Below, in pieces: positions 1 through 64,000 of a stretch of DNA of 64,000 nucleotides. The DNA lies in IMG/VR virus record IMGVR_UViG_2561511107_000003, positions 6,264 to 70,263 of that record; one strand, written 5' to 3'. How positions within the stretch are numbered: position 1 is the stretch's first letter; every line of letters starts with the position of its first letter. The position numbers were made by a program, and so were the translations under genes. A model generated the notes under the pieces. The model had not been told where the DNA came from. It saw only the letters and a list, made by a program, of their open reading frames with translations, and did no database searches. The DNA is from a virus. Its lineage: Duplodnaviria > Caudoviricetes.

Positions 1-20
1 CTGTCGTCATCCATCGATAA

Positions 21-74
21 AGACTACTGAACAACCTCTTGCACGTCACATGTGACGTGTGGCAGTCTCAGCGC
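21..74. promoter_or_regulatory. Divergent promoter/operator region (phage immunity switch)
   Basis: Perfect 18-bp palindrome CACGTCACATGTGACGTG at 42-59, between TTGCAC (39-44) and CAGTCT (63-68). ATG at 75 would be leaderless. A minus-strand TAGTCT lies at 21-26. Confidence 0.6.
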
Positions 75-359
75 ATGCCGGACACCACACATGACGTGTC
101 GAGCAGCATCAGACACGGCGACTCCGCCGTATCGTCGGTATCCGTCCGCTGGACCATGGTCAAGCAGGCACTCGGCGTCACCCGCAACGAAGACGCCGCC
201 ACTGCCTGCGGCGTGCCGCTGCGCACCCTCGACCGTCTGTTCGAGCGACCTGACCACAGCCTGATTCGCAACGCGAGAGCGGTCACCGCCGCGACCGGCA
301 TCACCCTGGAAGAACTGATCGCCTGCCAACGCCGCCCTGCGCTGAGCGAGGCGGCATGA
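75..359 (+). CDS. Cro-like HTH DNA-binding protein
   Basis: 94 aa, HTH-like NEDAATACGVPLRTLDRLF; first gene of the early operon behind the operator. Confidence 0.65.
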   Translation: MPDTTHDVSSSIRHGDSAVSSVSVRWTMVKQALGVTRNEDAATACGVPLRTLDRLFERPDHSLIRNARAVTAATGITLEELIACQRRPALSEAA

Positions 360-526
360 GCACCAAGCCAATGCTTGTCGGTGACGAGGATTGGATGATC
401 CGGGTCGCCGTCGACGCGGCCCCCGAGCTGTCGTCCGACGCGATCGACAAGCTGCGGCGCGTTTTCGCACCCGCCCAGCCGAGCCGCCCGACCTCGGTTG
501 CCCAGCCGAGCCGGCGGGCCGCATGA
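356..526 (+). CDS. Small hypothetical protein (MSTKPMLVGDEDW...)
   Basis: 56-aa ORF with ATGA overlap to the upstream gene. Confidence 0.55.
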   Translation: MSTKPMLVGDEDWMIRVAVDAAPELSSDAIDKLRRVFAPAQPSRPTSVAQPSRRAA

Positions 527-617
527 CGAAGGTCAACAGCAGTAAGTGAGCCCCCCGCCGCAGGCACGGCGAAGGGCTCGACACCCGGACCAGAACCTGA
601 TCAAGCAAGGAGTCCAG

Positions 618-1253
618 ATGCAATCGCAGAGTAACCCAACTACCGGCCCCGGCTACTCGGCCGCTGAGCTGCGGACCCGGGAGGTTCAGGCCGGCGACCT
701 GACCGCCGGCATGACCATCCTCTACGAGCTTGGCGCGGGCCTTGGTGTCGAGCCCCTGACCGTGTCACGTGTCCGCCGCGACGGGGGCAGGACCGCCCTG
801 GTCACGTTCGAATTCGTCGACGACGAGACGCCGTTCAACGTCGAGGAGACCGTCACCGTCGTCGGCTGGGATGGCGCGGCGCCGCTGGCCGAGTCGGACT
901 ACTGGCAGGCCCTGGCCGCTGATCTGCGTGCGGCGGCTGACCGGCTGGCCACCCTCGCCGGCACGCCGGCCCCCGAGGTGCGCGCGAGCCTGTACCTGCA
1001 TGTCGGGCCGTTCATGGAGCGGGGTAGCGGGGAACGCCGTCCTGTGGTGGACGCGATCGCTGACGCCCTCAGCGGGACGGCCGCAGAGGTGGGGTCGGGG
1101 GCGTTCTGGGAGCACCGGGCGGATGTCACGGTCGGCGCGTTGGGCGTTACCGCGTGGACCCGGATTCCGGCACCGGAGGACGCGGAGACGGCGGCGCTGC
1201 GGGCTGAGGTGGCCGCGCTGCGCGCCCAGCTCGCCGAGGGCGGTGCCCGGTGA
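618..1253 (+). CDS. Hypothetical phage early protein
   Basis: AAGGAG RBS before ATG 618; coupled to the next gene. Confidence 0.7.
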   Translation: MQSQSNPTTGPGYSAAELRTREVQAGDLTAGMTILYELGAGLGVEPLTVSRVRRDGGRTALVTFEFVDDETPFNVEETVTVVGWDGAAPLAESDYWQALAADLRAAADRLATLAGTPAPEVRASLYLHVGPFMERGSGERRPVVDAIADALSGTAAEVGSGAFWEHRADVTVGALGVTAWTRIPAPEDAETAALRAEVAALRAQLAEGGAR

Positions 1254-1462
1254 GCGCCCCGGCGTGCGACGCCTGCCCGCGCACCGCGCGGTGGCGGATC
1301 CGTCCCGCCTGCTCGTGCCTCCTGCCGGCGGCAGGGGACAGGCAGTACGCCTGCACTGAGCACCTCGGGACGGTGACCGGGATGTGGGGTGAGCACCAGC
1401 GGCGGCACACCGGCCGCGGGGCGTTTGACGCGGTGCGCCTCTCCTGGGCGGTGCCCAAATGA
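1250..1462 (+). CDS. Small Cys-rich (Zn-finger-like) protein
   Basis: CDAC...CSC...CTEH; GTGA overlap. Confidence 0.6.
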   Translation: MSAPACDACPRTARWRIRPACSCLLPAAGDRQYACTEHLGTVTGMWGEHQRRHTGRGAFDAVRLSWAVPK

Positions 1463-1689
1463 GCGCCCCGACCTGGCCCCTCACGGCCGACGCCGCCGAG
1501 ATCACCGTCCTGGACCTGGGGTGTGGACACCTGCCCGGGGAGTCCTGCGACGAGGCGTGCGCCTACTGGCGGGGTGTCGCGGCCGGCGAGTACCCGCCGC
1601 CGGAGGCCTACATGCCGGTGACGCTGCCGCCGCACTGCCCCGAGCTGCTGCCGCTGACCGATCCGGCGCTGCGGGGGGTGGCCTCATGA
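1459..1689 (+). CDS. Hypothetical protein
   Basis: ATGA overlaps on both sides. Confidence 0.6.
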
Positions 1690-1919
1690 CTCGCCGCGAA
1701 CTGTCCATCCACCCCGGCCCGGGGGTGTGCCCCGGATGCCTGACCGTGCCCGGCCGCACCCACGGCCCGGCGTGTCCGGCGGTGGAGGGTGCCCGGCACG
1801 CTGCCGCGCCGCATCCGCACGCAGACACCGTCCGCATCGTCGTCGGCCTGCTGGTCGGCGTGCCCCTCGGTGCCGCCATCTGCCTCCTGGCCGCCCTGCT
1901 GATCTGGAGCCTCACATGA
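1686..1919 (+). CDS. Small membrane protein with CxxC/HxxxC motif
   Basis: CPGC...HGPAC then a C-terminal hydrophobic helix. Confidence 0.6.
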
Positions 1920-3109
1920 CTACGAACCTGCTTGATGTATTGACTGCCGGGCGCGCTCTGCCTGCCGGCTGCGACCGGTGGGGCATCCGGACCGGCGAGT
2001 GCCCGGTCGAGGTCGGTGACGGGATCTGTCTGGCGCGGACCTGGGGGGCGATGGCCTCCGCCGGTGTGCCGGCGGTGACCCTGCTGTTGTGTGCGTGGTC
2101 GACCGCTGACCTGCTCTCCGGCGCCAGCGGGGACACGTGGCAGGTGCGGCGAGCGTATGTCGTGGATGTTGTGGACGGTGCGCGTCTGATCCGCGAGCAC
2201 GGCCGCGGAGCGTACCTGCGGGGCGCGAACCTGGGCGGCGCGGACCTGAGGGGCGCGTACCTGGAGGACGCGAACCTATGGGGCGCGAACCTGGAGGGCG
2301 CGTACCTGGACGGCGCGAACCTGGAGTACGCGAACCTGAGGGGCGCGTACCTAAAGGGCGCGAACCTGGGCGGCGCGTACCTGCAGGGCGCGGACCTGGA
2401 GGACGCGGACCTGGAGGACGCGTACCTGCGGGGCGCGTACCTGCGGGGCGCGTACCTGCGGGGCGCGTACCTGCAGGGCGCGAACCTGAAGGACGCGGAC
2501 CTGAAGGACACGGACCTGGACGGCGCGGACCTGGAGGACGCGTACCTGCGGGGCGCGTACCTGCGGGGCGCGTACCTGCAGGGCGCGAACCTGGAGGACG
2601 CGGACCTGGCGGGCGCGAATCTGAAGGGCGCGAATCTGAAGGGCGCGAATCTGAAGGGCGCGAACCTGAAGGGCGCGAACCTGAAGGGCGCGGACCTGCG
2701 GGGCGCGGACCTTGAGGACGCGTACCTCGACGGCGCGGACGCCGAGCGGGCCCGCCTCCAGGACAAGCTGGACGTAACCACCGCCGCCTACGAGCGACGC
2801 ACCCGGCAGGCCCACGCCGACCGGGACCAGGCGATCAGCACCAGCCAGCAGCTACGGGTGGGCCTGGTCGCCGCGCGGGAGAAAGCCGCGGCGTACCCGG
2901 CGCATGTCATCGAGGCCGGTGGACCTGACCACTACGCCGCCGGGCAGGCCCAGGCACTACACGCGGCGATCCTCGCGGCCGACTGGAACACCGTCCGACA
3001 GATCGCCGCCGACCCGTGGACGGCGGGAGACGACGTGGACACGGCGCGGGGTGCGCTGGCCGGCGCCGGCGAACTGGGCGACGTCAACCGTGAGGAGGCG
3101 GGGCGGTGA
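1916..3109 (+). CDS. Pentapeptide repeat protein
   Basis: 35 tandem A(Y/N/D)Lxx repeats. Confidence 0.9.
2210..2734 (+). repeat. 35 x 15-bp coding tandem repeat (GCG nAC CTG nnn Gn C consensus)
   Basis: Read directly from the sequence. Confidence 0.95.
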
Positions 3110-3282
3110 CCCCGACCTGGCGGGGCTGGCTGCCCGCACCGCGCACCCTGCCGATGCGGCCACCTACCTACCGGCCGCCGTGTCCCACCTGCGGTGACGG
3201 GCTGCCGGGACTGCTGGCCCTGTGCTGGAAGCCGCTGTGCCGGACCGCATTCCTTGACGACGACGCGAGGTACGACCAGTGA
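3106..3282 (+). CDS. Small Zn-finger-like protein (CPTC...CWKPLC)
   Basis: 58-aa ORF, GTGA-coupled on both sides. Confidence 0.55.
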
Positions 3283-4100
3283 ACATCACCGCGCCCGGCG
3301 TCTACGACATCACTGAAGAGAAATACCACGCCCACCCGGCCCTCTCATCCACCGGCGCCCGAAAGCTGCTTCCCCCGTCTTGTCCCGCCATCTACCGACA
3401 TGAGCAAGACAACGCCCAGCCGCACAAGCGCGAATTCGACTTTGGCCGCGCAGCCCACATGCTTGTGCTTGGTGCCGGCCCGCAACTCCACGTCGTCAAT
3501 GCCCCCAACTACCAAACCAAAGACGCCCGTCAGGAACGCGACGAGGCCTACGCACGTGGTGAGGTGCCGCTGCTCCCAGAAGAGTTCGACACCGCTCAGG
3601 CCATGGCCGCCGCACTGCGCCGCCACCCACGCGCCGCCGAACTGTTCACTGCTGACGGCATTGCCGAACAGTCGCTGTTCTGGATCGACACCGACACGGG
3701 CGTGGAGTGCCGGGTACGCCTGGACTACCTGACCGACCGGATCGTCGATTACAAGACCACCACCTGCGCCAACCCCGGGCACATCGCCAAGACGGTGGCC
3801 AACTTCGGCTACCACCAGCAGGCCGACTGGTATCTGACCGGCGCGATCGAACTAGACCTGATCGCCCCCGACGCCGAGTTCCTGTTCGTATTCCAGTCGA
3901 AGACCCCGCCGTACCTCGTGAAGGTCGTCGAGTTGGACGACACCGCGCTAAAGATCGGCGCCGAACGCAACCAGCGCGCACGGGAAACCTTTCGCGACTG
4001 CACCGAGTCGGGCATCTGGCCTGGCTACGGCGACAACATCGAAGTCATCTCGCTGCCCATGTATTTGCAGCGCCGCCACAACGAATGGGTTCTGTCGTGA
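3279..4100 (+). CDS. RecE/exonuclease VIII-like PD-(D/E)XK nuclease
   Basis: YHAHPALSST, CRVRLDYL, IVDYKTT, GYHQQADWY motifs; next to an ERF gene. Confidence 0.85.
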   Translation: MNITAPGVYDITEEKYHAHPALSSTGARKLLPPSCPAIYRHEQDNAQPHKREFDFGRAAHMLVLGAGPQLHVVNAPNYQTKDARQERDEAYARGEVPLLPEEFDTAQAMAAALRRHPRAAELFTADGIAEQSLFWIDTDTGVECRVRLDYLTDRIVDYKTTTCANPGHIAKTVANFGYHQQADWYLTGAIELDLIAPDAEFLFVFQSKTPPYLVKVVELDDTALKIGAERNQRARETFRDCTESGIWPGYGDNIEVISLPMYLQRRHNEWVLS

Positions 4101-4840
4101 CTGACATGCCGAACAACCTGAACGCTGCTCTCGCCCGCCTCCAGATGGAGTTGCCGCGCATCGAGAAAGACCAGACCGCAAAAGTCGACACCAAGTCGGG
4201 TGGCAGCTACCGGTACACGTACGCCGACCTGGCGCGGGTGTCACAGAGGGTTCTGCCGAATCTCGGCAAGCTGGGGCTGGCGTTCACGTCCCGGCCGACG
4301 ACCAAGGACAACCGGCTGGTGCTCGTGTACGAGTTGCGGCACATATCCGGTGAGATGATTGAAGGTGAGTGGCCGCTGCCGGACCGGGGCTCCCCGCAGG
4401 AGATCGGTAGTGCGATCACCTACTTTCGCCGGTACTGCCTGTGCGCGGTGACGGGTGTGGCGCCGGAGGGCGACGACAACGACGCCGCGCTGGCTGAGCA
4501 GGCGTCGGCCCACCGTAACCGGTCTTCCCGGTCACCCCGCTCGGATCAGCCGTCGAGCGGCAACGGTGGGCAGGAGCCGCCGATCACCGGCGAGCAGAAG
4601 GCACGCATGCAGCGGGCTTTCGGTGAGTTGGGTATCGCCGGCCAGGGTGATCGGCTCCAGTACGCGATCGGGGTGGTCGGCCGACAGATCAAGTCGTCGA
4701 CTGAGCTGACGCAGTTCGAGGCCGGGCGTGTCATCAAGCAGGCCGAGCGGGATGTGGAGAAGCGGCAGCGCGCCGACCGTAACGGTACTGACCGGCCGGA
4801 TGCCGCGAAGCCGGCGGACGCTGTCGGGGTGCCGTCGTGA
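4097..4840 (+). CDS. ERF-family ssDNA annealing protein
   Basis: YTYADL and QEIGSAITYFRRYCLCAVTGVAPEGDDND signature. Confidence 0.9.
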   Translation: MTDMPNNLNAALARLQMELPRIEKDQTAKVDTKSGGSYRYTYADLARVSQRVLPNLGKLGLAFTSRPTTKDNRLVLVYELRHISGEMIEGEWPLPDRGSPQEIGSAITYFRRYCLCAVTGVAPEGDDNDAALAEQASAHRNRSSRSPRSDQPSSGNGGQEPPITGEQKARMQRAFGELGIAGQGDRLQYAIGVVGRQIKSSTELTQFEAGRVIKQAERDVEKRQRADRNGTDRPDAAKPADAVGVPS

Positions 4841-5721
4841 CTTGGTATCTCGGGGAGATGGCCCCGTTCGACACCGAATCAACCGGCACTGATGTGGAGA
4901 ACGACCGGATCGTTTCGGCCACCGTCGCCCGTATCCGCCCTGGCCAGCCCGTTGACGTGCACTCACACCTGATCTCCGTGGACGTGGCCATCCCCCAGGC
5001 CGCCACCGACGTGCATGGCATCACCACCGAGCACGCCCAGGCGAACGGGCAGCCGGCCGCCGTGGTTCTCGACCTGGTAGCGGGGGCGCTCGCTGACGCA
5101 ATGCTCGCCGACGTGGCCGTTGTCGGATCAAACCTGGCGTTCGATTTCACGCTGCTGGACCGGGACTGCCGCCGGCATGGAGTGCCCACAGTCCAACAGC
5201 GGCTAGGGCGTCCGCTCGGGCCGGTCGTGGACGTGTTCGTCATCGACAAGGCACTCGACCGGTACCGGCCGGGCAAACGGCAGTTGGATGCGCTGTGCCG
5301 GCAGTACGGGGTGCGGTTGGACGGCGCCCATGACGCGGAGAACGACGCGTTGGGTGCGGCCCGGGTGGCGTACCGGATCGGGCAACGGGCGCAGCAGGCG
5401 TTGGTCGCTCCGCAGGATGTCATGGACACGTATTCCGACCGGCGCTATCCGGACCGGATCGTGCGGGGCTTCCAGGAGTTCGGGAAGCTGACCCTCGCTG
5501 AGGTGCATGCCGGGCAGGTGGGCTGGTACGCCGAGCAGGCCGAGGGGCTTGCCCAGTATTGGCGGCGGCAGGCCAACGAGTTGGAGTATCAGTCCAGCCG
5601 GGCGTCGGATGACGCGGAGCGGGCGACAGCTCTTGCGGACGCCGAGGATTTGCGGCGGCGCGCCGACGGTGTCACCACCGACTGGCCGATCCGCCCTTAC
5701 GGCGAGCGGGTGCAGCCGTGA
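4837..5721 (+). CDS. DnaQ-like DEDDh 3'-5' exonuclease
   Basis: FDTESTG, NLAFDFTLL, AHDAENDA. Confidence 0.9.
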   Translation: MTWYLGEMAPFDTESTGTDVENDRIVSATVARIRPGQPVDVHSHLISVDVAIPQAATDVHGITTEHAQANGQPAAVVLDLVAGALADAMLADVAVVGSNLAFDFTLLDRDCRRHGVPTVQQRLGRPLGPVVDVFVIDKALDRYRPGKRQLDALCRQYGVRLDGAHDAENDALGAARVAYRIGQRAQQALVAPQDVMDTYSDRRYPDRIVRGFQEFGKLTLAEVHAGQVGWYAEQAEGLAQYWRRQANELEYQSSRASDDAERATALADAEDLRRRADGVTTDWPIRPYGERVQP

Positions 5722-6368
5722 CCGAACTCAGGCAGCATCACGACACCTACGCCACGCTGCGCATCGTCGTGTACGGCACGCCCGGCCCCCAAGGCTCGAA
5801 GACGTTCAAGGGCCGCAGCCGCACTGGCAAAGCGATCATGGTCGAGTCGTCGAAGAAGGTGCAGCCGTGGCGTGAACAGGTGCATGCCGCTGCCCTGACC
5901 GCTCTCAATGACCTTCCTGAGCTGCGCGACGTGTTCCCGCTGGACGGGCCGATTGCCGGCCGGTTCGTGTTCACTCTCCGAAAGCCCCTGTCCGCGCCTA
6001 AGCGCCGACGTACCTGGCCGATCACCTACCCGGACACGTCGAAGCTTCTCCGGTCGACTGAGGACGCGCTGACAACGGCTGGGGTTTGGGTGGACGACGC
6101 CCGTCTGGTCGAGCTCGACCGGCTGGCCAAGGTGTATCCGGGCGAGGATCCGGAGGCACTGGACCGGCCGGGTGCGCTGATCGTGTTGCGGCGGGTCACG
6201 GAGGGGCCAGTGGCCTTTGATCGCGACGTGCGCGGCTACCCGAGTCTCACGGCCGGGCCGCACCCGGATACCCGCCGGCGCTCCGGCCAGCTCACCGCCC
6301 GGCGGCCCGCCACCCGCCCCGCCCTCGCTGACGACAACCACACCCCTGAGGAGGCCACCCATGCCTAA
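5718..6368 (+). CDS. rusA: RusA-like Holliday junction resolvase
   Basis: GTPGPQGSK and PDTSKLLRSTEDALT...WVDDARL. Confidence 0.85.
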   Translation: MTELRQHHDTYATLRIVVYGTPGPQGSKTFKGRSRTGKAIMVESSKKVQPWREQVHAAALTALNDLPELRDVFPLDGPIAGRFVFTLRKPLSAPKRRRTWPITYPDTSKLLRSTEDALTTAGVWVDDARLVELDRLAKVYPGEDPEALDRPGALIVLRRVTEGPVAFDRDVRGYPSLTAGPHPDTRRRSGQLTARRPATRPALADDNHTPEEATHA

Positions 6369-6777
6369 CATCAGCCCCCCGCCGTCGCAGATTCTGCGCG
6401 ACGCCGCCCGACGCATCCGCGACCTCGCCGCCGAGGCCGCCCCCTCCGGCACCCCGCCCCACGGCTGGTCCGGCGGCATCGGACACGACAACAGCCCGAT
6501 GCTGTTCAGTGGCCCTACCCAACACGGCTACCACACGGGCATCATCTTCCACTTCCAGGAGGAAGCGCTGTGCGACGCCTGCTCCCGGCCGACGGCAGGG
6601 GACGTCGCGCACATGGCGGCGTGGCATCCGGATGTGGCGGTGCAGGTGGCCGCCTTCTTGGAGCAGGCCGCTGACGTTGTCGCCGTGTCACCGTCGCCGT
6701 TCACGGCGATCGCGTTGCGGATCGCCGCATTCTTTCCGGTGCAGGAGCCGGCCGCCGTTGTGGTCGTGTCCGCATGA
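6361..6777 (+). CDS. Hypothetical phage protein
   Basis: GAGGAGG RBS; HMAAWHPDVA motif. Confidence 0.7.
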   Translation: MPNISPPPSQILRDAARRIRDLAAEAAPSGTPPHGWSGGIGHDNSPMLFSGPTQHGYHTGIIFHFQEEALCDACSRPTAGDVAHMAAWHPDVAVQVAAFLEQAADVVAVSPSPFTAIALRIAAFFPVQEPAAVVVVSA

Positions 6778-7070
6778 GCCGACGACGCTTCACGGTCGAC
6801 CGGCGCAGCAACGACCACGGCGACCGGTGGCGCGACCACGCTGTCTGCCGCGACGAGGACCCCGAGCTGTTCTTCCCGATCGGGACGTCCGGTCCGACCC
6901 TGCTGCAGGTGGAGCAGGCCAAGGCCGTCTGCCGGCGCTGCCCGGCGATGGACCAGTGCCTGCAGTGGGCCCTCGACAGCGGCACCGACTTCGGCGTCTG
7001 GGGCGGCACGACGGAGAACGAGCGCCGCGAGCAGCTGCGGCAGGGCATCCGCCGGGTGACCGCCGCATGA
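6774..7070 (+). CDS. whiB: WhiB-family transcription factor (WhiB1-like)
   Basis: Four Cys (C..DPELFFP..CRRCP...C) and GVWGG. Confidence 0.95.
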   Translation: MSRRRFTVDRRSNDHGDRWRDHAVCRDEDPELFFPIGTSGPTLLQVEQAKAVCRRCPAMDQCLQWALDSGTDFGVWGGTTENERREQLRQGIRRVTAA

Positions 7071-7132
7071 CCACCACCGTCAGCGTGGCCCGCCCCGGGG
7101 GTGGGGCGGGCCCCACCCGCAAGGGACTGCAC

Positions 7133-7381
7133 ATGGACTACCGGACCGTCGAACGGCTGCTCGATGCCATCACCGCCGGCCGTATCTACCGTCGCCCCGA
7201 CTGGACGTACGGGGACCGCCGCAACGGCAGCCGCACCGTGGACGACCTGCTGTACAAGCTGGATGACCGCGGCTTCGTGGACCTGCGCCGAGACGGCACC
7301 GTCGTTGTCAACCAGGCCGGTCAGCAGTGGCGTGACCGGCCGCGTAAGGCCCACACGGCGTGGCAAGGGACCGCCGTATGA
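7133..7381 (+). CDS. Small winged-helix-like hypothetical protein
   Basis: AAGGGA RBS; ATGA overlap with dnaN. Confidence 0.55.
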   Translation: MDYRTVERLLDAITAGRIYRRPDWTYGDRRNGSRTVDDLLYKLDDRGFVDLRRDGTVVVNQAGQQWRDRPRKAHTAWQGTAV

Positions 7382-8556
7382 AAACCCGCATCGACCGAGA
7401 CCAGCTTGCTGACGTGGCCGGCTGGGTCGCCCGTAGCCTCCCCCAACGCCCCTCCGCGCCGGTGCTCGCCGGCATCAAACTCACCGCCGACGGTGCCACG
7501 CTCACCGCCGAGGGCTTCGACTACGAAGTCTCGACGCATGCCAGCGTGGCCACGCTCGGTGGCGAGCCCGGCACCGTGCTCGTGTCGGCGCGTCTCCTGT
7601 CAGAAATCGCCAAGGCGCTACCCAACAAGCCGGTCGACCTGGCCGCCGCCGGCACACACCTGGAACTGGTGTGCGGGTCGGCCCGGTTCACGCTGCCGAC
7701 GATGCCGGTGGAGGACTATCCGACCCTGCCGGCGATGCCGCAGCCGATCGGCTCCATCGACGCCGCAATGTTCGCGCAGGCAGTCACGCAGACGGCGGTG
7801 GCGGCAGGCAGGGAGGAAGCCCTGCCGATGATGACCGGGGTCCGCATCGAATTCGACGGCGACCGGATGGCGCTGCTCGCCACCGACCGGTACCGGCTCG
7901 TCGTCCGCGAACTGTCGTGGAAGCCGAACACAAACAATCTGTCAGCGCAGGTACTCATCCCTGCCAAGACGTTGACCGAGGTAGCGAAAGTCCTTGCCGC
8001 TGGCACCGACCCGATCACCCTCGCGTTGACGGCCGGAACTCCCGGCGAGGGTGTGATCGGCTTCAAGGCCGGCGGACGGCGTGTGACCTCCCGACTACTG
8101 GACGGGGCTAACTATCCGCCCGTCCGGTCCCTCCTCCCGAAGGAGGTGCACGCGTCGGCGCTCGTGCCGGCCGACGAACTCGTCCAGGTCGTGAAGCGAG
8201 TCGCGTTGGTGGCGGAACGCGCCACGCCGGTACTGCTCACCTTCACCCCCGGCGACACCGCACTGCTGGTGGAGGCAGGTGGTGCAGGGCAGGCCCGCGC
8301 CGCCGAGACAATGCCCATCGGTCACTACAAGGCCGGTGAGAGCATCACCATTGGATTCAACCCGCAATACCTGATCGACGGGCTGTCGCACCTCGGCGCC
8401 AGCCACGCCCTCATCGAAATGCTGGGCGCCTACAAGCCTGCCGTCATCTCCCCCGCCGGGGCGGCCAATGACAGCCAGTCAGGCAACGGCGAACCCGACG
8501 AACAGGAAACCCACCCCCACCGGTACCTGATCATGCCCATCCGGGTGACCCAATGA
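7378..8556 (+). CDS. dnaN: DNA polymerase III beta sliding clamp
   Basis: RPSAPVLAGI, FDYEVS, EDYPTLP, LATDRYRL, FNPQYLIDGL, YLIMPIR. Confidence 0.95.
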   Translation: MKTRIDRDQLADVAGWVARSLPQRPSAPVLAGIKLTADGATLTAEGFDYEVSTHASVATLGGEPGTVLVSARLLSEIAKALPNKPVDLAAAGTHLELVCGSARFTLPTMPVEDYPTLPAMPQPIGSIDAAMFAQAVTQTAVAAGREEALPMMTGVRIEFDGDRMALLATDRYRLVVRELSWKPNTNNLSAQVLIPAKTLTEVAKVLAAGTDPITLALTAGTPGEGVIGFKAGGRRVTSRLLDGANYPPVRSLLPKEVHASALVPADELVQVVKRVALVAERATPVLLTFTPGDTALLVEAGGAGQARAAETMPIGHYKAGESITIGFNPQYLIDGLSHLGASHALIEMLGAYKPAVISPAGAANDSQSGNGEPDEQETHPHRYLIMPIRVTQ

Positions 8557-9254
8557 CCGGCCCCGCCGTGCGCAGAGGCAGCCGACGCCACGCAACCGGC
8601 ACCAGAAAGTGCGGCCAGCACCCCCGCTACACCCCAGGATGCCGAAACTGCCAGCAACGCAACCGGGCACACGTAGCCGCACGCCACAAGGCTGTCATCC
8701 TCGGTACCCACCGTCCCGGCTTCGTGCCCGCCGTCGGCACGGCTCGCCGGCTGCAGGGGCTCACCGCCGAAGGGCACCCCGCACACGAGCTCGCCCAGCA
8801 CCTCGACGCTTCTGTCAGCACCGTCCAGCAGTGGCGTGCCCACAAGACTCTCACCGTCGCCAGACACACCCATGACGCGGTACGGATCCTCGTCACCCAT
8901 CTCGACAGTGGGGGCACCTCCACGAATGCCCGCAGCTACGCCTTACAGCAGGGCTGGGTTCCGGTCGCCGCCTGGGACGACATCGATGACCCGGACGCCA
9001 CACCCGCAGCGGGCAGCCTGGCCGAGGCGACACCGGAGCGGCCCGTGTCGCTGCGATACGTGCGGTGGGTACTCGACGGGCACTGGCCGATCGACCGGCT
9101 CACACTCGGCGAGCAGGCACACCTGTACCGGCTGTGGTGCGGGCAAGAGCAGCAGGCGGGTCGCCGGTCAGGGCGGAAACCGTTCGCCCGCGAGTGGGGC
9201 GTCACCCAGTGGCATGCCCGGCGGGTCGCTGACCTGGCGGCGGTGACCCGATGA
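8553..9254 (+). CDS. HTH DNA-binding protein (actinophage RRLQxL family)
   Basis: GTARRLQGLTAEGH, HTH, WDDIDDP. Confidence 0.65.
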   Translation: MTGPAVRRGSRRHATGTRKCGQHPRYTPGCRNCQQRNRAHVAARHKAVILGTHRPGFVPAVGTARRLQGLTAEGHPAHELAQHLDASVSTVQQWRAHKTLTVARHTHDAVRILVTHLDSGGTSTNARSYALQQGWVPVAAWDDIDDPDATPAAGSLAEATPERPVSLRYVRWVLDGHWPIDRLTLGEQAHLYRLWCGQEQQAGRRSGRKPFAREWGVTQWHARRVADLAAVTR

Positions 9255-9619
9255 TCGGCCTGTTCCGGCGCCGCCGGCGACCCGAGCACGCCACCCTCGC
9301 CGCCGAGAACGCCCAGCTCAGGGCCGAACTTCACGTCCTCGAGCAGGCCGTCGTCGACTGCGCGACCACGCATCCGCTGCCCGTCGACGTCGACCAGATC
9401 AACACCACCCGCCCGACACTTTCATACCGGTCGAGCCCGCTCGACGGCCTCTCCGGCGTCACCGTCAGCCCTGCGGGGGACGCCCACGTGCTCGTCGATG
9501 GTCTGGTCCATACCCCTGCCGCGGCGATTGAGCTGCCCGCCGCGATCGCCCGCGCCGCCCGCGAAGCCGCCGCCGGCCCGGATACCACGCTCCTCACGCC
9601 CCACAGAGAGGCACCCTGA
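9251..9619 (+). CDS. Hypothetical protein
   Basis: Coupled ORF with a short coiled coil. Confidence 0.6.
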
Positions 9620-9620
9620 C

Positions 9621-10121
9621 ATGGCAAACGACACCACCATCACCGTCATCGGCAACCTGACCGACGACCCCGAGCTGCGGTTCACCCCTTCCGGCACAGC
9701 GGTCGCCAAGTTCCGGGTGGCCTCGACGCCCCGGTTCTTTGACAAGTCGTCCAGCGAGTGGAAGGACGGCGAGCCGTTGTTCCTCTCGTGCACCGTGTGG
9801 CGGCAGGCCGCCGAGCACGTCGCGGAGTCGCTGCAGCGCGGCACCCGCGTGATCGTCTCGGGCCGGCTGCGTCAGCGGTCGTACGAGACCCGCGAGGGTG
9901 AGAAGCGCACCGTCATCGAGCTGGAGGTCGACGAGATCGGCCCGTCGCTGCGCTATGCCACGGCGAAGGTGCAGAAGATGTCCCGCTCGGGCGGTGGCGG
10001 ATTCAGCGGCGGTGGCGGCCGGGGCGGTGGCGACTTCGACGACCCCTGGGTCTCGGGCTCTCCCGCGCCCTCGCGCGGCGGGTCCGGTGGCGGCAACTTC
10101 TACGAAGCGCCACCGTTCTGA
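9621..10121 (+). CDS. ssb: Single-stranded DNA-binding protein
   Basis: [15 protein letters not shown], Gly-rich tail, C-terminal PPF. Confidence 0.97.
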
Positions 10122-10280
10122 TCCACCTCTGAACTGACCCTGCGTCAACGGGGCGTGGCCTGCCAGATGGTGGCTGCGCCCCGACCCGCCCAACCGCATC
10201 CATAGGCGGAGGTAAACGCCCGTGGTTGCGCCGAAAGCCTGCTCGACACCCAGCAAGGTCCGTCACTGGGAGGTGGCCAC

Positions 10281-11540
10281 GTGGGCGTGAGGCTCCTCAA
10301 CGAAGTTCTCGACCACGCGCCGGCCGCCTGGACGCAGGCCGAGCGGCTGTTCATCGCCGTGCTCGCCGAGAAGGCGCGCGACACCACTCGTCGAGCATGG
10401 CCGGGGCAGGCGACGATCATGCGACGCACCGGGTTGAAAGCTGACAGCATCACTCGGCTGTGCCACCGCTTGGCCGCCAAGGGCTGGGAGTTTCGCGAGC
10501 AGCAGGGACTGGATCGGAAGGGCAAGCCGGTGTTCGCCCATCGGGGGCACGCCGCGGTGTACGTGATTCCGTCGATGTGCCCCCTGGGCGACCACGATCC
10601 GGACCGCTGCTTCCCCTTGAAAGCCCGGACGGTGGTCCGGCCTTTCTCTGAGGTTGAGGCACCTGAGAAGTCACCCTGGGACGGCGATTCTCCCGCCGAT
10701 GACGCCGATAGCCCGGACGACGGTCCGGCCAATAGCAACGAAAGCCCGGACGACGGTCCGGCCATTCCGGCGGAAACCCCGGACGGTGGTCCGGCCTTTA
10801 GCGAGAAAGCCCGGACGGTGGTCCGGGAAAGCCCGGACGGTGGTCCGGCCCTAACCGTCATAGATCCCTCAAACTTCAACCCTCAACCCGGTGCGGCGCG
10901 CGTACCCGAGGTTCCGGCACGGCGAACCACCAACCCCCTGCACATCGGCCGACAGAAGCCGCTGATCACCAAAAGCAACGTGAAGATCAGCGACCGGGAA
11001 CAGATCATCCTCGACTGGCTACGAGAAAACGACTACCCCGACGCCACCCATGCCGACGCCAAAGCCATCGACAAGATGACCCGCAACATGTGGCCCGGCA
11101 AGAACATCGGCTACCTGCGCGGTGTCGCCGCCAACAGCGGCTTCGACAACCAGTACCGCAAGGTCCGTGAGGAACGTGCCGAGAAAGTCGCCGACCAGAT
11201 TCGGCACTTAGAGAACACCCGACCTGCTTGCGCCCACGGCACCCTCGCCGGCAACGAACTCCACCCCACCCACGGCACCATGCTCTGCCCCCAATGCCGT
11301 GCCGGCATCCCGGCGAAACCCGACCAGCCCACCACCCCTCCCCCGGTGACAGCAGCCCTCGACGCCTACCGGCGTGCATACGACGGCTACCTCGCCACCT
11401 ACGACTTGATCAGCATCACCCAGCAGATCACCGCCCTGCACGCCGCAGGTGCCACCGGACAGCAACTCGTTGCCGTCGCCACCACCGCAGCCAAGACCGG
11501 CGACGGCATCCTCGCTGCCGCCGCACGGAAGGACTCCTAG
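10281..11540 (+). CDS. Phage replication initiator (lambda O-like HTH with internal iterons, C-terminal Zn ribbon)
   Basis: N-terminal AWPGQATIMRRTG HTH, repeat linker, directly upstream of DnaB. Confidence 0.75.
   Translation: MGVRLLNEVLDHAPAAWTQAERLFIAVLAEKARDTTRRAWPGQATIMRRTGLKADSITRLCHRLAAKGWEFREQQGLDRKGKPVFAHRGHAAVYVIPSMCPLGDHDPDRCFPLKARTVVRPFSEVEAPEKSPWDGDSPADDADSPDDGPANSNESPDDGPAIPAETPDGGPAFSEKARTVVRESPDGGPALTVIDPSNFNPQPGAARVPEVPARRTTNPLHIGRQKPLITKSNVKISDREQIILDWLRENDYPDATHADAKAIDKMTRNMWPGKNIGYLRGVAANSGFDNQYRKVREERAEKVADQIRHLENTRPACAHGTLAGNELHPTHGTMLCPQCRAGIPAKPDQPTTPPPVTAALDAYRRAYDGYLATYDLISITQQITALHAAGATGQQLVAVATTAAKTGDGILAAAARKDS
10620..10850. repeat. Six palindromic iterons, putative origin 1
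   Basis: CCGGAC-G(G/A)(T/C)G-GTCCGG six times. Confidence 0.8.
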
Positions 11541-12883
11541 TGCACACTGACATCGAACCAACGCAGCAACGCAGCAACCGTGCCCCCTCCTACGACACCG
11601 CCGCCGAACAGGTGGTCATCGGGATCCTGCTGTCCGACCCGAACGCCCCCCGCGCGGTGGAACCGCTACTCACCGACGAAGACTTCTACAGCCCGAAGAA
11701 CGCCGAACTGTTCGACACCATCATGCGGGCGGCATCTGACGGCACCCCCACCGAGCCGATCGCTATCGGGGCAGCACTCGCCGACCGCGGTGATCTCGAC
11801 CGACTCGGCGGTGCCCTGTACCTCAACGAGTGCGTCGCCACGGTTCCACTGGCCGCGCAACTCGGCTGGTACGCGAACCGCATCACCGAATGCGCGCAGC
11901 GGCGGGCGTACGAGCGAACCGGTGTCCAGCTAGTGAACGCCGCCACCTCACCCAGCCGTGACGTGAACGACTTGGCGGCGCTCGCCCACACACTCGTGGA
12001 GAAGGCGCAGCCACGTCGCCGCCAGTTGCAGATGACCGACCTGGGTTCGCTCATCAACCCCGGCTTGGACGAGATCGAGGCGCGGGGAAAGCGACCACCG
12101 GGTATCAGCACCGGCTACCACGACGTCGACCGGATGTTGGGTGGTCTGCGACCGAAGCAGCTCATCACGGTGGCGGGTGCTACGAGCATGGGAAAGAGCG
12201 TCGCCCTGATCGACATGGCCCGCTATATAGCGATCAAACTTCGCCGGAACGTCGCCTACTTCACCTTCGAGATGTCTAACGGCGAGGTGTTCGACCGGAT
12301 CCTGTCTGCCGAGACGGGGGTGCCGCATCGACTAATCCGTGACGGGATGCTCGAGGAAGAAGAGTGGTCGAAGGTCGCCAGCAAGATCGGCCCGATGTCA
12401 AACGCGCCGCTGTTCCTGACCGACAAAGCACCTATGACGGTGGCGAACATCAAGGATCACTGCAAGCGGCAGCAGGACGGGCCCGGCCTCGACGTGGTGT
12501 TCGTGGACCACATGCACCTGACGCTGCCCAGCAACCCGAAGATTGTGGACCGCACCGCGATCATGGCCGACGTCAGCCCGGCATTGAAGTTGATGGGACA
12601 GGAGCTTGACGTACCGGTGGTGGCCGCCGCGCAACTCAACCGGGGGCCGTCCGCCCGCCCGGACAAACTGCCCGAGTTGACCGACCTCAAGGGTTCGTCA
12701 TCGATCGAGCAGGACTCAAACGTGGTGATCCTTATCCACCGGCCCGACTACTACGACCAGGACTCACCGCGCCGAGGTGAGGTGGACTTCATCTTCGCCA
12801 AGAACCGCAACGGGGAGAAGGGCGTGGTCACGTTGGCCGCCCAATTGCACCTGTCCCGGTTCGTCGACATGGCCGCCCTTTAG
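11540..12883 (+). CDS. dnaB: Replicative DNA helicase
   Basis: AGATSMGKS Walker A, AQLNR, DLKGSSSIEQDS, AKNRNG. Confidence 0.95.
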   Translation: MHTDIEPTQQRSNRAPSYDTAAEQVVIGILLSDPNAPRAVEPLLTDEDFYSPKNAELFDTIMRAASDGTPTEPIAIGAALADRGDLDRLGGALYLNECVATVPLAAQLGWYANRITECAQRRAYERTGVQLVNAATSPSRDVNDLAALAHTLVEKAQPRRRQLQMTDLGSLINPGLDEIEARGKRPPGISTGYHDVDRMLGGLRPKQLITVAGATSMGKSVALIDMARYIAIKLRRNVAYFTFEMSNGEVFDRILSAETGVPHRLIRDGMLEEEEWSKVASKIGPMSNAPLFLTDKAPMTVANIKDHCKRQQDGPGLDVVFVDHMHLTLPSNPKIVDRTAIMADVSPALKLMGQELDVPVVAAAQLNRGPSARPDKLPELTDLKGSSSIEQDSNVVILIHRPDYYDQDSPRRGEVDFIFAKNRNGEKGVVTLAAQLHLSRFVDMAAL

Positions 12884-12972
12884 TTCCTCGCGGTGACACG
12901 AGCGCCCCTATCGCAAGCGCACACCCGACGACGTGTCGGCCCGAATCCGCCGCCCGCGTGAGGAGACCACCG

Positions 12973-13107
12973 GTGAAACCACCCATCAGCTACTACGGCA
13001 GCAAGACCAGCATCGCCGACCAGATCGTGCGGCACCTACCCGAGCACGAGCACTACGTGGAGCCCTTCGCCGGCTCTCTCGCCGTCCTGCTCGCCAAGCC
13101 GCCGCCT
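12973..13107 (+). pseudogene. Truncated Dam/D12-class DNA adenine methyltransferase
   Basis: PISYYGSK...YVEPFAGSLAVLLAKP, then loses similarity; no DPPY. Confidence 0.75.
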
Positions 13108-13120
13108 GAGGAGACCCACC

Positions 13121-13294
13121 ATGACCACGCCCAAGCCATGCGACTGGTGCCGCAAACCCGGCGCCACACACACCGCCAACGACCACCCACTTCCACCCGA
13201 GCACTCCGACTACGACCTGTTCTACGACGCCAGCGACCAGGAGTTCGCCGCCATGATCCTCGGCGCACTCAAGACCTCGGAGGACCAGCCGTGA
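13121..13294 (+). CDS. Small hypothetical protein (MTTPKPCDWC...)
   Basis: GAGGAG RBS, 57 aa. Confidence 0.55.
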   Translation: MTTPKPCDWCRKPGATHTANDHPLPPEHSDYDLFYDASDQEFAAMILGALKTSEDQP

Positions 13295-13391
13295 CCCAGC
13301 ACCCCCGCCGCCTGGCCGTTTACGGCGAATGCCGCCACCACATCACCACCTGGGTCGGGGCGGTCGACGCGCTCGCCGCGGAGGCAGCTCG

Positions 13392-15170
13392 ATGATCCGC
13401 AGCACTCGTCGCACAGCCGAGCATCGACCGGCCACCCGCCGCCGACGATTCGCCCACGACGACCTGGTTGCAGTTGATCTCTTCTCGGGTTTCGGAGGGC
13501 TGACCCGCGGCATCGAGCAGGCCGGATTCACCACGATCATGGCGGCAAACCACAACACCTACAAGGTCAAGGTGCACGAAGCCAACCACCCAGCCGCCGA
13601 ACACTGGATCGCCGACCTAGTCAACTCAGAGTCCTCCGACTACCACTCGGCCCGTGACCTACCCGCCGCCGACATCCTCGTGGCCGGCGTCAGCTGCACC
13701 AACCACTCGATCGCGAACACGCAGAGGGCGTACGAGCAGCGGATGAGCCTGTTCGACCTTGACGACCCGGACTTCGACGCGCGAGTAACACGCAGCGAAC
13801 GAGACCGCGCGACCGCGAACTGTGTTCTGCACTACGCCGCCCAGCACCACCCGCGCATGATCCTCGTCGAGTGCACGACCGAACTAACCTCCTGGGGCCC
13901 CGCCATTCCCGGACGCCCGAAGATCGGCGACGGAACTACGTACCGGTGGTGGCTCAAGCAGTTCGACAACCTGGGCTACCAACACCGAGTGCTGTACCTA
14001 AACTCCATGTTCTTCGGGGTTCCCCAGTCACGAGACCGGTACTACTGCGTGTTCTGGGACAAGGGCATGCACTCCCCAGACCTGGAGCACCGCCCAACGT
14101 CGTGGTGTGGTCGGTGCTCCGAACTCGTACCCGCGGTGTGGTCCTGGAAGACCGGCGTCCCACCGACCGGGGCAGTGCGCTACGGCAAGCAGTACAACTA
14201 CCGCTGCCCGCGCTGCCGCACCGAGATCATCCCGCCGATGACCCCTTCGATCAACGCCCTTGATCTCAGCGACCTCGGCCCCCGGATCGGCGATCGCACT
14301 ACCCCGCTCGCCCCGGCGACGATGGCCCGCGCCGAACGTTGCCGGCAGCGGTTCGCCGAGTTCCCCGCGGTCCTCAAGCGCGTTGAGGCGGCACCCGGCC
14401 AGGAAACCACGCTGCTCACCACCAGTGAGATCGGACAGTGCGCCGCGCTCACGGGTCAGGTGTTCGCAGCACATCGGCACAACGGTGACGGCCAGAACAT
14501 CAGCCGGCCGATGGACACCGTCACGTCGACCCACGAGAAGGCGGTACTGCTCGCCGCAGTCAACAACTACCAAGGCGGTCCGCGCGGAATCGGTGAACCA
14601 CTACCGACGCAGGGCGGCTCAGAAACCATGGGCCTGCTCACCGCATCAGGCGGCGTCGGCCTCCCCTCCCCCAGCGTCGCGCCGCTCCGCCGGAACACTG
14701 TGCCAACCCTGCGCGCCGAGCTGGCGTCGGCGGTGACCTCCGACCAGACCCCCGGCATGCTCACCGCAGCCGGATTCATCAAGAACAACGGCACAATCGG
14801 CGAGTCCAAATACCGAGCACACCCCGTCAGTCACCCGCTTGGCGCAGTCGTCGCGTCCAGCGCCAACCAAGGACTCCTATTTTCCGGTTGGCACGCGCCG
14901 ACCGACACCGAGCCGGCCCCTGAATGGTGGATCGAAGCACTCGCTGGCCTGACGCTTGAGAACTGCCACTTCCGGATGCTCGGCAAGCACGAAGTCGGCC
15001 GCGGATGCGGATTCGACGTCGACTTCGCCGACCACCAGGGCAGCTTCGTCGTATGGGGCTCCGCGCGGGACCAGGTGGACGGGTTCGGTAACGCCGTATC
15101 ACCACAGGTCGGTGAGTGGATTGGGTCGCGACTGCGGGCTGCGCTACACGGGCAGGGGCCTCAGCTGTGA
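13392..15170 (+). CDS. C5 cytosine DNA methyltransferase
   Basis: DLFSGFGG (motif I), SCTNHS (motif IV), PQSRDRY (motif VIII), FGNAVSP (motif X). Confidence 0.9.
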   Translation: MIRSTRRTAEHRPATRRRRFAHDDLVAVDLFSGFGGLTRGIEQAGFTTIMAANHNTYKVKVHEANHPAAEHWIADLVNSESSDYHSARDLPAADILVAGVSCTNHSIANTQRAYEQRMSLFDLDDPDFDARVTRSERDRATANCVLHYAAQHHPRMILVECTTELTSWGPAIPGRPKIGDGTTYRWWLKQFDNLGYQHRVLYLNSMFFGVPQSRDRYYCVFWDKGMHSPDLEHRPTSWCGRCSELVPAVWSWKTGVPPTGAVRYGKQYNYRCPRCRTEIIPPMTPSINALDLSDLGPRIGDRTTPLAPATMARAERCRQRFAEFPAVLKRVEAAPGQETTLLTTSEIGQCAALTGQVFAAHRHNGDGQNISRPMDTVTSTHEKAVLLAAVNNYQGGPRGIGEPLPTQGGSETMGLLTASGGVGLPSPSVAPLRRNTVPTLRAELASAVTSDQTPGMLTAAGFIKNNGTIGESKYRAHPVSHPLGAVVASSANQGLLFSGWHAPTDTEPAPEWWIEALAGLTLENCHFRMLGKHEVGRGCGFDVDFADHQGSFVVWGSARDQVDGFGNAVSPQVGEWIGSRLRAALHGQGPQL

Positions 15171-15300
15171 CTCGACCACACCGCCGGTGGTGCCCACCCC
15201 ACCGTCGCGTCGAGCTAAACGAGATCAGTCGAGGCCCGTCCTACCCGGCTTCCCACCCGCCACCCATGCCCTACTCAGGCCCACAACGGCAGGCGACATC

Positions 15301-16122
15301 ATGAGCAACCCCATGCGCAAACAGCAGCCCACGCGGTCCGACGACCCCGCCAAGGACCCCAGCAAACACGCCTACTACGGCGGTCGCCGTAAGGACGGCA
15401 GTCCCTGCGGCGGTCGGGTTGTGGAGGGCACCAGGACCTGCCGAATGCATGCCGGCAAGCCGCTTGCGCAGGTGAAGGCCGAGGGTCAGATGCGGGTGGA
15501 GGTGCGGCGGTGGATGCTCGACGACCACGATGGCACCAGCGTGGATCCCCGATCAATGTTGCTGAACCTGATCGCGTTTTGGCGGTGGAAGACGAACCAC
15601 TACGGGCGGCTGATCGGGGAGGCGTACGAGGCGGCGGAGCGGCTGCGGGAGGCGCATGCCGCCAGCGCCCTGATCGTCACCCCGGGCCCTGGGGAGAATG
15701 ACGACGGCGAGCACCCCGCTGTGCAGTCGGCTCGCGCCGACCTAGAACGGATCTTCACCACCGGTGGGGTCGCGGCGCTGGTCGGCAACCGGTACGACGC
15801 GGATCGCGCCGGCCGGGTGTACGCAGTCGATGAGGGCGTGCGGGCGCTCGTGAGGCTGGAGGGCGAGGCGTCGGATCGGGTGGCGCGGTACTGCGCGCTG
15901 GCGATCCAGGCCAAGGTCGCCGAGGCCCGCATCGAACTGGCGCAGCAGGTCGGGGCGATGATCGCGACGGTGATTGTGGGCGTGCTCGGGGATCTGGGTG
16001 TGTCGGCCGACGAGCGGGTTATGGGCCTGGTTGCTTCGCACATGGATCTGGTGGCGGGAGGTTCCTCGCCCGTGGTCGAGGGGCGCACCGGGAAGCTGAC
16101 GCCGAAACCGGCCGCCGGATAG
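15301..16122 (+). CDS. Putative terminase small subunit (HGGxSTG-like)
   Basis: GRRKDGSPC...TCRMHAG N-terminus and helical C-terminus. Confidence 0.5.
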   Translation: MSNPMRKQQPTRSDDPAKDPSKHAYYGGRRKDGSPCGGRVVEGTRTCRMHAGKPLAQVKAEGQMRVEVRRWMLDDHDGTSVDPRSMLLNLIAFWRWKTNHYGRLIGEAYEAAERLREAHAASALIVTPGPGENDDGEHPAVQSARADLERIFTTGGVAALVGNRYDADRAGRVYAVDEGVRALVRLEGEASDRVARYCALAIQAKVAEARIELAQQVGAMIATVIVGVLGDLGVSADERVMGLVASHMDLVAGGSSPVVEGRTGKLTPKPAAG

Positions 16123-16245
16123 CGAAAGCGGCCCGGTATCCCCCCTCCCCAAGGTACCGGACCGCCAACACCGCACCGTCGCCTCACCAAGCACCGGGCG
16201 ACTACCACAAGCGTACCGTCACCAGCGCGAACGGAGATTACCGAC

Positions 16246-17367
16246 ATGGCCATCTGCCCCGTCGACTGCACATGCCACAGCTCCCCGTACACGCCCTGCA
16301 CCGCCCCCGGCGGCTGCGGCTCGGCCGGCTGCACACTCGCCGGCTGCGCTGCCTGCCGGAGGCGCCCCCGCGACACCGGCCAGGTGTGCGAGTCGTGCCG
16401 CCTCTGGCTATCCAGCGCCTTACGCGCCATTCCGGAGCTCGCCAGCCGCGCCCGCGACGAGCTGATCCCCGCCGACGACAGCAGCAGCCGCGCCGTGTTG
16501 GTGTGCCGCACCTGCGGCGTTACCGCCCCGGCCGGTGCCGTCCCCCACCATCCCGGCCGGCCCGAGTACGACCGTTCACCCACGCGCGGGCACGCGGGCT
16601 GGGTGCCCCGCCGTGTCATCGGCCACGCTGGCGGTCCGGTGCGCTCCGTGGCCTCCGACACCATCGTCACCGGCGGTGACGGTGAGGCGTCCGTCCCTAT
16701 CGACCTGCACCTGCACGACCTGCTTGCCCCAGTGGTCCGTGACGGCGGCCGGCCCATCGACACCACTGGCGACAACTGGGTGCAGGCCCTGGACACCCAG
16801 CCCCGCACCGTGTGGGTCAACAACGGCTCCAAGGGCAGGCGCAGGGCCACCGTGCTTGACCGGCGGCCACGGCGTGACGCCGCCGGCCACAGGGTGATGA
16901 CTCCTGCCGGCGACCAGATCGGTGAAGTGCCCATCGCCCAGATCCTCGACCAGGAGGTACGCGCGTGGATTGATGCCGGCGCTCCCGGCGGCTCGTTCCG
17001 GCCGGCCCCGAGTATCGACGGCCTCGTTGACTGGCTGATCACACGCCTTGACTGGGCGTGCGACTGGTACGCGGGGATCGACGTTTTCGCCGATGCCGTG
17101 CGGCAGATCCGCGGGCGGATGATGGCCGCGCTCGGGGACCTCGACCCGGAGCCGGAACGCTGCGAGGGTGTCGCGTGCAGCCGGTGTGACTTGCGGATGT
17201 TGTTCCGTCGACAGGACGGTTCGGGGGATGTGGAGTGCCAGAATCCGGACTGCCTGAGGGTGTTCACCGCCGTCGAGTACCGGGACCTGGTGGCGGCTCG
17301 GGCCGCCGATGAACGGGGCCGGCGGGATCCGCAGGAGGTGGCGGCGTTGATGCGGCGGCCACGCTGA
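16246..17367 (+). CDS. Multi-Zn-finger protein, putative late regulator
   Basis: Several CxxC pairs; position between replication and packaging genes. Confidence 0.6.
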   Translation: MAICPVDCTCHSSPYTPCTAPGGCGSAGCTLAGCAACRRRPRDTGQVCESCRLWLSSALRAIPELASRARDELIPADDSSSRAVLVCRTCGVTAPAGAVPHHPGRPEYDRSPTRGHAGWVPRRVIGHAGGPVRSVASDTIVTGGDGEASVPIDLHLHDLLAPVVRDGGRPIDTTGDNWVQALDTQPRTVWVNNGSKGRRRATVLDRRPRRDAAGHRVMTPAGDQIGEVPIAQILDQEVRAWIDAGAPGGSFRPAPSIDGLVDWLITRLDWACDWYAGIDVFADAVRQIRGRMMAALGDLDPEPERCEGVACSRCDLRMLFRRQDGSGDVECQNPDCLRVFTAVEYRDLVAARAADERGRRDPQEVAALMRRPR

Positions 17368-17460
17368 GCGGCTGCCAGCCGCAGGTGATCCCCGCAAACT
17401 GGCGGAATCGTTGATCAGCATTTACGGTGGGTGTTGGCAGATTCTGCCCACTGAACGTTA

Positions 17461-17494
17461 CGAAGCCCCGCACCGAACTGGTTGCGGGGCTTCG
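17461..17494. terminator. Stem-loop
   Basis: CGAAGCCCCGCA-N10-TGCGGGGCTTCG. Confidence 0.55.
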
Positions 17495-17522
17495 ACGTAC
17501 CCGCCGACGGGGGTGAGCTACC

Positions 17523-17804
17523 GTGTGGCCCTCAGCCGATCCGGACACACCCCTGACCGCGAAGGAGCTCGCGCTCGCCCTGGGAGTGTCTCCGCAGCTG
17601 GTGAACCGGTGGCACACCGACGGCTACCTGAACCGCGACGGCGAGCACGTGTGCTTGCCGATGGCGGATCGCAACCGGCGGGGACACCGACGTTTCCGCT
17701 ACCTGGACGGGGCGAGGGCTGAGGCGGCGACGCGTCGGTCGGCGAAGTCGTTCCGCAAACCCCCGGCCGGCCCCGCAGTAGTGGACTGCAGGGCCGCGGG
17801 CTGA
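17523..17804 (+). CDS. MerR-like HTH protein
   Basis: LTAKELALALGVSPQLVNRW...GHRRFRY. Confidence 0.7.
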   Translation: MWPSADPDTPLTAKELALALGVSPQLVNRWHTDGYLNRDGEHVCLPMADRNRRGHRRFRYLDGARAEAATRRSAKSFRKPPAGPAVVDCRAAG

Positions 17805-17811
17805 CCGGTTG

Positions 17812-18000
17812 CTACTTCACCTCGGCCCTGTGCCATTTGTCGGGGTGGAACACCGCGACCGTGTCGATCGGGCCACCGGCCCCGAGTACGAACAGGTGAC
17901 CGTCACGAACGTCCAGCATCCGCCCATCCGGATACGTGAAACTCTGCAAGTGCCCGGAATGCGGGCCCGTCACAACGACATGCTTTTCCTCATCGGACAT
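17812..18000 (-). CDS. Small antisense-oriented hypothetical protein
   Basis: 62-aa beta-rich ORF filling the gap before terL. Confidence 0.55.
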   Translation of the reverse strand: MSDEEKHVVVTGPHSGHLQSFTYPDGRMLDVRDGHLFVLGAGGPIDTVAVFHPDKWHRAEVK

Positions 18001-18063
18001 GACGGGAAGGGTAGACGGGTGGTCTGACAATCCGAAGCTGGCAACAACCGGGGAGGTAGGCGC

Positions 18064-19578
18064 ATGGCCCTCCTCGACATTCAACTGGCATGGGCGGAGG
18101 CGACCGATCGGTTCAAACCGAAGCCGCCTTCTCCTTATCTAACCGACCCGGTCGGCTGGTGCCAGAACCGGCTCGGCGAATTCCTGTGGTCCAAGCAGCG
18201 GGAAATCGCCGAAAGCGTGCGCGACAACCGGCGTACCGCCGTTAAGTCGTGCCACAACGCTGGCAAGTCGTGGATCGCCTCGCGGGTCGCCGCCTGGTGG
18301 CTCGACACCCACCCCCCAGGTGAGGCAATCGTCGTGTCGACGGCACCCACCTACAAGCAGGTCCACGCGATCCTGTGGGAGGAAATCCGCGCTGCGGCGA
18401 GGAAGGCCACCAGCCGGGGAGACCCACTTCCGGGCCGGGTACTGCAGTCGGACGAATGGAAACTTGACGACGGCACGCTCATCGGGTTCGGACGTAAACC
18501 GGCCGACACCGATGAGCACGGATTTCAGGGTATCCACCGCCGATGGGTGCTGGTCATTCTCGATGAGGCGTGCGGTGTTCCCACGCAGCTCTACACCGCG
18601 GTGGAGGCGATCACCACCAACGCCGACTGCCGAATCTTGGCGATCGGTAACCCGGATGACCCGGGGTCGGAGTTCCACGAGGTGTGCAAGGCCGGCTCGG
18701 GATGGCACGTCATTCGTATTTCCGGGTTGGAAACACCAAACATGACCGCCGAGCGGGTCGCCGGGCAGATGGGCCTAACCGACCTGTTCGACACCCTCGA
18801 TGTGAGCCCGTGTAACGAGTCTGTGCCAGAGGGCCTGCGTCCGTTGATGCTCGACCCCGAGTGGGTCGCCGACAAGGTGCGCCGCTGGGGTGTCACATCT
18901 CCCCGCTTCATGTCCAAGGTGCTCGGCGAGTTCCCGGAGATCGGCGACGACGTTCTTATCCCGCCAGCGTGGATCACCGCCGCGCAGGAACGCGTGTCGG
19001 CGCCGGGCCCGTGGGCGATCCTCGGCGTCGACGTCGCCCGCTACGGCTCTGATCGCACAGTCCTGTGTCTGCGGCAGGGTCCCATCGCCCGGATCGTCGG
19101 CGACCATTCCATGCAGGCCACCACCGACACCACCGGGAAAGTCGTCCGCGCCAAACACGACCACGACGTCAACGAGATCCGCGTAGACGGGGTTGGGGTC
19201 GGCGGCGGCGTCGTCGACCAACTCCTCGAACTCGGCCACGACGTCATCGACATGCAGGCCGGCGGCGGTGCCGTCGACTCCGAGCACTACCTCAACGCGC
19301 GGGCGGAGTGGTATTGGGGTCTGCGGGAGCGATTCGAAGCCGGCGACATGGACATCGACCCGGACGACGATGATCTGGCCGCTCAACTCGGTGCGATCAA
19401 GTACAAGATCACGTCCCGGGGGCAGATCCAGATCGAGTCAAAAGATGAGATGCGCAAGCGTGGCCTCCCGTCTCCCGACAAAGCTGACGCGCTGATGCTG
19501 ACCGGCGTGGCCACCCCTCTGCCAGAACAGATTGTCGAAGACGACGAGGACGGCGAGTTCGGTATCTCACCGGTATAG
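18064..19578 (+). CDS. terL: Terminase large subunit
   Basis: SCHNAGKS Walker A, ILDEA Walker B, GVDVARYGSD and SPDKADAL nuclease motifs. Confidence 0.95.
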   Translation: MALLDIQLAWAEATDRFKPKPPSPYLTDPVGWCQNRLGEFLWSKQREIAESVRDNRRTAVKSCHNAGKSWIASRVAAWWLDTHPPGEAIVVSTAPTYKQVHAILWEEIRAAARKATSRGDPLPGRVLQSDEWKLDDGTLIGFGRKPADTDEHGFQGIHRRWVLVILDEACGVPTQLYTAVEAITTNADCRILAIGNPDDPGSEFHEVCKAGSGWHVIRISGLETPNMTAERVAGQMGLTDLFDTLDVSPCNESVPEGLRPLMLDPEWVADKVRRWGVTSPRFMSKVLGEFPEIGDDVLIPPAWITAAQERVSAPGPWAILGVDVARYGSDRTVLCLRQGPIARIVGDHSMQATTDTTGKVVRAKHDHDVNEIRVDGVGVGGGVVDQLLELGHDVIDMQAGGGAVDSEHYLNARAEWYWGLRERFEAGDMDIDPDDDDLAAQLGAIKYKITSRGQIQIESKDEMRKRGLPSPDKADALMLTGVATPLPEQIVEDDEDGEFGISPV

Positions 19579-19589
19579 GGGGTCATTGT

Positions 19590-21218
19590 ATGCGGATCCC
19601 GTTCACCGAAACTCGGCAGCTGCGCGCCGAGGTGCAGGAGCTTTCCACCGAACTCGCCCAGCAGGCCAACAGCAACCAGTTGCTCGCCGAGTCGGTCGCC
19701 GACCTTGAGCGGGCACTGAACGAGCCCGGATGGAGTCAGGCCCTCGCAACCGCCGACCGGGAGTTCACCGCCGAGGGACTCGTGCGGCTGCGGGCGATCT
19801 GCCGCCTGTACGCCATCAAGTCCCCGCTGATCCGCCGTGGCCTGAACCTGCGGTCGGCGTATGTGTGGGGCCAGGGCGTGGAGATCACCGTGCGGGCCAA
19901 CGGCCACCGCCACCCCGGCGAGCAGAACGTGCAGGAGGTCGTCAACGGCTTCCTCACCGACCCCACCAACGTTCGGGCGGTCACCGGCGCCGAGGCCCGA
20001 GACCAACTGGAGCATGCCCTCGGCACCGACGGCGAGTTGTTCTTCGCCCTGTTCACCCGCCCTCTCGACGGCCGGGTGCAGGTACGCACCATCGCCGCGG
20101 ACGAGGTCGTGCGTGTCATCTGCAACCCGGAGGATCGCTCCGAACCGTGGTACTACCAGCGGCGCTGGATCCGCGAGGTCTTCGACCCGGCGACCGGGCA
20201 TAGCACCCGCACCACCGTCGAGGGCTACTACCCGGCGATCGACTACCGGCCAGCCACCCGGCCCCGCCGTATCGGCTCCCACCCGGTGCACTGGGACGCA
20301 CCGGTGCTGCACGTGACGGTGAACCGGCCGCACGGCTGGCAGCGGGGCATCCCGGACGCGTACGCGGCAATCGACTGGGCGAAAGCGTACAAAGAGTTCC
20401 TCGAGGACTGGGCGAGACTCATGCGGAGTCTCAGCCGGTACGCGTGGAAGACCACCACCCCCGGCCGGAAGTCAGCCGCGGTCAAAGCGCGCGTGGCGCA
20501 GGCACCCGGCCGGGATCCATCAACCGGGGAACCGCAGCACGCCGGCGCCACGGTCATGCTGTCGCCGGACATGGGACTGGAGGCAGTCTCGAAGTCCGGT
20601 GCGACGATCGACGCGGATTCGGGCCGGCCACTGGCCACGATGGTCGCCTCCGCGCTGGACGTGCCCGTGACGATGCTGCTCGCCGACCCTGGGCAGACCG
20701 GAGCCCGCGCCACAGCCGAAACGCTGGACCAGCCAACCGAGCTGGCGATGGGACAGCGCCGTGACCTGTGGGCATCCTGGTACCAGCGGATCCTGCGCTA
20801 CGTCATCACCGAGGCGGTCCGCGCGGTCAACGGGCCGCTACGCGGGACCATCCGTCGGGACGCGTGGACGGGCAGCGAACAGGTGACCCTGGCCGCAGAC
20901 ACCGACCTGACGATCGACATCGTGTGGCGGGACCTCGATGACACGGACGTCGCCACGACAGTGCGGGCGATCAAGACCGCGTCGGACACGGGCACGGTGC
21001 CGCCTGAGGTGGTGCTGCGGCTGTTGCTGACCGCGCTCGGAGTGCGGCAGGTCGACGACATCGTGGGGCAGCTACTTGACGGTGATGGCGAGTTCATGTG
21101 GCCGAACGGTCCGCCGCTGGGTGGCGGGCAGTCAGCGGCGGACCGGCAACGCGCCGGCCAGGACCCGGCCGGCACCGGGCCGGGACGCATGACGCCCGAC
21201 GGTGACGCCGATCAGTGA
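19590..21218 (+). CDS. Portal protein
   Basis: Position after terL, 542 aa. Confidence 0.85.
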   Translation: MRIPFTETRQLRAEVQELSTELAQQANSNQLLAESVADLERALNEPGWSQALATADREFTAEGLVRLRAICRLYAIKSPLIRRGLNLRSAYVWGQGVEITVRANGHRHPGEQNVQEVVNGFLTDPTNVRAVTGAEARDQLEHALGTDGELFFALFTRPLDGRVQVRTIAADEVVRVICNPEDRSEPWYYQRRWIREVFDPATGHSTRTTVEGYYPAIDYRPATRPRRIGSHPVHWDAPVLHVTVNRPHGWQRGIPDAYAAIDWAKAYKEFLEDWARLMRSLSRYAWKTTTPGRKSAAVKARVAQAPGRDPSTGEPQHAGATVMLSPDMGLEAVSKSGATIDADSGRPLATMVASALDVPVTMLLADPGQTGARATAETLDQPTELAMGQRRDLWASWYQRILRYVITEAVRAVNGPLRGTIRRDAWTGSEQVTLAADTDLTIDIVWRDLDDTDVATTVRAIKTASDTGTVPPEVVLRLLLTALGVRQVDDIVGQLLDGDGEFMWPNGPPLGGGQSAADRQRAGQDPAGTGPGRMTPDGDADQ

Positions 21219-21267
21219 CAGGCAACCGCCGGCAGCGGACCGCCGGCAGACGTCGAAAGGGCGGGCC

Positions 21268-22341
21268 GTGGCGATCAACCAGCGCACCCTGCGCCTGCTG
21301 CGCCAGCTCGCCACGACCGTCGGCGAGCACACCGACGACACCACCCGCCACCTCGCCGCCGCCTGGGCCCGCGCCTGGGACGAACTCGCCCCCGCCTGGC
21401 AGCAGGCGATCACCGACATCGTCACCCGCGCAGCCGACGGGCAGTGGCCGGCGCCATGGCAGCTCGCCCGCGTCGACCGCCTCGCGACCGCGGTCACCGC
21501 CACCTCGACCACACTCGACGGACTCGCCACACAGGCCGGCCTCACGACCGCCGCCGGCGTGGGAGCCGTCGTGGCGGCCACCGCCGCCGCCGAACCCGCC
21601 CTGATCGCCTCCCAGCTACCCGGCAGGCTCGCCGCAGCGGCAGCCGCCGAGTACGCGACGACACTCAACCCCACGGCCCTCGACATCATCGTGCGGCGGG
21701 CCGGGGAGCAGATCACCGCCCGCACCCGGCCATTGTCCGACGCGGCGATGGACGCGGTACGCCGCTCACTGATCCGCGGTATCGCTGTCGGCGACAACCC
21801 CCACACCACGGCGCGGAACATGCTGCGGCGGGTGGAGGGCGACATCAACGGCGGGTTGACCCGCACCATCGTGATCGCCCGCACCGAAATGCTGGACGCG
21901 TACCGCACCACCAGCCGCTACGTGCACGCGGCGAACGCGGACGTGCTCGCCGGCTGGACGTGGTGGTCCTCGCGGGACTCACGGACCTGCCCCGCGTGCT
22001 GGGTCATGCACGGCACGGTGCACCCGGTCGGGCAGGAAGGTCCGCAGGATCACCAGCAGGGCCGCTGCGCCAGGCTGCCCAAGCTCAAGACGTGGACGCA
22101 ACTGGGCATCCCCGAACCCGAACCGGCGGATCTACCCGTGGATGCACGCGCCCAGTTCGACGCGCTACCGCCACAGCGGCAGCTGGCGATCCTCGGCCGG
22201 GCCCGGCTCGACCTGCTGCGCTCCGGCCGCATCGAGTGGACCGATCTGGTCACCCGCCGCGACACCCCCGGATGGCGGCCGTCCTACATACCCACCACGC
22301 TCCGCGACCTGCAGCGCCTCGCCGACCGACGCGCCGCCTGA
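21268..22341 (+). CDS. Minor head protein (Mu gpF/SPP1 gp7-like)
   Basis: IARTE, RTCPACWVMHG, HQQGRC. Confidence 0.85.
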   Translation: MAINQRTLRLLRQLATTVGEHTDDTTRHLAAAWARAWDELAPAWQQAITDIVTRAADGQWPAPWQLARVDRLATAVTATSTTLDGLATQAGLTTAAGVGAVVAATAAAEPALIASQLPGRLAAAAAAEYATTLNPTALDIIVRRAGEQITARTRPLSDAAMDAVRRSLIRGIAVGDNPHTTARNMLRRVEGDINGGLTRTIVIARTEMLDAYRTTSRYVHAANADVLAGWTWWSSRDSRTCPACWVMHGTVHPVGQEGPQDHQQGRCARLPKLKTWTQLGIPEPEPADLPVDARAQFDALPPQRQLAILGRARLDLLRSGRIEWTDLVTRRDTPGWRPSYIPTTLRDLQRLADRRAA

Positions 22342-22360
22342 CCTCGAAAGGGGCACGATC

Positions 22361-23950
22361 ATGCGCAGACGCCGACGGCAGCCACCTGCCCCGGTGGGCA
22401 TCGGCCGCGCACTCATCCGCTACACCCCCCGCACCCGCCAGATCCTCACCGAGATCGCAGAGTCGGCGGCGTCGGCGACCCTCGAGCGGCAGGCGCAGCG
22501 CATCAGCGCCACGGAGTCACCGACCATCCTGGAGGCGCCACGCCGGCGTGATGGTCGACTCCCGATCCGGCTGATCCGGGCGGGCTGGTCACTCAACGGC
22601 AACTACTACCCCGCCGACGTGCTACGCCGTGACGGTCCCACCGCCTGGCCGAAGGGCACCCTGTGCTACATCGACCACGCCACCGACGACGAGGACGTCG
22701 CCCGGCCGGCGGGCAGCATCAAGAACCTTGCCGCCGTGCTCACCGAGGACGCCCGTTGGAGCGACACCGAGCGTGGGCTTGTCGCCGAGGTGCGGCTGTT
22801 CTCCCTGTGGCGCGAAGCCATCGAAGACATGCGCGGCGTGATCGGCATGTCCATTCGGGCGTGGGTGCACGGCGACCAGGGTGAGGCCGAGGGCCGGCAC
22901 GGGTTCATCGTCTCCGGCATTCCCGAAGGCCGATCCGTCGATTTCGTTACCACGCCCGCCGCTGGCGGCGGCATCCTGTCATCGGCCCTGGAGTCGGTAC
23001 GCGCTCGAGCCGACGAGGCACGTAGCGTCGGCGGCTGGCTGGAATCCCGGCTGCACCTGTGTCTCACCCAGCTCGCCGACGACTTGTACGGCCAGGGACT
23101 ACTCACCCGGGCGGAACGGCTCACGCTGTCGTCGGCTATCGGCGACGGTCTGGCCGCCTACACCGCGCGTATCGAGGCCGACCAGCCGCAGCTGTATCAG
23201 CGCGACCTCGGCGACGGCCCGGCCACCGCCGAGCCAACTACCGGCAGTACGACCCCGGCCGTCTCGGCGGCCAGCGACCACGTGACGGGCGGCGCCCCGC
23301 CGGCCGCACCCAACCCACCGATGGAAGGAGAATCCGGCATGTCGGGTACCCAGACCGGCGAAGGTGCGCCGGGCGAGGCGGGGACGGCCACGCAGGAGGC
23401 CCACACCCGCACCACCGAGGCCCCCGCCGAAGCGCGGCTGGCCATCATCGAGGCTGAGCGTGACCGTGAACGCACCCGCGCCCAAAGCCTCGGGGAAGCG
23501 CTCACCGAGGCGCAGACTGAGGCCCGCCGCGCGAGCGCCGAAGCGCAGGAGGCGATCGCCGAGATGCGGCGCCTGCGGGCGAACGAAACCGCACGCAGCA
23601 CCATCGCTCGCATGCTGGCCGCCGACGAGTCGGGGGTGCCGGCGGACATGCAGCCGCTGATCGGTCCGCGGGTGCACAGCCAGATCCTCGACCACGTGCC
23701 GCTGTCCGACGACGGCACCGTCGACACGGTGGCACTCGAGGCCGCCGTGACCGCAGCGATCCGCGCCGAGAGGGTCCACGCCGCCAGTCTGTTAGAGGCC
23801 CAGGGCGTCGGCCGGGTCGCCGGTCTCGGCGCCGCCGGCGACCCGACGATGCAGATGTCGCGAGAGCAGCTCGAGTCCAGCCTGTCCGAGGTGTTCCGGG
23901 ACATCGGTATGTCCGACAACGTGGCCGCGCTCGCGGCGAAGGGACGGTGA
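22361..23950 (+). CDS. Prohead protease/scaffold fusion
   Basis: YIDH, GMSIR, SVDFVTTPAAGG protease motifs and a coiled-coil C-terminus. Confidence 0.85.
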   Translation: MRRRRRQPPAPVGIGRALIRYTPRTRQILTEIAESAASATLERQAQRISATESPTILEAPRRRDGRLPIRLIRAGWSLNGNYYPADVLRRDGPTAWPKGTLCYIDHATDDEDVARPAGSIKNLAAVLTEDARWSDTERGLVAEVRLFSLWREAIEDMRGVIGMSIRAWVHGDQGEAEGRHGFIVSGIPEGRSVDFVTTPAAGGGILSSALESVRARADEARSVGGWLESRLHLCLTQLADDLYGQGLLTRAERLTLSSAIGDGLAAYTARIEADQPQLYQRDLGDGPATAEPTTGSTTPAVSAASDHVTGGAPPAAPNPPMEGESGMSGTQTGEGAPGEAGTATQEAHTRTTEAPAEARLAIIEAERDRERTRAQSLGEALTEAQTEARRASAEAQEAIAEMRRLRANETARSTIARMLAADESGVPADMQPLIGPRVHSQILDHVPLSDDGTVDTVALEAAVTAAIRAERVHAASLLEAQGVGRVAGLGAAGDPTMQMSREQLESSLSEVFRDIGMSDNVAALAAKGR

Positions 23951-23954
23951 CGTC

Positions 23955-24308
23955 GTGGCGTCAAACCAGGTGTACAGCGACGGCGACCAGTTCCCTGTTG
24001 TCTGCTCCCAGCCGGCAATCCCCACCTCGGGGGATCCGGTGCTGGTCGGTCAACTGCCCGGTGTGGCACTGACCGACGAGCACGCCGACGGCACCACCAC
24101 CTGCACGTTCGCCGGCGTCTACAACCTGTCGGTACAGGGCATCGACGGGGTCGGCAACAGCGCGGTCGCCGTCGGCGACATCGTCTACTACACGGCGGCG
24201 GACACGCCGAAGCTCGGCAAGAAGACCGCCGGTGTGCAGTTCGGCTACGCGCTCGCCGCGGTCGGGTCCGGCGCGACCGCCACCATCCCCGTCAAGATCG
24301 GCCACTGA
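23955..24308 (+). CDS. Capsid cement/decoration protein (DUF2190-like)
   Basis: SGDPVLVGQLPGVALTD; upstream of the capsid gene. Confidence 0.8.
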   Translation: MASNQVYSDGDQFPVVCSQPAIPTSGDPVLVGQLPGVALTDEHADGTTTCTFAGVYNLSVQGIDGVGNSAVAVGDIVYYTAADTPKLGKKTAGVQFGYALAAVGSGATATIPVKIGH

Positions 24309-24322
24309 GGAGAGATACGCCG

Positions 24323-25558
24323 ATGACCGTCAATGTTCTCGACGTTCTGCCCGAGGTTGCCACCATGCGGGCGCAGGACGCATCAGTCGAATCGATCTAC
24401 GGTGGTGAGGGACGCAGCCTGTCGGCAGCGGCCCGCAGGCGCCGGCAGCAGGAAAACGCCGCCTACCAGCGGCACCTCGTGGAGGCCGCGCAGTTGTACG
24501 CGCAGGTCATCAACGGCAACCGACGCGCCGCGCTCGATTTCCAGGAAGCGATGACCACCAGCGACTTCCAGTTGCTGTTCGGTGACGTGTTGGATCGGCA
24601 GATCCTGGCGAACTACCAGTCGATGCCAGTGCAATGGGACTCTGTTGCCCGCAGGGGCCGGGTCCGCGACTTCCGCACCGTGAAGCGCTACACGCTAGAC
24701 GGCGGAGAGGCAATCCTCGACGAGGTCAAACAGCAGGGAGAGTACAAGGCCGCGAAACTCACCGACGGCAAATACGAATACGCCGTCACCAAGCGTGGCC
24801 GGCGGATCCCACTGGCCTGGGAGACGCTGATCAACGACGACCTCGACGCGTTCGCCGACATTCCCCGCCGACTCGGCAACGCCGCCCGCCGCTCGGAGGA
24901 GCGATTCTGCACGACGCTGTACGCCACGGCGACGGGGCCAGCCTCCGCGTTCTTCAACGCCGGCAACCGGAACCTGATCGCCCAGGCGACGTACGCGAAC
25001 CTGCCGGACAACCCGGATCTGGCCGTGGACGGCCTGCAGTACGCGTTCGAGGTGCTCGGTCGGCAGGTCGACACCGACGGCGCACCGATCTACGTCGAGG
25101 GTGCCGTGCTGGTGGTGCCGCCCGCGCTCGAGGTGCCCGCCCGCAACATCCTCAACGCCACCGAGATCGTCACCGCCGCCGGGTCGTCCGGTGTCGAGTC
25201 TGACGCGGGTCGCACCGACCAGCTGCGGGTGGCGAACTGGATGGCCAACCGGACCCGGCTGGTCGTTAACCCGTGGCTGCCGATCGTCGACACCACCACG
25301 GGGAACACCGCCTGGTATTTGTTCGCAGACCCGGGCGTCGGCCGGCCGGCCATGGAGATGGGGTTTCTGATCGGTCACGAGTCGCCGGAACTGTTCCAAA
25401 AGACCCCGAACGCGGTTCGGGTCGGCGGGGGCCCGATCGACCCCACCGACGGGGACTTCGAAACCGACTCGGTCGAGTGGAAGCTGCGTCATGTGTGGGG
25501 CGGCACGCTGATGGACCCGAAGTCAGCGGTCGCGTCGAAGGGCACGAACTCGGCATGA
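24323..25558 (+). CDS. Major capsid protein (Mu gpT-like)
   Basis: TTSDF, LINDDLDAF, LVVPPALE, WYLFADP. Confidence 0.9.
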   Translation: MTVNVLDVLPEVATMRAQDASVESIYGGEGRSLSAAARRRRQQENAAYQRHLVEAAQLYAQVINGNRRAALDFQEAMTTSDFQLLFGDVLDRQILANYQSMPVQWDSVARRGRVRDFRTVKRYTLDGGEAILDEVKQQGEYKAAKLTDGKYEYAVTKRGRRIPLAWETLINDDLDAFADIPRRLGNAARRSEERFCTTLYATATGPASAFFNAGNRNLIAQATYANLPDNPDLAVDGLQYAFEVLGRQVDTDGAPIYVEGAVLVVPPALEVPARNILNATEIVTAAGSSGVESDAGRTDQLRVANWMANRTRLVVNPWLPIVDTTTGNTAWYLFADPGVGRPAMEMGFLIGHESPELFQKTPNAVRVGGGPIDPTDGDFETDSVEWKLRHVWGGTLMDPKSAVASKGTNSA

Positions 25559-25827
25559 GGCCGGTTCGGCGGAGAAACCCGGTCGCGCTGCTGTGCGAGA
25601 TCGCGGATCTTCTCATCGAGCAGAACCGGCTGCTGGGTGACATCCGTGAGCGGCTACCTGAGCCTCCCGGCGCCAGGCAGCCGTACCCGGTGGGGATACA
25701 CGAGCCGGCCCCCACCGTTCAGCCCGAGCCGCCACCAGCACCCAAGCCGGTGTCGGAGCCAGCCACGAAAGCCTCCCCCGCGGCGAAGGCCACCCCACGG
25801 AAAACCGGGGCGCGGCGCCGCACCTGA
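25555..25827 (+). CDS. Hypothetical protein
   Basis: ATGA overlap with the capsid gene. Confidence 0.6.
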   Translation: MRPVRRRNPVALLCEIADLLIEQNRLLGDIRERLPEPPGARQPYPVGIHEPAPTVQPEPPPAPKPVSEPATKASPAAKATPRKTGARRRT

Positions 25828-25893
25828 TCGTCCGGCCGCCCGTCACCTCCCCAGCACGGGCGGCCGGACCCACACCGACGGGAGGTGGAACAG

Positions 25894-26238
25894 ATGGCGA
25901 TCACCACCGACCCCGCCACCGACATCGGCCGGGTGCGGCTGCTGATCACCGACCTGACCGAGCCGGCCCTACTCACCGACGAGCAGATCACCGCGCTCCT
26001 TTCGATGGAGGGCGACCACGTCAAACTCGCCGCCGCGGCGGCGCTAGACGTGGTCGCACGATCCGAAACACTGATCTCCAAGAAGATCCGAACCCAAGAT
26101 CTGACCACCGACGGGCCGGCGGTCGCCCAGGAACTGCGGGCGTCCGCGGCAGCTTTGAGGGCGCAGGCTGACATCGACGACACCGGGTTCGACGTCATCG
26201 ACTTCGACCCGTACGCCGCCTACCGGCAGGAGGCGTGA
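25894..26238 (+). CDS. Head-tail adaptor
   Basis: DIGRVRLLITD; synteny. Confidence 0.75.
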   Translation: MAITTDPATDIGRVRLLITDLTEPALLTDEQITALLSMEGDHVKLAAAAALDVVARSETLISKKIRTQDLTTDGPAVAQELRASAAALRAQADIDDTGFDVIDFDPYAAYRQEA

Positions 26239-26241
26239 TCG

Positions 26242-26679
26242 GTGCCCGGTCTGCCCGCCACCACGGTCATCCACCCCGACGTCCAGCAGCACCACCGGCC
26301 GGTCGCGGCAGGGCAGATGACCGGCACCTGCCGCATCGAGCGGCTGCCGGCCGGCCCTGCGGTGTGGGATGACGCCGCAGGCACGCACGTGCCGCCCTCG
26401 CCGACGCTGCTGTATGACGGGCCGTGCCGCTACCAGCACCTGTCCCCGGCCGGGCAGCCGATCGTCGCCGACACCGAAACGCCCCTGGCCGACGTTCGAA
26501 TCACCGTCCCGGTGCCCGACACCGTCGAGTACACCGTCAACGACCTGGTCACCCTCACCGGCGCCGCCGACAACCCGGACCTGGCCGGACGGACACTGCG
26601 GGTGACCGCGGTGTCCGCGGCCACCATCTCCGTGCAGCGGGATCTGACCTGCCAGCTACGGCAACCCACCACCAGGTAA
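26242..26679 (+). CDS. Head-tail stopper (DUF6093-like)
   Basis: MTGTCRIER, LYDGPCR; synteny. Confidence 0.7.
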   Translation: MPGLPATTVIHPDVQQHHRPVAAGQMTGTCRIERLPAGPAVWDDAAGTHVPPSPTLLYDGPCRYQHLSPAGQPIVADTETPLADVRITVPVPDTVEYTVNDLVTLTGAADNPDLAGRTLRVTAVSAATISVQRDLTCQLRQPTTR

Positions 26680-26689
26680 GGGGGCGGAC

Positions 26690-27037
26690 GTGAATGACCT
26701 GGAACGGTTGGCCGCGGACATGGACCAAGCCGCCGACCGGCTGCACGACCGCGCCGAGAACCTGGTGCGGGCAAGCACGCTGCGCACCGAGGCCCTCGGC
26801 AAAGCGGGCGCACCGGTGCTCACCGGCCTGCTGCGGTCGTCGATCACGTCGCAGGTCGACAGCGGGCCGACCCGCATCACCGGCGAGACGGGGCCGGACA
26901 CCACCTACGACGTGTACGTCCACAACGGCACATCACGGCAGCCCCCGAACCCGTTCATGGACGCCGCTGCCGACGTCGTGCAGCCGCAGTTCTACACGGC
27001 GGCCGAACGGATCGGCGGGCAGGTCCTCGATGGCTGA
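26690..27037 (+). CDS. HK97 gp10-like neck protein
   Basis: APVLTGLLRSSI, GTSRQPPNPFM. Confidence 0.85.
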   Translation: MNDLERLAADMDQAADRLHDRAENLVRASTLRTEALGKAGAPVLTGLLRSSITSQVDSGPTRITGETGPDTTYDVYVHNGTSRQPPNPFMDAAADVVQPQFYTAAERIGGQVLDG

Positions 27038-27476
27038 CACCGACGTCGGCTGGCTGCACGCGCAGGGCCTCGCCGCGCTGCTGGCGCCGCTGCCCTACGT
27101 GGTGTACGTCGGGGAGGTCACCGACGTCGATGCCGGCCTTGCGTTTCCGTACCTGGTGCTGTGGCCGCCGCCGGCGACACGGCCGACGGTCACCCTCGCC
27201 GGGTACGGCGGCGAGGCGACCACCGTCACCCAGCTCACCGCGGCCGGCACCAGCCCCCGCGAGACGATCACCGCACTGGATCGGGCCTCAGCGCGGCTGC
27301 ACCGCGTGCGCCCAGCGATCCCGGGCCGCCGCTGCTCGCCCATCACCCACACCGAGGGCGCCGCCGGGCCGCCGCAGCCGCGGCTCGACCCGCAGGCCCG
27401 CACCCCCGACGGACGGCCCATCTTCATCACGTTCGCCCAGTTCACCCTGCACTCGTCCAGGAGCCCCGATGGCTGA
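27030..27476 (+). CDS. Tail terminator
   Basis: PYLVLWP; synteny. Confidence 0.65.
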   Translation: MADTDVGWLHAQGLAALLAPLPYVVYVGEVTDVDAGLAFPYLVLWPPPATRPTVTLAGYGGEATTVTQLTAAGTSPRETITALDRASARLHRVRPAIPGRRCSPITHTEGAAGPPQPRLDPQARTPDGRPIFITFAQFTLHSSRSPDG

Positions 27477-27792
27477 CATTCCTGTCCGCAGACCCACATT
27501 CGACGGCGTCAACCTGGCCCTCGGCGCCGCCGCCGCCGGCGACACGGCCGAGTGCGGGCCCGGCTTCGCGTTACTGGTCAACAACGGCAGCGGGGCGTCT
27601 GTCGACGTCACGATCGCGGTGCCCGGCAACACCTCATACGGGGTCGCGACCCCCGACAAGCCGATCAGCGTGCCCGCTGGGGAGCTGTGGGAGATCTCGC
27701 TGCTGGAGGTGTACCGGGATCCGTCCACCCGACGGGCGGCCATCTCCTGGTCGGCGACGACGTCGGTGACCCGCATCGTGGTGCGACGGTAG
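27469..27792 (+). CDS. Virion structural protein
   Basis: AGGAG RBS; beta-rich LVNNGSGASVDVTI. Confidence 0.65.
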   Translation: MADIPVRRPTFDGVNLALGAAAAGDTAECGPGFALLVNNGSGASVDVTIAVPGNTSYGVATPDKPISVPAGELWEISLLEVYRDPSTRRAAISWSATTSVTRIVVRR

Positions 27793-27800
27793 GAGGGCGC

Positions 27801-28067
27801 ATGCCGACGTGGACAAGGGTGCGAGACACCCACACCGGACATACCTTCGATATTGACGCACGTACGCTGCCGCACCGCCCCGGCGTGGAGCCGGTCAACG
27901 ACCCGAAGCGGTGGCCGGACATCGAAGGCCCACGCGCGCAGCCGAGGCCCCCGAAACCTCACGTTGACAAGGGCACACCGCGAGGCGACGCCGGCCGGCG
28001 GCGCACCACTACCACCAGCACCCCGGCGTCAACGCCGACCACCACGAGCAGGGAGCAGCAGTCATGA
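27801..28067 (+). CDS. Hypothetical protein
   Basis: AGGAGG RBS; VRDTHTGH motif. Confidence 0.65.
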   Translation: MPTWTRVRDTHTGHTFDIDARTLPHRPGVEPVNDPKRWPDIEGPRAQPRPPKPHVDKGTPRGDAGRRRTTTTSTPASTPTTTSREQQS

Positions 28068-28561
28068 CTCAGCCGGCCAGCGTCCCCGCCGACGGCAACC
28101 AGGCCGTCTGGTGGGTGCCCGTCCTCGCGGTCACGCAGAGCCCGACCGTCGCCGAACTCACCGCCCCATCGGTGATCGACGCCTCCTGCTTCCTGACCGC
28201 CGAGGGGTGGCAGCCGACCACCAGCGAACAGGTGGTAACCGACCAGAGGCTGTGCTCGACGGAAGACTACGAGCAGCCCGGACGTCTGCAACACAGCCTG
28301 CAGGTGACCTATGTGCACAACCCGGCATCGCCTGCGGACAACGCACTCTATTTGGCGCTGACCAGGCTGACGTCCGGCTACTGGGTGTCTCGCGTGGGAG
28401 TGCCGTACGACCAGGCGATCGCAGCCGGTGACCTCGTTGATGTGTACTCGGTGACGATGGGCTGGCGGCAGAAGACCCCGGGCCCCGCGAACACCGTACT
28501 GACCGTGACCCAGAAGCCGTTCGTCACCGGCCCGGTCGTACAAGACGCTGTGGTCGTCTGA
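28064..28561 (+). CDS. Major tail (tube) protein
   Basis: PTVAEL, DQRLCS, PGR; precedes the chaperones. Confidence 0.85.
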   Translation: MTQPASVPADGNQAVWWVPVLAVTQSPTVAELTAPSVIDASCFLTAEGWQPTTSEQVVTDQRLCSTEDYEQPGRLQHSLQVTYVHNPASPADNALYLALTRLTSGYWVSRVGVPYDQAIAAGDLVDVYSVTMGWRQKTPGPANTVLTVTQKPFVTGPVVQDAVVV

Positions 28562-28650
28562 CCCGGTTTGTGTCGTGGCGGTGTGGGCTGCCAGCCCGGC
28601 CCACACCGCCGCTTCGTGTCTCGGGCTGGCATCAGAAAGGGCTGGAACAC

Positions 28651-29271
28651 ATGAGCGACACCTCCGCGGGCGAACCCGCCGTACCCGCCACCTCCACCAG
28701 GGACCGAGTCCGCAACGCCCGCCTGCCAGAGCGCACCGTCGACGTGTGCCTGCGAGGTGACCTGCAGGCCGAGTGGGAGGACCTGCACCGGCAGCTCGCC
28801 GACGTTGAAGCCGCCGCAGCCAAGGACAAACGGCTCAACGGCGACAAGCATGCCCGCGGTATCGCGCAGCGCATCCTCGCCGTGCAGGACCGCATGCGTG
28901 AGGGAACGATAGTGTTCCGTATGCGTGGCCTGCCCGGTAAACAGTGGGATGCCCTACTCAAGGCACATCCTCCACGGCCAGACAACGACAGCGACGCGCA
29001 GCTGGGCTACAACACCGACGAGTTCATCGCCGCCCTCATCAAGACGTGCACGTACCTGCCCGACGACCTCGACGAGGACACCTGGCGGGAGCTGCTCGGT
29101 GACAACGACACCGAGCGGGCCCGCCGACAGCGAGCCAACCTGCCGGTAGAGGACGGCAAGCTGACCGAGTGGCAGCAACGGGAGCTGCAGGACGGCGCGC
29201 TGGCCGTGAACGTGCGGAAGGTCAACGTCCCAAACTCGTTCGCCGCCTCACGGCTGACCCGGTCCTCCTAG
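28651..29271 (+). CDS. Tail assembly chaperone (gpG)
   Basis: Between tail tube and tape measure; slippery site near the 3' end. Confidence 0.8.
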   Translation: MSDTSAGEPAVPATSTRDRVRNARLPERTVDVCLRGDLQAEWEDLHRQLADVEAAAAKDKRLNGDKHARGIAQRILAVQDRMREGTIVFRMRGLPGKQWDALLKAHPPRPDNDSDAQLGYNTDEFIAALIKTCTYLPDDLDEDTWRELLGDNDTERARRQRANLPVEDGKLTEWQQRELQDGALAVNVRKVNVPNSFAASRLTRSS

Positions 29272-29699
29272 CTGAGGTCCGGGCCGCGAGGCGGCACCAC
29301 ATCACACTGCGGGAGTTCCGCGGATGGGTACCCGAACGGGTCACCGAGCACGAATACGACGCCGACGGTCGGATGGTGCGGTCGACGTCGTGGGCGGAGT
29401 CGGCGTGGGACGAGCAGCAGCGCGGATGGATGCTCGCCCTCGACGCGTACGAGGCGGACCTGTGCCCGCATTGCGGCGGCCCGTCGAGTGTGTGTCAGTC
29501 GGCGGACGCCGACCGCAACAACCCGCGTGCCACCTGGATCTACTGGCCGATCAGCCCCGCCGAGTGCGCGATCAGCACGGCGATGCGGGTCGGTAAACCG
29601 CATCTGGACAAGCTCGACCCGGACGGGCGGCGGGCGCTGATCCCCCGCGCTGAGCGGGTCCGCCGGGGCGCTGCCAAACCCAGCAACGCCATCGTATGA
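29229..29699 (+). CDS. Tail assembly chaperone -1 frameshift extension (gpT)
   Basis: C CCA AAC heptamer at 29229-29235 enters an open -1 frame ending at 29699. Confidence 0.8.
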   Translation, partial: PKLVRRLTADPVLLAEVRAARRHHITLREFRGWVPERVTEHEYDADGRMVRSTSWAESAWDEQQRGWMLALDAYEADLCPHCGGPSSVCQSADADRNNPRATWIYWPISPAECAISTAMRVGKPHLDKLDPDGRRALIPRAERVRRGAAKPSNAIV

Positions 29700-29716
29700 C
29701 AGCCCGGGGGTGAGCG

Positions 29717-32700
29717 ATGGCCCGGCGAATTGCGGTGCAGTTCATCGCCGAGTTGACGCGATTCAGTCAGCAGATGCGCGGCGGCGCCGACGAGGTCCGC
29801 AAGGTCCGGCAGGAAGCGGTGGCCGCCCAGCGGGAGGTGACCGGGCTCGGCGCCGCCGGTGACACGGCGGGCCGACAACTCGGCGACGGGCTGGTGCGTG
29901 GCCTCGACGGCAGGATCCGCGACGCCCGCGGCCGGTTCGTAGGGGCCGGTACGCGGGCGGGCCGCGACTTCGGGGACGGTTTCGAGCGTGGCGCCCGCTC
30001 CGGTATCGGCCGGGTTGCGGGCATGCTCGCCGGCGCGGCGCTGCAAGCCAGCGGTTCGGCTGGCCGGGGACAATTAGTCGGCCTGGCGGCGATCCCCGCG
30101 ACGGCCGCAGCTGCGGCAGCGTCGTTGCAGGTGCTGCCGCCGCTGCTCGCTGCTGTCGGCGGTGGTCTGGGCGCGATCCCCGGATTGGCGGCGGGTGCGG
30201 CCGGGTCGATCGGCACCGTCAAACTGGCCACCGCCGGACTCGGCGACGCCATCGAGGAGGTGTTCGCCGACGACCGCGACCCCTACCTGCGGCTATCACG
30301 CAACGGGCAGCAGTTCGTGTCCGCGCTGGGCGCGCAGAAGCAGGCACTGCTGGGTTTGCGGTCGGTGGCGCAGGACCGCGTCTTTAGGGGCCTTGACGCC
30401 GAGGTCACCGAGTTGGCGGCGGTGGCGCTACCGTTCGCCCGCACCCAGGTTGAGCGTTTTGGTGACACATGGAACACCACATTCCGGCAGGCGGCAGCGC
30501 TCGGCCGGGACCAGCAGTTTCTGGCCGGGTTGAACAGCGCGTTTGCCTCCGCCGACGGGTTCTTCGACAAGGTGAACGCGCGCATTCCGGCGACCGGTCG
30601 GGCGCTGGGTGGCCTGTTTACCGGCAGCATCCCGTTCGTCGACCAGTTCGGCGACAGCCTGCTGGAGTACGTGGACGACTTCAACGCGTGGATCGAGCGC
30701 ACCAGCAGGTCCGGCCAGTTGCACATGTTCTTCCGGGATGCCGGGCAGCAGGCCGACGCGCTACTTGATCTGACCCGCGAAATCTTTGTCCTTGTCGGCC
30801 GGATCGGCAGTATGGGGCAAGGCTCCACTCTGCTGCGGGACATGGCCGACGCCGTGGAACGGTTCAACGCCGAGGCACACAACATGCGGTCGGTGGAAGG
30901 GATCATCCGCACCGGCAACGAGGCCATCGCCGGCGTTGTCGATGTGCTGGTGGTGCTCGGCGAAACCCTCGGGAGCACGCTCGCCGATCCGGGCACCGCC
31001 GCGGCCGTCGCCTTGTTCTTCGACGTGCTCAAAGTGGGGGCGCAGATCGTCGGCGGGTTGGCGCAGGTGTTCGGGCTGCTGCCCGACCAGATTCAGGCCG
31101 CAGTGCTGGCCGGCGCGGCGCTGGCCATCGTCGCCGGGAAACTGAGCAAAGCCTTCGGTAAGGCGCACCTTGCCGTCGGTGGATTCACCGACCGGCTGCG
31201 GCAGACCGGCCCGTCGGGTGTGCAGGCCGCTGAGGGGATCGGCAAAGCCGAGCGTGCCATCGGCCGGCTGGTTGTCGCCATGGCGGCCTTCCAGGTCGGG
31301 TCCGCCGCCTTCGGGTCGACCCTCAACCCGCAGGTCGACGCCCTGTCCAGCCGGCTGAAAGAGTTCGCCCGCGACGGTGAGGTGGCCGGTGAGGCGGCCC
31401 GCGTTTTCGGCGGGGACATGGACAAGCTGGAAACGGCGATCAAGGATGTCGCGGACACGGGCGCCTGGTCCGACTTCGCCCGGGGCGCCGCCGGTTTCAT
31501 CGAGGGCATCACCGGGTTGGGGAACGTCGTCGATGACAGTCTCACCAGGTCGCGGGAGCGGATCTCGGCCCTCGACTCGGCGTTGACGGACATGGTGGCC
31601 GCCGGTGGGATGGATCAGGCCCGGCAGGCTTTCGACCGGATCGCCGAGTCGGCGGCCCGGCAGGGCGTGTCCACCCGCGAGTTGATGGCCGTCCTGCCCG
31701 GCTACGCGGCGGCTTTGGAGAAGGCGAAGGCTGCCGGGGATGGGCAGGCGCAGGCAACGGCCGCGGCGGAGCAGCGGACTCGGCTGCTGGCCGGGTCGAT
31801 GCAGGACACGATCACCGCGATGGGCTCGTACACGCGGGCGTGGGAGGTGCTGAACGGCGCCCAGTTGACGGCGGACGAGGCGGCTCTAGCGGCGAAGGAC
31901 GCCATTGATCAGGTGACGCAGTCTTTCGCGGACAACACCGACACGGTGACCGGCAACAGTCGGGCCGCGCTGGAGAACCGAATCGCGGTCGGGCAGGCCA
32001 CGCAGGCGGCTGCCGAAGCAGCGCAACGCAAGTACGAGGAAACCGGTTCGATTATCGAAGCTACCGCGACGTACGACTCGTACATCGGCGCGTTGCGGCG
32101 CACCCTGCGGCAGACGGCCCTGACGGACGCCGAAATCGAAGGGCTGCTGGCGTCGTACGCGCAGATGCCACCAGTCGCGCAAACGCAGGTGTCGGCGCCC
32201 GGCGCGGCTGGCGCGACACAGCAGGCAACCGGTTTCTACAGCGCGCTCAAGCGGCTACCCGACGGCAAGTTGGTGCGGGTGAATGTGCGCGGTGTCGAGT
32301 CAGCCATCAGCCGAGTGGATCGGCTGCAAGCCGAGGTCAGGGCCTTGACGGGCAAAACCATCCGTATCGGGGTGGTCGGCGGACGGGGCGGGCACCTCGA
32401 ACAGCGGTGGGGCGGCTACCACGAGCGCGGCGGCGGATGGACGAAGGCCGCGGTCGGCCTGCTGCGGGAGGCGGCTGTCTACCCGGCCCGCTATCCCGGC
32501 CGGTACATGATCGCCGAACCGGAAACGGGTGGTGAGGCATTCATTCCGTTGCGCGGTGACCATCGGCGCAGTGTTTCCATCGCCCAGAAGGCGATGGACC
32601 ACTACGGCATGGCAGTCGTTCCGAAGTCAGTGGTCGCGGCCGGTCAGCGGGCGATGGCGGCAATGGCGGCGTCCGCGCAGGCGGGACCGGCGTCGGGGCC

Positions 32701-32818
32701 GGTGACCTACGACAACCGGATCAGCGTCCACCCTCAGCGCGCGGATTTCACCCTGACCGATCTGGAGGCCCTGGAGGCCCGCCGGGATGCACAAGCGCGG
32801 GTAGGAAGGCCCCGATAA
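29717..32818 (+). CDS. Tape measure protein
   Basis: 1033 aa Ala/Gly-rich helical protein; EPETGGEAFIPL motif. Confidence 0.93.
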   Translation: MARRIAVQFIAELTRFSQQMRGGADEVRKVRQEAVAAQREVTGLGAAGDTAGRQLGDGLVRGLDGRIRDARGRFVGAGTRAGRDFGDGFERGARSGIGRVAGMLAGAALQASGSAGRGQLVGLAAIPATAAAAAASLQVLPPLLAAVGGGLGAIPGLAAGAAGSIGTVKLATAGLGDAIEEVFADDRDPYLRLSRNGQQFVSALGAQKQALLGLRSVAQDRVFRGLDAEVTELAAVALPFARTQVERFGDTWNTTFRQAAALGRDQQFLAGLNSAFASADGFFDKVNARIPATGRALGGLFTGSIPFVDQFGDSLLEYVDDFNAWIERTSRSGQLHMFFRDAGQQADALLDLTREIFVLVGRIGSMGQGSTLLRDMADAVERFNAEAHNMRSVEGIIRTGNEAIAGVVDVLVVLGETLGSTLADPGTAAAVALFFDVLKVGAQIVGGLAQVFGLLPDQIQAAVLAGAALAIVAGKLSKAFGKAHLAVGGFTDRLRQTGPSGVQAAEGIGKAERAIGRLVVAMAAFQVGSAAFGSTLNPQVDALSSRLKEFARDGEVAGEAARVFGGDMDKLETAIKDVADTGAWSDFARGAAGFIEGITGLGNVVDDSLTRSRERISALDSALTDMVAAGGMDQARQAFDRIAESAARQGVSTRELMAVLPGYAAALEKAKAAGDGQAQATAAAEQRTRLLAGSMQDTITAMGSYTRAWEVLNGAQLTADEAALAAKDAIDQVTQSFADNTDTVTGNSRAALENRIAVGQATQAAAEAAQRKYEETGSIIEATATYDSYIGALRRTLRQTALTDAEIEGLLASYAQMPPVAQTQVSAPGAAGATQQATGFYSALKRLPDGKLVRVNVRGVESAISRVDRLQAEVRALTGKTIRIGVVGGRGGHLEQRWGGYHERGGGWTKAAVGLLREAAVYPARYPGRYMIAEPETGGEAFIPLRGDHRRSVSIAQKAMDHYGMAVVPKSVVAAGQRAMAAMAASAQAGPASGPVTYDNRISVHPQRADFTLTDLEALEARRDAQARVGRPR

Positions 32819-33747
32819 TGCCTATCTTGGTTGGCACCCTCACCGAGCCCACCCCCACACCGCCGTCGGGCATCCCGCAGCCTGCTGACCCGGGCCGGCC
32901 GGAGGCGGTGTGGATCGCGCCGGACGGCACCGAGGTCCATCTGACCTCAGACCGGGAACTGCACTTCACCCTCGACTCCGTGACAGGGTGGGGTGCCGCC
33001 CCAATCAGCCTGGTCGCCGACCCGCACCCGCGTGGCGGCACCCGCGTGCGACACATCCAACCGCAGCCACGAACCATCACCTGGCCACTGCGCATACGGG
33101 CCACCACCCACATGGAACTGGTTTCCGGCTGGCGGGACCTCACCGCCCGGTTCACCCAGACCCGCCGGCTTGGTCCCGGCCTGTTACGGATCATGCGCCC
33201 GGACGGGACTGCCCGCGAGGTACTCGCCTACTACCAGGCCGGGTTTGCCGGTGAACCTGGCCAGGGGCACACGTGGGACACGGCGGTGCTGTCGCTGTAC
33301 TGCGAGGATCCCTACTGGCGAGCGGTTGCCCCAGTCAGCACCCTCTACTCCAACGGCGCCACAGTGTCGTACCTGGACCCGTATCTGACGGTCAGCCCGT
33401 CGAGTGTGCTCGGCGCGACGACGGCCGTCAACGCAGGTGATGTGGAGGCGTGGCCAGCATGGACGATCGTTGGGCCCGCCTCGCAAGTGCAGGCCACCAA
33501 CTCGACCACCGGTGAGGCGTTCACCTTGTCGGCGACGCTGCTCGCCGGGGAGACGGCGACGATCAGCACCGATCCGCCGACGGTACGCGGCCCGGCCGGG
33601 CAGATCTGGACCGGAAACCTCGACTGGCCTGGTGCGGTGCTGTGGGCTTTGCAGCCCGGCCTGAACAACGTCGACTTCGCGGTGTCCGGCGCGGCGGCGG
33701 GTACGCAGATCACTCTCTCCTACACCCCTCGATACGAGACGGCCTGA
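32818..33747 (+). CDS. Distal tail protein (Dit-like)
   Basis: PRTITWPL, CEDPYW, NAGDVEAWP, LQPGLN. Confidence 0.85.
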   Translation: MPILVGTLTEPTPTPPSGIPQPADPGRPEAVWIAPDGTEVHLTSDRELHFTLDSVTGWGAAPISLVADPHPRGGTRVRHIQPQPRTITWPLRIRATTHMELVSGWRDLTARFTQTRRLGPGLLRIMRPDGTAREVLAYYQAGFAGEPGQGHTWDTAVLSLYCEDPYWRAVAPVSTLYSNGATVSYLDPYLTVSPSSVLGATTAVNAGDVEAWPAWTIVGPASQVQATNSTTGEAFTLSATLLAGETATISTDPPTVRGPAGQIWTGNLDWPGAVLWALQPGLNNVDFAVSGAAAGTQITLSYTPRYETA

Positions 33748-33750
33748 CCG

Positions 33751-34962
33751 ATGCCTCCGATGCTGTCCGCGCCCGCGCGGATCACTCTGCTGATCACCGA
33801 CCGGAACCTGACCGTCCTCGGCGACCCCGTCGACGGGTGGACCGACCTGGACGTGACGGTGCGGTTCAACGAGCCGGCGTCCGGGTCGTTCACCGCGCCG
33901 GCGTACCCGGCCCTGCTGCAGCAGATTCGCGGCACCGCGCTCGACGAACTGCGGCGGGTCGTCGTCATCCGCGATGGGCTGATCTTTGCCGCCGGCCCGA
34001 TCGAGCGTGAGGGTCCGGAGGTGTGGTCGGCCGACGGCGGCCAGCACAGCGGCCCCGGCACGATCACCGTGCACTTCGCCGACGACCTGGCTCGACTCGC
34101 CGGCCGTCACACATACCCGGACCCCACCGCAGCCGCTACCGGGCAGACATCGACAGCACGGTGGACATCGACGGGCAACGCCGAGGACATCATGCGCGCC
34201 CTGGTCAACGTCAATGCTGGCCCCGCCGCGCTCACCACCCGACAGATTCCGCAGCTGGTGCTCGGCGCCGACCAGGGCGTCGGCTCGACCATCACGTTCG
34301 GCACCCGATTCGAGGCCCTCGGCGACGCCCTGCGGTCGGCGGCGATCGCCGGTGGCGGCCTCGGCTTCCGCACCCAGCAGGTCGGCAACACGATCGAGTT
34401 TCAGGTGTACGCGCCAGACGATCTGACCAGCGGGGCTAGCGCCGTCCGTTTCGGCCGTGGCCTGGGGAACCTGCGGTCGTACTCGTACATCCGGGAGGCA
34501 CCGACGGCTACCACGGCGATCGTCGGCGGCAAGGACGCCGGCACATCCCGGGTCATCGTCGAACGCACCGACACGGCCGCAGCCGCAGCGTGGGAGCGGA
34601 TGGAGACGTTCGTCGACCGGCGGCAGTCCGACGACGTCCCCGGATCCACCGACGAGCTTGACCAGGCCGGCGACGAGGCCCTCACCCGCGCCGCTGCCCG
34701 CGCCCGACTGTCGTCGGTCACCGTCGATACCCCCACCCAGCGATATGGACAGCACTACCAGCTCGGTGACCGCGTGGCGATGCAGCTGCTCAGCGGCGCC
34801 GAAGTCACCGACGTTGTCCGCGCTGTGCACCTGCAGGCCATCCCCCAGTCGGGGGAGGTCGTAACCGCGCTGGTCGGATCGCAGGAGGCATCCAGCGACC
34901 CGGGCTGGCTACAAGCAACCCGCGACCTCGCCCGTCGTCTGGCCGGGCTGGAGACCATCTGA
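33751..34962 (+). CDS. Baseplate hub/minor tail protein (ReqiPepy6 Gp37-like)
   Basis: VRFNEPAS, ETFVDRR, YQLGDRV. Confidence 0.85.
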   Translation: MPPMLSAPARITLLITDRNLTVLGDPVDGWTDLDVTVRFNEPASGSFTAPAYPALLQQIRGTALDELRRVVVIRDGLIFAAGPIEREGPEVWSADGGQHSGPGTITVHFADDLARLAGRHTYPDPTAAATGQTSTARWTSTGNAEDIMRALVNVNAGPAALTTRQIPQLVLGADQGVGSTITFGTRFEALGDALRSAAIAGGGLGFRTQQVGNTIEFQVYAPDDLTSGASAVRFGRGLGNLRSYSYIREAPTATTAIVGGKDAGTSRVIVERTDTAAAAAWERMETFVDRRQSDDVPGSTDELDQAGDEALTRAAARARLSSVTVDTPTQRYGQHYQLGDRVAMQLLSGAEVTDVVRAVHLQAIPQSGEVVTALVGSQEASSDPGWLQATRDLARRLAGLETI

Positions 34963-35867
34963 TGACAGAAACCTGGTACCCGAATCCCGGTGTCACGCAG
35001 CTGCAGCACGAGCACCTCATCGGCGTCGCCGTGCCCACCGGCGTCGTGGGACATCCGCAGGACCCGTCCCTGGTGTACGCGCCTGGCTCCGGCACCCGCG
35101 AGATTCGCTTCCGCGCCGACCGGCGGGCAGCTGTCCTGGGCTACGGCTGGGCAAACGACAACGACGAAATCGTGCGGTCCCTGGCTGACAACGCCGCCGG
35201 CGAGGTCCGGGTGGACCTAGTCGTGCTGCGCTTCGACCGCGCCGACTACTCCGTTCGCAACGCCGTCGTGTTGGGCACCCCCGGTGCCGGAGCGCCCGCA
35301 CCCACCATGGACACCGGCACATCCGGCGTCTGGGAGCTACCCGTGGCGGAGGTCGACGTCAGTCCGGGCGCGACTACCATCGCCGACACCCAGGTGCGCA
35401 ACCGTGTCTGGTACATCGGCCCCGATGGGCGGATCCTGTGCACATCGAGCACCCGGCCGCCGCAACAGGCCGGACGGGTCATCGTCGAGACCGACACAGG
35501 TCGAACCCTGGAATCAACAGGGCTGACGTGGGTGGTAGCGCGTGAGAATTCGGGGGCAGCGGCTCTCGTAAGCGCGCCCGGCTTCACCGCGCACCGCAAT
35601 GTGTTGCGGCGGAAAAACGGCTGGGTATTCGCCCAGCTGACGTTTAGGCGCAGCTCATCCATGGACGCGGACCGGGCTTACACGGTCGCGACCGTCCCAG
35701 CGGACTTCCGTCCCGTCGCGACTCTTGACGGCACAGGCAGTGTGGTGAATCTGTCGCTAACGGCGACAGCGACCGTGACCACATCCGGCCTCTTCCAGGT
35801 CAGGGTGTCAGATGTACTGCACGTCGGGTCGGTCGTGATCCACCCAATGACCTGGCCCATCGACTAG
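34962..35867 (+). CDS. Minor tail protein
   Basis: RVDLVVLRFD, WELPVAEV. Confidence 0.75.
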   Translation: MTETWYPNPGVTQLQHEHLIGVAVPTGVVGHPQDPSLVYAPGSGTREIRFRADRRAAVLGYGWANDNDEIVRSLADNAAGEVRVDLVVLRFDRADYSVRNAVVLGTPGAGAPAPTMDTGTSGVWELPVAEVDVSPGATTIADTQVRNRVWYIGPDGRILCTSSTRPPQQAGRVIVETDTGRTLESTGLTWVVARENSGAAALVSAPGFTAHRNVLRRKNGWVFAQLTFRRSSSMDADRAYTVATVPADFRPVATLDGTGSVVNLSLTATATVTTSGLFQVRVSDVLHVGSVVIHPMTWPID

Positions 35868-35938
35868 CCACAGAGGCGCTAGTCGATGTCTCGGATTTGC
35901 TGTCCGCGTTGCGACCCGCCGCTCATTAGGAGACGAAC

Positions 35939-37702
35939 ATGTACTGGTATGGAGGCGGGCCGGCTGACTGGGCGATGGCCCTGGTCACCATCGACGGCAC
36001 CGCGAACGTCCCACAAATGCAGCCGGGTGCGATCGTCACCTGCTGGAACGCGCAGGTCGGCGGCACCCAGTACACCGACCTCGCACTCGCCGACGGCACC
36101 CCGGTCAGCCAGGTCACCGCGTCTGTCGGCGACGCCGTCTACGGTCCGGGCACCTGGCCCCGCTTCCAGGCTCCCGTGCTGTCCATGTGGATCTCCGTTG
36201 ACGGCGGTCCCCGAATGCTCGTCGTGTCAACAGACGTCCCCGATGTCATGCAGCAGCTCAGCGTTGCCGCGCAGGCCGCGCAGCAGGCTGCCGAGGCCGC
36301 AGCCACCGACGCAGCAGCCGTAGCCGAAAGCTCCTCCACCGCAGGTCACATCGCCGAGTCGGACCCACACCCCCAGTACCTCGACGAGGCAGGCGGTGAC
36401 CTGCGGTACCTGCTCGCCGACGCCGGAACGGTCGCTCCCCTCGACGAACCCCGCGAAACGATGACCTTCGCGTCCACGCCAGCGGCCGGGAACGCCAACA
36501 TGCGTGAGCTCTGGATCACCCACGGGGGTGTGACCAGGCTCGCGGCGTGGGAAAACGAACGCAACAACCCCAGACGCGAGCAGCTACCCGGAGCACTGTG
36601 GGACCACCTCTATACGGCGGTGGCGGCGCACAACGGCACCGGCCGCGCCTACAACGTCGACATCCGGGGCTCAGACAACGTCCGGCGGCAGGCTGGCGGC
36701 ATCGACGCCCTCGGCCGGCCCGTTACCTCCGACCAAACATGGACGCCCATCACAAGCCTGGACCCAGACTCGACCGGCGCGTACACGGCCAGCACCGCAA
36801 TCGGCCCCGCCCCCCTGGGCGTGCGGTGGGAAACCGACGACACCGTCCGGATGCAGGGCCGTATCGATGCCACCGCCGTCACCGCCGGGCACACCCTGGC
36901 CGTACTACCCGCCGGCTACCTGCCCTTGTCGCAGCGGCTGCTCACCCTGCCCACCGTCGACGGCCAGACGGTGACCACCGAGTTGCTCACCAACGGCCAT
37001 ATCGTCGCCCAAACCACCCTTGCTGGGCCGGTGACCCTGGCACTCGACGACTTGACCTTCGCCCGCGTGACAGCCCCCCAGAACACCGGCAACTGGACTG
37101 TCACCTCGGCAGCGGTCGCCACCCCCGGCACGGTTAGCCCGCTCAGCCTCACCCACGCCGGCGCCACCGACCGTCTCTACGTGCTCGTTCTCGCCCGTAG
37201 CTCTGCGGCGGACCCATTTACCACCGTCATCGACAACGCGTCCAATACCTGGACCCGGATCACGTACGCGCCGACAAGCGGTAGCGTCGGCCGGCGCATC
37301 GAGATGTGGACTTGCCAGCCCACCATAGCTTTCGCCAGCGTGTCCGTCGGCTTCAGTGGCGCCGGCACTGCGTACGCCAGCCTCTACGAGATCACAGGCC
37401 ACCACGCCACCCCGCTCGACCAAGCCGCCAGCGACCACCGTTCGTCCACGACGACACCAGCGGCAGTCGAGGTCACACCCAGCGGCACTGGTCGCCTCGT
37501 CATCGCGGGCGTCGCCTGCGCCCCGAACACCTTGGCGCAGATCACCGCCTCGCCTGGGTGGACGGCGCTGCCCTCCCACGACGGCGGTCCGGCTGTGGTC
37601 TACCAAACGGATCCGGCCGCGAGCGCGCCGCTCGGCGTTTCCTGGACGCTGGCCACGTCGGCTGGCTCCGGCCACGCGATCGCCGCCATCGCACCTGAGT
37701 AG
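35939..37702 (+). CDS. Tail fibre/receptor-binding protein
   Basis: DPHPQYL, LPAGYLP, beta-rich C-terminal domain. Confidence 0.7.
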   Translation: MYWYGGGPADWAMALVTIDGTANVPQMQPGAIVTCWNAQVGGTQYTDLALADGTPVSQVTASVGDAVYGPGTWPRFQAPVLSMWISVDGGPRMLVVSTDVPDVMQQLSVAAQAAQQAAEAAATDAAAVAESSSTAGHIAESDPHPQYLDEAGGDLRYLLADAGTVAPLDEPRETMTFASTPAAGNANMRELWITHGGVTRLAAWENERNNPRREQLPGALWDHLYTAVAAHNGTGRAYNVDIRGSDNVRRQAGGIDALGRPVTSDQTWTPITSLDPDSTGAYTASTAIGPAPLGVRWETDDTVRMQGRIDATAVTAGHTLAVLPAGYLPLSQRLLTLPTVDGQTVTTELLTNGHIVAQTTLAGPVTLALDDLTFARVTAPQNTGNWTVTSAAVATPGTVSPLSLTHAGATDRLYVLVLARSSAADPFTTVIDNASNTWTRITYAPTSGSVGRRIEMWTCQPTIAFASVSVGFSGAGTAYASLYEITGHHATPLDQAASDHRSSTTTPAAVEVTPSGTGRLVIAGVACAPNTLAQITASPGWTALPSHDGGPAVVYQTDPAASAPLGVSWTLATSAGSGHAIAAIAPE

Positions 37703-37836
37703 CCGCCACCGCGAGCACCGGCCGCGGCCACGGAAGGCACGGCGGGCACAGACCTTGCCGAGTCCGGGTTGACCGCCAGCGACACGTAGCCCGACACGCA
37801 CCCTTTGACCACCTACATCTGCCCCGAGGGAGGGAC

Positions 37837-37992
37837 ATGTCCACCACCAACCCACATCCGGTACCCGACGAGAGCCCGGAGCAGCACATCGGACCCCAAC
37901 TCCCGGATCCATGGGACGACCCCGAGCAAACCGACTGGCCATCAGTGGAGGTGAACATCGATGACGTGGACCGTGGTACCGAACCTGGATGA
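37837..37992 (+). CDS. Small acidic Pro-rich protein
   Basis: GGAGGGA RBS, 51 aa, overlaps the endolysin start. Confidence 0.5.
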   Translation: MSTTNPHPVPDESPEQHIGPQLPDPWDDPEQTDWPSVEVNIDDVDRGTEPG

Positions 37993-38779
37993 GGCCCGCG
38001 ATCAACTCAACACGCGGTTCCCGGGGCGGGACACCAGGTCGGACGGGTCGATCGGAGATACCGCCCACCAGCGGTACCCGTCGAGCCATAACCCGGACCG
38101 GACCGGCCGGCCCGAACACCGCGACGGCGACCAGCTCGACGAGGTGCGCGCCCGGGACTTCGACGCCGACCTGCGCGACCCCGGCGGGGTCACGATGGAA
38201 CAGGTCGTGCAGCTGTGGGTGACCCTCGCCCGATCGGGTGTGCTGTGGTGGGTGCGGTACATCATCTTCAACGGCCGCATCTGGCACCGCCGCCACGGGT
38301 TCGCCACCCACGCCTACACCGGGTCGAACCGGCACACCGGGCACTGTCATGTGACGTCGGAGTTCACCCAGGCAGCCGACACGGTACGAGGCACGAACTG
38401 GCGACTCGACCAGCTCGGCAAGCCGGCACCGGTGCCGCCACGGCCGGCCCCCGGCCCACCGGTGGCGTTCCCACTCCCCGCCGGGTACTACTTCGGCCCA
38501 CGCCGGGACGGGAACAGGTCGGTGTCCGGCTACTACCGGCGCCGATTCGCAGGCAAGACCGACCGGCAGTGGCTTACCGCCTGGACCACACAGCTGACCC
38601 GCCGCGGCTGGCCGGCGGGCAAGGGCCGCCGGTACCTGCGCACGGCCGGCGCCGACGGGCTCTACGGGCCGGAGTACCGGAAGCTCATCCTGGCGTTCCA
38701 AGCCGATCAGGGCCTCACCCGGGATGGGCTGCTGGGCCGCAAGACGTGGGACGCCGCGTACCGAAACCCGATTCGATAA
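37961..38779 (+). CDS. Endolysin (Zn-peptidase-like domain plus peptidoglycan-binding domain)
   Basis: SSHNPD, ARDFD, HTGHCH; AFQADQGLTRDGLLGRKTW. Confidence 0.88.
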   Translation: MTWTVVPNLDEARDQLNTRFPGRDTRSDGSIGDTAHQRYPSSHNPDRTGRPEHRDGDQLDEVRARDFDADLRDPGGVTMEQVVQLWVTLARSGVLWWVRYIIFNGRIWHRRHGFATHAYTGSNRHTGHCHVTSEFTQAADTVRGTNWRLDQLGKPAPVPPRPAPGPPVAFPLPAGYYFGPRRDGNRSVSGYYRRRFAGKTDRQWLTAWTTQLTRRGWPAGKGRRYLRTAGADGLYGPEYRKLILAFQADQGLTRDGLLGRKTWDAAYRNPIR

Positions 38780-38795
38780 CCCGCTGGGAGATTCG

Positions 38796-39089
38796 GTGGA
38801 GATGCTGCTCTATGGGGCGGCGGCGATCGTCGCCATCGGCGCCGCCGCCCGAGTACTACACAAGGTCGTCCTAGGTGCGCGCCGGATGTCCCGGCTCGTT
38901 GACGACCTGCTCGGCGAACCACCGCGCCCCGGTCTACTCGACGGCCGCCCGGGACTCATGGCCCGGGTGGGCCGCATCGAGGAACGCCTGGACGCCCTCG
39001 AGGAGCTGCGCCCCAACGGCGGCAGCTCGATCAAGGACCAGGTGGACCGGATCGCCCACGCCACCGGCGCCGACCAAGCCGGACGCTGA
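38796..39089 (+). CDS. Lysis-cassette membrane protein
   Basis: N-terminal TM, PNGGSSIKDQV motif. Confidence 0.7.
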   Translation: MEMLLYGAAAIVAIGAAARVLHKVVLGARRMSRLVDDLLGEPPRPGLLDGRPGLMARVGRIEERLDALEELRPNGGSSIKDQVDRIAHATGADQAGR

Positions 39090-39094
39090 CCGTG

Positions 39095-39385
39095 CTACAG
39101 CACGCGGCTGAGCCGCTCGCGCACCTCTGCCGCGTGCTCCCGCGCGACGGTCATGTCGGCACCAGCCGCTTGGAGCAGCTCCACCGTCGGTCGGTTGATG
39201 CCGTGCGGGTCGACCAACGCCACCCCGGCCTGAACACCCAGTAGTACCGGATCGTCGGTGACCGCCCGCACCGCGGCAACCGCCACCTCACGGGACACGT
39301 CCCGTCGATCGCCGGTGCCGTACCGGCGGGCCACCCCGGACAGCTCGGCCAGGACCAGCCGCTGCGGCTGCGGCAGTGACGGCAT
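39095..39385 (-). CDS. Hypothetical protein, antisense within the lysis cassette
   Basis: Fills the gap exactly; plausible helical protein. Confidence 0.6.
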   Translation of the reverse strand: MPSLPQPQRLVLAELSGVARRYGTGDRRDVSREVAVAAVRAVTDDPVLLGVQAGVALVDPHGINRPTVELLQAAGADMTVAREHAAEVRERLSRVL

Positions 39386-39432
39386 ATCCACCATCCCCCG
39401 ACCCTAACCGCGAGCCCAAGGAGGGCACCCCG

Positions 39433-39696
39433 ATGACCCACGACTACCTGATCTCGCTGATCCGCACCGCCGTTCCCGCCGGTATCGGCGCGCTGCTGGC
39501 CTGGCTGGCCTCGACGGCGGGCGTTGTCCTCGACGGCGACTCGTCCACCGCCCTCACGGCTGGTGTGGTCGCGTTGGCGATGGCCGGCTACTACGCCCTC
39601 GTCCGGATGGCCGAGGCACGGTGGCCATGGCTGGGCGTCCTCCTCGGCACGCCGGCCGCGCCCACGTACGAGGCGCCGGCGCCCCGGCAGCAGTAG
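39433..39696 (+). CDS. Holin
   Basis: IRTAVP, two TMs, YYALVR.AE.RWPWLG.LLG; AGGAGG RBS. Confidence 0.8.
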   Translation: MTHDYLISLIRTAVPAGIGALLAWLASTAGVVLDGDSSTALTAGVVALAMAGYYALVRMAEARWPWLGVLLGTPAAPTYEAPAPRQQ

Positions 39697-39795
39697 CCCT
39701 GCCGAACCAGCCATACCCGCCGGTGGTGGTGACTCGGGGGCACCACCACCCGGCGGACACCCTTCAGATACCCCTCGGTTGACGCGGGAGAGCTG

Positions 39796-40533
39796 ATGAC
39801 TGCCTGGACTGTGCACCACGGTGACGCCCTGACGATCCTGCCCACCCTGCCCGCCGCGAGCGTCGATCTCGTGCTGACCGACCCGCCATACAACTCCGGC
39901 GGCCGTACCCAATCCGACCGGACCAAGGACACCGCCCGCAACAAATACGTATCCGGCGACGCCGCCCATCAGCTGCGGGATTTCGTCGGCGACAACCGCG
40001 ACCAGCGCTCCTACACCGCCTGGCTGTCGCTGATCCTCGCCGACTGCCTCCGCGTCTCGAGGCCCGGCGCATCACTGCTCGTGTTCACCGACTGGCGGCA
40101 GTTGCCGGCCACCAGCGACGCCCTACAGGCCGGCGGCTGGCTATGGCGCGGCATCATCTGCTGGCACAAACCCATCTCCCGCCCGCGTGTCGGCGGGTTC
40201 AAAGCCGACTGCGAGTACATCCTGTGGGGCTCGCACGGGCCGATCGACGCCACCCGCAACCCCGTCTACCTGCCCGGCCTCTACAGCGCCAGCCAGCCCC
40301 GCGGCAAGGGCAGGCAGCACATCACCCAGAAACCCGTCAGCCTGCTCGCCGACCTGGTCAGGGTATGCCCGCCCGGCGGCACGATCCTCGATCCGTTCGC
40401 CGGCTCCGGCTCCACCGGCGTTGCCGCCGTCGACGCCGGCCACCCGTTCGTCGGTATCGAGGCCAGCGCCCACTACGTCCAGATTGCACGACAGCGGATC
40501 ACCGATGCCACCACCCAGCACACGCCCGGGTAG
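39796..40533 (+). CDS. N6-adenine/N4-cytosine DNA methyltransferase (beta class)
   Basis: TDPPY, HITQKP, LDPFAGSGST. Confidence 0.93.
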   Translation: MTAWTVHHGDALTILPTLPAASVDLVLTDPPYNSGGRTQSDRTKDTARNKYVSGDAAHQLRDFVGDNRDQRSYTAWLSLILADCLRVSRPGASLLVFTDWRQLPATSDALQAGGWLWRGIICWHKPISRPRVGGFKADCEYILWGSHGPIDATRNPVYLPGLYSASQPRGKGRQHITQKPVSLLADLVRVCPPGGTILDPFAGSGSTGVAAVDAGHPFVGIEASAHYVQIARQRITDATTQHTPG

Positions 40534-40588
40534 GATCGTCGATGCGGTGCCGCCGGTGACGTCCCGGCCGGCGCCGACCAACAACACG

Positions 40589-40627
40589 AAGCGCCCCACC
40601 CGGCCTCACGGCCGGGTGGGGCGTTTT
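40589..40627. terminator. Bidirectional terminator (GGCC-TCAC-GGCC family, copy 1)
   Basis: CGCCCCACCCGGCC TCAC GGCCGGGTGGGGCG TTTT between convergent genes. Confidence 0.8.
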
Positions 40628-40695
40628 GCGTGTGGATTCGTTAGCGGCGGTCGTCGCGGATCTGATAGTGCCGCCTGTACGGCGACTGTGATGCG

Positions 40696-41409
40696 TTACC
40701 GGCGTCGACGTCGGCGACGCTTTGGCTTACGCCTGTGACGGCGCAGCCACAGCAGACCGAGCGAGGCGAGGGTCGCGGCCACAGCCGCATTACGCGAACC
40801 CACCCAGCCGGTCCACGCCTCTCCCGCCGCCAGCCACATGCCGACGAACAGTGCCAGCCACACGGCCGACCACGCCGCGAGCAGCGCACGCCGCCGCAGC
40901 CACCACCGGCGCAGCGACGACCGTGACCGGGACGAACGCCGCACACCCGAGGACACCCGCTGCGGCGCACGCTGCCGGGGCACCCGGTTCCGCTGCTGCG
41001 TCCAGCCCGGCTCACGGTTACGGCGGTGCTGCTGCGCACGGAAAATCTCGATGCGGGCCGGGTTGGTGAGATTGTGGTCGTAGTTGTAGCGGGGCCGCTG
41101 ACGTGGCCCGTCCGGCACTACCGACGCACCGTGACGGATCCACCACTGCTCCCGGGCATCCAGGGTGGCGTCGTCCCACTGGCCCTCTTCAAGGACGAAC
41201 GCTCCGCCCACGATCAGGTCGGAGAACGGCTGGCTGGCACGGTGCTGCTGTTCGCGTTGCCACGCTGTTTGCCGCGACTGGCCGATGTAGCCGACCTCGG
41301 GTGCGGCACCGGGGACGGGTGCGCCGTTGGCGTCGACCGGGCGGGTGAGGACGCAGTACACGACACCGCGGCGACGCTCACCTGCCAGACGCTGCCGCTG
41401 CACAGTCAC
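40696..41409 (-). CDS. GIY-YIG-like nuclease with C-terminal membrane anchor
   Basis: GVVY...YIGQS...R..QH...E...P.YN, then two TMs and a basic tail. Confidence 0.75.
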   Translation of the reverse strand: MTVQRQRLAGERRRGVVYCVLTRPVDANGAPVPGAAPEVGYIGQSRQTAWQREQQHRASQPFSDLIVGGAFVLEEGQWDDATLDAREQWWIRHGASVVPDGPRQRPRYNYDHNLTNPARIEIFRAQQHRRNREPGWTQQRNRVPRQRAPQRVSSGVRRSSRSRSSLRRWWLRRRALLAAWSAVWLALFVGMWLAAGEAWTGWVGSRNAAVAATLASLGLLWLRRHRRKPKRRRRRRR

Positions 41410-43862
41410 CGCTCCGACTCCTCCGCGCCCTCAGCCAACTGGGACAGCAGATCCTCCTGAACGTGCTCACAGATCTGGTAGAGGCCATGCTTTGGCTTGA
41501 ACGCGTACTGGTCCTTTTCCACCAGTTCGCGCAGCACCTTCCGCGCCATCGACACCGAACACCGCAAGCCACGGGCACGCATCGGCTTCAACGCTTCATC
41601 GATCGCTTCGATGTCCATCGGCCCGCCGTTGGTGAAAAGAACCGACGCCACCGCTTCCTTCGCCCCGCTCACGTCGGCGTCACCAGCGGTCGCTGCCTGC
41701 GCGGCCACCGCCGTCGCACCCGATGACCATTGACCGGGGGGACGTCCGCCAATCTGCTTACCGGCTTCCGCCCACGCCACCCACTCCGGGCCGAACGCCT
41801 CCAACGTCTCCGGTGGCAGCTCAGCCGGGTAGCCAATCGGATTGTTGTCGTCATCGAACAGCAGGTCGTACACGTTCATCGGCGCGTCCTCGTCCGCCGG
41901 TATGTACGACTGGCGGGCATGCATCGTCTGCTGCTCCCCGTCCGCCACCAGGCACATCCCGGGCAGCTTCGGCAACTGACGCGGGTCGGCGGTCAACGTG
42001 CCACCGGTGACAACGGAGGTGAGGCCGTCCGTGGTGCGCCCGAGCAGGGCATAGCCGCCCGCGAGCATGTCCCGTAGACCCCGCGAGCCGGTGTCGCCGA
42101 GGGTTCCCATGTGGGTGCCGATGGTGATGCGGATGCCGCAGGCGCGCATCTTCCTGGCCATCAGTTCCAGTGGGCCGATGAACTCCTTGTCCATGGCGAT
42201 CTCGTGGAACTCGTCGATGGTCCACGACAGCACTGGCCCGTGGACTCTCGGATCCCAGTCGATGCCGCCTTCGCGTAGGCGACCCTTCCGGTCGTACCAC
42301 TGGTGGGACGAGATCATGTCGTAGCGGCGGTCCACCTCGCGCATCAGCGCGTCCCGCATGATGTAGGCGTCCTCGACGGTGCAGCCGGCGGCGTGCACGG
42401 CCCGGCGGAATTCGCCGTACGAGGCGTAGCGTTTGAAGTCGTGCAGGAACGAGGCGAACAGTCCGTGCGTTTGCCCCGTCGTCGGGTCGGTGCGGGCGAA
42501 CCAGCGTTCGATGATGAGCTGCTTGCGCAGGTTTTCTGACTTACCTGAACCGGTGGTGCCGGTGACGATCTTCGACGGGGCACCCCAGCCGTACCTGATG
42601 AACGGCTCCCACATTTCGGATCCGTCAATGAAGTAGCCGGTCAGCGCCACACCACGCTCGACGTCGATGGAGGCCGGACCCGCCCACAGCTTGGCCTGGG
42701 CGAGCGGCGGGTTCGGCTGCACCAGCATCAGCACGTCGTTGGGGTCGTCCTGTTCCACAAAGTTGAAGAACTTCCGGTTCACGCCGAACGTGCCGGCGAT
42801 CACCCGCAGCCTGCCCTTCGCGGACTGGTCGGTGAGCATGTCGATCGCGACCGCACCCGGCTTGGTGGCGTGGATGACGATGCCCCATCCGCCTACGACC
42901 TCCCGATACGACTCGGGCAGCAGGATCGTGTTCGGCACCGCACCGTTCGGGTCGTCGGCAACCCACCGCTGGGCCGCCACGACCCCGGGTGGACTGTGGT
43001 CCACCACCTGCGGCTGCGGTGCTGCCTCGACGGGCGTATTGGCTGGCTTGGTGTCGGCGGTCCGCGTGGAATCGACGTGTGCCAGGTAGGGGCGGGAGCC
43101 GACGACGGCCAGGCCAGCGAGCAGCCCACCGAACAGGGCTACATGCCCGGGACTGCTGGTCCAGTCCGCGATGTCGCCGGCACGTTCCCATCCGACCGCC
43201 GCAGCGGCCGTATACGCGGCGGCACGGGCACGCCTCGCAGCCAACCGCCGGCGCCGCTTCCCTGCCACCTCATCGGCCGGATCAAACCGGTGGTGTTTGA
43301 CGTCGTCGCGCAGCAGCCACCAGTTCGTCACCCGGTAGGCGGCCCAGGCGACACCGGGCAGCAGCGACCACTCGGCCAGTTCCATCCACCACGGCAGGTC
43401 GGCGCGGTCGTTGACAGCCCCCGCTACCCCGACGGCGGCGGCGGCACCGGCGACACGGATTCGCTCGTCAGCGGCGTTCCATACCCGTCTCCATGGCAGT
43501 CCGCCACGCGGCTTCGACTCGTTCTCGGCGGTCATCTCACAGCCGTGGTCGGGGCAGTAGCGGGTCGCAGTACCGGGAAGCAGCCACATGATCCGGTCGC
43601 AGGGCACCACCTGCATAGACGGCGGCCGTCCATCCTCAGGTTCAACCATGGTTTCGATACGGCCACGTGAGCAGCGGTGCCGGATGTGGGCGGTACGCCT
43701 GTTGTCGGCGTCGACAGGCACCGGATACGGGGTTTGACGCGCAATCGCGTCAACGTCCAGCCACACCCGCGACCACCCAGATGCGCCCTCCGGCGGCGAC
43801 GTCCGCCCACCTGCGGCGGGCCGTGGCGGCAGCGAAACCGGCCTCACCTCAGTCTTGGTCAT
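41406..43862 (-). CDS. traB: FtsK/SpoIIIE-family TraB-like dsDNA translocase
   Basis: TM segments, GTTGSGKS Walker A, WTIDEFHE Walker B, C-terminal winged helix. Confidence 0.85.
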   Translation of the reverse strand: MTKTEVRPVSLPPRPAAGGRTSPPEGASGWSRVWLDVDAIARQTPYPVPVDADNRRTAHIRHRCSRGRIETMVEPEDGRPPSMQVVPCDRIMWLLPGTATRYCPDHGCEMTAENESKPRGGLPWRRVWNAADERIRVAGAAAAVGVAGAVNDRADLPWWMELAEWSLLPGVAWAAYRVTNWWLLRDDVKHHRFDPADEVAGKRRRRLAARRARAAAYTAAAAVGWERAGDIADWTSSPGHVALFGGLLAGLAVVGSRPYLAHVDSTRTADTKPANTPVEAAPQPQVVDHSPPGVVAAQRWVADDPNGAVPNTILLPESYREVVGGWGIVIHATKPGAVAIDMLTDQSAKGRLRVIAGTFGVNRKFFNFVEQDDPNDVLMLVQPNPPLAQAKLWAGPASIDVERGVALTGYFIDGSEMWEPFIRYGWGAPSKIVTGTTGSGKSENLRKQLIIERWFARTDPTTGQTHGLFASFLHDFKRYASYGEFRRAVHAAGCTVEDAYIMRDALMREVDRRYDMISSHQWYDRKGRLREGGIDWDPRVHGPVLSWTIDEFHEIAMDKEFIGPLELMARKMRACGIRITIGTHMGTLGDTGSRGLRDMLAGGYALLGRTTDGLTSVVTGGTLTADPRQLPKLPGMCLVADGEQQTMHARQSYIPADEDAPMNVYDLLFDDDNNPIGYPAELPPETLEAFGPEWVAWAEAGKQIGGRPPGQWSSGATAVAAQAATAGDADVSGAKEAVASVLFTNGGPMDIEAIDEALKPMRARGLRCSVSMARKVLRELVEKDQYAFKPKHGLYQICEHVQEDLLSQLAEGAEESER

Positions 43863-43955
43863 CAGCAGTCACATCCCCCTCAAGCGGAGCCAGATTCCGG
43901 CGGTTACGGTGCAGGCCGGAAGTGAACCTCCGGCCTGCACCGATGGCGCCGGAAC

Positions 43956-45482
43956 TCAGTGCTCCTCCAGCACACGCGCGTCCACGCCCGTCTCCTGCAC
44001 TATCGCCGCGGCCTCTCCGTACTGCGACTTGATGTGCTGCAACGACGCCTGCACGGACTCGGCGGAGGCGTCCAGTTCGGCCTGCCACTGCTGGTTGCGG
44101 TCACGGGCGGCTTCGATGTGCTCCTGCACATCGGCGATGGTGCCGGCGGTGAGGGTCGTGGTGGCTTCCGTTGAACCCTGGGAGGCGTCGGCCCCGTACC
44201 GGGAGGTTTCCAGCCCTTCGGCGAGCGGCGCGAGGGCGTTGGTGACTTCGGCCCGGTTGCCGTCCATGGCCTCGACGGCGGCGGCGACTGCGGTGATGTG
44301 CTGTTCGAACGCGGCGGCCTCGGCCTGCTGGGCGCGCAGCGTAGCCAGGGCGTTCTCGTGCTTGGCGACAGCCTGGTTGTAGGTGACCAGGTCGCTGGTG
44401 TCGGTGCTCATGGTTCCTCCGTAGTCGCAGTTGCGGTTGTTGTTGGTACGGCTGGTTTCGGAGTGTTGGGCGGCCCGCGCTTCGGCGGTCATGGCTACTG
44501 CCTCGCTGACGGCCTCGGGGTGAATGTGGGGGAACTGCCGGCGTACGGCGGCTTCGATGGCGGCAATATCGGCGGGCTGCGGTTTCGTGTTCGGGTCGAT
44601 GTTGTTCAGGGCATCGTGGGCGGCGCGGGCGATGTCGTCGTGTTGGGGCATCCACCCGCCAGGCGGGCCGGGGGTGTGGGTGGCATCGGCGGCGGCCTGC
44701 TCGTACACGGACTCCGGATGTTGGTCACCGAAGCGTGTGCGCAGACCACGGGCGGTTTCGGTTTCTCCCAGTGCGCCGCTGTAGCCCCGTGCACGGTTCA
44801 GCCGGTACAGGTCCGCGGCGACGACGCTGACCTGCGACGGCACGTGGTAGCCGCCGTCGGTCCGGCGGGCGGTGGGGCACGTCGATTCGGTCGGGTGCAT
44901 CCACGACCCGTTGCGTTCGGTGATGGTGTCACCGCACACGGGGCAGGCGACGCGGGGCGCGTCCGTAACTGGCCGCTCGTCGACTACCGCGGGGGTGGCA
45001 GGCTGCGGCTGCCGCTCCTCCCCCACCGGATCGATGAGGGCGTGCCACGCCCTGCCGGCCATGCCCCGCTTCTCACGGCTAGCCTGCACCTTTCGCTGCA
45101 CGGCCGCATCGATGCGCCCCATCGGGGCGCGTCGACCGTCCGGGCCGACCGGGGGGCGGGCGGCTCGTTTGGCGCGCCGCTTCTCCAGCTTGTCTTCCCA
45201 CAGCCCGTGGTAAACGTCCGACAGGTACGCGCCCATGCCGGGCCGGTATTCGCCGGTCCCACCGGCCTGACGGTTGCGGCGGGCTCGGGTGGCCTGCCAT
45301 GCCCTCGCCAAAGCCTCGCGGCGGGCTGCGGCGAGGGTGGCCTTACGGTCCCGCTGCTTGTCGATCAGCTTCCACTCGCCGGCCTTCGCAGCCTTCAACG
45401 TGGTGACGGCGTCGGCGACGACACCGGGGATGGTCATGGCCCACAGGGACATAACCATTACCCCCAAGATCAGCTCAATCAT
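43956..45482 (-). CDS. Transfer/spread-associated protein (TM, Zn ribbon, coiled coil)
   Basis: N-terminal TM, CPVC..H...C, helical C-terminus; in the traB operon. Confidence 0.65.
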   Translation of the reverse strand: MIELILGVMVMSLWAMTIPGVVADAVTTLKAAKAGEWKLIDKQRDRKATLAAARREALARAWQATRARRNRQAGGTGEYRPGMGAYLSDVYHGLWEDKLEKRRAKRAARPPVGPDGRRAPMGRIDAAVQRKVQASREKRGMAGRAWHALIDPVGEERQPQPATPAVVDERPVTDAPRVACPVCGDTITERNGSWMHPTESTCPTARRTDGGYHVPSQVSVVAADLYRLNRARGYSGALGETETARGLRTRFGDQHPESVYEQAAADATHTPGPPGGWMPQHDDIARAAHDALNNIDPNTKPQPADIAAIEAAVRRQFPHIHPEAVSEAVAMTAEARAAQHSETSRTNNNRNCDYGGTMSTDTSDLVTYNQAVAKHENALATLRAQQAEAAAFEQHITAVAAAVEAMDGNRAEVTNALAPLAEGLETSRYGADASQGSTEATTTLTAGTIADVQEHIEAARDRNQQWQAELDASAESVQASLQHIKSQYGEAAAIVQETGVDARVLEEH

Positions 45483-45485
45483 TGG

Positions 45486-45863
45486 CTACCGGCCCATCCG
45501 CGACGACGCGTCGGTGCGGGTCGACACGAGGAACGAGATCGCGACGGCGGCGAGGGCGAGGCCGATGGTGCTGGTGCCCACCCAGTCGCCCATCGAGTCA
45601 CTCGCCCACCCCCACACTTCGCTGAGTTTGCTGCTGATCCATGCGGGCAGCGAGCCGTCGATGGACACGATCAGGGACGGCAGGACGAAAGCGCCGACGA
45701 CGGCGTACTGGTCGGGTTTGCGGTCCTTGGCGATGTCGATGCCGATGGTGACGAGCGCACCCAACGCGGCGATGATCATCACTGCGGAGGCGAGGCCGAC
45801 ACCGACCAGGCCGGCGCCGCCGATGATGGCGACGATGAAGCCGATCCAAGCGAGAGCCTTCAT
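45486..45863 (-). CDS. Four-TM membrane protein (Spd-like)
   Basis: Hydrophobic; AAGGAGGA RBS. Confidence 0.75.
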   Translation of the reverse strand: MKALAWIGFIVAIIGGAGLVGVGLASAVMIIAALGALVTIGIDIAKDRKPDQYAVVGAFVLPSLIVSIDGSLPAWISSKLSEVWGWASDSMGDWVGTSTIGLALAAVAISFLVSTRTDASSRMGR

Positions 45864-45884
45864 GGTGTTCCTCCTTCGAGGGGG

Positions 45885-46301
45885 TTAGCGGATGGCGGCG
45901 GCGACGCCGACACTGGTGGCGATGAATAGGGGCCCGCGTACGGGGTGGATGAGCATCCACTTCATGGAGTCGAGGGCGGCAGCGAAGGCGATCCCCGGGT
46001 AGCGGTAGGCACGGCACCACCGCTGGTACGGCACAAACTCGGGCGTGGTGGCGCTGTAGTCGGTGCGCCACACCACGCGAATCGACGGCGTGGACTCGCG
46101 GACGATCCACGAGTCGGCTGCATCCAGGTACATGACCCGGCCGACACGCCGTGCCGCGGCGACGGGACGGGCCGCCCTGAGTCGCTTCACACGGTCACGG
46201 CGGGTTACACTCGGCTTGACTTTCGCGCGCGCAGACGCGCGCGGGCTGTCCGACCCGCCGACGACACTGACATTTGGCAGTGTCACAACACTCTCCGTCA
46301 C
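45885..46301 (-). CDS. Hypothetical membrane-associated protein
   Basis: AAGGAG RBS; coupled ORF. Confidence 0.65.
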   Translation of the reverse strand: MTESVVTLPNVSVVGGSDSPRASARAKVKPSVTRRDRVKRLRAARPVAAARRVGRVMYLDAADSWIVRESTPSIRVVWRTDYSATTPEFVPYQRWCRAYRYPGIAFAAALDSMKWMLIHPVRGPLFIATSVGVAAAIR

Positions 46302-46513
46302 GGCCGGCTCCTTTCGTTCAGGTCGCGGGCAACCCGCGTTACTTCCTTCACGACGCCGTCAACATCGGCCCGGGGCATGGCCCGCGCCTCCGACATCACC
46401 CACTCCAGGGCGTGCCGCAGCCGCTCGTACGGGGACTCGGCATCGGCGATACGACCGACGCTCCAGGTGGTCCGGTTGGCGGCGGCGGCCCGCAGGGATT
46501 TGACCGACATCAC
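46298..46513 (-). CDS. Small hypothetical protein
   Basis: Coupled on both sides. Confidence 0.6.
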   Translation of the reverse strand: MMSVKSLRAAAANRTTWSVGRIADAESPYERLRHALEWVMSEARAMPRADVDGVVKEVTRVARDLNERSRP

Positions 46514-46767
46514 GCCTCCACGGGTGCGCTGAACTGGAAAAACGGCTCCCGGTCGACGTGTTCGCCCCGAATCTGGTGAAGGTCCACGTGGTACAGGTGC
46601 GCTTTCCGACGGTTGGTGCCGTCGCGCTCGGCGACAGCGATCAGATGCCTCGTGAGCAGGTCGTTGACGCTGGCCGGATCGTCGAGGTCGAGGGTGACGA
46701 GTAGCCGCCCCGTGGTGCGGACGGGCCGGTCACCGCGGAACGCCCGCAACTCGTACAGCTTCGGCAT
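46510..46767 (-). CDS. Small hypothetical protein
   Basis: AAGGAGGA RBS. Confidence 0.7.
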   Translation of the reverse strand: MPKLYELRAFRGDRPVRTTGRLLVTLDLDDPASVNDLLTRHLIAVAERDGTNRRKAHLYHVDLHQIRGEHVDREPFFQFSAPVEA

Positions 46768-46798
46768 CCGATCCTCCTTTCGGTGCTTTCTGCGCTGG

Positions 46799-47002
46799 TC
46801 AGATGAGCTGCGACAGCGCGTATCCGGCCAGGCCGGCGAGGCCGTTGCCAGCGACGATGACGGTGATGACGCGGTTCAGGCTGGTGTCGCCCCGGCTGTG
46901 GGCGCGGCGGGCGGGCTTGCCGCTGTCGGTGACGGTTCGGGTTTGGGTCGCGGGCGTGGCGGAGGGTCGGATGGTGGCGGCGGGCAAGGCGTCGGTGGTC
47001 AT
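46799..47002 (-). CDS. Small membrane protein
   Basis: GGGAGGA RBS; C-terminal TM. Confidence 0.6.
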   Translation of the reverse strand: MTTDALPAATIRPSATPATQTRTVTDSGKPARRAHSRGDTSLNRVITVIVAGNGLAGLAGYALSQLI

Positions 47003-47840
47003 CGGTCAGTCCTCCCAGTGACGGTCGTGGGCGATCAGGTGACGCGCGCCGCCGCATGACGGCGTCAGCGTCACGGGTGACGGTGCGGGCGATGTGACGG
47101 CGCTGCGGGCGGGCTGACGCTCCGCCCGCCAGTACGGCGTCAGCGTCGATGCCGGTGGCGGCCACGTCGTGGAGGTCGCCGGCGGGGTGACGGCCGTAGC
47201 GGGTCGAGATGACGGGAAGGCGAGGTCGTCAGTCACGTCCGTCACCTGCCGTCAGCTCGGCCACGATCCGGTCGTGTTCGGCGCGCAGGATCTGCTCGGC
47301 GTCCGCGACGGCCAACTCAGCCAGCCATTTGGGCCGGTTGGTGCGGGCCGCCGACTCGGCGCCTTCCACCGCCTCAGCCATCCATGTGCCGGCTGGCTCC
47401 ACACCGAGAGCCATGCAGAGCAGCAGAAACACCTTCATGCCGTCCCGCTTGCTGCCGCCGCCGTCGACTACCTGCCGGGCCTTTTTGGCGGCGTAGTCGC
47501 GGACCTGGCTGACGGTCCAGTCCCGGAATCGCTCGTCGATGAGGTCGCGGCTAAGGGGGCGGACGGCGGTGACGTCAGTACGGGTGCGTTTGACGGTGAC
47601 GTTGCTGCTGCTGGCAGTTGGAGTGACGGTGTCGGTGGTGGTGGCTTCGGTGACGGGGATGACGGTGGTGACGGGCGTCTGTGGGCGGCTGACGGTGACG
47701 GTGGGCGTCTCCGCGTCGCCGTCACTGCTGGCGTCACGGTGGGGCGTCTGCGTCGGTTCGACGTCGATGATGTGACGGTGACGGTCGGCGTCACCGGTCG
47801 GGATCTGCGTCACCTCAGCCCAGGCGTCACCGGTGACGGC
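46858..47840 (+). repeat. Dense TGACGG repeat field (candidate clt/TRS)
   Basis: About 19 TGACGG copies on + plus variants in about 1 kb. Confidence 0.75.
47006..47245 (-). CDS. Small repeat-rich protein
   Basis: Thr/Pro-rich ORF overlying the TGACGG repeats. Confidence 0.45.
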   Translation of the reverse strand: MTDVTDDLAFPSSRPATAVTPPATSTTWPPPASTLTPYWRAERQPARSAVTSPAPSPVTLTPSCGGARHLIAHDRHWED

Positions 47841-48779
47841 GTCGGGCTTTGTCGCTTCCACGATGCCGCGCACGATCGACAGGCGGCGCAGCAGCTTCGC
47901 CCTGACCTTCGGGTTCTCGGCGAGGTCGATCCACTTGCAGGCGGCCTGCGTCTGCCGCATGACCCGCCAGCCGAGCCACGCGATGTAGAGGCGCTTGATG
48001 CGGCCCGGCTTGGGGTTGGCACGGGTCGTGTTATGGAAGTGGTTGAGCAGCCGGGACAGCCGGTCCATGCGGCGCAGGGTGGCGACCTCGGACACGCTGA
48101 TGCTGGCCGGTTCCGCTAGGCCGAGGGTGACGGCGATTCGACGCCACGGGATACCGCGGCTGGTGGGCGGCGGGTACTTGCCAGGGTTGCGGTGGTGCAG
48201 GATGTCCCGCTGCTCGATCAGGCTCTCGTACCACATGTAGGCGGCGACACCTGCGGCGGCGATGCGGAAAAGGCGCAGGTCGCCGCTGTCGGCGTGGACG
48301 GCGGAGAGGCTGGCGGAGATGCCGGCGAGGATGAACACGGCCCGGTGGGCGCGGCCGAGGTCGCCGTGGCGGTACAGGTGGCGGGTGGCGCGGCGGCTGG
48401 CGTCGAAAATGCCGAGTTCGATGAATGCGAACAGGACGAGCCGCAGCGTCCAGTGGATTTCGATGACATCGGTGAAGAACTGCCACATGCCGAGGGCGAC
48501 GACGATGGTGGCGATGGTGGCGACGACACGGGTGATGGCCCGGTCGGCGGCGGTGAGGTCGTCGGCTTTGCGTTCGGTGGCGGGCTTGCGGCGACGGCGC
48601 AGCAGTTTGACGGCGAGGATGCCGCCGAGGGCGATGGCGACGGCGGTCATCGTGTTGTCGGGGTTGTTGAACCAGGTGACGGCGTTGTCGGTGAGCGGGT
48701 CGAGCCAGCCGCGCGTGGCCGGAGTGTAGGGCTCGACCTGCACTCCGGGGTCGATGTACTTGGCGGGCTGCATGGTCAC
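47229..48779 (-). CDS. SpdA/DUF2637-like membrane protein
   Basis: Multiple TMs, repeat-rich linker, helical C-terminus; first gene of the transfer operon. Confidence 0.7.
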   Translation of the reverse strand: MTMQPAKYIDPGVQVEPYTPATRGWLDPLTDNAVTWFNNPDNTMTAVAIALGGILAVKLLRRRRKPATERKADDLTAADRAITRVVATIATIVVALGMWQFFTDVIEIHWTLRLVLFAFIELGIFDASRRATRHLYRHGDLGRAHRAVFILAGISASLSAVHADSGDLRLFRIAAAGVAAYMWYESLIEQRDILHHRNPGKYPPPTSRGIPWRRIAVTLGLAEPASISVSEVATLRRMDRLSRLLNHFHNTTRANPKPGRIKRLYIAWLGWRVMRQTQAACKWIDLAENPKVRAKLLRRLSIVRGIVEATKPDAVTGDAWAEVTQIPTGDADRHRHIIDVEPTQTPHRDASSDGDAETPTVTVSRPQTPVTTVIPVTEATTTDTVTPTASSSNVTVKRTRTDVTAVRPLSRDLIDERFRDWTVSQVRDYAAKKARQVVDGGGSKRDGMKVFLLLCMALGVEPAGTWMAEAVEGAESAARTNRPKWLAELAVADAEQILRAEHDRIVAELTAGDGRD

Positions 48780-48829
48780 CGGCCCTCGCCTCCTCTGGTT
48801 GGCGTTCGCGTTCTCAGCTGGACCGTGCC

Positions 48830-48876
48830 ATAGTGCGAACAGTTTGACAAGCTAGAACTGTACGAACAGTAGCACG
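48830..48876. promoter_or_regulatory. Divergent promoter/operator of the transfer operon
   Basis: TTGACA at 48844; CGAACAGT twice plus an inverted ACTGTACG. Confidence 0.55.
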
Positions 48877-48975
48877 ACTCCAGACGGAGGGGCATCTATG
48901 AACACGGCGGTGATCGCGAACACCGGGAACGGTGGGTACGCTCACCGCAGATTCCAGCGGCGGAGAGCAGGGGCG

Positions 48976-49242
48976 ATGGGGGACGACGACAACCGCGACG
49001 AGGTCGCCGAGCTTGAAGCCCGAGTGCGTGCCGGCGAATGGTTGAAAACCGGGCCGGTCGCGGTCCTGCTCGGCATGGGGCGCACCAAGGTCCACACGCT
49101 GGTGAAACAGGGAGTGATCGGGCATCGGAAGATTCCCGGCGCCCCACGGAAGCCGCAGCGGGAGTGCAACCCGAAGGATGTGTTGCGCCTGCTGGAGGAG
49201 GGTCGCCGCGAGTTCCACGGCGAGTCTGAGGATCCGAGCTGA
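48976..49242 (+). CDS. Excisionase-like HTH regulator
   Basis: WLKTGPVAVLLGMGRTKVHTLVKQGVI. Confidence 0.7.
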   Translation: MGDDDNRDEVAELEARVRAGEWLKTGPVAVLLGMGRTKVHTLVKQGVIGHRKIPGAPRKPQRECNPKDVLRLLEEGRREFHGESEDPS

Positions 49243-49421
49243 GCCATGTCCACTCCCTTACCGGCATGCTGGTGCGCTGTCGGGTTGAGCGTGGTCGGGC
49301 CAGCAGCCCGCCGGAACGCCATCTGCGCACCGTCGGCCTGCCAACCGGTCCGGATTGGAGTGCGCTCGGTCATACGCTGGGGTGTGGATGGTGCTGCGCT
49401 GACCTACGGGGGGCGGAAACG

Positions 49422-50825
49422 ATGACCACCACCACGGATGAGACGAACCGGCTTCGCGTGCTACGGGAAGCGTGTTCGTTGACACAGCGGGAGGTCGCGG
49501 ACCGGCTTGGTCCGGCTGTGACTGAGGCGCATGTGGGTCGGTGGGAGCGCGGGGAGGTTGCCCCGTCGCTGCGGTATCGGCGGCTGTTGGCGGGGGTGTT
49601 CGGTGTGAAGGTGGCCGACCTCGGCTTGCCTGCCACTCCCCCGGCGCCGCGTCCCAGGTCGAGCGCAGAGGACTGGTTTGTGGCAGATGAGCAGGATTCC
49701 CGGGTGGTCGAGTCGCAGGATCGTTGGCGGGCCACCCGGGCGGCGTTGAACGCCAACCGGCACCAACTAGCCCAGGTGGCGGCCGGGTTGTATCCGGACC
49801 ACCGGCTGACGGACACGGGGCTGATCGCCGGTGAGGGATGGATTCCTGACGGCCCGGTCGACCTGGCCGCGGTGAAGCTGATGGAGGCCGACGCGCCGCT
49901 GTCGGCGTTGGATGGGTCGGAGCGTGAGGCAGCTCGGCTGCTGCCGGACCAGTCGCTGATGCGCCCGTTTCCGAGGTACACGACGGCGGTGCGGGATCTG
50001 GCGAGGCCGCGCCTGTTTGAGGACCGACACGCGTGGCGGCTCGTTGGCGTGGACTGGTCGGCGGGTTCGCTGGCGTTCGGGGATGGCACGTACTTCGGGT
50101 TCGCGGACGTGTTCGAGTCGCTGGCGCACGAGCTGGCCTACGTGGCGCTGGATGCGAACGGGCATCCAGCGCCGGTTCCGTCGCTGCGTGACCTGCCGTT
50201 CCGCCGTCTGGTCGGTTCCCCGTTCGACCTCGGCCGGCGTCCGGTGATGCCGGCCGTGTCCACTTTGACCATCAGGCGTGACGGGGATTCGGCTGAGTTT
50301 CTGATGCACCGCCGTGACCCTCGGGCTGTTGCCGCCGCTGGGGGCATGTTGCAGGTGATCCCGTCGGGGATCTTCCAGCCGTCGAGTCTGCTGCCGGCCG
50401 CTCGCGCCGCCGATTTCGACCTGTGGCGAAACATCCAACGTGAGTTGGGTGAAGAACTGTTGGGGATGCCGGAGGCGGACGGGCACGGCCGACCCGTCGA
50501 CTACGCCTCAGGCCCGTTCGGGGTGCTCGATGAGGCGCGTGACGCGGGCCGAGTGCGGGTGTGGTGTCTGGGTGTGGCGTTGGATGCGCTCACGCTGGTT
50601 GGGGAGATCCTGACCGTGCTGGTGGTCGACGCCGACGTGTTCGACCATCTCGCCTACGACTTCGTGGACCGCAACGATGAGGGCCAGGTGGTTGCGGAGC
50701 GGTTTCCGTTTACGGCTGAGGGGGTGCGGGGGCTGCTCGGGTCTGGGCGTGTCGCCCCGGCTGGTGCCGGTTGTTTGGACCTGGCTTGGCGGTGGCGGGG
50801 CATGCTGCTACCACAGCAGCGGTGA
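49422..50825 (+). CDS. XRE HTH fused to a Nudix-like domain
   Basis: LTQREVADRLG...VGRWERGEVAP; C-terminal PSGIFQP...IQRELGEELLG. Confidence 0.75.
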   Translation: MTTTTDETNRLRVLREACSLTQREVADRLGPAVTEAHVGRWERGEVAPSLRYRRLLAGVFGVKVADLGLPATPPAPRPRSSAEDWFVADEQDSRVVESQDRWRATRAALNANRHQLAQVAAGLYPDHRLTDTGLIAGEGWIPDGPVDLAAVKLMEADAPLSALDGSEREAARLLPDQSLMRPFPRYTTAVRDLARPRLFEDRHAWRLVGVDWSAGSLAFGDGTYFGFADVFESLAHELAYVALDANGHPAPVPSLRDLPFRRLVGSPFDLGRRPVMPAVSTLTIRRDGDSAEFLMHRRDPRAVAAAGGMLQVIPSGIFQPSSLLPAARAADFDLWRNIQRELGEELLGMPEADGHGRPVDYASGPFGVLDEARDAGRVRVWCLGVALDALTLVGEILTVLVVDADVFDHLAYDFVDRNDEGQVVAERFPFTAEGVRGLLGSGRVAPAGAGCLDLAWRWRGMLLPQQR

Positions 50826-51112
50826 TGACGAGCCACATCGATCCCGCTACCCTGCGCACACGAGACGTCGTCATGCCATACCGGCGGCCAGGGCAGCCCT
50901 CCCGGCGGTCTGACCCGAAAACAACGGGCCGCAGTTGATCTAGGTCCTTGCCTGGGAGACCTGCTGGGCCCACCGAGCCCGGCATGGCGCGTTCCACGTC
51001 CACCGAAAGTGACCTCCCGCCACTCGCATCGGATGCGAAGATCTCGCATCTACTGCGACCCGCTTGTCAACATGCAGACATGGAGGGAAATCGGCGACGA
51101 GATGGGGCTGCT

Positions 51113-51200
51113 CGGCATGCTGATCGTGCCGAGCAGGCGTCCATGCTGGTCGACTGCGGTGGCCACGTGCACATCGGCGTGGGTATCTATGCCCACGGTG
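51113..51200 (-). pseudogene. IS110-family transposase N-terminal remnant
   Basis: VGIDTHADVHVATAVDQHGRLLGT. Confidence 0.65.
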
Positions 51201-51302
51201 GACCCGCACCTCCCTCGGCCAGCTCGCCTTACGCGCGGCAGGCCGTGGGGCGCGATGTGAGCCAAGGATGGCGCGCCGCCGGCAAGCCCACGCTAGTAGA
51301 TT

Positions 51303-51349
51303 TGTAAGGCGCCTTGCAATCCACTGCAAGGCGCCTTACACTTTTGGGT
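51303..51349 (+). promoter_or_regulatory. Promoter with a double palindromic operator
   Basis: TTGCAA-17-TACACT; TGTAAGGCGCCTTGCA and its perfect inverse 6 bp apart. Confidence 0.8.
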
Positions 51350-52189
51350 ATGGATGATGCTGACAACGTTCCGCCCGTGTTCCGTTCCCTCGTGGACCGA
51401 CTCGGTCCGCCCGTGCCGGTGGAGGACGCACGATCCCGGTGGGCCGAACTGGTGGCGGCGGCCGAGGCCGGCACGGCCACCCTGATCACCCGCGACGGCC
51501 GGGAGTGGGTCGCACTGGTACCGATGGCCGAGGTGGCCGAGCCGGTCGCCTGGATGCCGATGTGGCCGCTGTCGGAGGCCCGCGCCAAGCTCGGCGACGT
51601 GATCCACGAGAGTCACGCCAGGACTCAGGTCCTCACCCGGCACCGGAAGCCAGTCGCCGCAGTCATCGACGCCACCGTGCTTCTCGACCGGCCAACCCCG
51701 GCGGACCGACTCCCGGCCGAGACGTTGTTGGACGCCGGCCGGCGGATCGTGCTGGAAGGTGACCCCGGCGCCCCGGGCCGGATGGACTTCGACGGAGAGG
51801 TCACCGAGCAGTCGGAGCCGGCGTGCTACACGGCCACGGCCGTGAACCGGGACGGCACGACTGTCGCAGTCGGTGTCGGCCCATCGCTAGGGGAGGCGCT
51901 GCTGCGCCTGGCCGCGCCCACCGAGGGCACGCCGGTCATCTGGTCAGTCATGCGCGGCGAGTCACCGAACGCAGCTGCGGTCGAGCCGCAGATGATCGGT
52001 GTAGACATTCCGTTGCAAGTCCTGGCCTGGGCCGAGGCTCACGGGATGACCGAGGACGACCCGGACGTGTACCTCCTCATCGCCCCGGCCGACGGAGCCC
52101 GCCCGTTCGATGGCGAGTTGGCGACCAGGATGGACGTGCTACCTCCAGAGACGGTGGCGCAGATCGAAGAGGCGATCACCAACGCCTAG
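51350..52189 (+). CDS. Tandem Phd/YefM antitoxin-like domain protein
   Basis: EDARSRWAELV...ITRDGREWVALVP and SEARAKLGDVI...LTRHRKPVAAVI. Confidence 0.75.
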   Translation: MDDADNVPPVFRSLVDRLGPPVPVEDARSRWAELVAAAEAGTATLITRDGREWVALVPMAEVAEPVAWMPMWPLSEARAKLGDVIHESHARTQVLTRHRKPVAAVIDATVLLDRPTPADRLPAETLLDAGRRIVLEGDPGAPGRMDFDGEVTEQSEPACYTATAVNRDGTTVAVGVGPSLGEALLRLAAPTEGTPVIWSVMRGESPNAAAVEPQMIGVDIPLQVLAWAEAHGMTEDDPDVYLLIAPADGARPFDGELATRMDVLPPETVAQIEEAITNA

Positions 52190-52203
52190 TTGGCCAAAGG
52201 AAA

Positions 52204-52233
52204 GACCCCCGGCTCGGCGGCGAGCCGGGGGTC
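52204..52233. terminator. Stem-loop terminator
   Basis: GACCCCCGGCTCG GCGG CGAGCCGGGGGTC. Confidence 0.7.
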
Positions 52234-52423
52234 GCCCGCGCGAAACGGGCAAGCGCGCTCGATGGTGTCCGTTGGACGAACCCACACCTCGGCCAGCTCG
52301 ACCATCGTTGCCATACCCGCCGAGAGGCCGTCAGTGATCATGATGCCTGGAGTTGTTTTTGGTCTGGAAACTACGGGCGGGCCATGCTGACACCGGCCAG
52401 CGTCGGAAGGCGGCAGGTCGGCA

Positions 52424-53098
52424 TCACACACCTCCCAACAGGTCGGCGAGCAGGTCCCGGTGGGCCGGGAAAACGGGGCCGGCGTAAACCTCGGCCAGAT
52501 ACGAGGCGAGCTGGTCGTATGTGTCGCAGGGCACCCACGCGGCACGGCGGGCGTCGTCCTGGCCAGTCACGTCGGGTAGGTGGAGCCAGCCGGACCCCAG
52601 GTCGATCCGCACGGGGGTGGTGACCATCCACGCCTCGTCGGATGCGCGGGGGTCGGGCACGACCCGGGCCGGCAGCGTCGTAACCCACGGGTCGGCGGGG
52701 TTGGCGACCAGCGCGGCACCCTCGGTCAGCTCCCGGAACGCGGCGGCGAGGGCGGTTTCGCCGGGGTCGACGTGCCCGCCGGGCAGCGCCCACCCGAACC
52801 CGTCGCCACGCTCGATCAGCAGCAGACAGCGCGCCCCGTCGATGTCCCTGGCGGTGACGATCGCGTCGGCGGCCTGCGCCTCGCCCCAGTGGCCGAGGCG
52901 GTTACGGCCGTAGCGGATGCCGGTCGGCGGGGCCGGCGCGACCGGCCGCCCGTCAACGACCGCGAAGGGAATCGCTGCTCGGCGCTGTCTTTCGGCCCAG
53001 TCGATGACGGTGGGGTCCATGATCGGGTCGGCCCACGACTTGCCGGCGGCGATGCCGGCCAGGACGGACGGGGCGGTGTAGGTGCGGTCAGTGCTCAC
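52424..53098 (-). CDS. Nudix hydrolase (NUDT9/ADP-ribose pyrophosphatase-like)
   Basis: GRNRLGHWGEAQAADAIV, WALPGGHVDPGE...RELTE, DPRASDEAWM, GQDDARRAAW. Confidence 0.88.
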   Translation of the reverse strand: MSTDRTYTAPSVLAGIAAGKSWADPIMDPTVIDWAERQRRAAIPFAVVDGRPVAPAPPTGIRYGRNRLGHWGEAQAADAIVTARDIDGARCLLLIERGDGFGWALPGGHVDPGETALAAAFRELTEGAALVANPADPWVTTLPARVVPDPRASDEAWMVTTPVRIDLGSGWLHLPDVTGQDDARRAAWVPCDTYDQLASYLAEVYAGPVFPAHRDLLADLLGGV

Positions 53099-53303
53099 GG
53101 CTACCTCCGGTCGGGGCGGTCGGATGGGCGGAATCCGGCATCAGTGATTGGGTTTCGGCATCGCGGGTGGGGCAGTTCTGCGGACAGACGTCCACGGTGG
53201 TGTCGGTGTCGCACACGCACACGGCCGCCGAGGGCTGGTAGCGGACCCGGCGGGGGCGACGGCCGTACGACGCCGCCCCCGCCTGAAAGTCAGCCCGACT
53301 CAT
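53088..53303 (-). CDS. Small Cys-containing protein
   Basis: CVC...CPQNC; coupled ORF. Confidence 0.45.
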   Translation of the reverse strand: MSRADFQAGAASYGRRPRRVRYQPSAAVCVCDTDTTVDVCPQNCPTRDAETQSLMPDSAHPTAPTGGSREH

Positions 53304-53500
53304 CGCTGCCGCCACTCGGGGGAGCTGCCCCGCGAACTCGTCCGCCAGGCCATGCCGTCGCTGGCGGCCTTCACCTGCGGCGTCGCTTTGAGCGCCCGCC
53401 GTGCGTCTTCCAGCCGCTTCTGGTTGGCGGGGGTCGGGGTGTCTTTCGCGTTCTGCTGGGCGTGCAGGAACGCGTCTGCCTTCTGCTTGAATGGGTTCAC
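53300..53500 (-). CDS. Small hypothetical protein
   Basis: GGAGG RBS before GTG. Confidence 0.6.
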   Translation of the reverse strand: MNPFKQKADAFLHAQQNAKDTPTPANQKRLEDARRALKATPQVKAASDGMAWRTSSRGSSPEWRQR

Positions 53501-53631
53501 GGTCGGCCCTCCGTTTGGGTGCGGGTCGACCACCCCTACGGCGCTCGAATCGCCGTAGGAGTGATCCTCTGGTTGGGGATCGGGGCGGGGTGCGGTCGGC
53601 TTGTCCAGGGCGTGACCGCACCCCGCCGGCT

Positions 53632-53766
53632 CTACTTACGTCCGGTGTTGCCGCCGTTGAGGGCGGTGTCGACGGCGGTGGTGCGCTTCGACAGGGGCAG
53701 GTCCGCGGTGGCGCGGATGGTTTGCCCGACCTGCTGCGCCCGGTCGCTGCTGGTGTTTTTCGCCAT
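53632..53766 (-). CDS. Small hypothetical peptide (44 aa)
   Basis: AAGGAG RBS. Confidence 0.55.
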   Translation of the reverse strand: MAKNTSSDRAQQVGQTIRATADLPLSKRTTAVDTALNGGNTGRK

Positions 53767-53849
53767 GTCTGCTCCTTCGTTAGGGGTGGTCGTTCGCGTC
53801 TGCGGCGACCCCGCGCGGGCCGGTTGGTGCACGATCCGGCCCGACGGGC

Positions 53850-54110
53850 TCACGTCGCAGATGAGCGGGTGGGCTGCTGCGCTGGCTCAGGCTTGCCGGC
53901 GCGCCACTGCCGAAAGTTGCGGGCGTACACCCAGCCGTAGGCGGCGCAGGAGATGAGGAATCCCCACTGGCGGGTGTGGACCGCGTAGGCGAGCCACAGG
54001 GTTTGGGCGCCGATCCCGACAGCCCACCCCCACGGGCTGCGGCGGCCGGCGAGGTACAGGCCGGTGACGCCGACGGCGGTGAGCAGCCACGACCATAGTT
54101 GCGGGTTCAC
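53850..54110 (-). CDS. PnuC-like short membrane protein
   Basis: GLYLAGRRSPWGWAVG...LWLAY...NFRQW; three TMs. Confidence 0.7.
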   Translation of the reverse strand: MNPQLWSWLLTAVGVTGLYLAGRRSPWGWAVGIGAQTLWLAYAVHTRQWGFLISCAAYGWVYARNFRQWRAGKPEPAQQPTRSSAT

Positions 54111-54159
54111 GGGCCGGTCCGCGCGGTGCGGGCGAGGTTGTCGTGCGGGTGGACGCGCA

Positions 54160-54360
54160 TTAGGCCGGCTGCTCGTCGCTGGCGGGAAGGGGGGTCAGGC
54201 CGATGACGACGACGTTGCTGAGTCCCTGTGTGGCCGCGATCTGCTGGCTGATTGCAGCGAGATCGTTGGCTGTAGCGATGGGCCGTGTCGGCTGGTAGAT
54301 GCAGTTACCGAAGCCGAAGCCGCTGCCGGTCACGTGGCTGTAGGCGGCGAAGTAGCGCAT
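54160..54360 (-). CDS. Small hypothetical protein, paralog A
   Basis: GGAGG RBS; MRYFAAY...GFGNC. Confidence 0.7.
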   Translation of the reverse strand: MRYFAAYSHVTGSGFGFGNCIYQPTRPIATANDLAAISQQIAATQGLSNVVVIGLTPLPASDEQPA

Positions 54361-54449
54361 GTTGCCCTCCAAGGGGTTGATCCGTTGTCTTTTCTCCGCC
54401 TGCCGCACACAGCTGCGATGGTGAGCAGGCAACCAGCGGTAGGTCAGAT

Positions 54450-54641
54450 CTAGCTTTCGGGCACGTCCTGAACGTTTATGACAATCAAACGGTCGTGGCC
54501 AGACTTGGCGATCTGAGCAGCGGCACGAGCCGGGTCGGTAAGCGGATGAAAGTCGAACTGTCCGACGCAGTTACCAACCCCGACACGGGTTCCGCCCGGC
54601 TCGGACCGCTCGTAGTAGTAGGCGACGAAGTAGTAGCGCAT
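54450..54641 (-). CDS. Small hypothetical protein, paralog B
   Basis: GGAGGA RBS; MRYYFVAY...GVGNC. Confidence 0.7.
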   Translation of the reverse strand: MRYYFVAYYYERSEPGGTRVGVGNCVGQFDFHPLTDPARAAAQIAKSGHDRLIVINVQDVPES

Positions 54642-54660
54642 GGGTCCTCCGGATGCCCGG

Positions 54661-55353
54661 CTAACGCTGACCGTCGGCAAACAGTCGGGTAGCCTGTTTG
54701 ATCAACTCGTCCTGCGCAGCGAACAGCCACATCAGCGCTCTGGCGTCCGCTCCGTCGCCGTGGTACCGCTCCTGCGGATACCAGTCACCCAGGTCCACAC
54801 CGGCCGTCTCTTCCAGCTCGGACAGCGGCGGTACCTTCGCCAGGACATGGTCCGGCAGTTTGCGCATGATGGTGGCCAGGTCGTACGCCTGCCCGGAAAG
54901 CCGCCGGGCAGCCTGCAGGGCTGCACGACGTTGATCAGCGAGCGTGAGTAGCTGCGCCTGCCAAAACCCGTCAGGGGTGCCCCGCAGCTGCTCGTACGCG
55001 TCAACGGCCCGCTGCCGGGCCTGCTGGTACTCGCCCACCAGTGGGGCAATGTCCCTGAGGAGAGCGACGACCTGCCGGTTGTGGCGGGCCACCCGCCACA
55101 GCATGTAAGCGGCGTGCTCTTCGGCGTAGGCGGACCGGCGTGCCTCGGACACGGCCTGCCCGATGTCGGAGCTTTGGGGGTGACTGTCTTCGGCGGCTTT
55201 CCAGGCGTCCTTGACGCTGCCGGGGATCTTTGGCTCCGGTTCGTCGCCGGTGAACGGTTTGAACTGCCACCTGGTGCCGGTGTTGTGCTGCTTGGCGGTA
55301 ATGAGGTGAGGATGATGCCAGGCGGGGACTTTGTTGTTGCCTACGTTGGCCAC
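54661..55353 (-). CDS. Hypothetical helical protein
   Basis: 230 aa; GGAGG RBS. Confidence 0.7.
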   Translation of the reverse strand: MANVGNNKVPAWHHPHLITAKQHNTGTRWQFKPFTGDEPEPKIPGSVKDAWKAAEDSHPQSSDIGQAVSEARRSAYAEEHAAYMLWRVARHNRQVVALLRDIAPLVGEYQQARQRAVDAYEQLRGTPDGFWQAQLLTLADQRRAALQAARRLSGQAYDLATIMRKLPDHVLAKVPPLSELEETAGVDLGDWYPQERYHGDGADARALMWLFAAQDELIKQATRLFADGQR

Positions 55354-55380
55354 TACTGCCTCCGGGTTGCGATCTCTTGG

Positions 55381-55536
55381 TTAGCGGTTGCGGTCCTGGG
55401 CGGCGATCATCCGCGCGGTGCGGAGGGACGCAGCGGTCTGAACACCGGCCGCCTTGTCGCGCTGCTCCCGGGCCTGTTCGCGCAGGGTTTCGGTGACCGA
55501 CGGGATCGCGCTATCGGACGCGGTCCTGTTGTTCAT
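55381..55536 (-). CDS. Small hypothetical protein
   Basis: AAGGAG RBS. Confidence 0.55.
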   Translation of the reverse strand: MNNRTASDSAIPSVTETLREQAREQRDKAAGVQTAASLRTARMIAAQDRNR

Positions 55537-55623
55537 GTGCGCTCCTTGCTGTCGGGTGCTGGTCTGTGTAGACCCTGCGTGGGTCCGGGCCACTCGACCG
55601 GACCCCACAGGCTCGACGACAGG

Positions 55624-55788
55624 TCAGAGGCCGTAGCCGAGCGAGGCGTTGATGGCGGCCCGACGCGAGTTGGCGCGACCCGGACGGATCCGCACGGTCT
55701 GCCGTTCCCCGTCGGCACCGCGGATGGTGCGGGTCGGGCGGATCTCGGTGGTCGTGTGCCCGATGGTGACGGAAGCGTTCGTGAACAT
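55624..55788 (-). CDS. Small hypothetical protein
   Basis: GGGAGA RBS. Confidence 0.55.
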   Translation of the reverse strand: MFTNASVTIGHTTTEIRPTRTIRGADGERQTVRIRPGRANSRRAAINASLGYGL

Positions 55789-55868
55789 GAGGGTTCTCCC
55801 TGGATTTTGGAGGTGCCTTCGGTGGCGGGCTCCCGACACGGCATGGGGGTACGGGGCCACCCGATCTG

Positions 55869-55979
55869 CTACTTGCTGCTGCTGTTCTTGCGCAGGTCGT
55901 CGCGGATCCGCTCCACCTCGACGGCGTTACGGTTGTCCTTGTCCCGCTGCGCGGCCAGCGAGCGCACCTCGCCGGCCAT
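55869..55979 (-). CDS. Small peptide (36 aa)
   Basis: TGATG coupling to the upstream ORF. Confidence 0.45.
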   Translation of the reverse strand: MAGEVRSLAAQRDKDNRNAVEVERIRDDLRKNSSSK

Positions 55980-56350
55980 CACTCGACCCCGGCCCCGGCG
56001 TGGGGTAGGGCGGTGGGGGCAAGCCAAGACCCGAGCAGCAGCACCGCGTTACCGGCCTTGCCGCCGTCGAGGTGGGCGACACGAGAACCCACCTGCACCG
56101 ATACCTGCGGCACCGGCCGGTCTGCGTTCCGGTCGAATGTGACGGTCACCTTGACTCGCACACCGGCGGGGTCGGTGACGGCCGTCGACGTGGCACACGG
56201 GCCGTCGTTGTGGCGGCGGTGGCACCACAGCGGGTGTGTGCCGTGGTCGGCCGGCAGTTCGTCGAGGGTGGTGGGCTTCAAATCGTCGTAGCTGGGCGAG
56301 TCGTTGCGGGTCTCGTGGCCTGCGCGGACCCGAGCCCACCAGGCGTTCAC
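55979..56350 (-). CDS. Hypothetical protein (HPLWC..H motif)
   Basis: Coupled ORF. Confidence 0.6.
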   Translation of the reverse strand: MNAWWARVRAGHETRNDSPSYDDLKPTTLDELPADHGTHPLWCHRRHNDGPCATSTAVTDPAGVRVKVTVTFDRNADRPVPQVSVQVGSRVAHLDGGKAGNAVLLLGSWLAPTALPHAGAGVE

Positions 56351-56541
56351 CGGACTGGCCTTGTCGTGTACGCGCCGCGGTCGTAGCCGTACGACACGGG
56401 CGACTGGTAGGGGCCGTTCACCGCGGCCGGCACTTCGACCTTCCGGCCATCCGCGTACGTGACGCGCAGCTGGTCATTGCGGCGACGCACCCGGTGGATC
56501 ACCGCACTCGGCGTATTGCTGGCGGCCTGCGGCGACATCAC
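56347..56541 (-). CDS. Small hypothetical protein
   Basis: Coupled ORF. Confidence 0.55.
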   Translation of the reverse strand: MMSPQAASNTPSAVIHRVRRRNDQLRVTYADGRKVEVPAAVNGPYQSPVSYGYDRGAYTTRPVR

Positions 56542-57056
56542 GCACCCCGCCTCGAGGTGTTGATACGGTCGGCGAACTGCTGCGGCAGCATGAGCTGGGC
56601 GCGGTCACGGGCGGCGGCATGGGTGTCCCGCAGCTCGCGGAAGGTGCGCGGCTGGGTCGGCTGCGACAGCGACTCAACCAGCTCGGTGACCTTGGCGGTG
56701 TCCTCCGGCGACTCGAACCGGTCCAGTAGGTCGTTAAGGTAGTCGGCCTGCGCCTGACTGGCGGTGTCACGACGGCGCTGCGCCTCGTGCAGGTCACGGG
56801 TCAACGCGTCGCGGATCGCGTCACGAACCCCGTCGGGGTGAACGTTGTTGAGCCCGCCTTCGCGGATAACCGCGTAGATGGTGCGGTAGACGTCCCGGTC
56901 GGCGACGGTGAAGGACAGGCCGTGTTCCCGGTTGCCGCCGGTGCGGGTCATGGTGGTGATGGAGTAGCCGCCGTCTACGGTGATTTGGGCCGTAAGCTCG
57001 TACCGGCCGTAGGGCCTGGTAACGGGATCTGGGCGCGCGGCAGTACCCTGCTGCAT
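56538..57056 (-). CDS. Hypothetical protein, first of the small-ORF operon
   Basis: AAGGGAA RBS. Confidence 0.65.
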   Translation of the reverse strand: MQQGTAARPDPVTRPYGRYELTAQITVDGGYSITTMTRTGGNREHGLSFTVADRDVYRTIYAVIREGGLNNVHPDGVRDAIRDALTRDLHEAQRRRDTASQAQADYLNDLLDRFESPEDTAKVTELVESLSQPTQPRTFRELRDTHAAARDRAQLMLPQQFADRINTSRRGA

Positions 57057-57139
57057 AGCGGTTCCCTTCGGGGAGTCCGTTGGGGCCCCTGCACCGGTCG
57101 TCCGCCAAGACTTGAGCCGGTGTGGGGGTTTTTCCTTGC

Positions 57140-57190
57140 AGCACTAACCTTGCCAAACTGGCATGTGAAAGTCAAGGGTGCACATGCCAA
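57140..57190 (-). promoter_or_regulatory. Promoter with TGGCATGTG inverted repeat (putative GntR operator)
   Basis: TTGACT-17-CAAGGT on the minus strand; TGGCATGTG...CACATGCCA. Confidence 0.6.
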
Positions 57191-57928
57191 TTAGGCGGAG
57201 AAGTTGTACACCACCTCGTACGCCTCCGTGTCAAGCACCATCCGCGTCACGTCCACGCACCGCCCCTTAGACCGCGCAAACCGCGTGATCTCCAGAACCA
57301 TCGACTTACTCCGAGGAAGCCGCAGCAGTTCGGCCTCATCCGGAAGTGGAGGGCGGCCCACGATCCGCTCCGTGAACTCATCCGGCCCCCAACCCTGATC
57401 GGCCAGCCTGCCAAACGTCCCACCCGGGCCGGTGTCGTGGTAGACGATCGCGGTCCCCCGGGCCAGGTCCACAGGGATGTGCGACTCGGCGAGTTGCACA
57501 CGTCGGCCGTCGACCTCGAACACTCGGAACCGGCGCACGACCGGCGAGTCGGCGTCGATGCCGAACGCTTCCGCCACGAACGCGGGGGCCGGCACCTCAT
57601 CAACGCGGGCGTCAACGTCGCGCCACCGCTGCTCGGTGTCCTTGTCCTGAATCGCCTTGCCACTCCCCCACTGCTTCTTCGTCACGCGTCCCGGCGACTC
57701 ACGGACGATGCGGGTGAACGGCTCACGGACGGTACTGGCAGCCCCCTGTCGGGAGATGATGGCACCTTCGGCGCGCAGTGTGGCTAGCGCCTGCTGGACA
57801 GCGCCCCGCCCCATCCCGTGCTCGGCCATCATCTCGGTGATGGACGGCAGTGTGTCTCCGGGTCGCAGCTTGCCCGAGCGAATGTCGTCTCTGAGCTGGG
57901 CCGCAAGGCTGGCGGCACTCCGTGGCAT
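57191..57928 (-). CDS. GntR/HutC-family regulator (KorSA-like)
   Basis: IRSGKLRPGDTLPS...VQQALATLRAEG, plus a UTRA domain. Confidence 0.92.
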   Translation of the reverse strand: MPRSAASLAAQLRDDIRSGKLRPGDTLPSITEMMAEHGMGRGAVQQALATLRAEGAIISRQGAASTVREPFTRIVRESPGRVTKKQWGSGKAIQDKDTEQRWRDVDARVDEVPAPAFVAEAFGIDADSPVVRRFRVFEVDGRRVQLAESHIPVDLARGTAIVYHDTGPGGTFGRLADQGWGPDEFTERIVGRPPLPDEAELLRLPRSKSMVLEITRFARSKGRCVDVTRMVLDTEAYEVVYNFSA

Positions 57929-58089
57929 GTCAAACCCCTAACTGTCTTATGACAGCAGGCTACGCGCATGTAAGGGCCGCCTTGTCCGGACGGTACGGAC
58001 AAGCTTTGCCGCGCCGCCAGCTTGCACGTCCTTCGCCATGTAAGCACTTACAGCTTGACCTGCATGTGACAGTAAGGAATGATCAGGTC

Positions 58090-58338
58090 ATGGAGCTAAG
58101 CGAAATCATGCTGCTCGTCGAAGCCCACAAGAAGGCTCGCAGTGGCGACGCAAAGAAGATCCGGCGACGCGCCGGACTGACCATGGCCCACGTAGCCGCC
58201 GTCGTTGGCGTCAGCGAATCAACCGTCAGCCGATGGGAGGGCGGTTCCCGCAAACCACGAGGCGAACACGCACTCAGGTGGGCCGCCCTGCTCAACGAGC
58301 TGGAGCGCGCGCAGGCCGAGCCGGTCGCAGCCGCCTGA
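58090..58338 (+). CDS. XRE HTH protein
   Basis: GLTMAHVAAVVGVSESTVSRWEGG; TTGACC-17-AATGAT leaderless promoter. Confidence 0.85.
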   Translation: MELSEIMLLVEAHKKARSGDAKKIRRRAGLTMAHVAAVVGVSESTVSRWEGGSRKPRGEHALRWAALLNELERAQAEPVAAA

Positions 58339-58342
58339 ACCA

Positions 58343-59563
58343 ATGACCGACCCCCGACCGAACGGGCGTTGGTTTCGGGACATCTACCGCGATGCCGTGT
58401 GGGAGTCCGAGGAACTGACGGCCCAAGAGAAGGCCGTCGCCGAGACGTACGCACGGCACGCACGCGACGAACACGACGACAAGAGCGCAACTGCTGACCT
58501 CGCGTGGACGACCTACCCGCGACTCATGGCCAAGGCGGGCATCGGGCGGCGAGCGAATGTGAGCACCGCCGTCGCGAGCCTGGTGAGGAAGGGGTGGCTG
58601 ACCGTGGTCCGTGAGGCGAGTCGACGGCCGACCCTCTATCGCCTAACGATTCCCGTCGGTGGTTTCGATGGTGGAACTACCAGCCAGGCGAGCCGTAGTT
58701 CCGATGACGGTACTACGGTAGTTCCGAGACCAGCAGCTGGTAGTTCCACTTCCGCCGCCGGTAGTTCCGATGGCGGAACGCAACCATTAGGACCATTAGA
58801 AAATCAACCACTAGCCTCTCTCTCTGACGCTCGCACATCAGTGCCCGTACCTAGCGTGCTCAACGACGACCGAGAGAGAGACGAGAAGTCTTCAACCAAA
58901 GACCCCAACCCCATCGGGCCGCTACAGCGATTCGTCATCAAGCGCGGCGCACCTCAACACCTCGCCACCCAGGTAGTCGAGTTCATCGAAGCCGCCAACG
59001 CCATCGACGGATTTGGCTGGTGGATCACCGCCAGCGGCAACGGCACCCTCGCCGCGCAGGTAGCCACCGCCCTCGACGCGTTGGCCGCACCAATCGGAGG
59101 CGACAACCAGGACGACTGTTCGACGTGCGGTGACACGGTGCTATCAGTTCCCGGACACGCCGACTCACGGGGCGATGAGGGGGTGAGTTACGGGGTAACT
59201 GGTTCCGCTGCGCCTACCCAGCACCAACCCCCTTCCTCCCCCACCGTCGAACCTGACGCCTCGCCGCGCTCCGACAGGCAGGAGAAGACGAGAGCAGACC
59301 TCGCCATCATGGCTACCGCCACCCGCCTCGCCGACCCCTACCAAGGCGACATGACCGTCATCGAGTCGCGACGCCTGGTAAGCCACGTCGTCACCGTGCT
59401 CGCCAAGGGATGGTCGGAGCAGGTCGTAGCGGACGCACTGGCCACCGACGTCGCCGGCCTCGACTCGGTTGCCGCTGGTCTGATCGGGCGGATGATGGAA
59501 CTTGCGGCCACCCCTGTCCAACCGGGCCGCGACGAAACGTTGCTGCCGAGATGCATCGCCTAG
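58343..59563 (+). CDS. Second replication-initiator-like HTH protein with internal iterons
   Basis: LAWTTYPRLMAKAG...LVRKGWL...PTLYRLTIP winged helix, then a repeat linker. Confidence 0.65.
   Translation: MTDPRPNGRWFRDIYRDAVWESEELTAQEKAVAETYARHARDEHDDKSATADLAWTTYPRLMAKAGIGRRANVSTAVASLVRKGWLTVVREASRRPTLYRLTIPVGGFDGGTTSQASRSSDDGTTVVPRPAAGSSTSAAGSSDGGTQPLGPLENQPLASLSDARTSVPVPSVLNDDRERDEKSSTKDPNPIGPLQRFVIKRGAPQHLATQVVEFIEAANAIDGFGWWITASGNGTLAAQVATALDALAAPIGGDNQDDCSTCGDTVLSVPGHADSRGDEGVSYGVTGSAAPTQHQPPSSPTVEPDASPRSDRQEKTRADLAIMATATRLADPYQGDMTVIESRRLVSHVVTVLAKGWSEQVVADALATDVAGLDSVAAGLIGRMMELAATPVQPGRDETLLPRCIA
58658..58808. repeat. GTAGTTCC(GATGGYGGAACTAC) iteron-like repeats plus ACCATTAG x2, putative origin 2
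   Basis: Five copies or half-copies, followed by an AT-richer patch. Confidence 0.65.
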
Positions 59564-59590
59564 CCGTCGGCGTACCGCTACCATGCCGTC

Positions 59591-60100
59591 ATGGCCGACG
59601 GACCGGACCCTGGATCCGAACACGGGGCAGCCTTCGCCCGCCTCCTGCGGGTGCAACGGGCCAAACGCGGCCTACGCCAACAAGACGTCGCCGACGCCTC
59701 CGGTGTCTCCCTGCACACCATCATGCGATGGGAAACCGGCCAAAGCCGGCCACCCCAGCCCGCACAAGTCCGCGCCATCTGCCACGCCCTCGGCATCAAC
59801 CCTCTCGAGGTGGCCGTTGCCCTCGGCTACCTCGGCGAGGACGAAGCCCCGCCCAGTACAGACTTCGCTCGGCCCACCATCGCAATCAAAGTCGGCGAGC
59901 ACCACCACGGACCTTCCCGCGGCGAAGAAGGCTTCGCCTACCGGTCCCTCGCGCGCCGCAGACTCGCCGATGCCCTCGGCATCGAAAAGCCTCCGACGCT
60001 CAGCCCCGAGGAGCAGCAGAAGCTGCGTGAGGCTGAGGCACGCGCCGAGCGCGACGCAGACCGGATCTACGGAGACCACGCCGGCCAGGCTGTGGCGTGA
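59591..60100 (+). CDS. XRE HTH protein, putative antitoxin
   Basis: GLRQQDVADASGVSLHTIMRWETG; GTGA-coupled to the PIN gene. Confidence 0.8.
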   Translation: MADGPDPGSEHGAAFARLLRVQRAKRGLRQQDVADASGVSLHTIMRWETGQSRPPQPAQVRAICHALGINPLEVAVALGYLGEDEAPPSTDFARPTIAIKVGEHHHGPSRGEEGFAYRSLARRRLADALGIEKPPTLSPEEQQKLREAEARAERDADRIYGDHAGQAVA

Positions 60101-60456
60101 GACCCCGCATCCTCGACACGTCGGCGATCATCGCCCTGTTCGACGCCTACCCGCCGGTGTTCGACCTGATAGCGAGTGCGGAGGTCAACGAGGCGACCAT
60201 CGTTCTGCCGGCAGCTGCCGTCGCCGAAGCGAACCGGAAGATCCGCGGATCGTTCGGCGTGTGGGAGCCGGTCCTCTTAACTGCCGGGCTGACGGTTATG
60301 CCGCTCGATCCTCATGTCGCTATCGAGATTCACGACCTGGTCGGCGACGTGGCTACTCGGCACACCGTGTACGAGGCGCGGCTGTTGCGTGGTGTGGTGG
60401 TGACCTGCGACCCGGGCGTGTATCGGGGGCACACGGTTCCGCTGCTGGTCGTCTGA
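60097..60456 (+). CDS. vapC: PIN-domain (VapC-like) protein
   Basis: ILDTSAIIAL, AVAEA, VVTCD. Confidence 0.75.
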   Translation: MRPRILDTSAIIALFDAYPPVFDLIASAEVNEATIVLPAAAVAEANRKIRGSFGVWEPVLLTAGLTVMPLDPHVAIEIHDLVGDVATRHTVYEARLLRGVVVTCDPGVYRGHTVPLLVV

Positions 60457-60557
60457 CTCGTATTAGTTCCCGCCCGGCCTCTTCAGAGGGGCTGGATGAC
60501 CTTGCCTGCCCTGGCCGTCTCACACGGGCCGACCCGACCACCACCAGGAGGACACCC

Positions 60558-60893
60558 ATGACCGACCCGATCGACCTCGACGTCCCCGCCGAGGTTACTG
60601 AATTCACCAGCCTGCTCCGCGCCCGCCTTACCGGTGTCTACGACGACGACAACCCGGCCGGGAAGTCCCCCGCCGAAGCCCTGTGGAAGGAGGTCCACGG
60701 CACCTCACAGCTGGAAGCGGGCAGCATGCAGGAACTCGCAGACAAGGTTGGTGATCTGCTGGCCGTTAAGCGAAACATCGCGGTTGTGGTGGCCGTGGCG
60801 CTTGCCATCGACCTGGCCAAGCAGACGGGCCGTTCCGCCATCGACCACATCGACGACGTGGAGCAGTCGCTGATCGAAGGACAACAGCAGTGA
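60558..60893 (+). CDS. Acidic hypothetical protein
   Basis: AGGAGGA RBS. Confidence 0.7.
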   Translation: MTDPIDLDVPAEVTEFTSLLRARLTGVYDDDNPAGKSPAEALWKEVHGTSQLEAGSMQELADKVGDLLAVKRNIAVVVAVALAIDLAKQTGRSAIDHIDDVEQSLIEGQQQ

Positions 60894-60914
60894 CTCACCC
60901 GTCGCACCGCCGGT

Positions 60915-61373
60915 CTAGCCGATCGTGAGCCGGATGGTGGTGTTCAGCTGCGCATCGTCAAACTGGATTTTGCCGCGCCGGCCCACCTCGACGCCGTAGA
61001 ACCGGTCGCCCTCCGGCACCCCCGTCACCTCGAACGGCATCTCGCACACCTTGAACGGCTCCCCCAACTCGGGATCCGCCCGGACTTTGCCGAGTTCGAG
61101 TGTGCCGACGCCTGCGGTCTTGCCACCGCTGTCCGTCACCACCACCTGCGCGCCGGGGGTGAGATCGTCCCAGCCGCGCTGCGACAGACTGCCGCCGTGG
61201 CAATCCAGGCCAACCTCCCAGCCGGACGGCCAGCCCTGGATGGCCATGGTGCCGGTGATGGTGCGGGTGGACGGGCTGGAGGCGGGCGTATCGGCGGGTT
61301 CGGGGCTGCTGCTGCAGGCGGCGAGCAGCAGCACGATCGCCGCGGCGGCGGGTATGGCGTGGTGTAGGCGCAT
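60915..61373 (-). CDS. Lipoprotein
   Basis: Signal peptide with LAAC lipobox; DL.PGAQVVVTD, FYGVEVGRRG. Confidence 0.8.
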   Translation of the reverse strand: MRLHHAIPAAAAIVLLLAACSSSPEPADTPASSPSTRTITGTMAIQGWPSGWEVGLDCHGGSLSQRGWDDLTPGAQVVVTDSGGKTAGVGTLELGKVRADPELGEPFKVCEMPFEVTGVPEGDRFYGVEVGRRGKIQFDDAQLNTTIRLTIG

Positions 61374-61701
61374 CGTGGCAGTCTCGACCATGCGGTACGT
61401 GCCGTGGACCCGCACGACCGGCCAGTATCGCTGTCGCCTACACGACTCAGGGGATCGTGTCGATGGGTGGCGGGTGCAGGTGACGGCGGAGCGGAGACAA
61501 GCGTGTCCGTAGCCCAAATCCAACGCAGCTCTGGGTGTCGTACCGTCCGTCTACCCTGGGGTCCGCTGGCCCGCCTTTGCCCCCGTGAAGGCGGGCCGGT
61601 GTACGTCGACCCAACTTCGTGGGACGGCCTACGCGGTCGTTATGACAGCTAGGACGGCCCGAGGCCAAGAGGACCGGGCTCGCCGACTGGGAGGTGAGGC
61701 G

Positions 61702-62418
61702 ATGATCAGCGTCGTCGGTGTCGCGTCCCGCCGGGGCACCCGCGACCACAACGCGGACGCCGGCCACGCCTACCGAGGCGACGACGGCACCGTCGTCGCG
61801 GCGGTCATCGACGGCACCGGCAACTCAGCCGAGCTGGCCGAGCTGGCCGACGCGATGGCGATCGTCGTCGCCCGCGTCGGGTACCGGCGCGGCGGTCTCG
61901 CCGCTCTCATCACCGCCTCCGACCTGATCCACGAGGCCCACGACGCCGCTGCCGTCACGGTCCGGGTGGATCCCGACGGCGGGGTCCACACCCACTGGAT
62001 CGGCGACTGCCGCGCCTGGTGGTGGACCGGTGCCGAACTGCGTCAGCTCACCACCGACCACACCATGGGCCAACTCCTGCGCGTCTCCGGCGGTGAGTCC
62101 GCCGCCCGGGTCGCCGCCACCCACGACCACTGGCTGCGCCTGGGTATCAGCGGTGCCACCCCCGCCACCGTCGCCGAGGTGAGCGGGCTCGACGTCGACA
62201 GCACGACGCTGGGCGTCGGCCAGCTGGTCCTGCTCACCTCCGACGGGGTCCACGACCAGCTCGACCAGGACACCATGCTCGAGCTGGTCGTGGCCCACGC
62301 CGCCGTTCCGCAGAGCCTGGCGGACGCACTGGTCGCCACCGCGAGGCCGGATCACCGGGGCTACCGGGATGACGCCACCGCGGTCGTCGTGGCGATGACC
62401 GCGGTGGCGCACGAATGA
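61702..62418 (+). CDS. PP2C/PPM-family Ser/Thr protein phosphatase
   Basis: R..NAD, VIDGTG, IGDCR, LTTDHT, LTSDGVHD, DDATAVV. Confidence 0.9.
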   Translation: MISVVGVASRRGTRDHNADAGHAYRGDDGTVVAAVIDGTGNSAELAELADAMAIVVARVGYRRGGLAALITASDLIHEAHDAAAVTVRVDPDGGVHTHWIGDCRAWWWTGAELRQLTTDHTMGQLLRVSGGESAARVAATHDHWLRLGISGATPATVAEVSGLDVDSTTLGVGQLVLLTSDGVHDQLDQDTMLELVVAHAAVPQSLADALVATARPDHRGYRDDATAVVVAMTAVAHE

Positions 62419-62426
62419 TCCGGTCC

Positions 62427-62462
62427 CAACGACGGGTGCGCCGGCGCACCCGTCGTTGGTTT
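62427..62462 (+). terminator. Intrinsic terminator
   Basis: CCAACGACGGGTGCG CCGG CGCACCCGTCGTTGG TTT. Confidence 0.75.
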
Positions 62463-62507
62463 CGGTGCGAGCGTGGACACCGAACCGCACGCCGCGCTAT
62501 CGGTCAC

Positions 62508-62596
62508 GCACGCCCCGCCCACGCGGGGGTGATCCGTCGCTAAGCACTCGGTGGGTGCGGACGCAGGGTCGACTTGTCCCCGCCACGCGGGGTAGA
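62508..62596 (+). CRISPR. Type I-E-like mini-array A (repeat, 36-nt spacer, degenerate repeat)
   Basis: GCACG CCCCGC CCAC GCGGGG GTGATCCG (29 nt) and CTTGT CCCCGC CAC GCGGGG. Confidence 0.7.
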
Positions 62597-62640
62597 CGAC
62601 AGCGCCCCGCCTGGCCTCACGGCCAGGCGGGGCGCTGTCG
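62597..62640. terminator. Bidirectional terminator (GGCC-TCAC-GGCC family, copy 2)
   Basis: Perfect 20-bp stem with TCAC loop. Confidence 0.8.
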
Positions 62641-62651
62641 CGTGTGCGGGG

Positions 62652-63053
62652 TCAGCGGCGGCCGGAGCGGATCTGATAGAGCCGGGCCGGCGTCACGCCG
62701 GCGGCTGCAGCAATGTCGTCTCGCCGCAGCTCAGTCCGCTGCATTGCCGTCCGCACCAGCTCGTCGCGGCGGGCGGTCAGGCGGCCGATCTCGCTGGTCA
62801 CCTCCTCCAGCTCCACCAGTATCCGGGCGGCGGCCGTGGCGACGGCTCCGACACTGTACGACGCGTCAACTGCACGGGTGATCACGCCGACGCCGGCCGG
62901 AGTGAGGGTGCGGGTCGCGATGTCCCACAGCTCCGGGTCGTCGCGGATCTCATCCACATGCACCCGCACCGTGTCGACGGCAGCAGCGTGGGTGTCTATG
63001 CCGTGGTGGTCGGCGAGGGTCCGGGCGAGATCGTCAATGCTGGTTCTGGTCAC
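62652..63053 (-). CDS. Protein with C-terminal HTH
   Basis: GGAGGA RBS; RDDIAAAAGVTPARLYQIR. Confidence 0.8.
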   Translation of the reverse strand: MTRTSIDDLARTLADHHGIDTHAAAVDTVRVHVDEIRDDPELWDIATRTLTPAGVGVITRAVDASYSVGAVATAAARILVELEEVTSEIGRLTARRDELVRTAMQRTELRRDDIAAAAGVTPARLYQIRSGRR

Positions 63054-63081
63054 CGCTTCCTCCTGTGGCTTGGATACCATG

Positions 63082-63122
63082 AGCCTATAGCCTGCTATAG
63101 CTATATGTCAAGCACGCTATAG
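63082..63122 (-). promoter_or_regulatory. Promoter overlaid with CTATAG palindromes
   Basis: TTGACA-18-TAGGCT on the minus strand; CTATAG x3 plus CTATAT. Confidence 0.7.
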
Positions 63123-63205
63123 AACAGCGATGGTGTGGGCCTGCCACAATGACCCGCCCCCTGCGGGGCCTGACAGCCGAGACGCTTGGGGGTACGCTCC
63201 GTTCA

Positions 63206-63278
63206 TTGGTCCCCGCGCAGGCGGGGATGACCCACTGTCGCTTCGCGACATGCTCCCCACGCATGTGGGGTTAGGGAC
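63206..63278 (+). CRISPR. Type I-E-like mini-array B (repeat, 15-nt hairpin spacer, variant repeat)
   Basis: TTGGT CCCCGC GCAG GCGGGG ATGACCCA and ATGCT CCCCAC GCAT GTGGGG. Confidence 0.75.
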
Positions 63279-63285
63279 CACGCAA

Positions 63286-63329
63286 ACGACGCCCGCCCGG
63301 CCGTGAGGCCAGGCGGGGCGCTTCGTCGT
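63286..63329. terminator. Bidirectional terminator (GGCC-TCAC-GGCC family, copy 3, inverted)
   Basis: GCCCGGCC GTGA GGCCAGGC stem. Confidence 0.75.
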
Positions 63330-63337
63330 GCCTGGCG

Positions 63338-64000
63338 TCAGCGAGGGACTCCGTGCACGAGGTAGTTCAAAGGCACCACCACCCAGGTGCCGGGCTCGTC
63401 GACTCGCTCTACCTCCAACTCGCCAGCATCGTTGAGCCGTGCGTCTGGTCGCAGCGCCTGCACCTCGTCGAGGTTGTCGCCGGTCCACATGACCGCCTGC
63501 TGTGTTGACCTTGGTCGGCCTGGTTTGCGTTGCCAGCCGGCGGCGAACGCGTCGATGCTGCTCCGGGTGTATACGGGGCCGGCGGCCAGCCGGGCGACCG
63601 GGTCCGGGAACGCCTCGTTCTCCCGGGCGAGTTGCTCGACTCGCTGCCGTGACACGTTGAGGATTCGGGCGATCTCGGCGTTGCCGACGAGGCTCATCGG
63701 GTGTGGTCGGGAGATCTCCCGTTCGTGGTCCTCGGCGGTGATCACGCGTAGGGCGGTGACCTCGGGTGCGCTGCCGATTGCCTGGCTGTGCGCGGTGCGG
63801 GCCGCGCGGGCGGCCGTGTCGGCGGCCTGGCGGACGGTGGGCGCTTCGATGGTCATCTCCAGGCGTACCCGGTCGACGCCGGTGTCGACGATGATGCCGT
63901 AGCCGGGTAGGACGCGGGTGATCTCGGCGAGTTGGTCGTCGGTGGGCTGTGCGCTCCAACGGCGAATGGTTACGGCGGCGTGCCACTGTTGGGGTGTCAT
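63338..64000 (-). CDS. AlpA/excisionase-like HTH protein (possible antitoxin); start lies at the window edge
   Basis: LVGNAEIARILNVSRQRVEQL...FPDPVARLAAGPVY. Confidence 0.75.
   Translation of the reverse strand: MTPQQWHAAVTIRRWSAQPTDDQLAEITRVLPGYGIIVDTGVDRVRLEMTIEAPTVRQAADTAARAARTAHSQAIGSAPEVTALRVITAEDHEREISRPHPMSLVGNAEIARILNVSRQRVEQLARENEAFPDPVARLAAGPVYTRSSIDAFAAGWQRKPGRPRSTQQAVMWTGDNLDEVQALRPDARLNDAGELEVERVDEPGTWVVVPLNYLVHGVPR

Follow-up and report, generated by a model that had tools for sequence, protein, structure and literature searches.

A predicted plasmid-type DNA transfer block behind the tail and lysis genes of an integrated siphophage in a Micromonospora-like actinomycete

The window, that is, the whole stretch of 64,000 nucleotides analysed here, covers positions 6,264 to 70,263 of the 70,263-bp provirus record IMGVR_UViG_2561511107_000003, and its host is a Micromonospora-like actinomycete. 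Positions 1–40533 hold a complete siphophage on the plus strand, as the earlier note had proposed, with a full set of replication, virion and lysis genes (Pfam, PHROGs); all of those scanned are open, without obvious pseudogenes. A plasmid- or AICE-like block of mostly minus-strand genes follows (40674–62596, first gene from 40696), and then the right arm of the phage. The end of this block, placed earlier at 59563, is corrected to about 62596. The features are as follows.

1..17804, plus: early/replication region (Pfam, PHROGs) with pentapeptide-repeat protein, DUF3799 exonuclease, ERF, RNase T-like exonuclease, RusA-like protein, WhiB, DnaN clamp, SSB, HTH_36 protein, DnaB helicase and C5 methylase
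18064..37702, plus: virion module (Pfam, PHROGs, portal/capsid relatives in phage records) with portal, MuF, protease, decoration protein, major capsid, neck, major tail, Dit, gp37-like and other minor tail proteins
18064-19578, plus: TerL
29717-32818, plus: tape measure
37961..40533, plus: lysis cassette and methylase region
37961-38779, plus: endolysin
38724-39089, plus: holin-like protein
39376-39696, plus: gp of the lysis cassette
39796-40533, plus: N6/N4 DNA methylase
40586..40673: left repeat copy, a GC hairpin terminator and 11 codons left over from the 3' end of an H-like gene
40696..41409, minus: 237-aa protein, translationally coupled to TraB
41406-43862, minus: TraB-like FtsK/SpoIIIE-family dsDNA translocase, 818 aa
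43956..47002, minus: coupled genes upstream of TraB, candidate Spd-type partners
47229..48779, minus: 516-aa Spd-like membrane protein, 2-3 TM
48898..50825, plus: divergent pair, a 114-aa HTH_17 protein (excisionase-like fold) and a 519-aa HTH_3 protein
51314-52189, plus: Phd/YefM-domain protein
52424-53098, minus: Nudix hydrolase
53300..57056, minus: 12 small genes downstream of the GntR gene
57191..57928, minus: GntR/UTRA (HutC-type) regulator
58205..59563, plus: 452-aa protein, weak candidate replication initiator
59591-60456, plus: HTH (Xre) and PIN-like pair (toxin-antitoxin)
60915-61523, minus: lipoprotein
61585-62418, plus: PP2C-type phosphatase
62597..62684: right repeat copy, a hairpin terminator and the true 3' end of gene H
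62652-63080, minus: gene H (HTH), phage right arm
63279-63327: third hairpin copy, inverted
63338-64000, minus: gene X (excisionase-like HTH), phage right arm

The lysis cassette is 80–90% identical to those of other genomes in the Micromonospora group, occurs in several copies in the run that is the likely source, and in relatives is directly followed by genes H and X. A tblastn search of the plasmid collection with the portal gave no match. Sequenced phages with related portals have genomes of 37–59 kb against at least 66 kb for the present element, so that it is not certain that the full genome could be packaged; some capsid relatives are Streptomyces phages of 184 kb, which means that homology gives no reading of packaging capacity.

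There are two recombinases in the whole record, an Xer-like gene among the host genes and a large serine integrase 0.6 kb to the left of the window. The latter abuts a truncated host SDR gene, the fragment of which (record positions 3898–4176, covering only profile positions 142–235 of 236) ends 28 bases before the integrase start. Because no other SDR piece is present in the 70-kb record, the whole window lies within the integrated element, and attR lies beyond position 64000. It is probably this integrase that took the phage into the host chromosome, within the SDR gene. CheckV gives a completeness of 74%, implying a size of about 95 kb. The remark that no integrase, att site or tRNA separates the lysis genes from the transfer genes holds as far as the window contains neither a tyrosine or serine recombinase nor a tRNA, but a large serine integrase is present just outside, and an att-like repeat lies at 40586–40673 and 62597–62684. 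The element is presumably akin to phiC31-type temperate actinophages, with a large serine integrase beside one prophage end and integration within a protein-coding gene, but differs in the extra 22-kb transfer/replication block and in finding no nucleotide match in any record of the phage collection.

The central protein of the block has long N-terminal helices, an ATPase core (ca. 300–710) with Walker A at 435–442 and an invariant DE at 550–551, and a C-terminal winged-helix-like end. Its own match to Pfam FtsK_SpoIIIE is sub-threshold; among 20 homologues, 19 match PF01580 at E<=0.1 and 4 match FtsK_gamma, and a profile built from these 20 matches FtsK, EssC and EccC chains (E 1e-5 to 3e-4). 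The AlphaFold model (pLDDT 76.6) matches TcpA, EccC and FtsK motors in Foldseek with E 3.5e-13 to 1e-10. TraB and the neighbouring genes show no disruption and evolve under purifying selection, with dN/dS for TraB of 0.18 against genome G003 and 0.22 against G002. Synonymous divergence from G003 rises from TraB (dS 0.58) over capsid (0.86) to portal (1.2); module and virion genes thus differ in their history. In IMG/VR viral contigs no homologue was found, so no virion-derived genome with such a module is known to us. Distant homologues occur on 21 plasmids of Streptomycetaceae/Nonomuraea, and one Kitasatospora plasmid keeps the gene order, headed by GntR and followed by small genes, a large protein, the TraB-like protein and a 242-aa protein.

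The remaining genes fit the TraB-type module proposed at first, in that the membrane proteins, the HTH_17 ("Xis-like"), Nudix and GntR/UTRA genes are all present beside the FtsK-fold protein, while some individual assignments are weaker. The "nuclease" is the 237-aa protein, with one TM helix, an Arg-rich tail and an N-terminus that is possibly GIY-YIG-like; this is a lead only, from its similarity to GIY-YIG clusters in Atlas features (score 0.85), and there is no Pfam or PHROG match. Its N-terminal part is kept beside TraB in relatives (tblastn). The genes at 43956..47002 encode a 508-aa protein with an N-terminal hydrophobic segment, a 125-aa 3-TM protein and proteins of 138, 71, 85 and 67 aa; they have no family matches and are conserved together with TraB in G001–G003. 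The "SpdA-like" label is carried by one orthologue (L004) of the 516-aa protein, which matches DUF2637. This protein has a linker rich in T, V and P in which one 8-mer occurs 8 times. No convincing clt array was found; the sole 8-mer cluster lies within a low-complexity coding linker and is not conserved in G003. G002 and G003 keep the HTH_17/HTH_3 pair together with the TraB operon, several of the 12 small genes (one being phrog_2421, a small membrane protein) are common to G002, G003 and G140, and a homologue of the lipoprotein lies inside the G003 block. The GntR/UTRA regulator is of the kind that serves as Kor/TraR repressor on Streptomyces plasmids. The "second Rep" is the 452-aa protein, a weak candidate from its PHROG match to O-like replication initiation (E 4e-7) and sub-threshold winged-helix matches; a RepSA-type initiator, noted as missing before, is indeed not found among the 81 ORFs scanned.

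The block is bracketed by an imperfect direct repeat of 90 bp (80% identity), the two copies being spaced 22,011 bp start to start. Homology to the phages of relatives extends up to 40581–40630, and several relatives (G193 in two copies, G041, G196 and G035, and likewise runs X3 and X4) join the lysis cassette or methylase straight to H or X, without the 22-kb block. With such att-like repeats and block-less relatives the block looks like an inserted separate element, and a boundary at 40.6 kb indicates that it arrived, or was exchanged, as a cassette in this copy. An att boundary near 40.6 kb had been named earlier as evidence against a single element, and in part this is what is seen. There is no recombinase inside the block, and thus it would leave the chromosome only together with the phage.

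The co-occurrence in other genomes that the earlier note had called for is found. The TraB clade is present in 13 of 401 Micromonosporaceae genomes surveyed. Nine of the 11 newly found genomes have a tape measure, a major tail gene and further tail genes within the 20 kb downstream, oriented convergently to TraB, and the same convergent siphophage tail genes occur in G001, G002 and G003. This gives linkage in 12/14 other genomes, and in none of the 12 was an integrase seen between TraB and the tail genes. G003 is collinear with the window over the stretch that begins with the exonuclease gene and ends with the lipoprotein gene. Its insertion of 106 kb contains phage genes, the TraB block and one serine recombinase (PF00589 has no match on the contig), is bracketed by a 189-bp repeat (77% identity) of an MBL-fold gene's 3' end, and its flanks abut as an empty site in 11/11 of the closest relatives. 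In run X2, which has another organism label and comes from another study, 40556–50901 is found on one contig at about 94% identity, including the phage-side hairpin joined to the block, and the tail-fibre region 36009–37996 is also carried.

The window is thus probably the interior of one integrated temperate siphophage, belonging to a Micromonosporaceae prophage lineage that carries a plasmid-type dsDNA transfer module behind its tail and lysis genes. That phage and block form one integrated unit, as claimed before, is supported by the position of the block inside a serine-integrase prophage that splits the SDR gene, by the tail-gene linkage and by the single insertion in G003, while the repeat boundary speaks against it. 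Overall, this appears to be a lineage of integrated composites, part phage and part conjugative element, with a transfer cassette that is exchangeable and has a predicted role in transfer. The module would combine a membrane-anchored FtsK-fold TraB pump and its coupled small Spd-like membrane proteins with a repressor of GntR type, a Nudix protein and a candidate replication initiator, here set as a 22,011-bp cassette in the 3' end of gene H. Excision by the integrase would give a circle with two possible routes, either lytic growth and packaging or, on release of the GntR repressor, pumping of the circle by TraB as dsDNA into a neighbouring hypha, after which Spd-like proteins would spread it across cross-walls. 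Since the block is built around a mating DNA pump of filamentous actinomycetes, the element may spread in two ways, inside virions and as naked DNA passing from hypha to hypha.

The repeat could also mark a nested, decayed AICE, inserted site-specifically into the 3' end of H, its integrase later lost, and now a passive rider that does nothing for phage spread. A repeat made of a target-gene 3' end and terminator around exactly the block, in the style of that around the whole G003 element, would suit this, as would the relatives without the block, the AICE-like content (Tra, Spd-like, GntR, Nudix, Rep candidate, TA pair) and the Nudix gene, which reaches up to 5 copies in related genomes. We consider it unlikely, given that the block has neither recombinase nor tRNA, that its main genes are kept under purifying selection, that G001–G003 have no equivalent repeat, and that the linkage to tail genes recurs with no integrase between.

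A purely phage function is improbable, in which TraB and the Spd-like proteins carry replicating or excised DNA of the phage through the septal cross-walls of one mycelium, or exclude competitors; the place beside tail and lysis genes is conserved across the family and no clt was identified, but control and maintenance genes of plasmid style (GntR, Nudix, Rep candidate, TA) make the block resemble plasmid transfer regions. Least credible is that a conjugative element captured a defective prophage, and that the composite, no longer making infectious virions (genome too large or packaging signal gone), persists as a large integrative conjugative element whose cargo derives from a phage. The sizes here, in G003 and from CheckV exceed those of related-portal phages, which favours it, but the genes scanned are all open, and the 184-kb capsid relatives leave capacity unreadable from homology.

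For the preferred reading, an integrated phage with a transfer module, there are partial precedents. The combination of phage particle and transfer genes is already known from two Streptomyces plasmid-phages, reportedly pZL12/phiZL12 (Zhong et al. 2010) and pFP4 (said to be from Chen et al. 2012). The 86-kb plasmid pSLE1 of S. leeuwenhoekii is syntenic with pZL12 and has phage particle genes (PMC4487206). Compared by description, all three join tailed-phage particle genes and actinomycete tra-type transfer in one replicon, but they are extrachromosomal plasmids with ParA/ParB, whereas the present element is integrated in an SDR gene by a large serine recombinase and has no ParA/ParB among the 81 ORFs scanned.

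The transfer proteins of Streptomyces plasmids (pSVH1, pIJ101) and of pSAM2- and pMR2-type AICEs (PMC4447253; PMC2440964) share the FtsK-fold ATPase, the N-terminal helical/membrane part and the C-terminal winged-helix-like end, as well as coupled small membrane proteins, a heading GntR regulator (TraR of pSVH1 is GntR-type; PMC4447253) and a nearby Nudix gene. The present TraB differs in having just 26–31% identity over 30–44% of the protein to its plasmid homologues, and the block, compared with those AICEs, is without an int-xis pair, tRNA target, RepSA/RepAM-type match or demonstrated clt. A physical union of a prophage with conjugation functions, which may be transferred together, is reported for phage-ICE tandems (Huang et al. 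2026, Sci Adv; PMC13651849, a paper in which the terms AICE, Streptomyces and Actinomycetota do not occur) and for Phi1207.3, a conjugative prophage of Streptococcus (PMC4260502). Both reportedly involve ICEs of the T4SS type that carry integrases of their own and have accreted next to one another at a common site, unlike the present block, which has no integrase, lies inside the phage and encodes a single-protein TraB system.

By Pfam and PHROGs, the left arm of the window is a complete siphophage, and it is followed by a mostly minus-strand, TraB-bearing block of 22 kb and then by two short phage genes, here called H and X. The window is best described as a composite of phage and conjugative parts that is integrated and belongs to a conserved lineage, a partly supported reading in which the conjugative role is predicted from the genes. 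The features run as follows.

Early region: ERF, two exonucleases, RusA, WhiB, DnaN clamp, SSB, HTH_36 protein, DnaB and C5 methylase
Virion module: TerL, portal, MuF, protease, decoration protein, capsid, neck and major tail proteins
Virion module, tail part: 1033-aa tape measure, Dit and minor tail proteins
End of phage arm, last stop at 40533: endolysin, holin-like protein and N6/N4 methylase
40586–40673: direct repeat, left copy
From 40696, mostly minus strand: 237-aa protein, 818-aa FtsK-type protein (the TraB-like gene, 41406–43862) and 508-aa protein
Next in block: 125-aa protein with three TM helices, four small proteins and 516-aa membrane protein
Next in block: divergent HTH_17 / 519-aa HTH_3 pair, Phd-domain protein, Nudix hydrolase and twelve small genes
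Next in block: GntR/UTRA regulator, then 452-aa protein with a weak replication-initiator (O-like) PHROG match
Last in block: Xre-HTH/PIN-like pair, lipoprotein and PP2C phosphatase
62597–62684: direct repeat, right copy
62652–63080, minus strand: HTH gene H
63338–64000: gene X

The IMG/VR provirus record that contains the window (70,263 bp, of which the window is bases 6264–70263) has a CheckV completeness of 74%, implying a full size of about 95 kb, and ends at gene boundaries. With a G+C content of 64–74% in the window, gene calling relied on third-position G+C. Close kin of this DNA are Micromonospora/Verrucosispora chromosomes. The 6.2 kb of the record to the left of the window hold a Xer-like tyrosine recombinase, a UvrA-like gene, an SDR fragment and a large serine recombinase. 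The Xer-like and UvrA-like genes are 75–81% conserved in related genomes, yet not adjacent there, and when the right host flank was sought through synteny of the UvrA-like gene in the three genomes with close TraB homologues (G001–G003), the neighbours differed. The SDR fragment (record 3898–4176) comprises 93 codons, matches positions 142–235 of the 236 in Pfam adh_short_C2, and represents a host gene cut at its catalytic-motif region (record G000:C1:3898–4205). The serine integrase starts 28 bases past the fragment, with a PF00239 match at record 4217–4666, and the remaining SDR piece (the 5' half, profile positions 1–141) occurs nowhere in the 70,263-bp record. This junction is a candidate attL, the SDR gene being the putative integration target that the prophage split; a large serine recombinase at the prophage end and a disrupted target gene are both present, as in temperate siphophages with such integrases. 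Since the SDR gene is split at attL and its other half is absent from the record, attR would lie beyond window position 64000, which would place the whole window inside integrated DNA. Of the two att sites that the earlier note had proposed to locate, attL has a candidate and attR would fall outside the record. The window contains neither a tRNA nor a match to the tyrosine (PF00589) or serine (PF00239) recombinases, and the statement of that note that none stands between the lysis end and the block holds. As for the right end (57000–64000), 181 of 201 genomes give some match, nearly all short, and matches of more than 300 bases occur in only about ten genomes among the matches listed, which rules out core host DNA.

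The kinship of the 818-aa protein emerged only through profile and fold searches. By itself the protein has only a weak EccCa match, and phmmer against PDB sequences gives none. A profile of 20 homologues, however, matches FtsK, EssC and EccC chains in the PDB (E 1e-5 to 3e-4), and PF01580 is matched at E ≤ 0.1 in 19 of the 20 clade members. Foldseek with the AlphaFold model (pLDDT 76.6, core above 85) retrieves the motor domains of TcpA, a conjugation coupling protein, EccC and FtsK at E 3.5e-13 to about 1e-10, and the Walker A residues G435 and G438–K441 and the DE pair D550–E551 are invariant among homologues. The protein has an FtsK-like RecA-fold motor, Walker A and Walker B included, as do the actinomycete TraB/Tra proteins, which are known for plasmid transfer and pock formation. 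TraB/Tra proteins are also membrane-associated at the N-terminus and carry a winged-helix domain for DNA recognition at the C-terminus. In the present protein the N-terminal part is modeled with long helices (124–268) and has no segment above Kyte-Doolittle 1.5, and the C-terminal end consists of helices (729–782) and a strand (794–797). In the clade, C-termini match FtsK_gamma (4/20) or HTH_12 (3/20); the window's own protein matches neither. The dN/dS of TraB is 0.18 against G003 and 0.22 against G002, indicating purifying selection. A search for clt, the cis-acting site of 8-bp repeats to which TraB binds, found a sole repeat cluster in the block, one 8-mer present eight times in 47567–47831, within a T/V/P-rich coding linker whose G003 orthologue has three copies.

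Distant TraB homologues (26–31% identity) occur on 21 plasmids of Streptomyces, Kitasatospora and Nonomuraea. On a Kitasatospora plasmid of 58.5 kb the order is GntR, small genes, a 534-aa protein, further genes, the TraB-like gene and a 242-aa protein, and 50.7 kb of annotation of that plasmid contain no phage structural gene names. On these grounds the block resembles a plasmid transfer region. TraB has no match in the phage collection (tblastn). Viral contigs of IMG/VR likewise gave no match to TraB or to the A1 profile, and metagenome contigs none to A1; these scans use few peptide patterns and are weak evidence of absence.

Among the block genes, modules of AICE type (Tra, GntR/UTRA and Nudix) are recognised at domain level, and the equation of Nudix with Pif and of GntR with KorSA is by domain only. 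The gene list first drawn up from the sequence is essentially right, although two of its labels are weaker than stated. The 237-aa "nuclease" has no Pfam or PHROG match, and its Atlas feature score of 0.85 to GIY-YIG is a lead only; "SpdA-like" is based on the DUF2637 match of a single orthologue. The HTH_17 (Xis-like) protein scores below the Pfam threshold. For the 452-aa Rep candidate the O-like match is weak (E 4e-7), no Pfam Rep family is matched, and a relaxed Pfam search of 11 unexplained proteins yielded nothing above noise. The Xre-HTH/PIN-like pair (59591–60456), which has an 87% identical copy in the related genome G140, and the 291-aa Phd/YefM-domain protein (51314–52189) are candidate addiction or defence modules.

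The block is framed by a 90-bp direct repeat, 80% identical, with a spacing of 22,011 bp, and the impression that 40.6 kb has no att-like boundary was mistaken. Each copy consists of a GC-rich hairpin and then the last ca. 11 codons of H, of which the left copy retains only this 3'-end remnant. The palindromic hairpin is present three times (40586–40625, 62597–62640 and, inverted, 63279–63327), and short near-identical copies are found in many Micromonospora-group genomes; the family may represent terminator-like intergenic palindromes acting as recombination joints. In four related genomes (G193, at two loci, G041, G196 and G035) a lysis cassette of 80–90% identity runs straight into H or X without the block, a direct joining that identifies H and X as genes of the phage right arm. 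Contigs of two sequencing runs, X3 and X4, depart from the window sequence at 40553–40625, and window parts without cover in these runs are not by themselves evidence of absence. No equivalents of the 90-bp repeat occur in G001–G003, and no third copy lies near attL at the left end of the prophage. Unlike AICE att sites, the repeats coincide with the 3' terminus of a gene for a phage protein, without a tRNA. The block in the present copy is best understood as a cassette that insertion or exchange brought to the 3' end of H, and the transfer module, judged from this arrangement, as a discrete, integrase-less cassette of 22 kb.

In all three genomes with close TraB homologues (76–83% identity), siphophage genes likewise stand on that side and converge with TraB; these are not apparent within ±10 kb of TraB but are present in wider stretches. 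The window and G003 are collinear over the whole span bounded by the exonuclease and lipoprotein genes; within it lie the portal (60%) and capsid (58%) genes, tail genes, the TraB operon and the HTH pair as well as several small genes. The G003 element is flanked by host genes, and these flanks abut, with about 187 bp of overlap, in 11 of 11 closest relatives; a 189-bp repeat (77%) in G003, drawn from the 3' end of an MBL-fold gene, matches the overlap. The G003 contig has one serine recombinase, at its right end, and no PF00589 match, and between the TraB block and the integrase lie phage-like genes for TROVE, GIY-YIG, RNA ligase and dATP/dGTP pyrophosphohydrolase. The empty sites, the repeat and the single integrase together show that the 106 kb of G003, phage plus transfer block, are a single insertion. 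The TROVE (Ro60-like), GIY-YIG endonuclease and T4 Rnl1-type RNA ligase genes of this element (L042:3189–7177) are possibly an RNA-repair set.

In a profile survey the TraB clade was found in at least 13 of 401 Micromonosporaceae genomes, a floor because of a stricter first look. PHROGs were run on 146 ORFs of at least 130 aa, counting as tail genes the tape measure, major tail protein, Dit or other minor tail proteins, and tail terminator. Such genes lie convergent to TraB within 20 kb downstream in 9 of the 11 new genomes, the two exceptions having transposase or recombinase-trio DNA, or a primase, in their place. With G001–G003 included, the linkage holds in 12 of 14 genomes, a count that covers this TraB clade alone, and co-occurrence in other genomes, a check suggested at the outset, is borne out. 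In one of the exceptions, G597, three adjacent tyrosine recombinases and a transposase lie downstream of the TraB homologue, with no tail genes (L079:3139–7419); possibly the recombinase trio inserted here and displaced the phage part. In the Verrucosispora relative a solitary Cas7 gene (L003:16313–17161, Pfam E 8e-79) is situated 4 kb downstream of TraB, no other cas genes being noticed in that 22-kb locus. A further run, X2, from another study and with another organism label, has 40556–50901 at ca. 94% identity on one contig, with the phage-side hairpin joined to the block; the tail-fibre region is present in X2 too, on a 25-kb contig. Against G003, dS is 0.58 for TraB, 1.2 for portal and 0.86 for capsid, and the lower value for TraB argues that modules have been exchanged.

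A phage and an AICE in tandem at one chromosomal att site can be rejected, as two phage genes, H and X, follow on the right of the block and the record lacks the other half of the split SDR gene. Phage-ICE tandems are two elements, each with an integrase, at a common att site, whereas here there is one integrase only; the published account of such tandems concerns T4SS ICEs, with no mention of AICEs or Streptomyces (PMC13651849). AICEs such as pSAM2, SLP1 and pMEA300 have their own integrase (and Xis) beside one att end, while the block has no integrase and only the sub-threshold HTH_17 protein. AICEs further have modules for Rep (RepSA, RepAM or Prim-Pol), Tra, Spd, Kor (GntR) and Nudix (Pif), for which the block offers the domain-level matches given above and a Rep candidate that is O-like by PHROG. 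Plasmid-phages of the pZL12/pFP4 type also combine a tailed-phage particle with tra-type genes, but as extrachromosomal plasmids; here the combination lies within one element, whose integration is marked by the serine integrase and the broken SDR gene. pSLE1, syntenic with pZL12, has phage particle genes, ParA/ParB and two integrases (PMC4487206); ParA/ParB are absent among the 81 ORFs scanned here, the record being incomplete on its right side. SpdB2 homologues are reported on some actinophages (PMC4447253), and among the papers listed no title or abstract presents integrated TraB-bearing prophages as a lineage.

One integrated element is the preferred reading because the block, without a recombinase, lies between phage genes inside DNA that split the SDR gene, because of the G003 collinearity and single insertion, and because of the 12/14 linkage, the purifying selection on TraB and the hairpin-block joint in X2. 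The unity of phage and transfer block claimed in the earlier note is upheld by the lack of a block recombinase, the phage genes on both sides and the linkage, and weakened by the separate cassette boundary at 40.6 kb; an att boundary there, which that note had named as evidence against it, is in part present as the repeat and the block-less relatives. A wider proposal, which we consider rather doubtful, is that integrated siphophages of mycelial actinomycetes spread, family-wide, also independently of virions: TraB/Spd would pump excised dsDNA between hyphae, and the apparatus, an integrase-less cassette, would pass from one phage to another, unrelated one where short "gene-end plus terminator" sequences recombine. 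If both transfer routes were true, temperate phages of filamentous actinomycetes would escape a receptor-limited host range, mating could carry phage into phage-resistant neighbours, and large conjugative elements could bear a lytic option. The plasmid-phage idea (pZL12, pFP4) would then also cover integrated prophages and concern a conserved lineage, not a mere curiosity. A cassette with att-like repeats and no recombinase also raises the question of how such modules pass between phages.

Neither arm has a match in the phage collection by megablast. Sequenced phages with related portals have genomes of 37–59 kb, the present element being at least 66 kb; the capsid relatives include 184-kb phages, so packaging capacity is not fixed by the portal relatives. 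In the likely source run, read depth over the lysis cassette (38–40.6 kb) is 2–5x that of the flanking DNA; several prophages in one genome therefore share it. Contigs of runs X1, X2, X3 and X4 join 39680 to 40529, representing lysis cassettes without the N6/N4 methylase gene. A 587-aa tail-region protein (35939–37702) corresponds to phrog_26064 end to end (E 2e-215), with no match in the phage collection by tblastn, and the G003 counterpart of this region has a PhoD-like phosphatase domain. In the early region, a 460-aa pentapeptide-repeat protein (1727–3109, Pfam E 7e-63) is possibly a DNA-mimic or anti-defence protein, and one 8-mer occurs six times within 210 bases (10624–10832) inside the HTH_36 gene preceding DnaB, as candidate iterons of a phage origin.

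Follow-up and report, generated by a model that had tools for sequence, protein, structure and literature searches.

The best-known relatives of the locus described here are CRISPR-like RNAs that act as regulators. Resident regulators of the CreR/CreA type (10.1101/2023.03.10.532045; CreTA) carry a handle in their first repeat-like element and a hairpin in the second, and match a promoter partially, over ~15-19 nt, beside an AAG PAM. Related elements occur in viruses: phage mini-arrays have a seed in common with host mini-arrays but differ from them beyond it (Shmakov et al., 2023, PMC10120712), and viral crRNA-like regulatory RNAs, or Cracrs, are recognised by at least nine PAM-proximal spacer bases in common with a host CreA/CreR (Liu et al., bioRxiv 10.1101/2024.10.29.618823). 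The latter report describes the experimental validation of a prophage I-E Cracr array whose spacers are short and whose last repeat lacks one loop base, and the published accounts of Cracrs and regulatory mini-arrays include both type I-E and Actinomycetota. A different class, the Racrs, are repeat mimics found in viral genomes and described as solitary repeat units, with neither cas genes nor a target-matching spacer (Camara-Wilpert et al., 2023, PMC10651486). Finally, in modules of the CrePA/CreTA kind, described for type I-F (the protein toxin CreP) and type I-B (RNA toxins), a small gene lies under a Cascade-guided repressor RNA inside a cas locus (10.1101/2024.01.05.574328).

Here, two units of I-E repeat-like hairpins, named A and C, are compared with these systems; they lie at the right end of a 64-kb stretch of provirus DNA, which is the whole sequence analysed and is called the window below. 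The first-pass annotation had seen in them the best candidate for an undescribed system. Such novelty has to be given up, as phage regulatory mini-arrays and viral Cracr RNAs were already published. The explanation that best covers the whole, and that we hold to be probable but well short of secure, is that the units are prophage CRISPR-like RNA genes that would exploit the I-E Cas proteins of the host, with unit A as a Cracr.

Two repeat units in the accessory arm of a provirus

The provirus record of which the window is part has genes for a portal protein, a tape measure protein and lysis, and the right end of the window falls within the variable arm of accessory genes of a temperate Salinispora phage. 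A 22-nt terminator motif matched only four stretches in a search of 185,579 species genomes, each of them in Salinispora. The portal protein has only distant actinophage relatives, with less than 60% identity. Over the whole window, no match was obtained in Rfam at gathering thresholds and no tRNA in a tRNA scan, and a tblastn search with seven I-E Cas proteins of genome G002 gave nothing at E <= 0.01, in line with the earlier remark that the window holds no cas gene. Upstream of unit A, family matches identify a PP2C/SpoIIE-like gene (61585-62418), whose product found no match by tblastn in the phage database; a pattern scan of genome contigs for this protein returned 170 stretches, none of them confirmed. 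The terminator of this gene is a perfect 17+17-nt palindrome with TTGGTTT after it (62426-62459, plus strand), the sole terminator-like site given by the terminator scan, which sets unit A apart from the PP2C/SpoIIE-like gene.

Unit A (62513-62592) and unit C (63152-63270, including a degenerate hairpin) are both on the plus strand. Two exact copies of the motif CCCCGC-N4-GCGGGG-RTGAYCC are present in the window, at 62513-62535 and 63211-63233 on the plus strand, and none in any of 100 dinucleotide-preserving shuffles, which bears out the two cas-less I-E-like repeat units reported from the first reading; a looser form, with at most one mismatch, had four matches against a mean of 2.9 and is not significant alone. 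Chance hairpins were ruled out by the shuffle test together with the identity to host repeats, and an attC/integron-like role by the PAM-flanked target of the guide part.

Each unit ends at a bidirectional terminator hairpin of the GGCC-TCAC-GGCC type, as had been noticed before: T1 (62597-62640) has a perfect 20-bp stem and the 4-nt loop TCAC, and T2 (63286-63329) lies downstream of unit C and is related to T1 in inverted orientation (44 nt, 84%). Each is common to one repeat unit and one minus-strand gene, and the convergence of these genes on the hairpins was likewise confirmed. The 142-aa gene (62652-63080) has its stop just past T1 and is divergent from unit C; the 220-aa gene (63338-64000) is convergent on T2 and has its start codon at the last bases of the record. 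That both encode HTH proteins holds in a weaker form than proposed: PHROG matches are in favour (E = 4e-5 and 3e-4), but those in Pfam are under the cut-off (E = 0.018 and 0.011). The 142-aa product is probably a DNA-binding protein with a C-terminal HTH, judging by these matches, and the 220-aa protein has weak excisionase/MerR-like HTH matches. In the divergent intergenic region (63081-63150), three repeats containing CTATAG may provide the 142-aa gene and unit C with operators and promoters.

The first-pass annotation had expected the repeat pair, the hairpin and the convergent HTH gene to recur as one module. Relatives of both convergent genes were found with the same terminator and no repeat in three loci (L003, L004 and L009), and arrays adjoin other genes elsewhere; since the terminator is kept without repeats and the arrays stand beside other genes, a cassette of array, terminator and HTH gene is not, as far as these loci indicate, a conserved unit. 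By the same comparison, T1 and T2 are junctions of mosaic modules among related proviruses.

Unit A and a host mini-array between cas3 and cse1

A putative promoter for unit A (62474-62503, plus strand; TGGACA, 18 nt, TATCGG), read from the sequence, ends 9 nt before hairpin 1. A strict sigma-70 scan of 62300-63500 found no promoter, and a look for RNA sequencing runs that contain the stretch returned none; in four of the five other aligned units (B, E, E' and F) a promoter-like block, TTGAGC..TAYRSY, is conserved and ends 7-8 nt before hairpin 1. The first repeat-like element (62513-62536, plus) consists of the hairpin CCCCGC-CCAC-GCGGGG and the part coding for an 8-nt 5' handle, GTGATCCG. 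Compared with the I-E repeats of G002 and G003, it has an identical stem, seven of the eight handle bases and a loop different by 1 nt; the eighth handle base is a variable position in host arrays. The spacer-like sequence (62537-62572, plus; 36 nt) opens with a conserved guide part of 17 nt, TCGCTAAGCACTCGGTG, past which it is specific to variant A, and the second element (62573-62592, plus) is made of CTTGT and the hairpin CCCCGC-CAC-GCGGGG, its 3' flank not being handle-like.

Salinispora I-E arrays have a 61-bp period and the repeats CCCCGC-ACAC-GCGGGG-GTGATCC and ..GTCTTCC. The earlier reading had been staked on the host lineage having I-E systems and on the handle being conserved in homologous loci; Salinispora does have such systems, with near-identical repeats, and the handle was found conserved. 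The repeat pair assigned to unit A stands as well, but not with the canonical geometry, the hairpins being 65 bp apart instead of 61 and the loop of the second one having 3 nt. Because of this distance and this loop, unit A may be processed poorly.

Cas6e was present in two of four genomes (G002 and G004), and cse1 and cas3 were confirmed in G002. The guide part of unit A has two matches on contig C60 of G004, ~4.7 kb from cas6e. The first belongs to a host mini-array situated in the interval from the cas3 stop to cse1, in which a degenerate hairpin precedes the handle GTCTTCCC and a spacer that begins with TCGCTGAGCACCCGGTG, another hairpin following at a distance of 61 bp; of the first 17 spacer bases, 15 are identical to those of unit A, with differences at positions 6 and 12. 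The second match, the target, is ~100 bp from the mini-array, with AAG directly before it, and overlies the -35 and the spacer ahead of a conserved TACGAT -10 box, as read from the sequence. The full host module, target and mini-array, was found in 3 of 275 genomes (G004, G039 with 94% and G147 with 70%), the 275 being species representatives only and the three belonging to the host lineage. The first 26 nt of the mini-array spacer are invariant in the three genomes, where the target PAM is AAG, AAG and AAC, respectively. At pairing positions, the guide mismatches the target at position 9 in G004, at 3 and 9 in G039 and at 11 in G147, position 3 falling in the seed. In G003 and G199, the two species genomes with mobile-element arrays, neither Cas6e nor the target was found.

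Nine distinct guide units were compared, two of host type and seven on mobile elements. Within spacer positions 1-17, three states each are found at 6 and at 12 and one unit departs at 15, all other positions being constant; after about position 18 the units diverge. In eight of the nine, the hairpins are 61 bp apart. For the concentration of guide-part substitutions at positions 6/12 a rough binomial P = 9e-4 was obtained, which is indicative only, the units being related by descent. Variation confined to positions 6 and 12, and once 15, is on this comparison the signature of a Cascade guide. The freely variable spacers that the first-pass annotation had anticipated were not seen, the 5' part being fixed among units. 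Arrays are present in eight further provirus records, with the promoter-like block before and a terminator after them.

This pattern bears on the improbable case that the units are non-functional relics, that is, fragments of host arrays or mini-arrays gained by recombination and decaying in the prophage. Degenerate repeat flanks, one 3-nt loop and odd spacings would agree with decay, as would the decayed orphan arrays of the lineage (G138 and G089) and the lack of Cas6e in two genomes carrying such units. However, the guide-part substitutions of the nine variants are almost wholly at the non-pairing positions 6/12, what has been kept, namely the hairpin 2 stem and the handle behind hairpin 1, is what a minimal crRNA unit requires, and the promoter-like block and terminator surround the units in many mosaic contexts. 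Six paired stem positions are also found in every listed hairpin, though the listing took in only such hairpins; the third hairpin of E/E' (GTGAGG) and the possible first repeat of unit C (five pairs) fall short of six.

Viral mini-arrays are also known to direct the host Cascade at competing phages (cited in Shmakov et al., PMC10120712), and C0, C1 and the second spacers of variants B and F could serve in such superinfection exclusion. Nothing convincing was found for C0, C1, D0 and the second spacers of variants B and B' in the loci examined, and the best self-targets of unit spacers within the window have 3-4 mismatches in 15-17 nt. A role in inter-virus conflict is very improbable: a scan of 2.9 million viral contigs with the guide part gave the arrays themselves and one chance match lacking an AAG/AAC PAM, blastn of 58000-64000 against 50,697 phage records matched nothing, and the spacers are not diverse.

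From its host-like repeat and handle, the guide shared with a host mini-array and the PAM-flanked promoter target, unit A is, on sequence grounds, a viral crRNA-like regulatory RNA (a Cracr, or phage regulatory mini-array), a class already made known between 2023 and 2026, and probably an RNA anti-CRISPR of the recently described kind. Among the roles listed in the first-pass annotation, that of a CreA/CreR-type guide sending Cascade to a promoter fits it best. In common with Cracrs, the units are prophage-encoded outside any cas locus, several per element, and are built of repeat-like, spacer-like and repeat-like parts with the handle kept after the first repeat; the PAM-proximal spacer of unit A is common to a host CreR/CreA-type mini-array and then divergent, the PAM-flanked target lies in the cas intergenic promoter region of G004, G039 and G147, three genomes of the host lineage, and the shortened loop in the last repeat of unit A recalls the validated I-E Cracr. 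On the other hand, the units described here mix hairpins from two I-E repeat families and are dispersed between genes with a terminator each, whereas Cracrs form one array; the spacer of unit A is longer than canonical, not shorter, and the promoter targeted in the host belongs to a small ORF lying upstream of cse1 and is not an evident casA promoter. The CreR/CreA organisation is recognisable in the handle of the first element, the hairpin of the second and the partial match of ~15-19 nt to a promoter beside an AAG PAM, and in G004, G039 and G147 the host element itself sits between cas3 and cse1; the window units, being on a prophage with no cas genes nearby, are copies or mimics of such a regulator and not the resident one. 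From canonical CRISPR arrays, with at least three identical repeats regularly spaced, diverse acquired spacers and usually a leader and adaptation genes, they differ in having two or three non-identical repeat-like elements per unit, with periods of 65, 59 and 44 bp, and spacers conserved between records.

The targeted promoter precedes an ORF of 126 aa (P0001), upstream of cse1 and probably leaderless, from its sequence. A variant of the Cracr reading, unlikely although it deserves some weight, would keep the mechanism and change its purpose: unit A would mimic a CreA antitoxin guide, the ORF would encode a CRISPR-safeguarding toxin in a host module of the CreTA/CrePA kind, and the phage RNA would keep up the repression of the toxin as other phage factors put CRISPR out of action, acting as an anti-anti-CRISPR and not as a cas repressor. 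The position of the target is in its favour, on the promoter of an ORF conserved in protein (51% identity between G004 and G147, with the same stop) and not directly at cse1. The block of ORF, target and mini-array is also an insertion, absent from G002, where only the second hairpin remains, and the ORF has a hydrophobic C-terminal stretch, as read from the sequence. There are precedents in CracrIF RNAs that silence creT (Liu et al., bioRxiv 10.1101/2024.10.29.618823) and in the CreA-repressed toxin CreP of type I-F (10.1101/2024.01.05.574328). Here the system is I-E, however, and the ORF belongs to no known family: matches in Pfam and NCBIfam were all below cut-off, only five relatives were found, one of them named 'hypothetical protein', scores in the protein atlas stayed below 0.9 and gave no lead, and AlphaFold2 gave a poor model (pLDDT 50.5). 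In G039 the ORF carries a frameshift, its toxicity is putative, and no Acr protein was identified beside the arrays.

Unit C, a structured unit with a short spacer

Unit C is less regular than unit A. A possible degenerate first repeat (63152-63205, plus strand) comprises ACCCGC-CCCCT-GCGGGG, CCTGACAG and the 29-nt spacer-like C0; its hairpin (63152-63168) is 59 bp upstream of the first hairpin of unit C proper. Besides the window, one other record has this degenerate repeat and C0; two other C-type records lack them. In five genomes, C0 has ten scattered matches, each with one mismatch. The first element (63206-63234, plus) has TTGGT, the hairpin CCCCGC-GCAG-GCGGGG (from 63211) and the handle ATGACCCA. 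It is followed by a spacer-like stretch of only 20 nt (63235-63254, plus) that holds the 5-bp hairpin GTCGC-TTC-GCGAC, and by the second element (63255-63278, plus), formed by the hairpin CCCCAC-GCAT-GTGGGG (63255-63270) and TTAGGGAC. The first repeat annotated in the earlier note is retained, but the second, with its CCCCAC..GTGGGG stem, comes from the second host I-E repeat family and lies only 44 bp on, so that unit C combines hairpin stems of two host I-E families.

Among the 275 species representatives, the handle ATGACCC of unit C was found in no array (0/275 genomes), a search for C-type units gave six matches against seven in the control, none with hairpins, and neither a host counterpart in the form of a mini-array nor a target was detected; eight loci, six of them cas loci, gave no target either. 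Within this sample, unit C is set apart from Cracrs by having no spacer in common with a host CreA/CreR and no PAM-flanked target in a cas locus. It resembles the Racrs of Camara-Wilpert et al. (2023, PMC10651486) in having no cas genes and no recognisable target, and would be, like them, a phage-encoded repeat mimic, but it has two hairpins instead of one, both with stems of host I-E families, and a handle that stands in no array of the 275 genomes.

Unit C may be either a short-spacer guide or a decoy. That the units in general are mainly Racr-like decoys, their hairpins and handles binding Cas6e, Cas5 and Cas7 into aberrant or useless complexes with no target, is doubtful, with a small chance of being right; for unit C itself, such a role is the leading alternative. 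The spacing of just 44 bp between two Cas6e-type hairpins, seen in each of the four records carrying unit C, would suit a decoy, as would the missing target and host counterpart and the folding of the short spacer, where the two observed substitutions keep the small hairpin (one in the loop, one giving a G.U pair) and do not spare positions 6 and 12. In G199, moreover, the guide is preceded by a unit of analogous build whose hairpin has another sequence. For unit A, on the contrary, 15 conserved pairing positions and a PAM-flanked host site favour guiding, and unit A is set apart from the solitary Racr by this conserved guide and host target. In the case of unit C, the validated I-E Cracrs are reported to have spacers of 21 and 24 nt (10.1101/2024.10.29.618823), so that shortness alone does not make it a decoy, and a handle fitting no array family found would weaken mimicry too.

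CRISPR pressure on the phage and the proposed action of the units

The phage is under CRISPR pressure from I-E spacers of the host lineage. When 161 spacer intervals from host-lineage arrays were compared with the window, array spacers of G039 matched it perfectly at two sites (30/30 at 21107-21136 and 32/32 at 29236-29267); further host-lineage spacers match related proviruses, and the protospacer PAM is AAC in three of five inspected.

Together with this pressure, the observed sequence relations, the PAM and the position-specific conservation are the starting point of a model in which transcription, processing, Cascade loading and repression are predicted for these units. Each unit would be a small CRISPR-like RNA gene with its own transcription, relying on the type I-E Cas proteins of the host. 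Unit A would be transcribed from the promoter just upstream, and Cas6e would cut the RNA at the hairpin 1 base and, with lower efficiency, at hairpin 2; Cascade would then take up the mature RNA, with the 8-nt 5' handle GUGAUCCG, in the manner of a crRNA. Its spacer would pair over ~17-19 nt with the PAM-flanked site in the host cas3-cse1 intergenic region, the same site that the host CreR/CreA-like mini-array is predicted to target. With such partial pairing, Cascade would bind and block transcription and would not recruit Cas3 for cleavage. The phage RNA would tighten the repression of the promoter of the 126-aa ORF, with transcription probably reading on into cse1, and would also draw Cas proteins away from defensive crRNAs by competition; the net outcome would be that of an RNA anti-CRISPR (Cracr). 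Unit C would be a product of the same tool-kit, as a short-spacer guide for an unsampled I-E variant or as a decoy for Cas proteins.

A bolder proposal, speculative and on balance unlikely, is that mobile elements of Salinispora and Micromonospora would carry a modular kit of hybrid RNAs, drawing on two I-E hairpin families that circulate together and on small variable hairpins, in which unit C would be a new structured, target-less I-E decoy RNA and unit A would disarm an undescribed CrePA-like I-E module, a protein toxin guarded by Cascade. If true, it could explain how Salinispora strains tolerate prophages targeted by their own spacers.

If the preferred reading of unit A as a Cracr holds, the locus would be a sequence-level example of a phage turning the CRISPR self-regulation of its host against the host, in an actinomycete I-E system. 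All its components can be seen in the sequences: the regulator of the host and the target of that regulator beside a PAM, seven copies on mobile elements with substitutions that steer clear of the pairing positions, and spacers of the host lineage matching the phage. Attention is also drawn to a small ORF under predicted Cascade control in I-E loci, and to unit C, an unexplained two-hairpin RNA that may work differently from unit A. Several self-targeting spacers of Salinispora have been reported to match resident prophages (Wietz et al., 2014, PMC4223832), and of these spacers the reading proposed for unit A would give a testable account.

Units A and C at the end of the provirus

The window, which corresponds to bases 6264-70263 of the 70,263-bp provirus record (74% complete by CheckV estimate; G+C content 68.7%), carries phage genes over roughly 7-40 kb, including those for a sliding-clamp-like protein, the portal (19488-21218) and tape measure (29714-32818) proteins and a cell-wall-binding lysis protein, while an N6/N4 DNA methylase is encoded at 39733-40533. 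An accessory arm extends from 40 kb to the window end and encodes large proteins of no known family, a GntR/UTRA regulator, a lipoprotein, a Phd/YefM-domain protein and a NUDIX protein (51308-53140) and an XRE-PIN pair; units A (62513-62592, +) and C (63152-63270, +), two cas-less groups of I-E repeat-like hairpins, lie at its extreme end. The methylase, Phd/YefM-domain and NUDIX genes may likewise be involved in anti-defence or addiction. In the XRE-PIN pair (59591-60456) the gene for a 169-aa XRE-family HTH protein extends over the start of a 119-aa ORF, whose PIN match is weak and below cut-off (E = 0.003), and the two look like a toxin-antitoxin pair; in related proviruses the corresponding place is occupied by mini-array B. 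Directly upstream of unit A lies a PP2C/SpoIIE-like phosphatase gene (61585-62418; phrog_5650, E = 3.5e-58), which in two related records is flanked by mini-array B on one side and mini-array A on the other.

There are exactly two matches to the pattern CCCCGC-N4-GCGGGG-RTGAYCC, both in + orientation (62513 and 63211); 100 shuffles gave none. Unit A consists of the hairpin CCCCGC-CCAC-GCGGGG, GTGATCCG, 36 nt, CTTGT and the hairpin CCCCGC-CAC-GCGGGG, and is followed by a perfect 20-bp hairpin (62597-640). Unit C begins with a possible degenerate hairpin (63152-168), 8 + 29 nt, TTGGT and the hairpin CCCCGC-GCAG-GCGGGG, continues with ATGACCCA, 20 nt containing a 5-bp hairpin and the hairpin CCCCAC-GCAT-GTGGGG, and is followed by the hairpin 63286-329. 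The two terminator hairpins are related to each other in inverted orientation, and each marks the end of a minus-strand gene (142 aa and 220 aa). The convergent arrangement described in the first-pass annotation stands; the HTH assignment of both proteins is based on weak matches. No cas gene was found within the window, as had been noted, and no Rfam family matched there. The divergent region that separates unit C from the 142-aa gene contains three CTATAG-containing repeats (63081-63125). Other C-type records have another divergent gene, judged by eye to be ribbon-helix-helix-like, with a repeated motif of its own in the corresponding position, and both sets of repeats look like operator sites.

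Host I-E repeats and a regulatory mini-array

A first scan across genomes with the PP2C-like protein found nothing; among 185,579 species genomes the 22-nt terminator core matched in four stretches, all from Salinispora. Of these four genomes, three contain I-E repeats recurring every 61 bp and two encode Cas6e, and cse1 and cas3 were confirmed in genome G002. The host repeats are CTGCT-CCCCGC-ACAC-GCGGGG-GTGATCC and CTCGT-CCCCGC-ACGC-GCGGGG-GTCTTCC; comparison with host arrays, as had been proposed, showed that a single loop base separates the former from the first hairpin of unit A and its handle. Within the same GTDB genus group, 18 of 275 genomes carry arrays of a second I-E family (stem CCCCAC..GTGGGG), which has its own cas3-to-cas1 operon; hairpin 2 of unit C is accordingly a repeat of this family.

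A search of the four Salinispora genomes with spacer A positions 1-17, in which any base was allowed at 6, 12 and 15, gave 29 matches, most of them scattered, against 6 for a reversed control. Two of the matches fall between the stop of cas3 and cse1 in G004, about 100-110 bp from each other. The first belongs to a resident mini-array encoded on the other strand from the cas genes: the hairpin CCCGGC-TCAC-GCTGGG is followed by the handle GTCTTCCC and a spacer with TCGCTGAGCACCCGGTG at its start, and a second hairpin (CCCTGC-CCAT-GCGGGG) lies 61 bp from the first. The second match, TCGCTAAGTACACGGTGGG, is immediately 3' of AAG and, in minus-strand orientation, spans the bases just 5' of a conserved TACGAT box; 6-7 nt after this box a GTG starts a 126-aa ORF, probably leaderless as judged from sequence, that heads towards cse1. 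Compared with G002, where only the second hairpin remains, ORF, target and mini-array amount to an insertion of about 380 bp. The block was found in 3/275 genomes (G004, G039 and G147; L048 989-1570, that is G004:C60 about 7350-7935, also L065 and L066; between cas3 and cse1). The G147 copy is 70% identical, with the first 26 spacer bases unchanged, a PAM AAC, a compensating change in the first hairpin and the ORF conserved as protein.

The G004 block has the anatomy of a CreR/CreA-type regulatory mini-array, in which a host RNA guides Cascade to a promoter, as described for I-E (Liu et al., 2023 preprint, 10.1101/2023.03.10.532045; Shmakov et al., 2023, PMC10120712): both keep the handle in the first repeat, match about 15 nt, use an AAG PAM and are positioned upstream of casA. 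The 126-aa ORF has no assigned family, few relatives and a poor structure model, and is frameshifted in one of the three genomes. The putatively repressed promoter may serve cse1 or a toxin; the module may be an I-E analogue of CrePA/CreTA.

A shared guide and the Cracr class

All units with the spacer A-type guide were gathered, giving nine: two of host type and seven on mobile elements, namely A (window), B, E, E' and F in proviruses, B' in G003 and D in G199. Across them, spacer positions 1-17 vary at 6 and 12 (three bases each) and, in one unit, at 15, and from about position 18 on the units are wholly different. Positions 6, 12 and 18 are those at which type I Cascade flips bases out of the guide-target duplex. 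The same flipped-out positions are also noted by Shmakov et al. (2023, PMC10120712). By a rough count, at least four of five substitution events fall on two of the 17 positions (P about 9e-4), a figure that is indicative only, the units being related by descent. The hairpin-to-hairpin distance is 61 bp in eight of the nine units and 65 bp in unit A. Against the G004 target, unit A matches at the PAM-derived base and at positions 1-8, 10-11, 13-17 and 19, and every known target (G004, G039, G147) has 1-2 mismatches to the guide.

In G199 the guide belongs to a three-hairpin array (L084 1420-1600; G199:C1 about 148,850-149,020). Its neighbours, an FtsK/SpoIIIE-like gene (next to unit D) and an XRE-family regulator, suggest that it lies on an integrative conjugative element and not on a phage. 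Neither Cas6e nor a target was found in G003 and G199. A second guide, beginning GTCGTNGGCCG, lies 3' of the CCCCAC-type hairpin in B, B' and F (L014 7416-7492, L029 1580-1656, L115 1987-2063); position 6 varies there too, and no target was found for it.

The first-pass annotation had proposed an undescribed system. Unit A would instead belong to the already described class of viral crRNA-like regulatory RNAs named Cracr (Liu et al., preprint, July 2026 version, bioRxiv 10.1101/2024.10.29.618823), because every sequence-level feature of that class is found in it, and it is predicted to act in the same way. Among the 219 Cracr candidates reported there from RefSeq and IMG/VR are I-E and Actinomycetota cases; a Salmonella prophage I-E array, with 24- and 21-nt spacers and a poorly processed last repeat with a one-base loop deletion, reduces casA transcription and restores phage growth, and I-F Cracrs silence the CreT toxin (10.1101/2024.10.29.618823). 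Shmakov et al. (2023, PMC10120712) report phage mini-arrays whose seed is common to host mini-arrays and whose remaining spacer differs, and mention an unresolved Micromonospora/Saccharomonospora-phage case.

Unit C is present in four provirus records with a fixed spacing of 44 bp, and the two substitutions observed keep its small hairpin intact. No similar unit, array with its handle or target was found in the 275 genomes or the extracted cas loci; an analogous element (hairpin, small hairpin, CCCCAC hairpin) lies 5' of the guide in G199. Unit C could be either a decoy or a Cracr whose short spacer serves an unsampled I-E variant.

Mosaic modules and CRISPR pressure on the phage

Searches with the 142-aa and 220-aa proteins and the array patterns found arrays in eight further provirus records; in shorter ones they lie downstream of lysis and methylase genes. 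In blastn alignments, homology between records stops precisely at both terminators. In one record an extra 2 kb separates unit A from the 142-aa gene, another is without unit A and most of unit C, and relatives of the two genes in L003, L004 and L009 retain the terminator with no repeats nearby. For these reasons the combination of repeats, terminator and HTH gene, earlier taken for a recurring module, is a chance neighbourhood of mosaic modules, and the hairpins act as bidirectional terminators and module junctions. Closely similar GC-rich hairpins (core GCCCCGCCTGGCC-TCAC-GGCC..; 62597-62640, 63286-63329, and in L003, L004, L005, L007 and L009) end many unrelated genes in these proviruses and coincide with homology breaks.

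I-E systems were reported in 49 of 75 Salinispora strains, with self-targeting spacers against resident prophages (Wietz et al., 2014, PMC4223832). When 161 spacer intervals cut from host-lineage arrays in 15 loci were compared with the window and related proviruses, two G039 I-E spacers matched the window perfectly, at 21107-21136 (30/30, portal gene) and 29236-29267 (32/32), both flanked by AAC, and further spacers matched related proviruses; the PAM in five protospacers inspected was AAC in three, GAG in one and AGC in one. Judged by such matches, the phage group of the window is a live target of Salinispora CRISPR.

Follow-up and report, generated by a model that had tools for sequence, protein, structure and literature searches.

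A degenerate type I-E mini-array in an actinomycete provirus as a candidate gene for one crRNA-like RNA

Introduction

Can a phage without cas genes carry a CRISPR-derived gene for a single RNA that would work through the immune system of its host? The question is raised by a 64,000-nt stretch of DNA, here called the window, which covers bases 6264–70263 of one 70,263-bp virus record, a provirus, and has a GC content of 68.7%. At its right-hand end lie two short repeat–spacer–hairpin elements, unit A and unit B.

Phages have recently been recognised to disarm or redirect host immunity with RNA mimics of CRISPR repeats, of which several kinds are described. Racrs, which consist of solitary repeats, bind Cas6 and Cas7 and prevent Cascade from forming, and SRUFinder, the search used for them, discards units with a partial repeat within 100 bp (PMC10651486). 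In CreR the 5' handle is retained in psiR1 and the 3' handle in psiR2; its spacer has 15 consecutive bases in common with a site beside AAG upstream of casA (10.1101/2023.03.10.532045). Liu et al. (10.1101/2024.10.29.618823) give 219 viral Cracr candidates, including 20 in I-E arrays, from phyla that include Actinomycetota; in their Salmonella prophage I-E Cracr array the spacers are 24 and 21 nt long, and the last repeat has a 1-nt deletion, a smaller loop and poor processing. The spacers of viral mini-arrays mostly target related viruses, according to a review (PMC11656645). Cracr screens start from known host CreR/CreA and Racr screens drop units with a second partial repeat, so elements of the kind described here can escape both. 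The locus is a clean actinomycete example, with several minimal units, three repeat families and a conserved seed half.

Results

The locus lies in a temperate phage genome

Pfam matches in the window include a phage capsid protein, an SPP1-type Dit, a Gp37-like tail protein, DnaB, a beta clamp, SSB and methylases, and none of the 60 scanned ORFs of the phage record matched a Cas family. The capsid, Dit, tail, DnaB and clamp genes and a large serine recombinase, together with the lack of a Cas match, identify a temperate actinomycete siphovirus and not a host CRISPR locus. As the window is a provirus without cas genes, the reading of the locus as a host mini-array becomes that of a phage element using host Cas proteins. 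No tRNA was detected in the window, and no Rfam family reached the gathering score there. In the phage collection, the capsid reached at best ≤40% identity to any entry, and neither the mini-array locus nor the surrounding 24 kb had a DNA match.

Two other parts of the record were also described. Bases 1–6400 of the record (left of the window) hold, in order from the left end, a tyrosine integrase, then an 818-aa ATPase matching PADLOC mad3 and mad8, a 103-aa C-terminal SDR fragment and finally the large serine recombinase; the prophage probably ends near record base 3900, with the first 3.9 kb belonging to the host or another element. Window positions 40600–61300 form a block of about 21 kb between a methylase gene and a PP2C-like gene, a gap of only about 1–2 kb in provirus G003. 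This block, which may be an inserted island, contains large ORFs (818, 509 and 517 aa) without Pfam, PHROG or PADLOC match, and it also encodes HTH regulators, a Phd-like domain protein, NUDIX and GntR.

Unit A contains the parts of one crRNA

The first-pass annotation had described a 29-nt I-E repeat, a 36-nt spacer and a second stem reduced to the hairpin, and we found all three in place (Table 1). The psiR1 of both units has the make-up of a type I-E repeat, save for the 5-nt flank of unit A, which is non-canonical (ACGCA/CG against GTGCT or CTGCT). The psiR2 hairpin of unit A, CCCCGC-CAC-GCGGGG, has a 3-nt loop that corresponds to a 1-nt deletion relative to repeat 1, and TAGACGAC follows downstream in place of a handle. 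The repeat spacing in unit A is 65 nt, against 61 nt in real arrays. As the period is 65 nt in unit A and 44 nt in unit B, and the 60 ORFs gave no Cas family match, the locus is not a type I-E array. The handle orientation of both units is compatible with the plus strand only.

Table 1. Positions of the features of the mini-array locus in the window
Feature	Position	Strand	Description
Terminator of upstream PP2C-like gene	62426–62465	+	17-bp perfect palindrome 62426–62459, T-rich tail
Weak promoter-like site	62474–62503	+	TGGACA-18-TATCGG; positional homologue of V2's TTGAGC-17-TATGGT
psiR1, unit A	62508–62536	+	5-nt flank 62508–62512, stem-loop 62513–62528, 8-nt handle 62529–62536
psiR1 stem-loop, unit A	62513–62528	+	CCCCGC-CCAC-GCGGGG
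psiR1 handle, unit A	62529–62536	+	GTGATCCG
psiS, unit A	62537–62572	+	36 nt; longer than canonical spacer
psiR2, unit A	62573–62592	+	flank CTTGT 62573–62577, then 15-nt hairpin 62578–62592
Palindromic hairpin	62597–62640	.	20 bp, perfect; no T tract
P0001	62652–63080	-	142-aa protein, C-terminal HTH; CTATAG repeats in promoter region
psiR1, unit B	63206–63234	+	TTGGT, stem-loop CCCCGC-GCAG-GCGGGG 63211–63226, handle ATGACCCA
psiS, unit B	63235–63249	+	15 nt; holds its own 5-bp hairpin GTCGC-TTC-GCGAC
psiR2, unit B	63250–63270	+	canonical flank ATGCT, hairpin CCCCAC-GCAT-GTGGGG; no handle
Terminator-like hairpin	63279–63322	.	related to 62597–62640, arms 84% complementary
P0002	63338–64000	-	220-aa protein, excisionase-like HTH; ATG at the record's last bases

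The repeat hairpins are more numerous than expected by chance, as CCCCGC-N3-4-GCGGGG occurs three times in 64 kb against 0.17 expected, with at least three copies in 0 of 100 shuffles, and all three hairpins fall within 62513–63226. RNA folding placed both unit A repeat hairpins in the centroid structure; the fold z-score of unit A was -6.6, largely due to the terminator.

Terminators and the promoter candidate of unit A

Terminators had been claimed on either side of unit A. Both hairpins (62426–62459 and 62597–62640) are real, the downstream one without a T tract, and the latter is probably a bidirectional terminator common to unit A on the plus strand and the HTH gene P0001 on the minus strand. 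Related GC-rich palindromic hairpins stand at convergent gene ends at 40586–40634, 62597–62640 and 63279–63322, with the shared core GCCCCGCC-GGCC-loop-GGCC-GGCGGGGC, and the three appear to form one family of bidirectional terminators that lack T tracts. The weak promoter candidate that had been pointed out upstream of unit A is present at its position, and it fails a consensus scan, its -10 element lacking T at position 6; no consensus promoter was found in 62300–63450. No RNA run among those searched for the mini-array stretch was listed as containing it.

Directly upstream of unit A lies a PP2C/SpoIIE-like phosphatase gene (61585–62418, phrog_5650), whose protein matched no locus in the genome contig collection. 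Downstream, the intergenic region 63081–63140 contains three CTATAG motifs that overlap a minus-strand TTGACA-16-TATAGG, 3 nt before the ATG of P0001, a layout which suggests that P0001 is leaderless and autoregulated; the same region would have to drive unit B too. P0001 gave no tblastn match in phages, and PADLOC returned nothing for the neighbourhood proteins except weak HTH-type matches for P0002.

Unit B is a second mini-array of another repeat family

Unit B (63206–63270) is a second mini-array with a repeat spacing of 44 nt. Its 24-mer of stem-loop and handle occurs exactly in I-E arrays of Streptomyces, Nonomuraea and Rhodothermales, its psiR1 has a weak Rfam match to CRISPR-DR28 (E 0.5), and the CCCCAC-GCAT-GTGGGG stem-loop of its psiR2 is present in other I-E repeat families. 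Units A and B have the same plan: each consists of a stem with handle, a spacer, and a flank with stem, followed by a strong hairpin. This palindromic hairpin is shared with an HTH gene that runs towards the unit on the minus strand; for unit B and the next HTH gene it is that at 63279–63322.

The unit A repeat is that of real arrays and recurs in viruses

The 24-mer of stem-loop and handle of unit A was found exactly in the repeats of real I-E arrays with a 61-nt period, among them those of a Kineosporiaceae MAG, a Streptomyces MAG, Micromonospora arida and Plantactinospora endophytica. Searching IMG/VR for CCCCGC-N4-GCGGGGGTGATCC yielded 49 loci, of which 12 were array-like, 21 were one- or two-spacer units with a 60–66-nt period, 6 had a period of 44–52 nt and 10 were solitary; many of the 49 end in a repeat with a degenerate handle and then a terminator. 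A provirus of Pseudonocardia asaccharolytica (L028/L008/L109) has an independent mini-array with the same 24-mer as unit A, in which a 20-nt spacer (49-nt period) is followed by a second repeat without handle and a terminator.

Relatives and the paralogue V2

Mosaic modules are shared between the studied phage and three IMG/VR records, G003, G004 and G005, of which two are proviruses and one is linear. In G003 and G005, a 1.3-kb stretch with the PP2C-like gene and unit A is 100% identical. Unit B is kept in G003 and is deleted (about 128 nt) in G004, where half of its second hairpin remains. All three relatives carry a paralogue of unit A, V2 (L029 1494–1720 in G003), behind an N6/N4 methylase gene; V2 is absent from the studied phage, which has only a terminator at the corresponding position. 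Since unit B was lost in G004 and V2 is missing here, individual units are dispensable.

V2 begins with TTGAGC-17-TATGGT, which fails the consensus scan as the candidate of unit A does, and continues with the 24-mer of unit A, a 32-nt spacer (61-nt period) and a handle-less repeat. A second unit, of the CCCCAC family, is fused to it 2 nt further on; it has the handle GTGTCACG and a spacer of 32 nt, and its final hairpin is followed by a terminator. Both fused units thus have a 61-nt period and belong to different repeat families. V2 faces a small, convergently oriented ORF on the minus strand, which may be an anti-CRISPR candidate.

Comparing unit A with V2 segment by segment, we found 26 of 64 identical positions (about 41%) upstream, 41 of 41 over the stem, the handle and the first 17 nt of the spacer (62537–62553), and 8 of 19 in the rest of the spacer, which has diverged and differs by 4 nt in length. 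Gene conversion, and not selection, could account for the perfect 41-nt block; no more than two independent paralogues exist.

These comparisons bear on whether unit A is merely a decaying, functionless duplicate of V2 or a captured array fragment. Relative to V2, unit A has a worse promoter match, a spacer longer by 4 nt and the 1-nt deletion in the psiR2 loop, and units have been gained and lost among the relatives, all of which would fit decay. Unit A is nevertheless 100% identical across three provirus records whose other shared modules are 86–98% identical, its perfect 41-nt block stands amid diverged flanks, and it is the sole carrier of its guide in the studied phage, so that we regard decay as unlikely.

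It has also been suggested for solitary repeats (PMC10651486) that repeat copies serve as a site for integration into, or recombination with, host CRISPR arrays. Applied to this locus the idea is extremely improbable: the units are internal, between genes and paired with terminators, they represent three different repeat families, and the large serine recombinase at the left end of the record adjoins the truncated SDR gene fragment, which indicates integration in an SDR gene.

No target of the spacer was found

The first-pass annotation had seen no convincing target in the window, and this agrees with our search of the whole 70-kb genome, in which the best match was 23 of 36 bases against 21–24 for shuffled spacers. 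The BLAST search it had proposed, of the spacer against phages and cas promoters, did not yield a target either: blastn against 50,697 phage records and plasmids, a set in which actinophages of the host are thinly sampled, gave nothing at E <0.9, and in 42 I-E cas loci of genomes other than the lysogens (259 kb comprising cas3, the upstream region and the start of cas8e) the matches did not exceed those of reversed-sequence controls. In the whole of the related genome G314, which has an I-E locus, spacer matches were likewise no more numerous than in controls.

The shared 17-mer was searched separately. Allowing ≤3 mismatches, there were 22 matches in M. arida and 17 in P. endophytica, against 10 and 13 in controls, and none in G003–G005 outside the mini-arrays themselves. 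With ≤1 mismatch, 8 of 401 family-group genomes matched, in unrelated genes, against about 20 control matches. The exact 17-mer was present in IMG/VR at five loci of its own family and at one chance match in a low-GC C5-methylase gene (22/36 overall), and in the species-representative genomes at 14 scattered places, three of them in one conserved gene with the PAM out of register. This gene, from other actinobacterial orders, we take to be fumarase/aspartase-like. An origin of both spacers from it was considered and rejected, as any likeness past the 17-mer depends on ad hoc gaps, and the gene comes from outside the host group. The handle plus 11 nt gave three unrelated matches among the species representatives, and the PAM-distal 19-mer of unit A and a 19-mer of the second V2 spacer were found in IMG/VR in mini-arrays only. 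A search of 301 family-group genomes did not recover the 2-kb mini-array locus itself.

Unit A might still be an ordinary viral mini-array whose crRNA directs the Cascade and Cas3 of the host's I-E system at a competing phage or plasmid, thereby protecting the lysogen against superinfection. Its spacer is near full length with seed and handle intact, the V2 spacer is exactly 32 nt, there is no self-match, as a prophage would require, and most viral mini-array spacers are stated to target related viruses (PMC11656645). We consider it of low probability all the same, since no protospacer turned up in IMG/VR, the 50,697 phage records, the plasmids, the three related proviruses or the 401 genomes, and the preservation of only the first 17 nt between the paralogues A and V2 is not explained by full-length targeting.

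Isolates with the locus have a type I-E cas operon

A complete I-E locus, comprising two arrays, is present in the related genome G314; its repeat combines the unit B stem-loop with a handle that differs by a single base from the handles of units A and B. One of the 30 spacers of this locus (C27:191033–191066) matches the phage capsid gene (24323–25558) at 32 of 33 bases beside AA, the protospacer being at 24818–24850 on the minus strand of the window. Judged from this match, I-E immunity is exerting pressure on the studied phage.

Three isolates with the mini-array stretch, one of which may have yielded the virus record, each have one or more contigs colinear with the cas2-to-cas3 operon of G314, in 4–8 listed pieces, the individual pieces being roughly 75–85% alike. 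The isolates that carry the stretch therefore have an I-E cas operon, the host subtype expected for a Cracr/CreR-like crlRNA. Neither of the two I-E loci inspected for a CreR-like element showed one, and the spacers of array fragments whose repeats match those of the units had no match to the phage.

The claim that unit A could yield one near full-length crRNA thus holds in part: the necessary pieces are present, they are 100% conserved in two proviruses and isolates with the stretch have I-E cas genes, while no consensus promoter and no target were found.

Discussion

We propose, giving it about an even chance on the sequence evidence, that unit A derives from CRISPR and encodes one crRNA-like RNA, which interferes with host I-E immunity in the manner of a Racr or Cracr. 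As the phage has no Cas proteins of its own, unit A can act only through those of the host's type I-E system. A short transcript would start just upstream of 62508 and end at the hairpin 62597–62640, and host Cas6e would cut after each repeat stem to release an RNA of about 64 nt, made up of the 8-nt handle, the 36-nt spacer, 5 nt and the 15-nt hairpin. Host Cas5e, Cas7 and Cas6e would presumably assemble on this RNA. The phage may benefit, as with Racr, in that Cas proteins are diverted from phage-targeting crRNAs. Several observations stand against the proposal: the 65-nt spacing and the 3-nt loop of psiR2 could impair Cas6e processing or Cascade assembly, no consensus promoter and, in the collections searched, no target were found, the two inspected I-E loci showed no CreR-like element, the 41-nt block may stem from gene conversion, and individual units are dispensable.

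A second, guide-dependent effect is suggested by the perfect conservation of the first 17 spacer bases: the loaded complex might be guided by partial pairing, without cleavage, to some target, as with Cracr and CreR. Unit B would act mainly as a decoy, because it has a 15-nt spacer and a different repeat family.

The 17 bases shared by A and V2 may also be a true guide through which Cascade binds, without cutting, a cas or other defence promoter that does not derive from any known CreR, the repeat families being adaptors. We think this improbable. If it is true, the units of three I-E repeat families would be adaptors for different host Cascade variants, and the phage would have a guide-dependent RNA anti-defence in Actinomycetota whose target is unlike those used to discover Cracrs. 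Should the guide have a target, it would reveal a host gene silenced by a prophage via the host's own Cascade.

Comparison with known systems

With Cracr and CreR, unit A has in common that it is a phage-borne degenerate I-E mini-array in which psiR1 provides the 5' handle and psiR2 the 3' hairpin. As in Cracrs, its last repeat has lost 1 nt and forms a smaller loop, there are several units per phage, and only the PAM-proximal part of the spacer is conserved in unit A, the spacer of unit B being short. Unit A differs in that its spacer has 36 nt against 21–24 nt in the I-E Cracrs of Salmonella prophages, that units A and B would be separate transcription units with their own terminators and not one array, and that no match of at least 9 PAM-proximal bases to a cas promoter or host CreR was found in the loci and representative genomes searched. 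For want of such a match, unit A is filed as Racr- or Cracr-like, its membership of the Cracrs being unproven.

The viral mini-CRISPR arrays (PMC11656645) resemble unit A in having one spacer between host-like repeats and in the dependence of the virus on host Cas proteins. They differ from the present units, for which no protospacer was found in related viruses, whose repeats are deliberately partial and whose spacers measure 36 and 15 nt.

The Racrs of Camara-Wilpert et al. 2023 (PMC10651486) share with the locus the mimicry of repeats, a prophage without cas genes, a host of the matching subtype, adjacent HTH genes and the expected competition for Cas6 and Cas7; the ids of the related proviruses occurred in none of the seven files of the Racr supplements searched. 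The repeats here are not solitary, as each is followed downstream by a second hairpin, at a distance of 65 nt in unit A and 44 nt in unit B, and unit A with its handle and spacer could form a near-complete Cascade and not an aberrant subcomplex. Phage RNA mimics of CRISPR repeats are already a known kind, and unit A is a further example of it.

Follow-up and report, generated by a model that had tools for sequence, protein, structure and literature searches.

Can two type I-E CRISPR repeats that enclose only 15 nt, carried by a provirus, act as an RNA decoy for the CRISPR-Cas proteins of the host, or are they the remains of an ordinary mini-array? The question is raised by a locus near the right end of a 64,000-nt stretch of viral DNA (the window), which covers positions 6264 to 70263 of an IMG/VR provirus record of 70,263 bases and ends where the record ends. 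The record carries tailed-phage genes (portal, head protease, major head and tape measure), and its right part is plasmid-like, with genes for NUDIX, GntR/UTRA, replication-initiator-like, XRE and PIN proteins. Neither Cas6e (PF08798) nor Cse1 (PF09481) was found anywhere in the 70-kb record. Homologues of the 142-aa protein encoded beside the locus come from sources named Salinispora vitiensis, Micromonospora inyonensis and M. haikouensis, which suggests that the host belongs to the Micromonosporaceae. A search of genome contigs with the neighbour protein gave one poor match, in an unrelated MAG, and one contig from the first viral scan (L005) was dropped as spurious because its match was limited to the C-terminus of a 728-aa protein.

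The features of the locus are collected in Table 1. The arrangement that the earlier note had described, a repeat followed by a self-folding 15-nt insert and a second repeat, is present at 63206-63278 of the + strand, and the insert hairpin TGTCGC-TTC-GCGACA was recovered by computation. The 73-nt unit folds into three hairpins at -38.0 kcal/mol (z -3.58) and the 16-nt insert hairpin folds at -6.7 kcal/mol (z -3.72), energies that in each case were equalled by 1 of 200 shuffles. The predicted 44-nt RNA folds at -17.6 kcal/mol (z -2.81). The first repeat (B1) has the full make-up of a canonical I-E repeat (about 29 nt, a hairpin and a GGGGAT(G/A)nnCC tail), whereas in the second (B2) the tail is degenerate and only the hairpin conforms. 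Spacing departs from the canonical pattern, the insert being 15 nt rather than about 32-33 nt long and the stem-to-stem period 44 nt versus 61 in real arrays, and no cas gene adjoins the unit within the 70-kb record. Hairpins of the form CCCCRC-N3-7-GYGGGG occur four times in the 64 kb, all inside 62513-63270 (1.18 expected; 4 of 100 shuffles reach four). The 25-nt core of B1 has no second copy in the window at ≤3 mismatches. Rfam returned no family for the unit at gathering score, and at relaxed E-values the sole hit was CRISPR-DR28 on the opposite strand, with 22.2 bits against a cut-off of 35.

Table 1. Features of the repeat unit and its surroundings (positions are those of the window)
Feature	Position	Strand	Remarks
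Neighbour gene, 142-aa protein with C-terminal HTH	62652..63080	-	Divergent; phrog_686, E 4e-5
CTATAG repeats	63085-63122		Between HTH gene and cassette
Third stem of the earlier note	63153..63167	+	Outside the unit
-35-like hexamer CTGACA	63170..63175	+	5/6 of TTGACA; 17 nt ahead of -10-like hexamer; picked by eye, putative
-10-like hexamer TACGCT (TAnnnT)	63193..63198	+	7 nt upstream of B1
Repeat B1, TTGGTCCCCGCGCAGGCGGGGATGACCCA	63206-63234	+	Near-consensus type I-E; stem CCCCGC/GCGGGG, loop GCAG
Putative 5' handle, ATGACCCA	inside 63206-63234	+	Last 8 nt of B1
Pseudo-spacer, CTGTCGCTTCGCGAC	63235-63249	+	15 nt; self-pairing together with A63250
Pseudo-repeat B2, ATGCTCCCCACGCATGTGGGGTTAGGGAC	63250-63278	+	CCCCAC/GTGGGG variant; 3' end degenerate (TTAGGGAC)
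Predicted mature 44-nt RNA	63227..63270	+	8-nt handle + 15 nt + 21-nt hairpin; predicted from the I-E processing rule
GC-rich terminator-like hairpin	63291..63319	+	Closes the cassette; kept after the unit in 4/4 cassettes

Read in this way, 63170-63319 has an even chance of being a small RNA gene of the mobile element, made up of a putative promoter, a full I-E repeat, a 15-nt pseudo-spacer, a pseudo-repeat and a terminator hairpin. A consensus promoter scan of 62300-63500 reported no promoter; the -10 rule of that scan demands 4/6 matches and hence leaves the CTGACA/TACGCT pair unreported. The letters of a third, degenerate stem that had been proposed upstream of B1 are indeed there, but they do not form a repeat: the stem is absent from two related cassettes (L059 and L124, below) and lies upstream of the -35-like hexamer, so that its supposed 30-nt spacer is probably the promoter. 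RNA-library contigs are available from a relative of about 92% identity, all from one organism. They cover the unit in one of three small runs, and as contigs they cannot prove transcription or processing. One of them spans 62652 to 63268 and thereby includes B1, the pseudo-spacer and the greater part of B2. Two others, from two studies, end at 63201/63202, just past the -10-like hexamer, although such stops do not demonstrate transcription.

In type I-E systems Cas6e cuts 3' of the repeat hairpin. In a host with such a system Cas6e would cleave the transcript after both hairpins, and the released 44-nt crRNA look-alike would recruit Cas6e, Cas5e and about three rather than six Cas7 subunits. 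The truncated complex would be unable to trigger interference by Cas3, and its competition with real crRNAs for Cas proteins would weaken immunity against the element, a sequestration like that of the Racr RNAs discussed below. In addition, the 15 nt may direct the complex to a site on DNA and so bring about repression, as in the Cracr RNAs. We thus hold with moderate confidence that the unit is an RNA anti-CRISPR of the Racr/Cracr kind, one by which host Cas6e and Cas5, with some three Cas7, are drawn into a truncated, interference-incompetent complex. What the sequences show is the layout of the unit, the relationships of its repeats, the conservation of the cassette, a record that lacks cas genes and I-E systems in related genomes; that the unit is transcribed and processed, that the complex assembles and that immunity suffers are steps that we infer. 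By its sequence the unit is in any case a bounded, cas-less, mobile-element-borne mimic of a type I-E crRNA.

The earlier note had held a 15-nt spacer to be too short for interference, and this agrees with the E. coli I-E results reported by Kuznedelov et al. 2016 (PMC5159557), where spacers of 14 nt gave complexes with fewer Cas7 and supported primed adaptation only, interference being obtained with more than 20 nt. The shortened-spacer crRNAs of that report resemble the studied unit in spacer length (about 14 nt) and formed Cascade of altered stoichiometry that did not interfere. They differ in that they were engineered and still primed, whereas the unit occurs naturally, belongs to a mobile element and combines two repeat variants.

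To place B1 among known repeats, its 24-nt core was searched at ≤2 mismatches in 401 genomes drawn evenly from one actinobacterial class (that of genome G675). The core was matched in 23 of them (22/400 without one unpublished genome), mostly in arrays of period 61. B1 differs by a single loop base from the array repeats of G816, G950 and G1109, and 23 of its 24 core bases (63210-63233), those of the GGGGATGACCC tail beyond the stem among them, are identical to those of real array repeats. Cse1 is present in all five tested genomes with B1-like repeats, these three among them, and two of the five carry it twice. B1 is therefore a near-consensus I-E repeat, as had been claimed, and its closeness to the repeats of Cse1-carrying genomes, together with the lack of Cas6e and Cse1 in the record, favours sequestration of host proteins. 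Streptomyces plasmids also carry arrays that match B1. No B1 core was found in 401-genome samples of the class and of the phylum of the unrelated MAG, which are the wrong groups for the host. The best DNA relative of the element among 22 genomes was G1011 (70% over about 600 nt of the NUDIX gene), whose arrays flank a cas3-cse1-cse2-cas7-cas5-cas6e-cas1-cas2 operon and into whose family sample G816, G950, G1109 and G1041 fall. For Salinispora, Wietz et al. 2014 report I-E systems in 49 of 75 strains, some of which have two I-E arrays of different source.

The second repeat has another origin. Its CCCCAC/GTGGGG stem had been taken for a compensatory change and hence for a sign of local selection on RNA structure, a claim that falls because the 20-mer TGCTCCCCACGCATGTGGGG recurs in seven other viral contigs, four of which have two copies 61 nt apart, and because 21 nt of B2 are also those of the last repeat of a Streptomyces xanthophaeus plasmid mini-array (repeat-32-repeat-32-repeat). 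In G1041, arrays of the CCCCAC type adjoin a divergent Cse1. Judged by these relationships, B2 is a member of a separate, widespread I-E repeat variant rather than a local compensatory mutant, and the unit therefore appears to join repeats of two I-E variants. The two repeat types alternate in many viral short-spacer arrays among the matches listed.

Besides the window, a targeted scan located the unit in three IMG/VR contigs (L006/L002/L018, L059 and L124), giving four proviruses in total. It had no match in JGI metagenome contigs and none at ≤3 mismatches in 201 genomes of the related family, a rarity that weakens the sequestration reading. Two gene contexts are represented. In the window and in L018 the cassette is divergent from the 142-aa HTH gene, whereas in L059 and L124 it is divergent from a different gene of 200 aa, so linkage to the HTH gene is inconstant. 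All four copies share one layout: TACnnT 7 bases before the first repeat, the repeat, 15 nt, the pseudo-repeat and the same GC-rich hairpin. The -10-like position reads TACGCT in the window, TACCCT in L018 and TACAAT in L059 and L124, and between the window and L059 seven sites differ in the 19 nt from the -10-like hexamer to the repeat. That the cassette recurs from hexamer to terminator in four proviruses and two contexts we count in favour of sequestration.

Variation inside the 70-nt core is confined to four sites, namely the B1 loop, the B2 loop, insert position 9 (in the hairpin loop) and insert position 14 (U-A to U.G). Changes limited in this way to the three hairpin loops and one U-A to U.G also favour the sequestration reading. 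The pseudo-spacer takes the form CTGTCGCT(T/G)CGCG(A/G)C across the variants, L059 and L124 differing from the window, and its first 8 nt are invariant in the four cassettes. Pairing is retained in all 80 pair cells of the four cassettes; 19 of the 20 pairs never vary and there are no double changes. The variation is thus compatible with the structure but is without covariation, and the covariation in homologues that had been expected from selection on the RNA fold did not appear. Moreover, the near-identity of the four copies may reflect recent ancestry or transfer rather than selection. A fifth provirus (L003/L019), with a neighbour protein 94% identical, retains only a deletion remnant: about 135 bp are gone, starting in the promoter region and ending midway through B2. 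Since the unit was lost in so close a relative, it is dispensable, and four of the seven loci with the neighbour gene have no such hairpin.

The length of the insert is best judged against other viral units. We scanned viral contigs for pairs of I-E-like hairpins separated by less than 57 nt, a search that allowed 29 periods and returned at least 118 stretches; canonical periods of 60-62 were by-catch and give no frequency. After orientation filtering at least 90 short I-E-like units were left, from at least 65 viral loci and at least 77 spacer families. Among the matches listed, the families per period numbered 4 at 43, 3 at 44, 22 at 49, 20 at 50 and 7 at 55, with 1-4 at each of the other values. 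The period-55 class, which lies at the edge of the scan range and consists mostly of convergent inverted pairs (L043, L072 and L132), was left out. Of the 70 families that remained among the matches listed, 49 fall on four of the 29 allowed periods (42 on 49/50 and 7 on 43/44), and spacer lengths there peak at 14-15 and 20-21 nt.

Six bases are the Cas7 step of Cascade. Periods that step down from 61 by six bases argue that short viral I-E mimics may be built for Cascades lacking two or three Cas7, and the 15-nt pseudo-spacer fits the lattice of 14/15, 20/21 and 26 nt seen among the matches listed. With so many of the viral short units among those matches at 43/44 and 49/50, a period of 44 nt is unexceptional, which is a further point for sequestration. 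Units of 14-15 nt also stand next to units of 20-21 nt inside multi-unit arrays (L134, with periods 50, 43 and 49). Self-pairing of the pseudo-spacer is another matter. Within the 13-15-nt class it is clear in the family of the studied unit and in the L094/L137 family; four others (L048, L085, L115 and L134) fold weakly, 20-33 of 500 shuffles being equally good, and no self-folding was seen in L009, L035, L084, L089, L112 and L113, nor in L129 of the L094/L137 family. Self-pairing is thus not a general trait of 13-15-nt pseudo-spacers.

Two kinds of RNA anti-CRISPR invite comparison. Camara-Wilpert et al. 2023 (PMC10651486) describe Racr RNAs as lone repeats in which Cas6f and Cas7f become trapped, and report inhibition of a I-E system for two, RacrIE1 and RacrIE2. 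The studied unit shares with the Racrs of that report a repeat mimic on a prophage, placed directly after what is here a putative promoter and without cas genes, and its location agrees in all four cassettes. The proposed action, in which an aberrant complex ties up Cas6 and Cas7, is likewise the same. The unit differs in having two repeats and a 15-nt insert, whereas a Racr as described there is one repeat without a spacer. The suggestion that it is a Racr-like decoy accordingly stands as far as a cas-less I-E repeat mimic on a mobile element is meant, but the unit is not the solitary repeat of a true Racr.

Cracr RNAs, the viral crRNA-like regulatory anti-CRISPR RNAs of the preprint by Liu et al. 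(bioRxiv 10.1101/2024.10.29.618823), consist of pseudo-repeats with short pseudo-spacers. The preprint describes a Salmonella prophage I-E array with pseudo-spacers of 24 and 21 nt that undergoes Cas-dependent maturation, lowers casA mRNA and competes with crRNAs, and viral I-F pseudo-spacers of 17-21 nt that form complexes with fewer Csy3. The studied unit has the same order of pseudo-repeat, short pseudo-spacer and pseudo-repeat, and it too lies on a mobile element (prophages or plasmids in the preprint, whose I-E examples are from prophages), outside a CRISPR-Cas locus and with a pseudo-spacer shorter than canonical. Both mix repeat variants within a viral array, and in both a short guide goes with fewer backbone subunits, which for the present unit is a prediction. 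Against the cases presented in the preprint, its pseudo-spacer is shorter (15 nt, where the tested I-E array has 24 and 21 nt and viral I-F units have 17-21 nt) and the locus is a single unit rather than an array. Moreover, no PAM-proximal match of ≥9 bases to a CreR or a cas promoter was found for it in related genomes, and the preprint classes units without ≥9 such matches to host CreR/CreA as 'likely Racrs'. Since the unit would yield a complete crRNA-like RNA (5' handle, 15 nt and 3' hairpin), we consider the Cracr or crRNA-like class, whose members compete for Cas proteins and are also able to guide repression, a closer match than Racr. The host-encoded crRNA-like regulators CreR and CreA, which according to bioRxiv 10.1101/2023.03.10.532045 lie within cas loci, have the same degenerate mini-array architecture. 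CreR as presented there differs in residing within the cas locus and pairing with its promoter, whereas the studied unit is on a mobile element, and no convincing pairing partner for it was found in the related genomes.

The main rival to sequestration is that the unit is a decayed remnant, a two-repeat mini-array, of the sort that proviruses deploy against rival viruses, which lost 17 nt of its spacer or was recombined from two array types and is now inert. Decay can produce the observed length, since comparison with L010 and L011 shows that the viral mini-array L009 came by its 15-nt spacer through the simple loss of 17 nt. In the related proviruses L003 and L017, hybrid arrays of four repeats bring the two repeat types side by side. 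Loss of the unit in L019 and its absence from most neighbour-gene loci also suit a relic, as do the narrow distribution, the lack of covariation and the lack of a target in the 70-kb record. Together with the promoter picked by eye, the loss in L003/L019, the want of compensatory changes and decay of the L009 type weaken the sequestration reading. On the other hand, a relic would hardly keep the whole cassette, TACnnT and terminator included, in two gene contexts, all four variable core sites are neutral to the structure, and random decay is unlikely to give the six-base lattice formed by 49 of 70 families on four of 29 periods among the matches listed. We therefore regard inert decay as rather unlikely, and sequestration remains the preferred reading.

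A second alternative is that the unit is a guide-dependent repressor, a Cracr in the strict sense, in which the 15 nt direct truncated Cascade to bind, without cleaving it, a host site. The candidate site is the 5' coding region of cse1, where binding would turn off the cas operon. A host counterpart of such circuits does exist in the group, which we count towards the sequestration reading: G1011 has a CreR-like candidate of period 49 at the leader end of one array, beside the cas operon, and 12 of 13 bases of its 20-nt pseudo-spacer match just after a TAGAAT upstream of that operon. This was the only clear short-period unit in the eight I-E loci examined for CreR-like units, and the studied pseudo-spacer is unrelated to it, which speaks against the repressor reading. 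In cse1 itself a GAG PAM followed by 11 contiguous matches was found 57-78 nt into the gene, at the same protein motif DELSLR, in both G1011 (L180, + strand, 4851) and G950 (L159), and the invariance of the first 8 nt of the pseudo-spacer would suit a guide. Partial, PAM-proximal pairing suffices for I-E CreR and Cracr in the accounts given by their preprints, and the reports on CasPR supply a protein precedent for silencing from within cas coding regions.

However, the run of 11 bases is the best among the cse1-like sites found and belongs to the L124 variant only; the variant of the window, with T at position 9, reaches 8. Read as codons, the 15-mer is L-S-L-R-D/G in preferred codons, and the cse1 motif ELSLR is written GAG followed by CTGTCGCTGCG. 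GAG plus the 15-mer occurs at ≤1 mismatch in 176 of 201 genomes (175/200 without one unpublished genome), about five times the reversed control, and such a common codon string tells against a specific target. None of 30 retrieved matches and none of the four exact 18-mers lay in cse1. A motif-anchored pattern for cse1-like sites was present in 22 of the 201 genomes. The cse1 5' coding region is thus a weak lead as a target, and we think it improbable that repression through the guide is what the unit is for.

A bolder form of this idea seems to us more doubtful still. The unit would be a chimeric mimic directed against two co-resident I-E variants, with a CCCCGC-type handle and a CCCCAC-type hairpin; its ELSLR(D)-codon guide would park a mini-Cascade of three Cas7 in cse1 and silence the operon from within the coding region rather than from the promoter, and its own hairpin would restrain this short and promiscuous guide until loaded.

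It is very improbable that the unit works as a mini-CRISPR whose real guide lets host Cas3 destroy a competing phage or plasmid. Proviral mini-arrays without cas genes reportedly serve in conflicts between viruses, and these are like the studied locus in having one or two spacers and a degenerate last repeat; the adjoining mini-array (mini-array A) has a full-length spacer. Such arrays differ from the unit in that their spacers are full-length and match rival viruses, whereas 15 nt is below the length that gives interference in the E. coli report cited above and no protospacer was found in the searched sets. In 50,697 phage records neither the mini-array A spacer nor the sequence preceding B1 had matches above chance level, and the 23-nt core of that spacer matched only other copies of mini-array A. 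The 15-mer matches only itself in the window at ≤2 mismatches, and the 70-kb record holds no seed-type target for it. Least credible of all is a chance likeness of GC-rich terminator hairpins to repeats, for although CCCC/GGGG hairpins abound in high-GC DNA and Rfam gave no match at gathering score, 23 of 24 B1 core bases are those of real repeats, 0 of 100 shuffles yield a match to the B1 core and B2 shares 21 nt with a plasmid array.

RNA mimicry of CRISPR guides has been known since 2023, and the studied unit is a new example rather than a new principle. Most tests of RNA anti-CRISPRs (Racr 2023, Cracr 2024-2026) have been made in Proteobacteria, and the present candidate comes from an actinomycete mobile element. 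It is cleanly bounded by a putative promoter and a terminator, is available in four natural variants and belongs to the shortest guide class so far (15 nt). If it works, it would be a compact natural off-switch for I-E systems in actinomycetes, a group important for antibiotic production, and would let the minimum number of Cas7 in Cascade be tested. The six-base lattice of viral short-spacer mimics and the CreR-like unit of the host group reach further than this one locus. Note that mini-array A, beside the unit, is trailed by a terminator-like hairpin of its own (62597-62640), which is related to the terminator of the cassette.

Short-spacer units resembling type I-E arrays recur in viral contigs, and their stem-to-stem distances (periods) fall on a six-base lattice of 43/44 and 49/50 nt, against the canonical 61 nt, among the matches listed (viral loci L029-L144). 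Many of these listed matches are arrays of two to four such units that mix CCCCGC-type and CCCCAC-type repeats. At least eight different viral contigs (L084, L089, L094, L112, L115, L129, L134, and L137) have in common a 14-nt pseudo-spacer family, GCTTG.TACTT..AGT, and two of its members, those of L094 and L137, are self-folding. This distribution over different contigs points to one conserved target for the family.

Loss of 17 nt from within a longer spacer gave rise to a second 15-nt spacer, as seen by comparison of locus L009 with L010 and L011, both of which have the homologous spacer at full length. In the two four-repeat hybrid arrays (loci L003 and L017) hairpin 2 joins hairpin 3 without a spacer (GCGGGGTTCCCCAC). 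The final repeat of the three-repeat mini-array on a Streptomyces plasmid is of the CCCCAC type, and copies of a long palindrome, GACTTTTGTCCGCGGACAAAAGTC, lie on both sides of that array.

Coordinates of the repeat units, hairpins, promoter-region motifs, and genes discussed in this part
Feature	Location	Strand	Remarks
Mini-array A	window 62508-62600	+	G-type repeat, 36-nt spacer, pseudo-repeat with 3-nt loop; period 65
Terminator-like hairpin after mini-array A	window 62597-62640; 62601-62644 in the comparison with the hairpin after mini-array B
Terminator-like hairpin after mini-array B	window 63279-63322
HTH gene (142 aa) plus upstream CTATAG repeats	window 62652-63122
Three CTATAG repeats before HTH gene	window 63085-63090, 63095-63100, 63117-63122
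TTGACA before HTH gene	window 63106-63111	that of HTH gene
Region with second 15-nt spacer	L009 7712-7761	-	44-nt period; unrelated to mini-array B spacer
Four-repeat hybrid array	L003 6232-6387	-	two CCCCGC-type, then two CCCCAC-type repeats
Four-repeat hybrid array	L017 7337-7492	+	two CCCCGC-type, then two CCCCAC-type repeats
Three-repeat mini-array	L008 (Streptomyces xanthophaeus plasmid NZ_CP108622) 880-1310		normal 32-nt spacers
Candidate host CreR-like unit	L180 (G1011:C1:3968400-3982000) about 1228-1310	-	leader end of I-E array
Sequence matched by CreR-like pseudo-spacer, ATGCGAACGATAG	L180 1456-1468	+
Phd/YefM-domain protein	window 51314-52189
NUDIX	window 52424-53098
GntR/UTRA	window 57191-57928
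Replication-initiator-like protein	window 58205-59563
XRE and PIN pair	window 59591-60456

A host counterpart may be present in the related actinobacterial genome G1011, where the candidate CreR-like unit consists of a pseudo-repeat (CCCCAT/(C)TTGGGG), a 20-nt pseudo-spacer (ATGCGGACGATAGTTACAAC), and the first true repeat, with a period of 49. The pseudo-spacer matches ATGCGAACGATAG with a single mismatch at position 6, and this sequence directly follows a TAGAAT hexamer upstream of the G1011 cas operon.

Mini-array A lies after a PP2C-like gene, flanked by two terminator hairpins, and identical copies are found in proviruses L016 and L017. The first 17 nt of its spacer also occur in one spacer of each L003 and L017 hybrid array. 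Searches of 50,697 phage records for a protospacer gave only chance-level matches, and the 23-nt spacer core matched only further copies of array A. In either orientation, the hairpin behind mini-array A shows 75-84% similarity to the one behind mini-array B, and the two together enclose the HTH gene and cassette B (the mini-array B unit). In the L002 contig an additional 2 kb separates array A from the HTH gene. TATAGCGCGCTA-like repeats are retained upstream of this gene in more distant homologues.

A plasmid-like gene set spans window 51314-60456 and may resemble integrative conjugative elements of actinomycetes, for example pSAM2 (pif, korSA). Accordingly, a second element may make up the right third of the "provirus".
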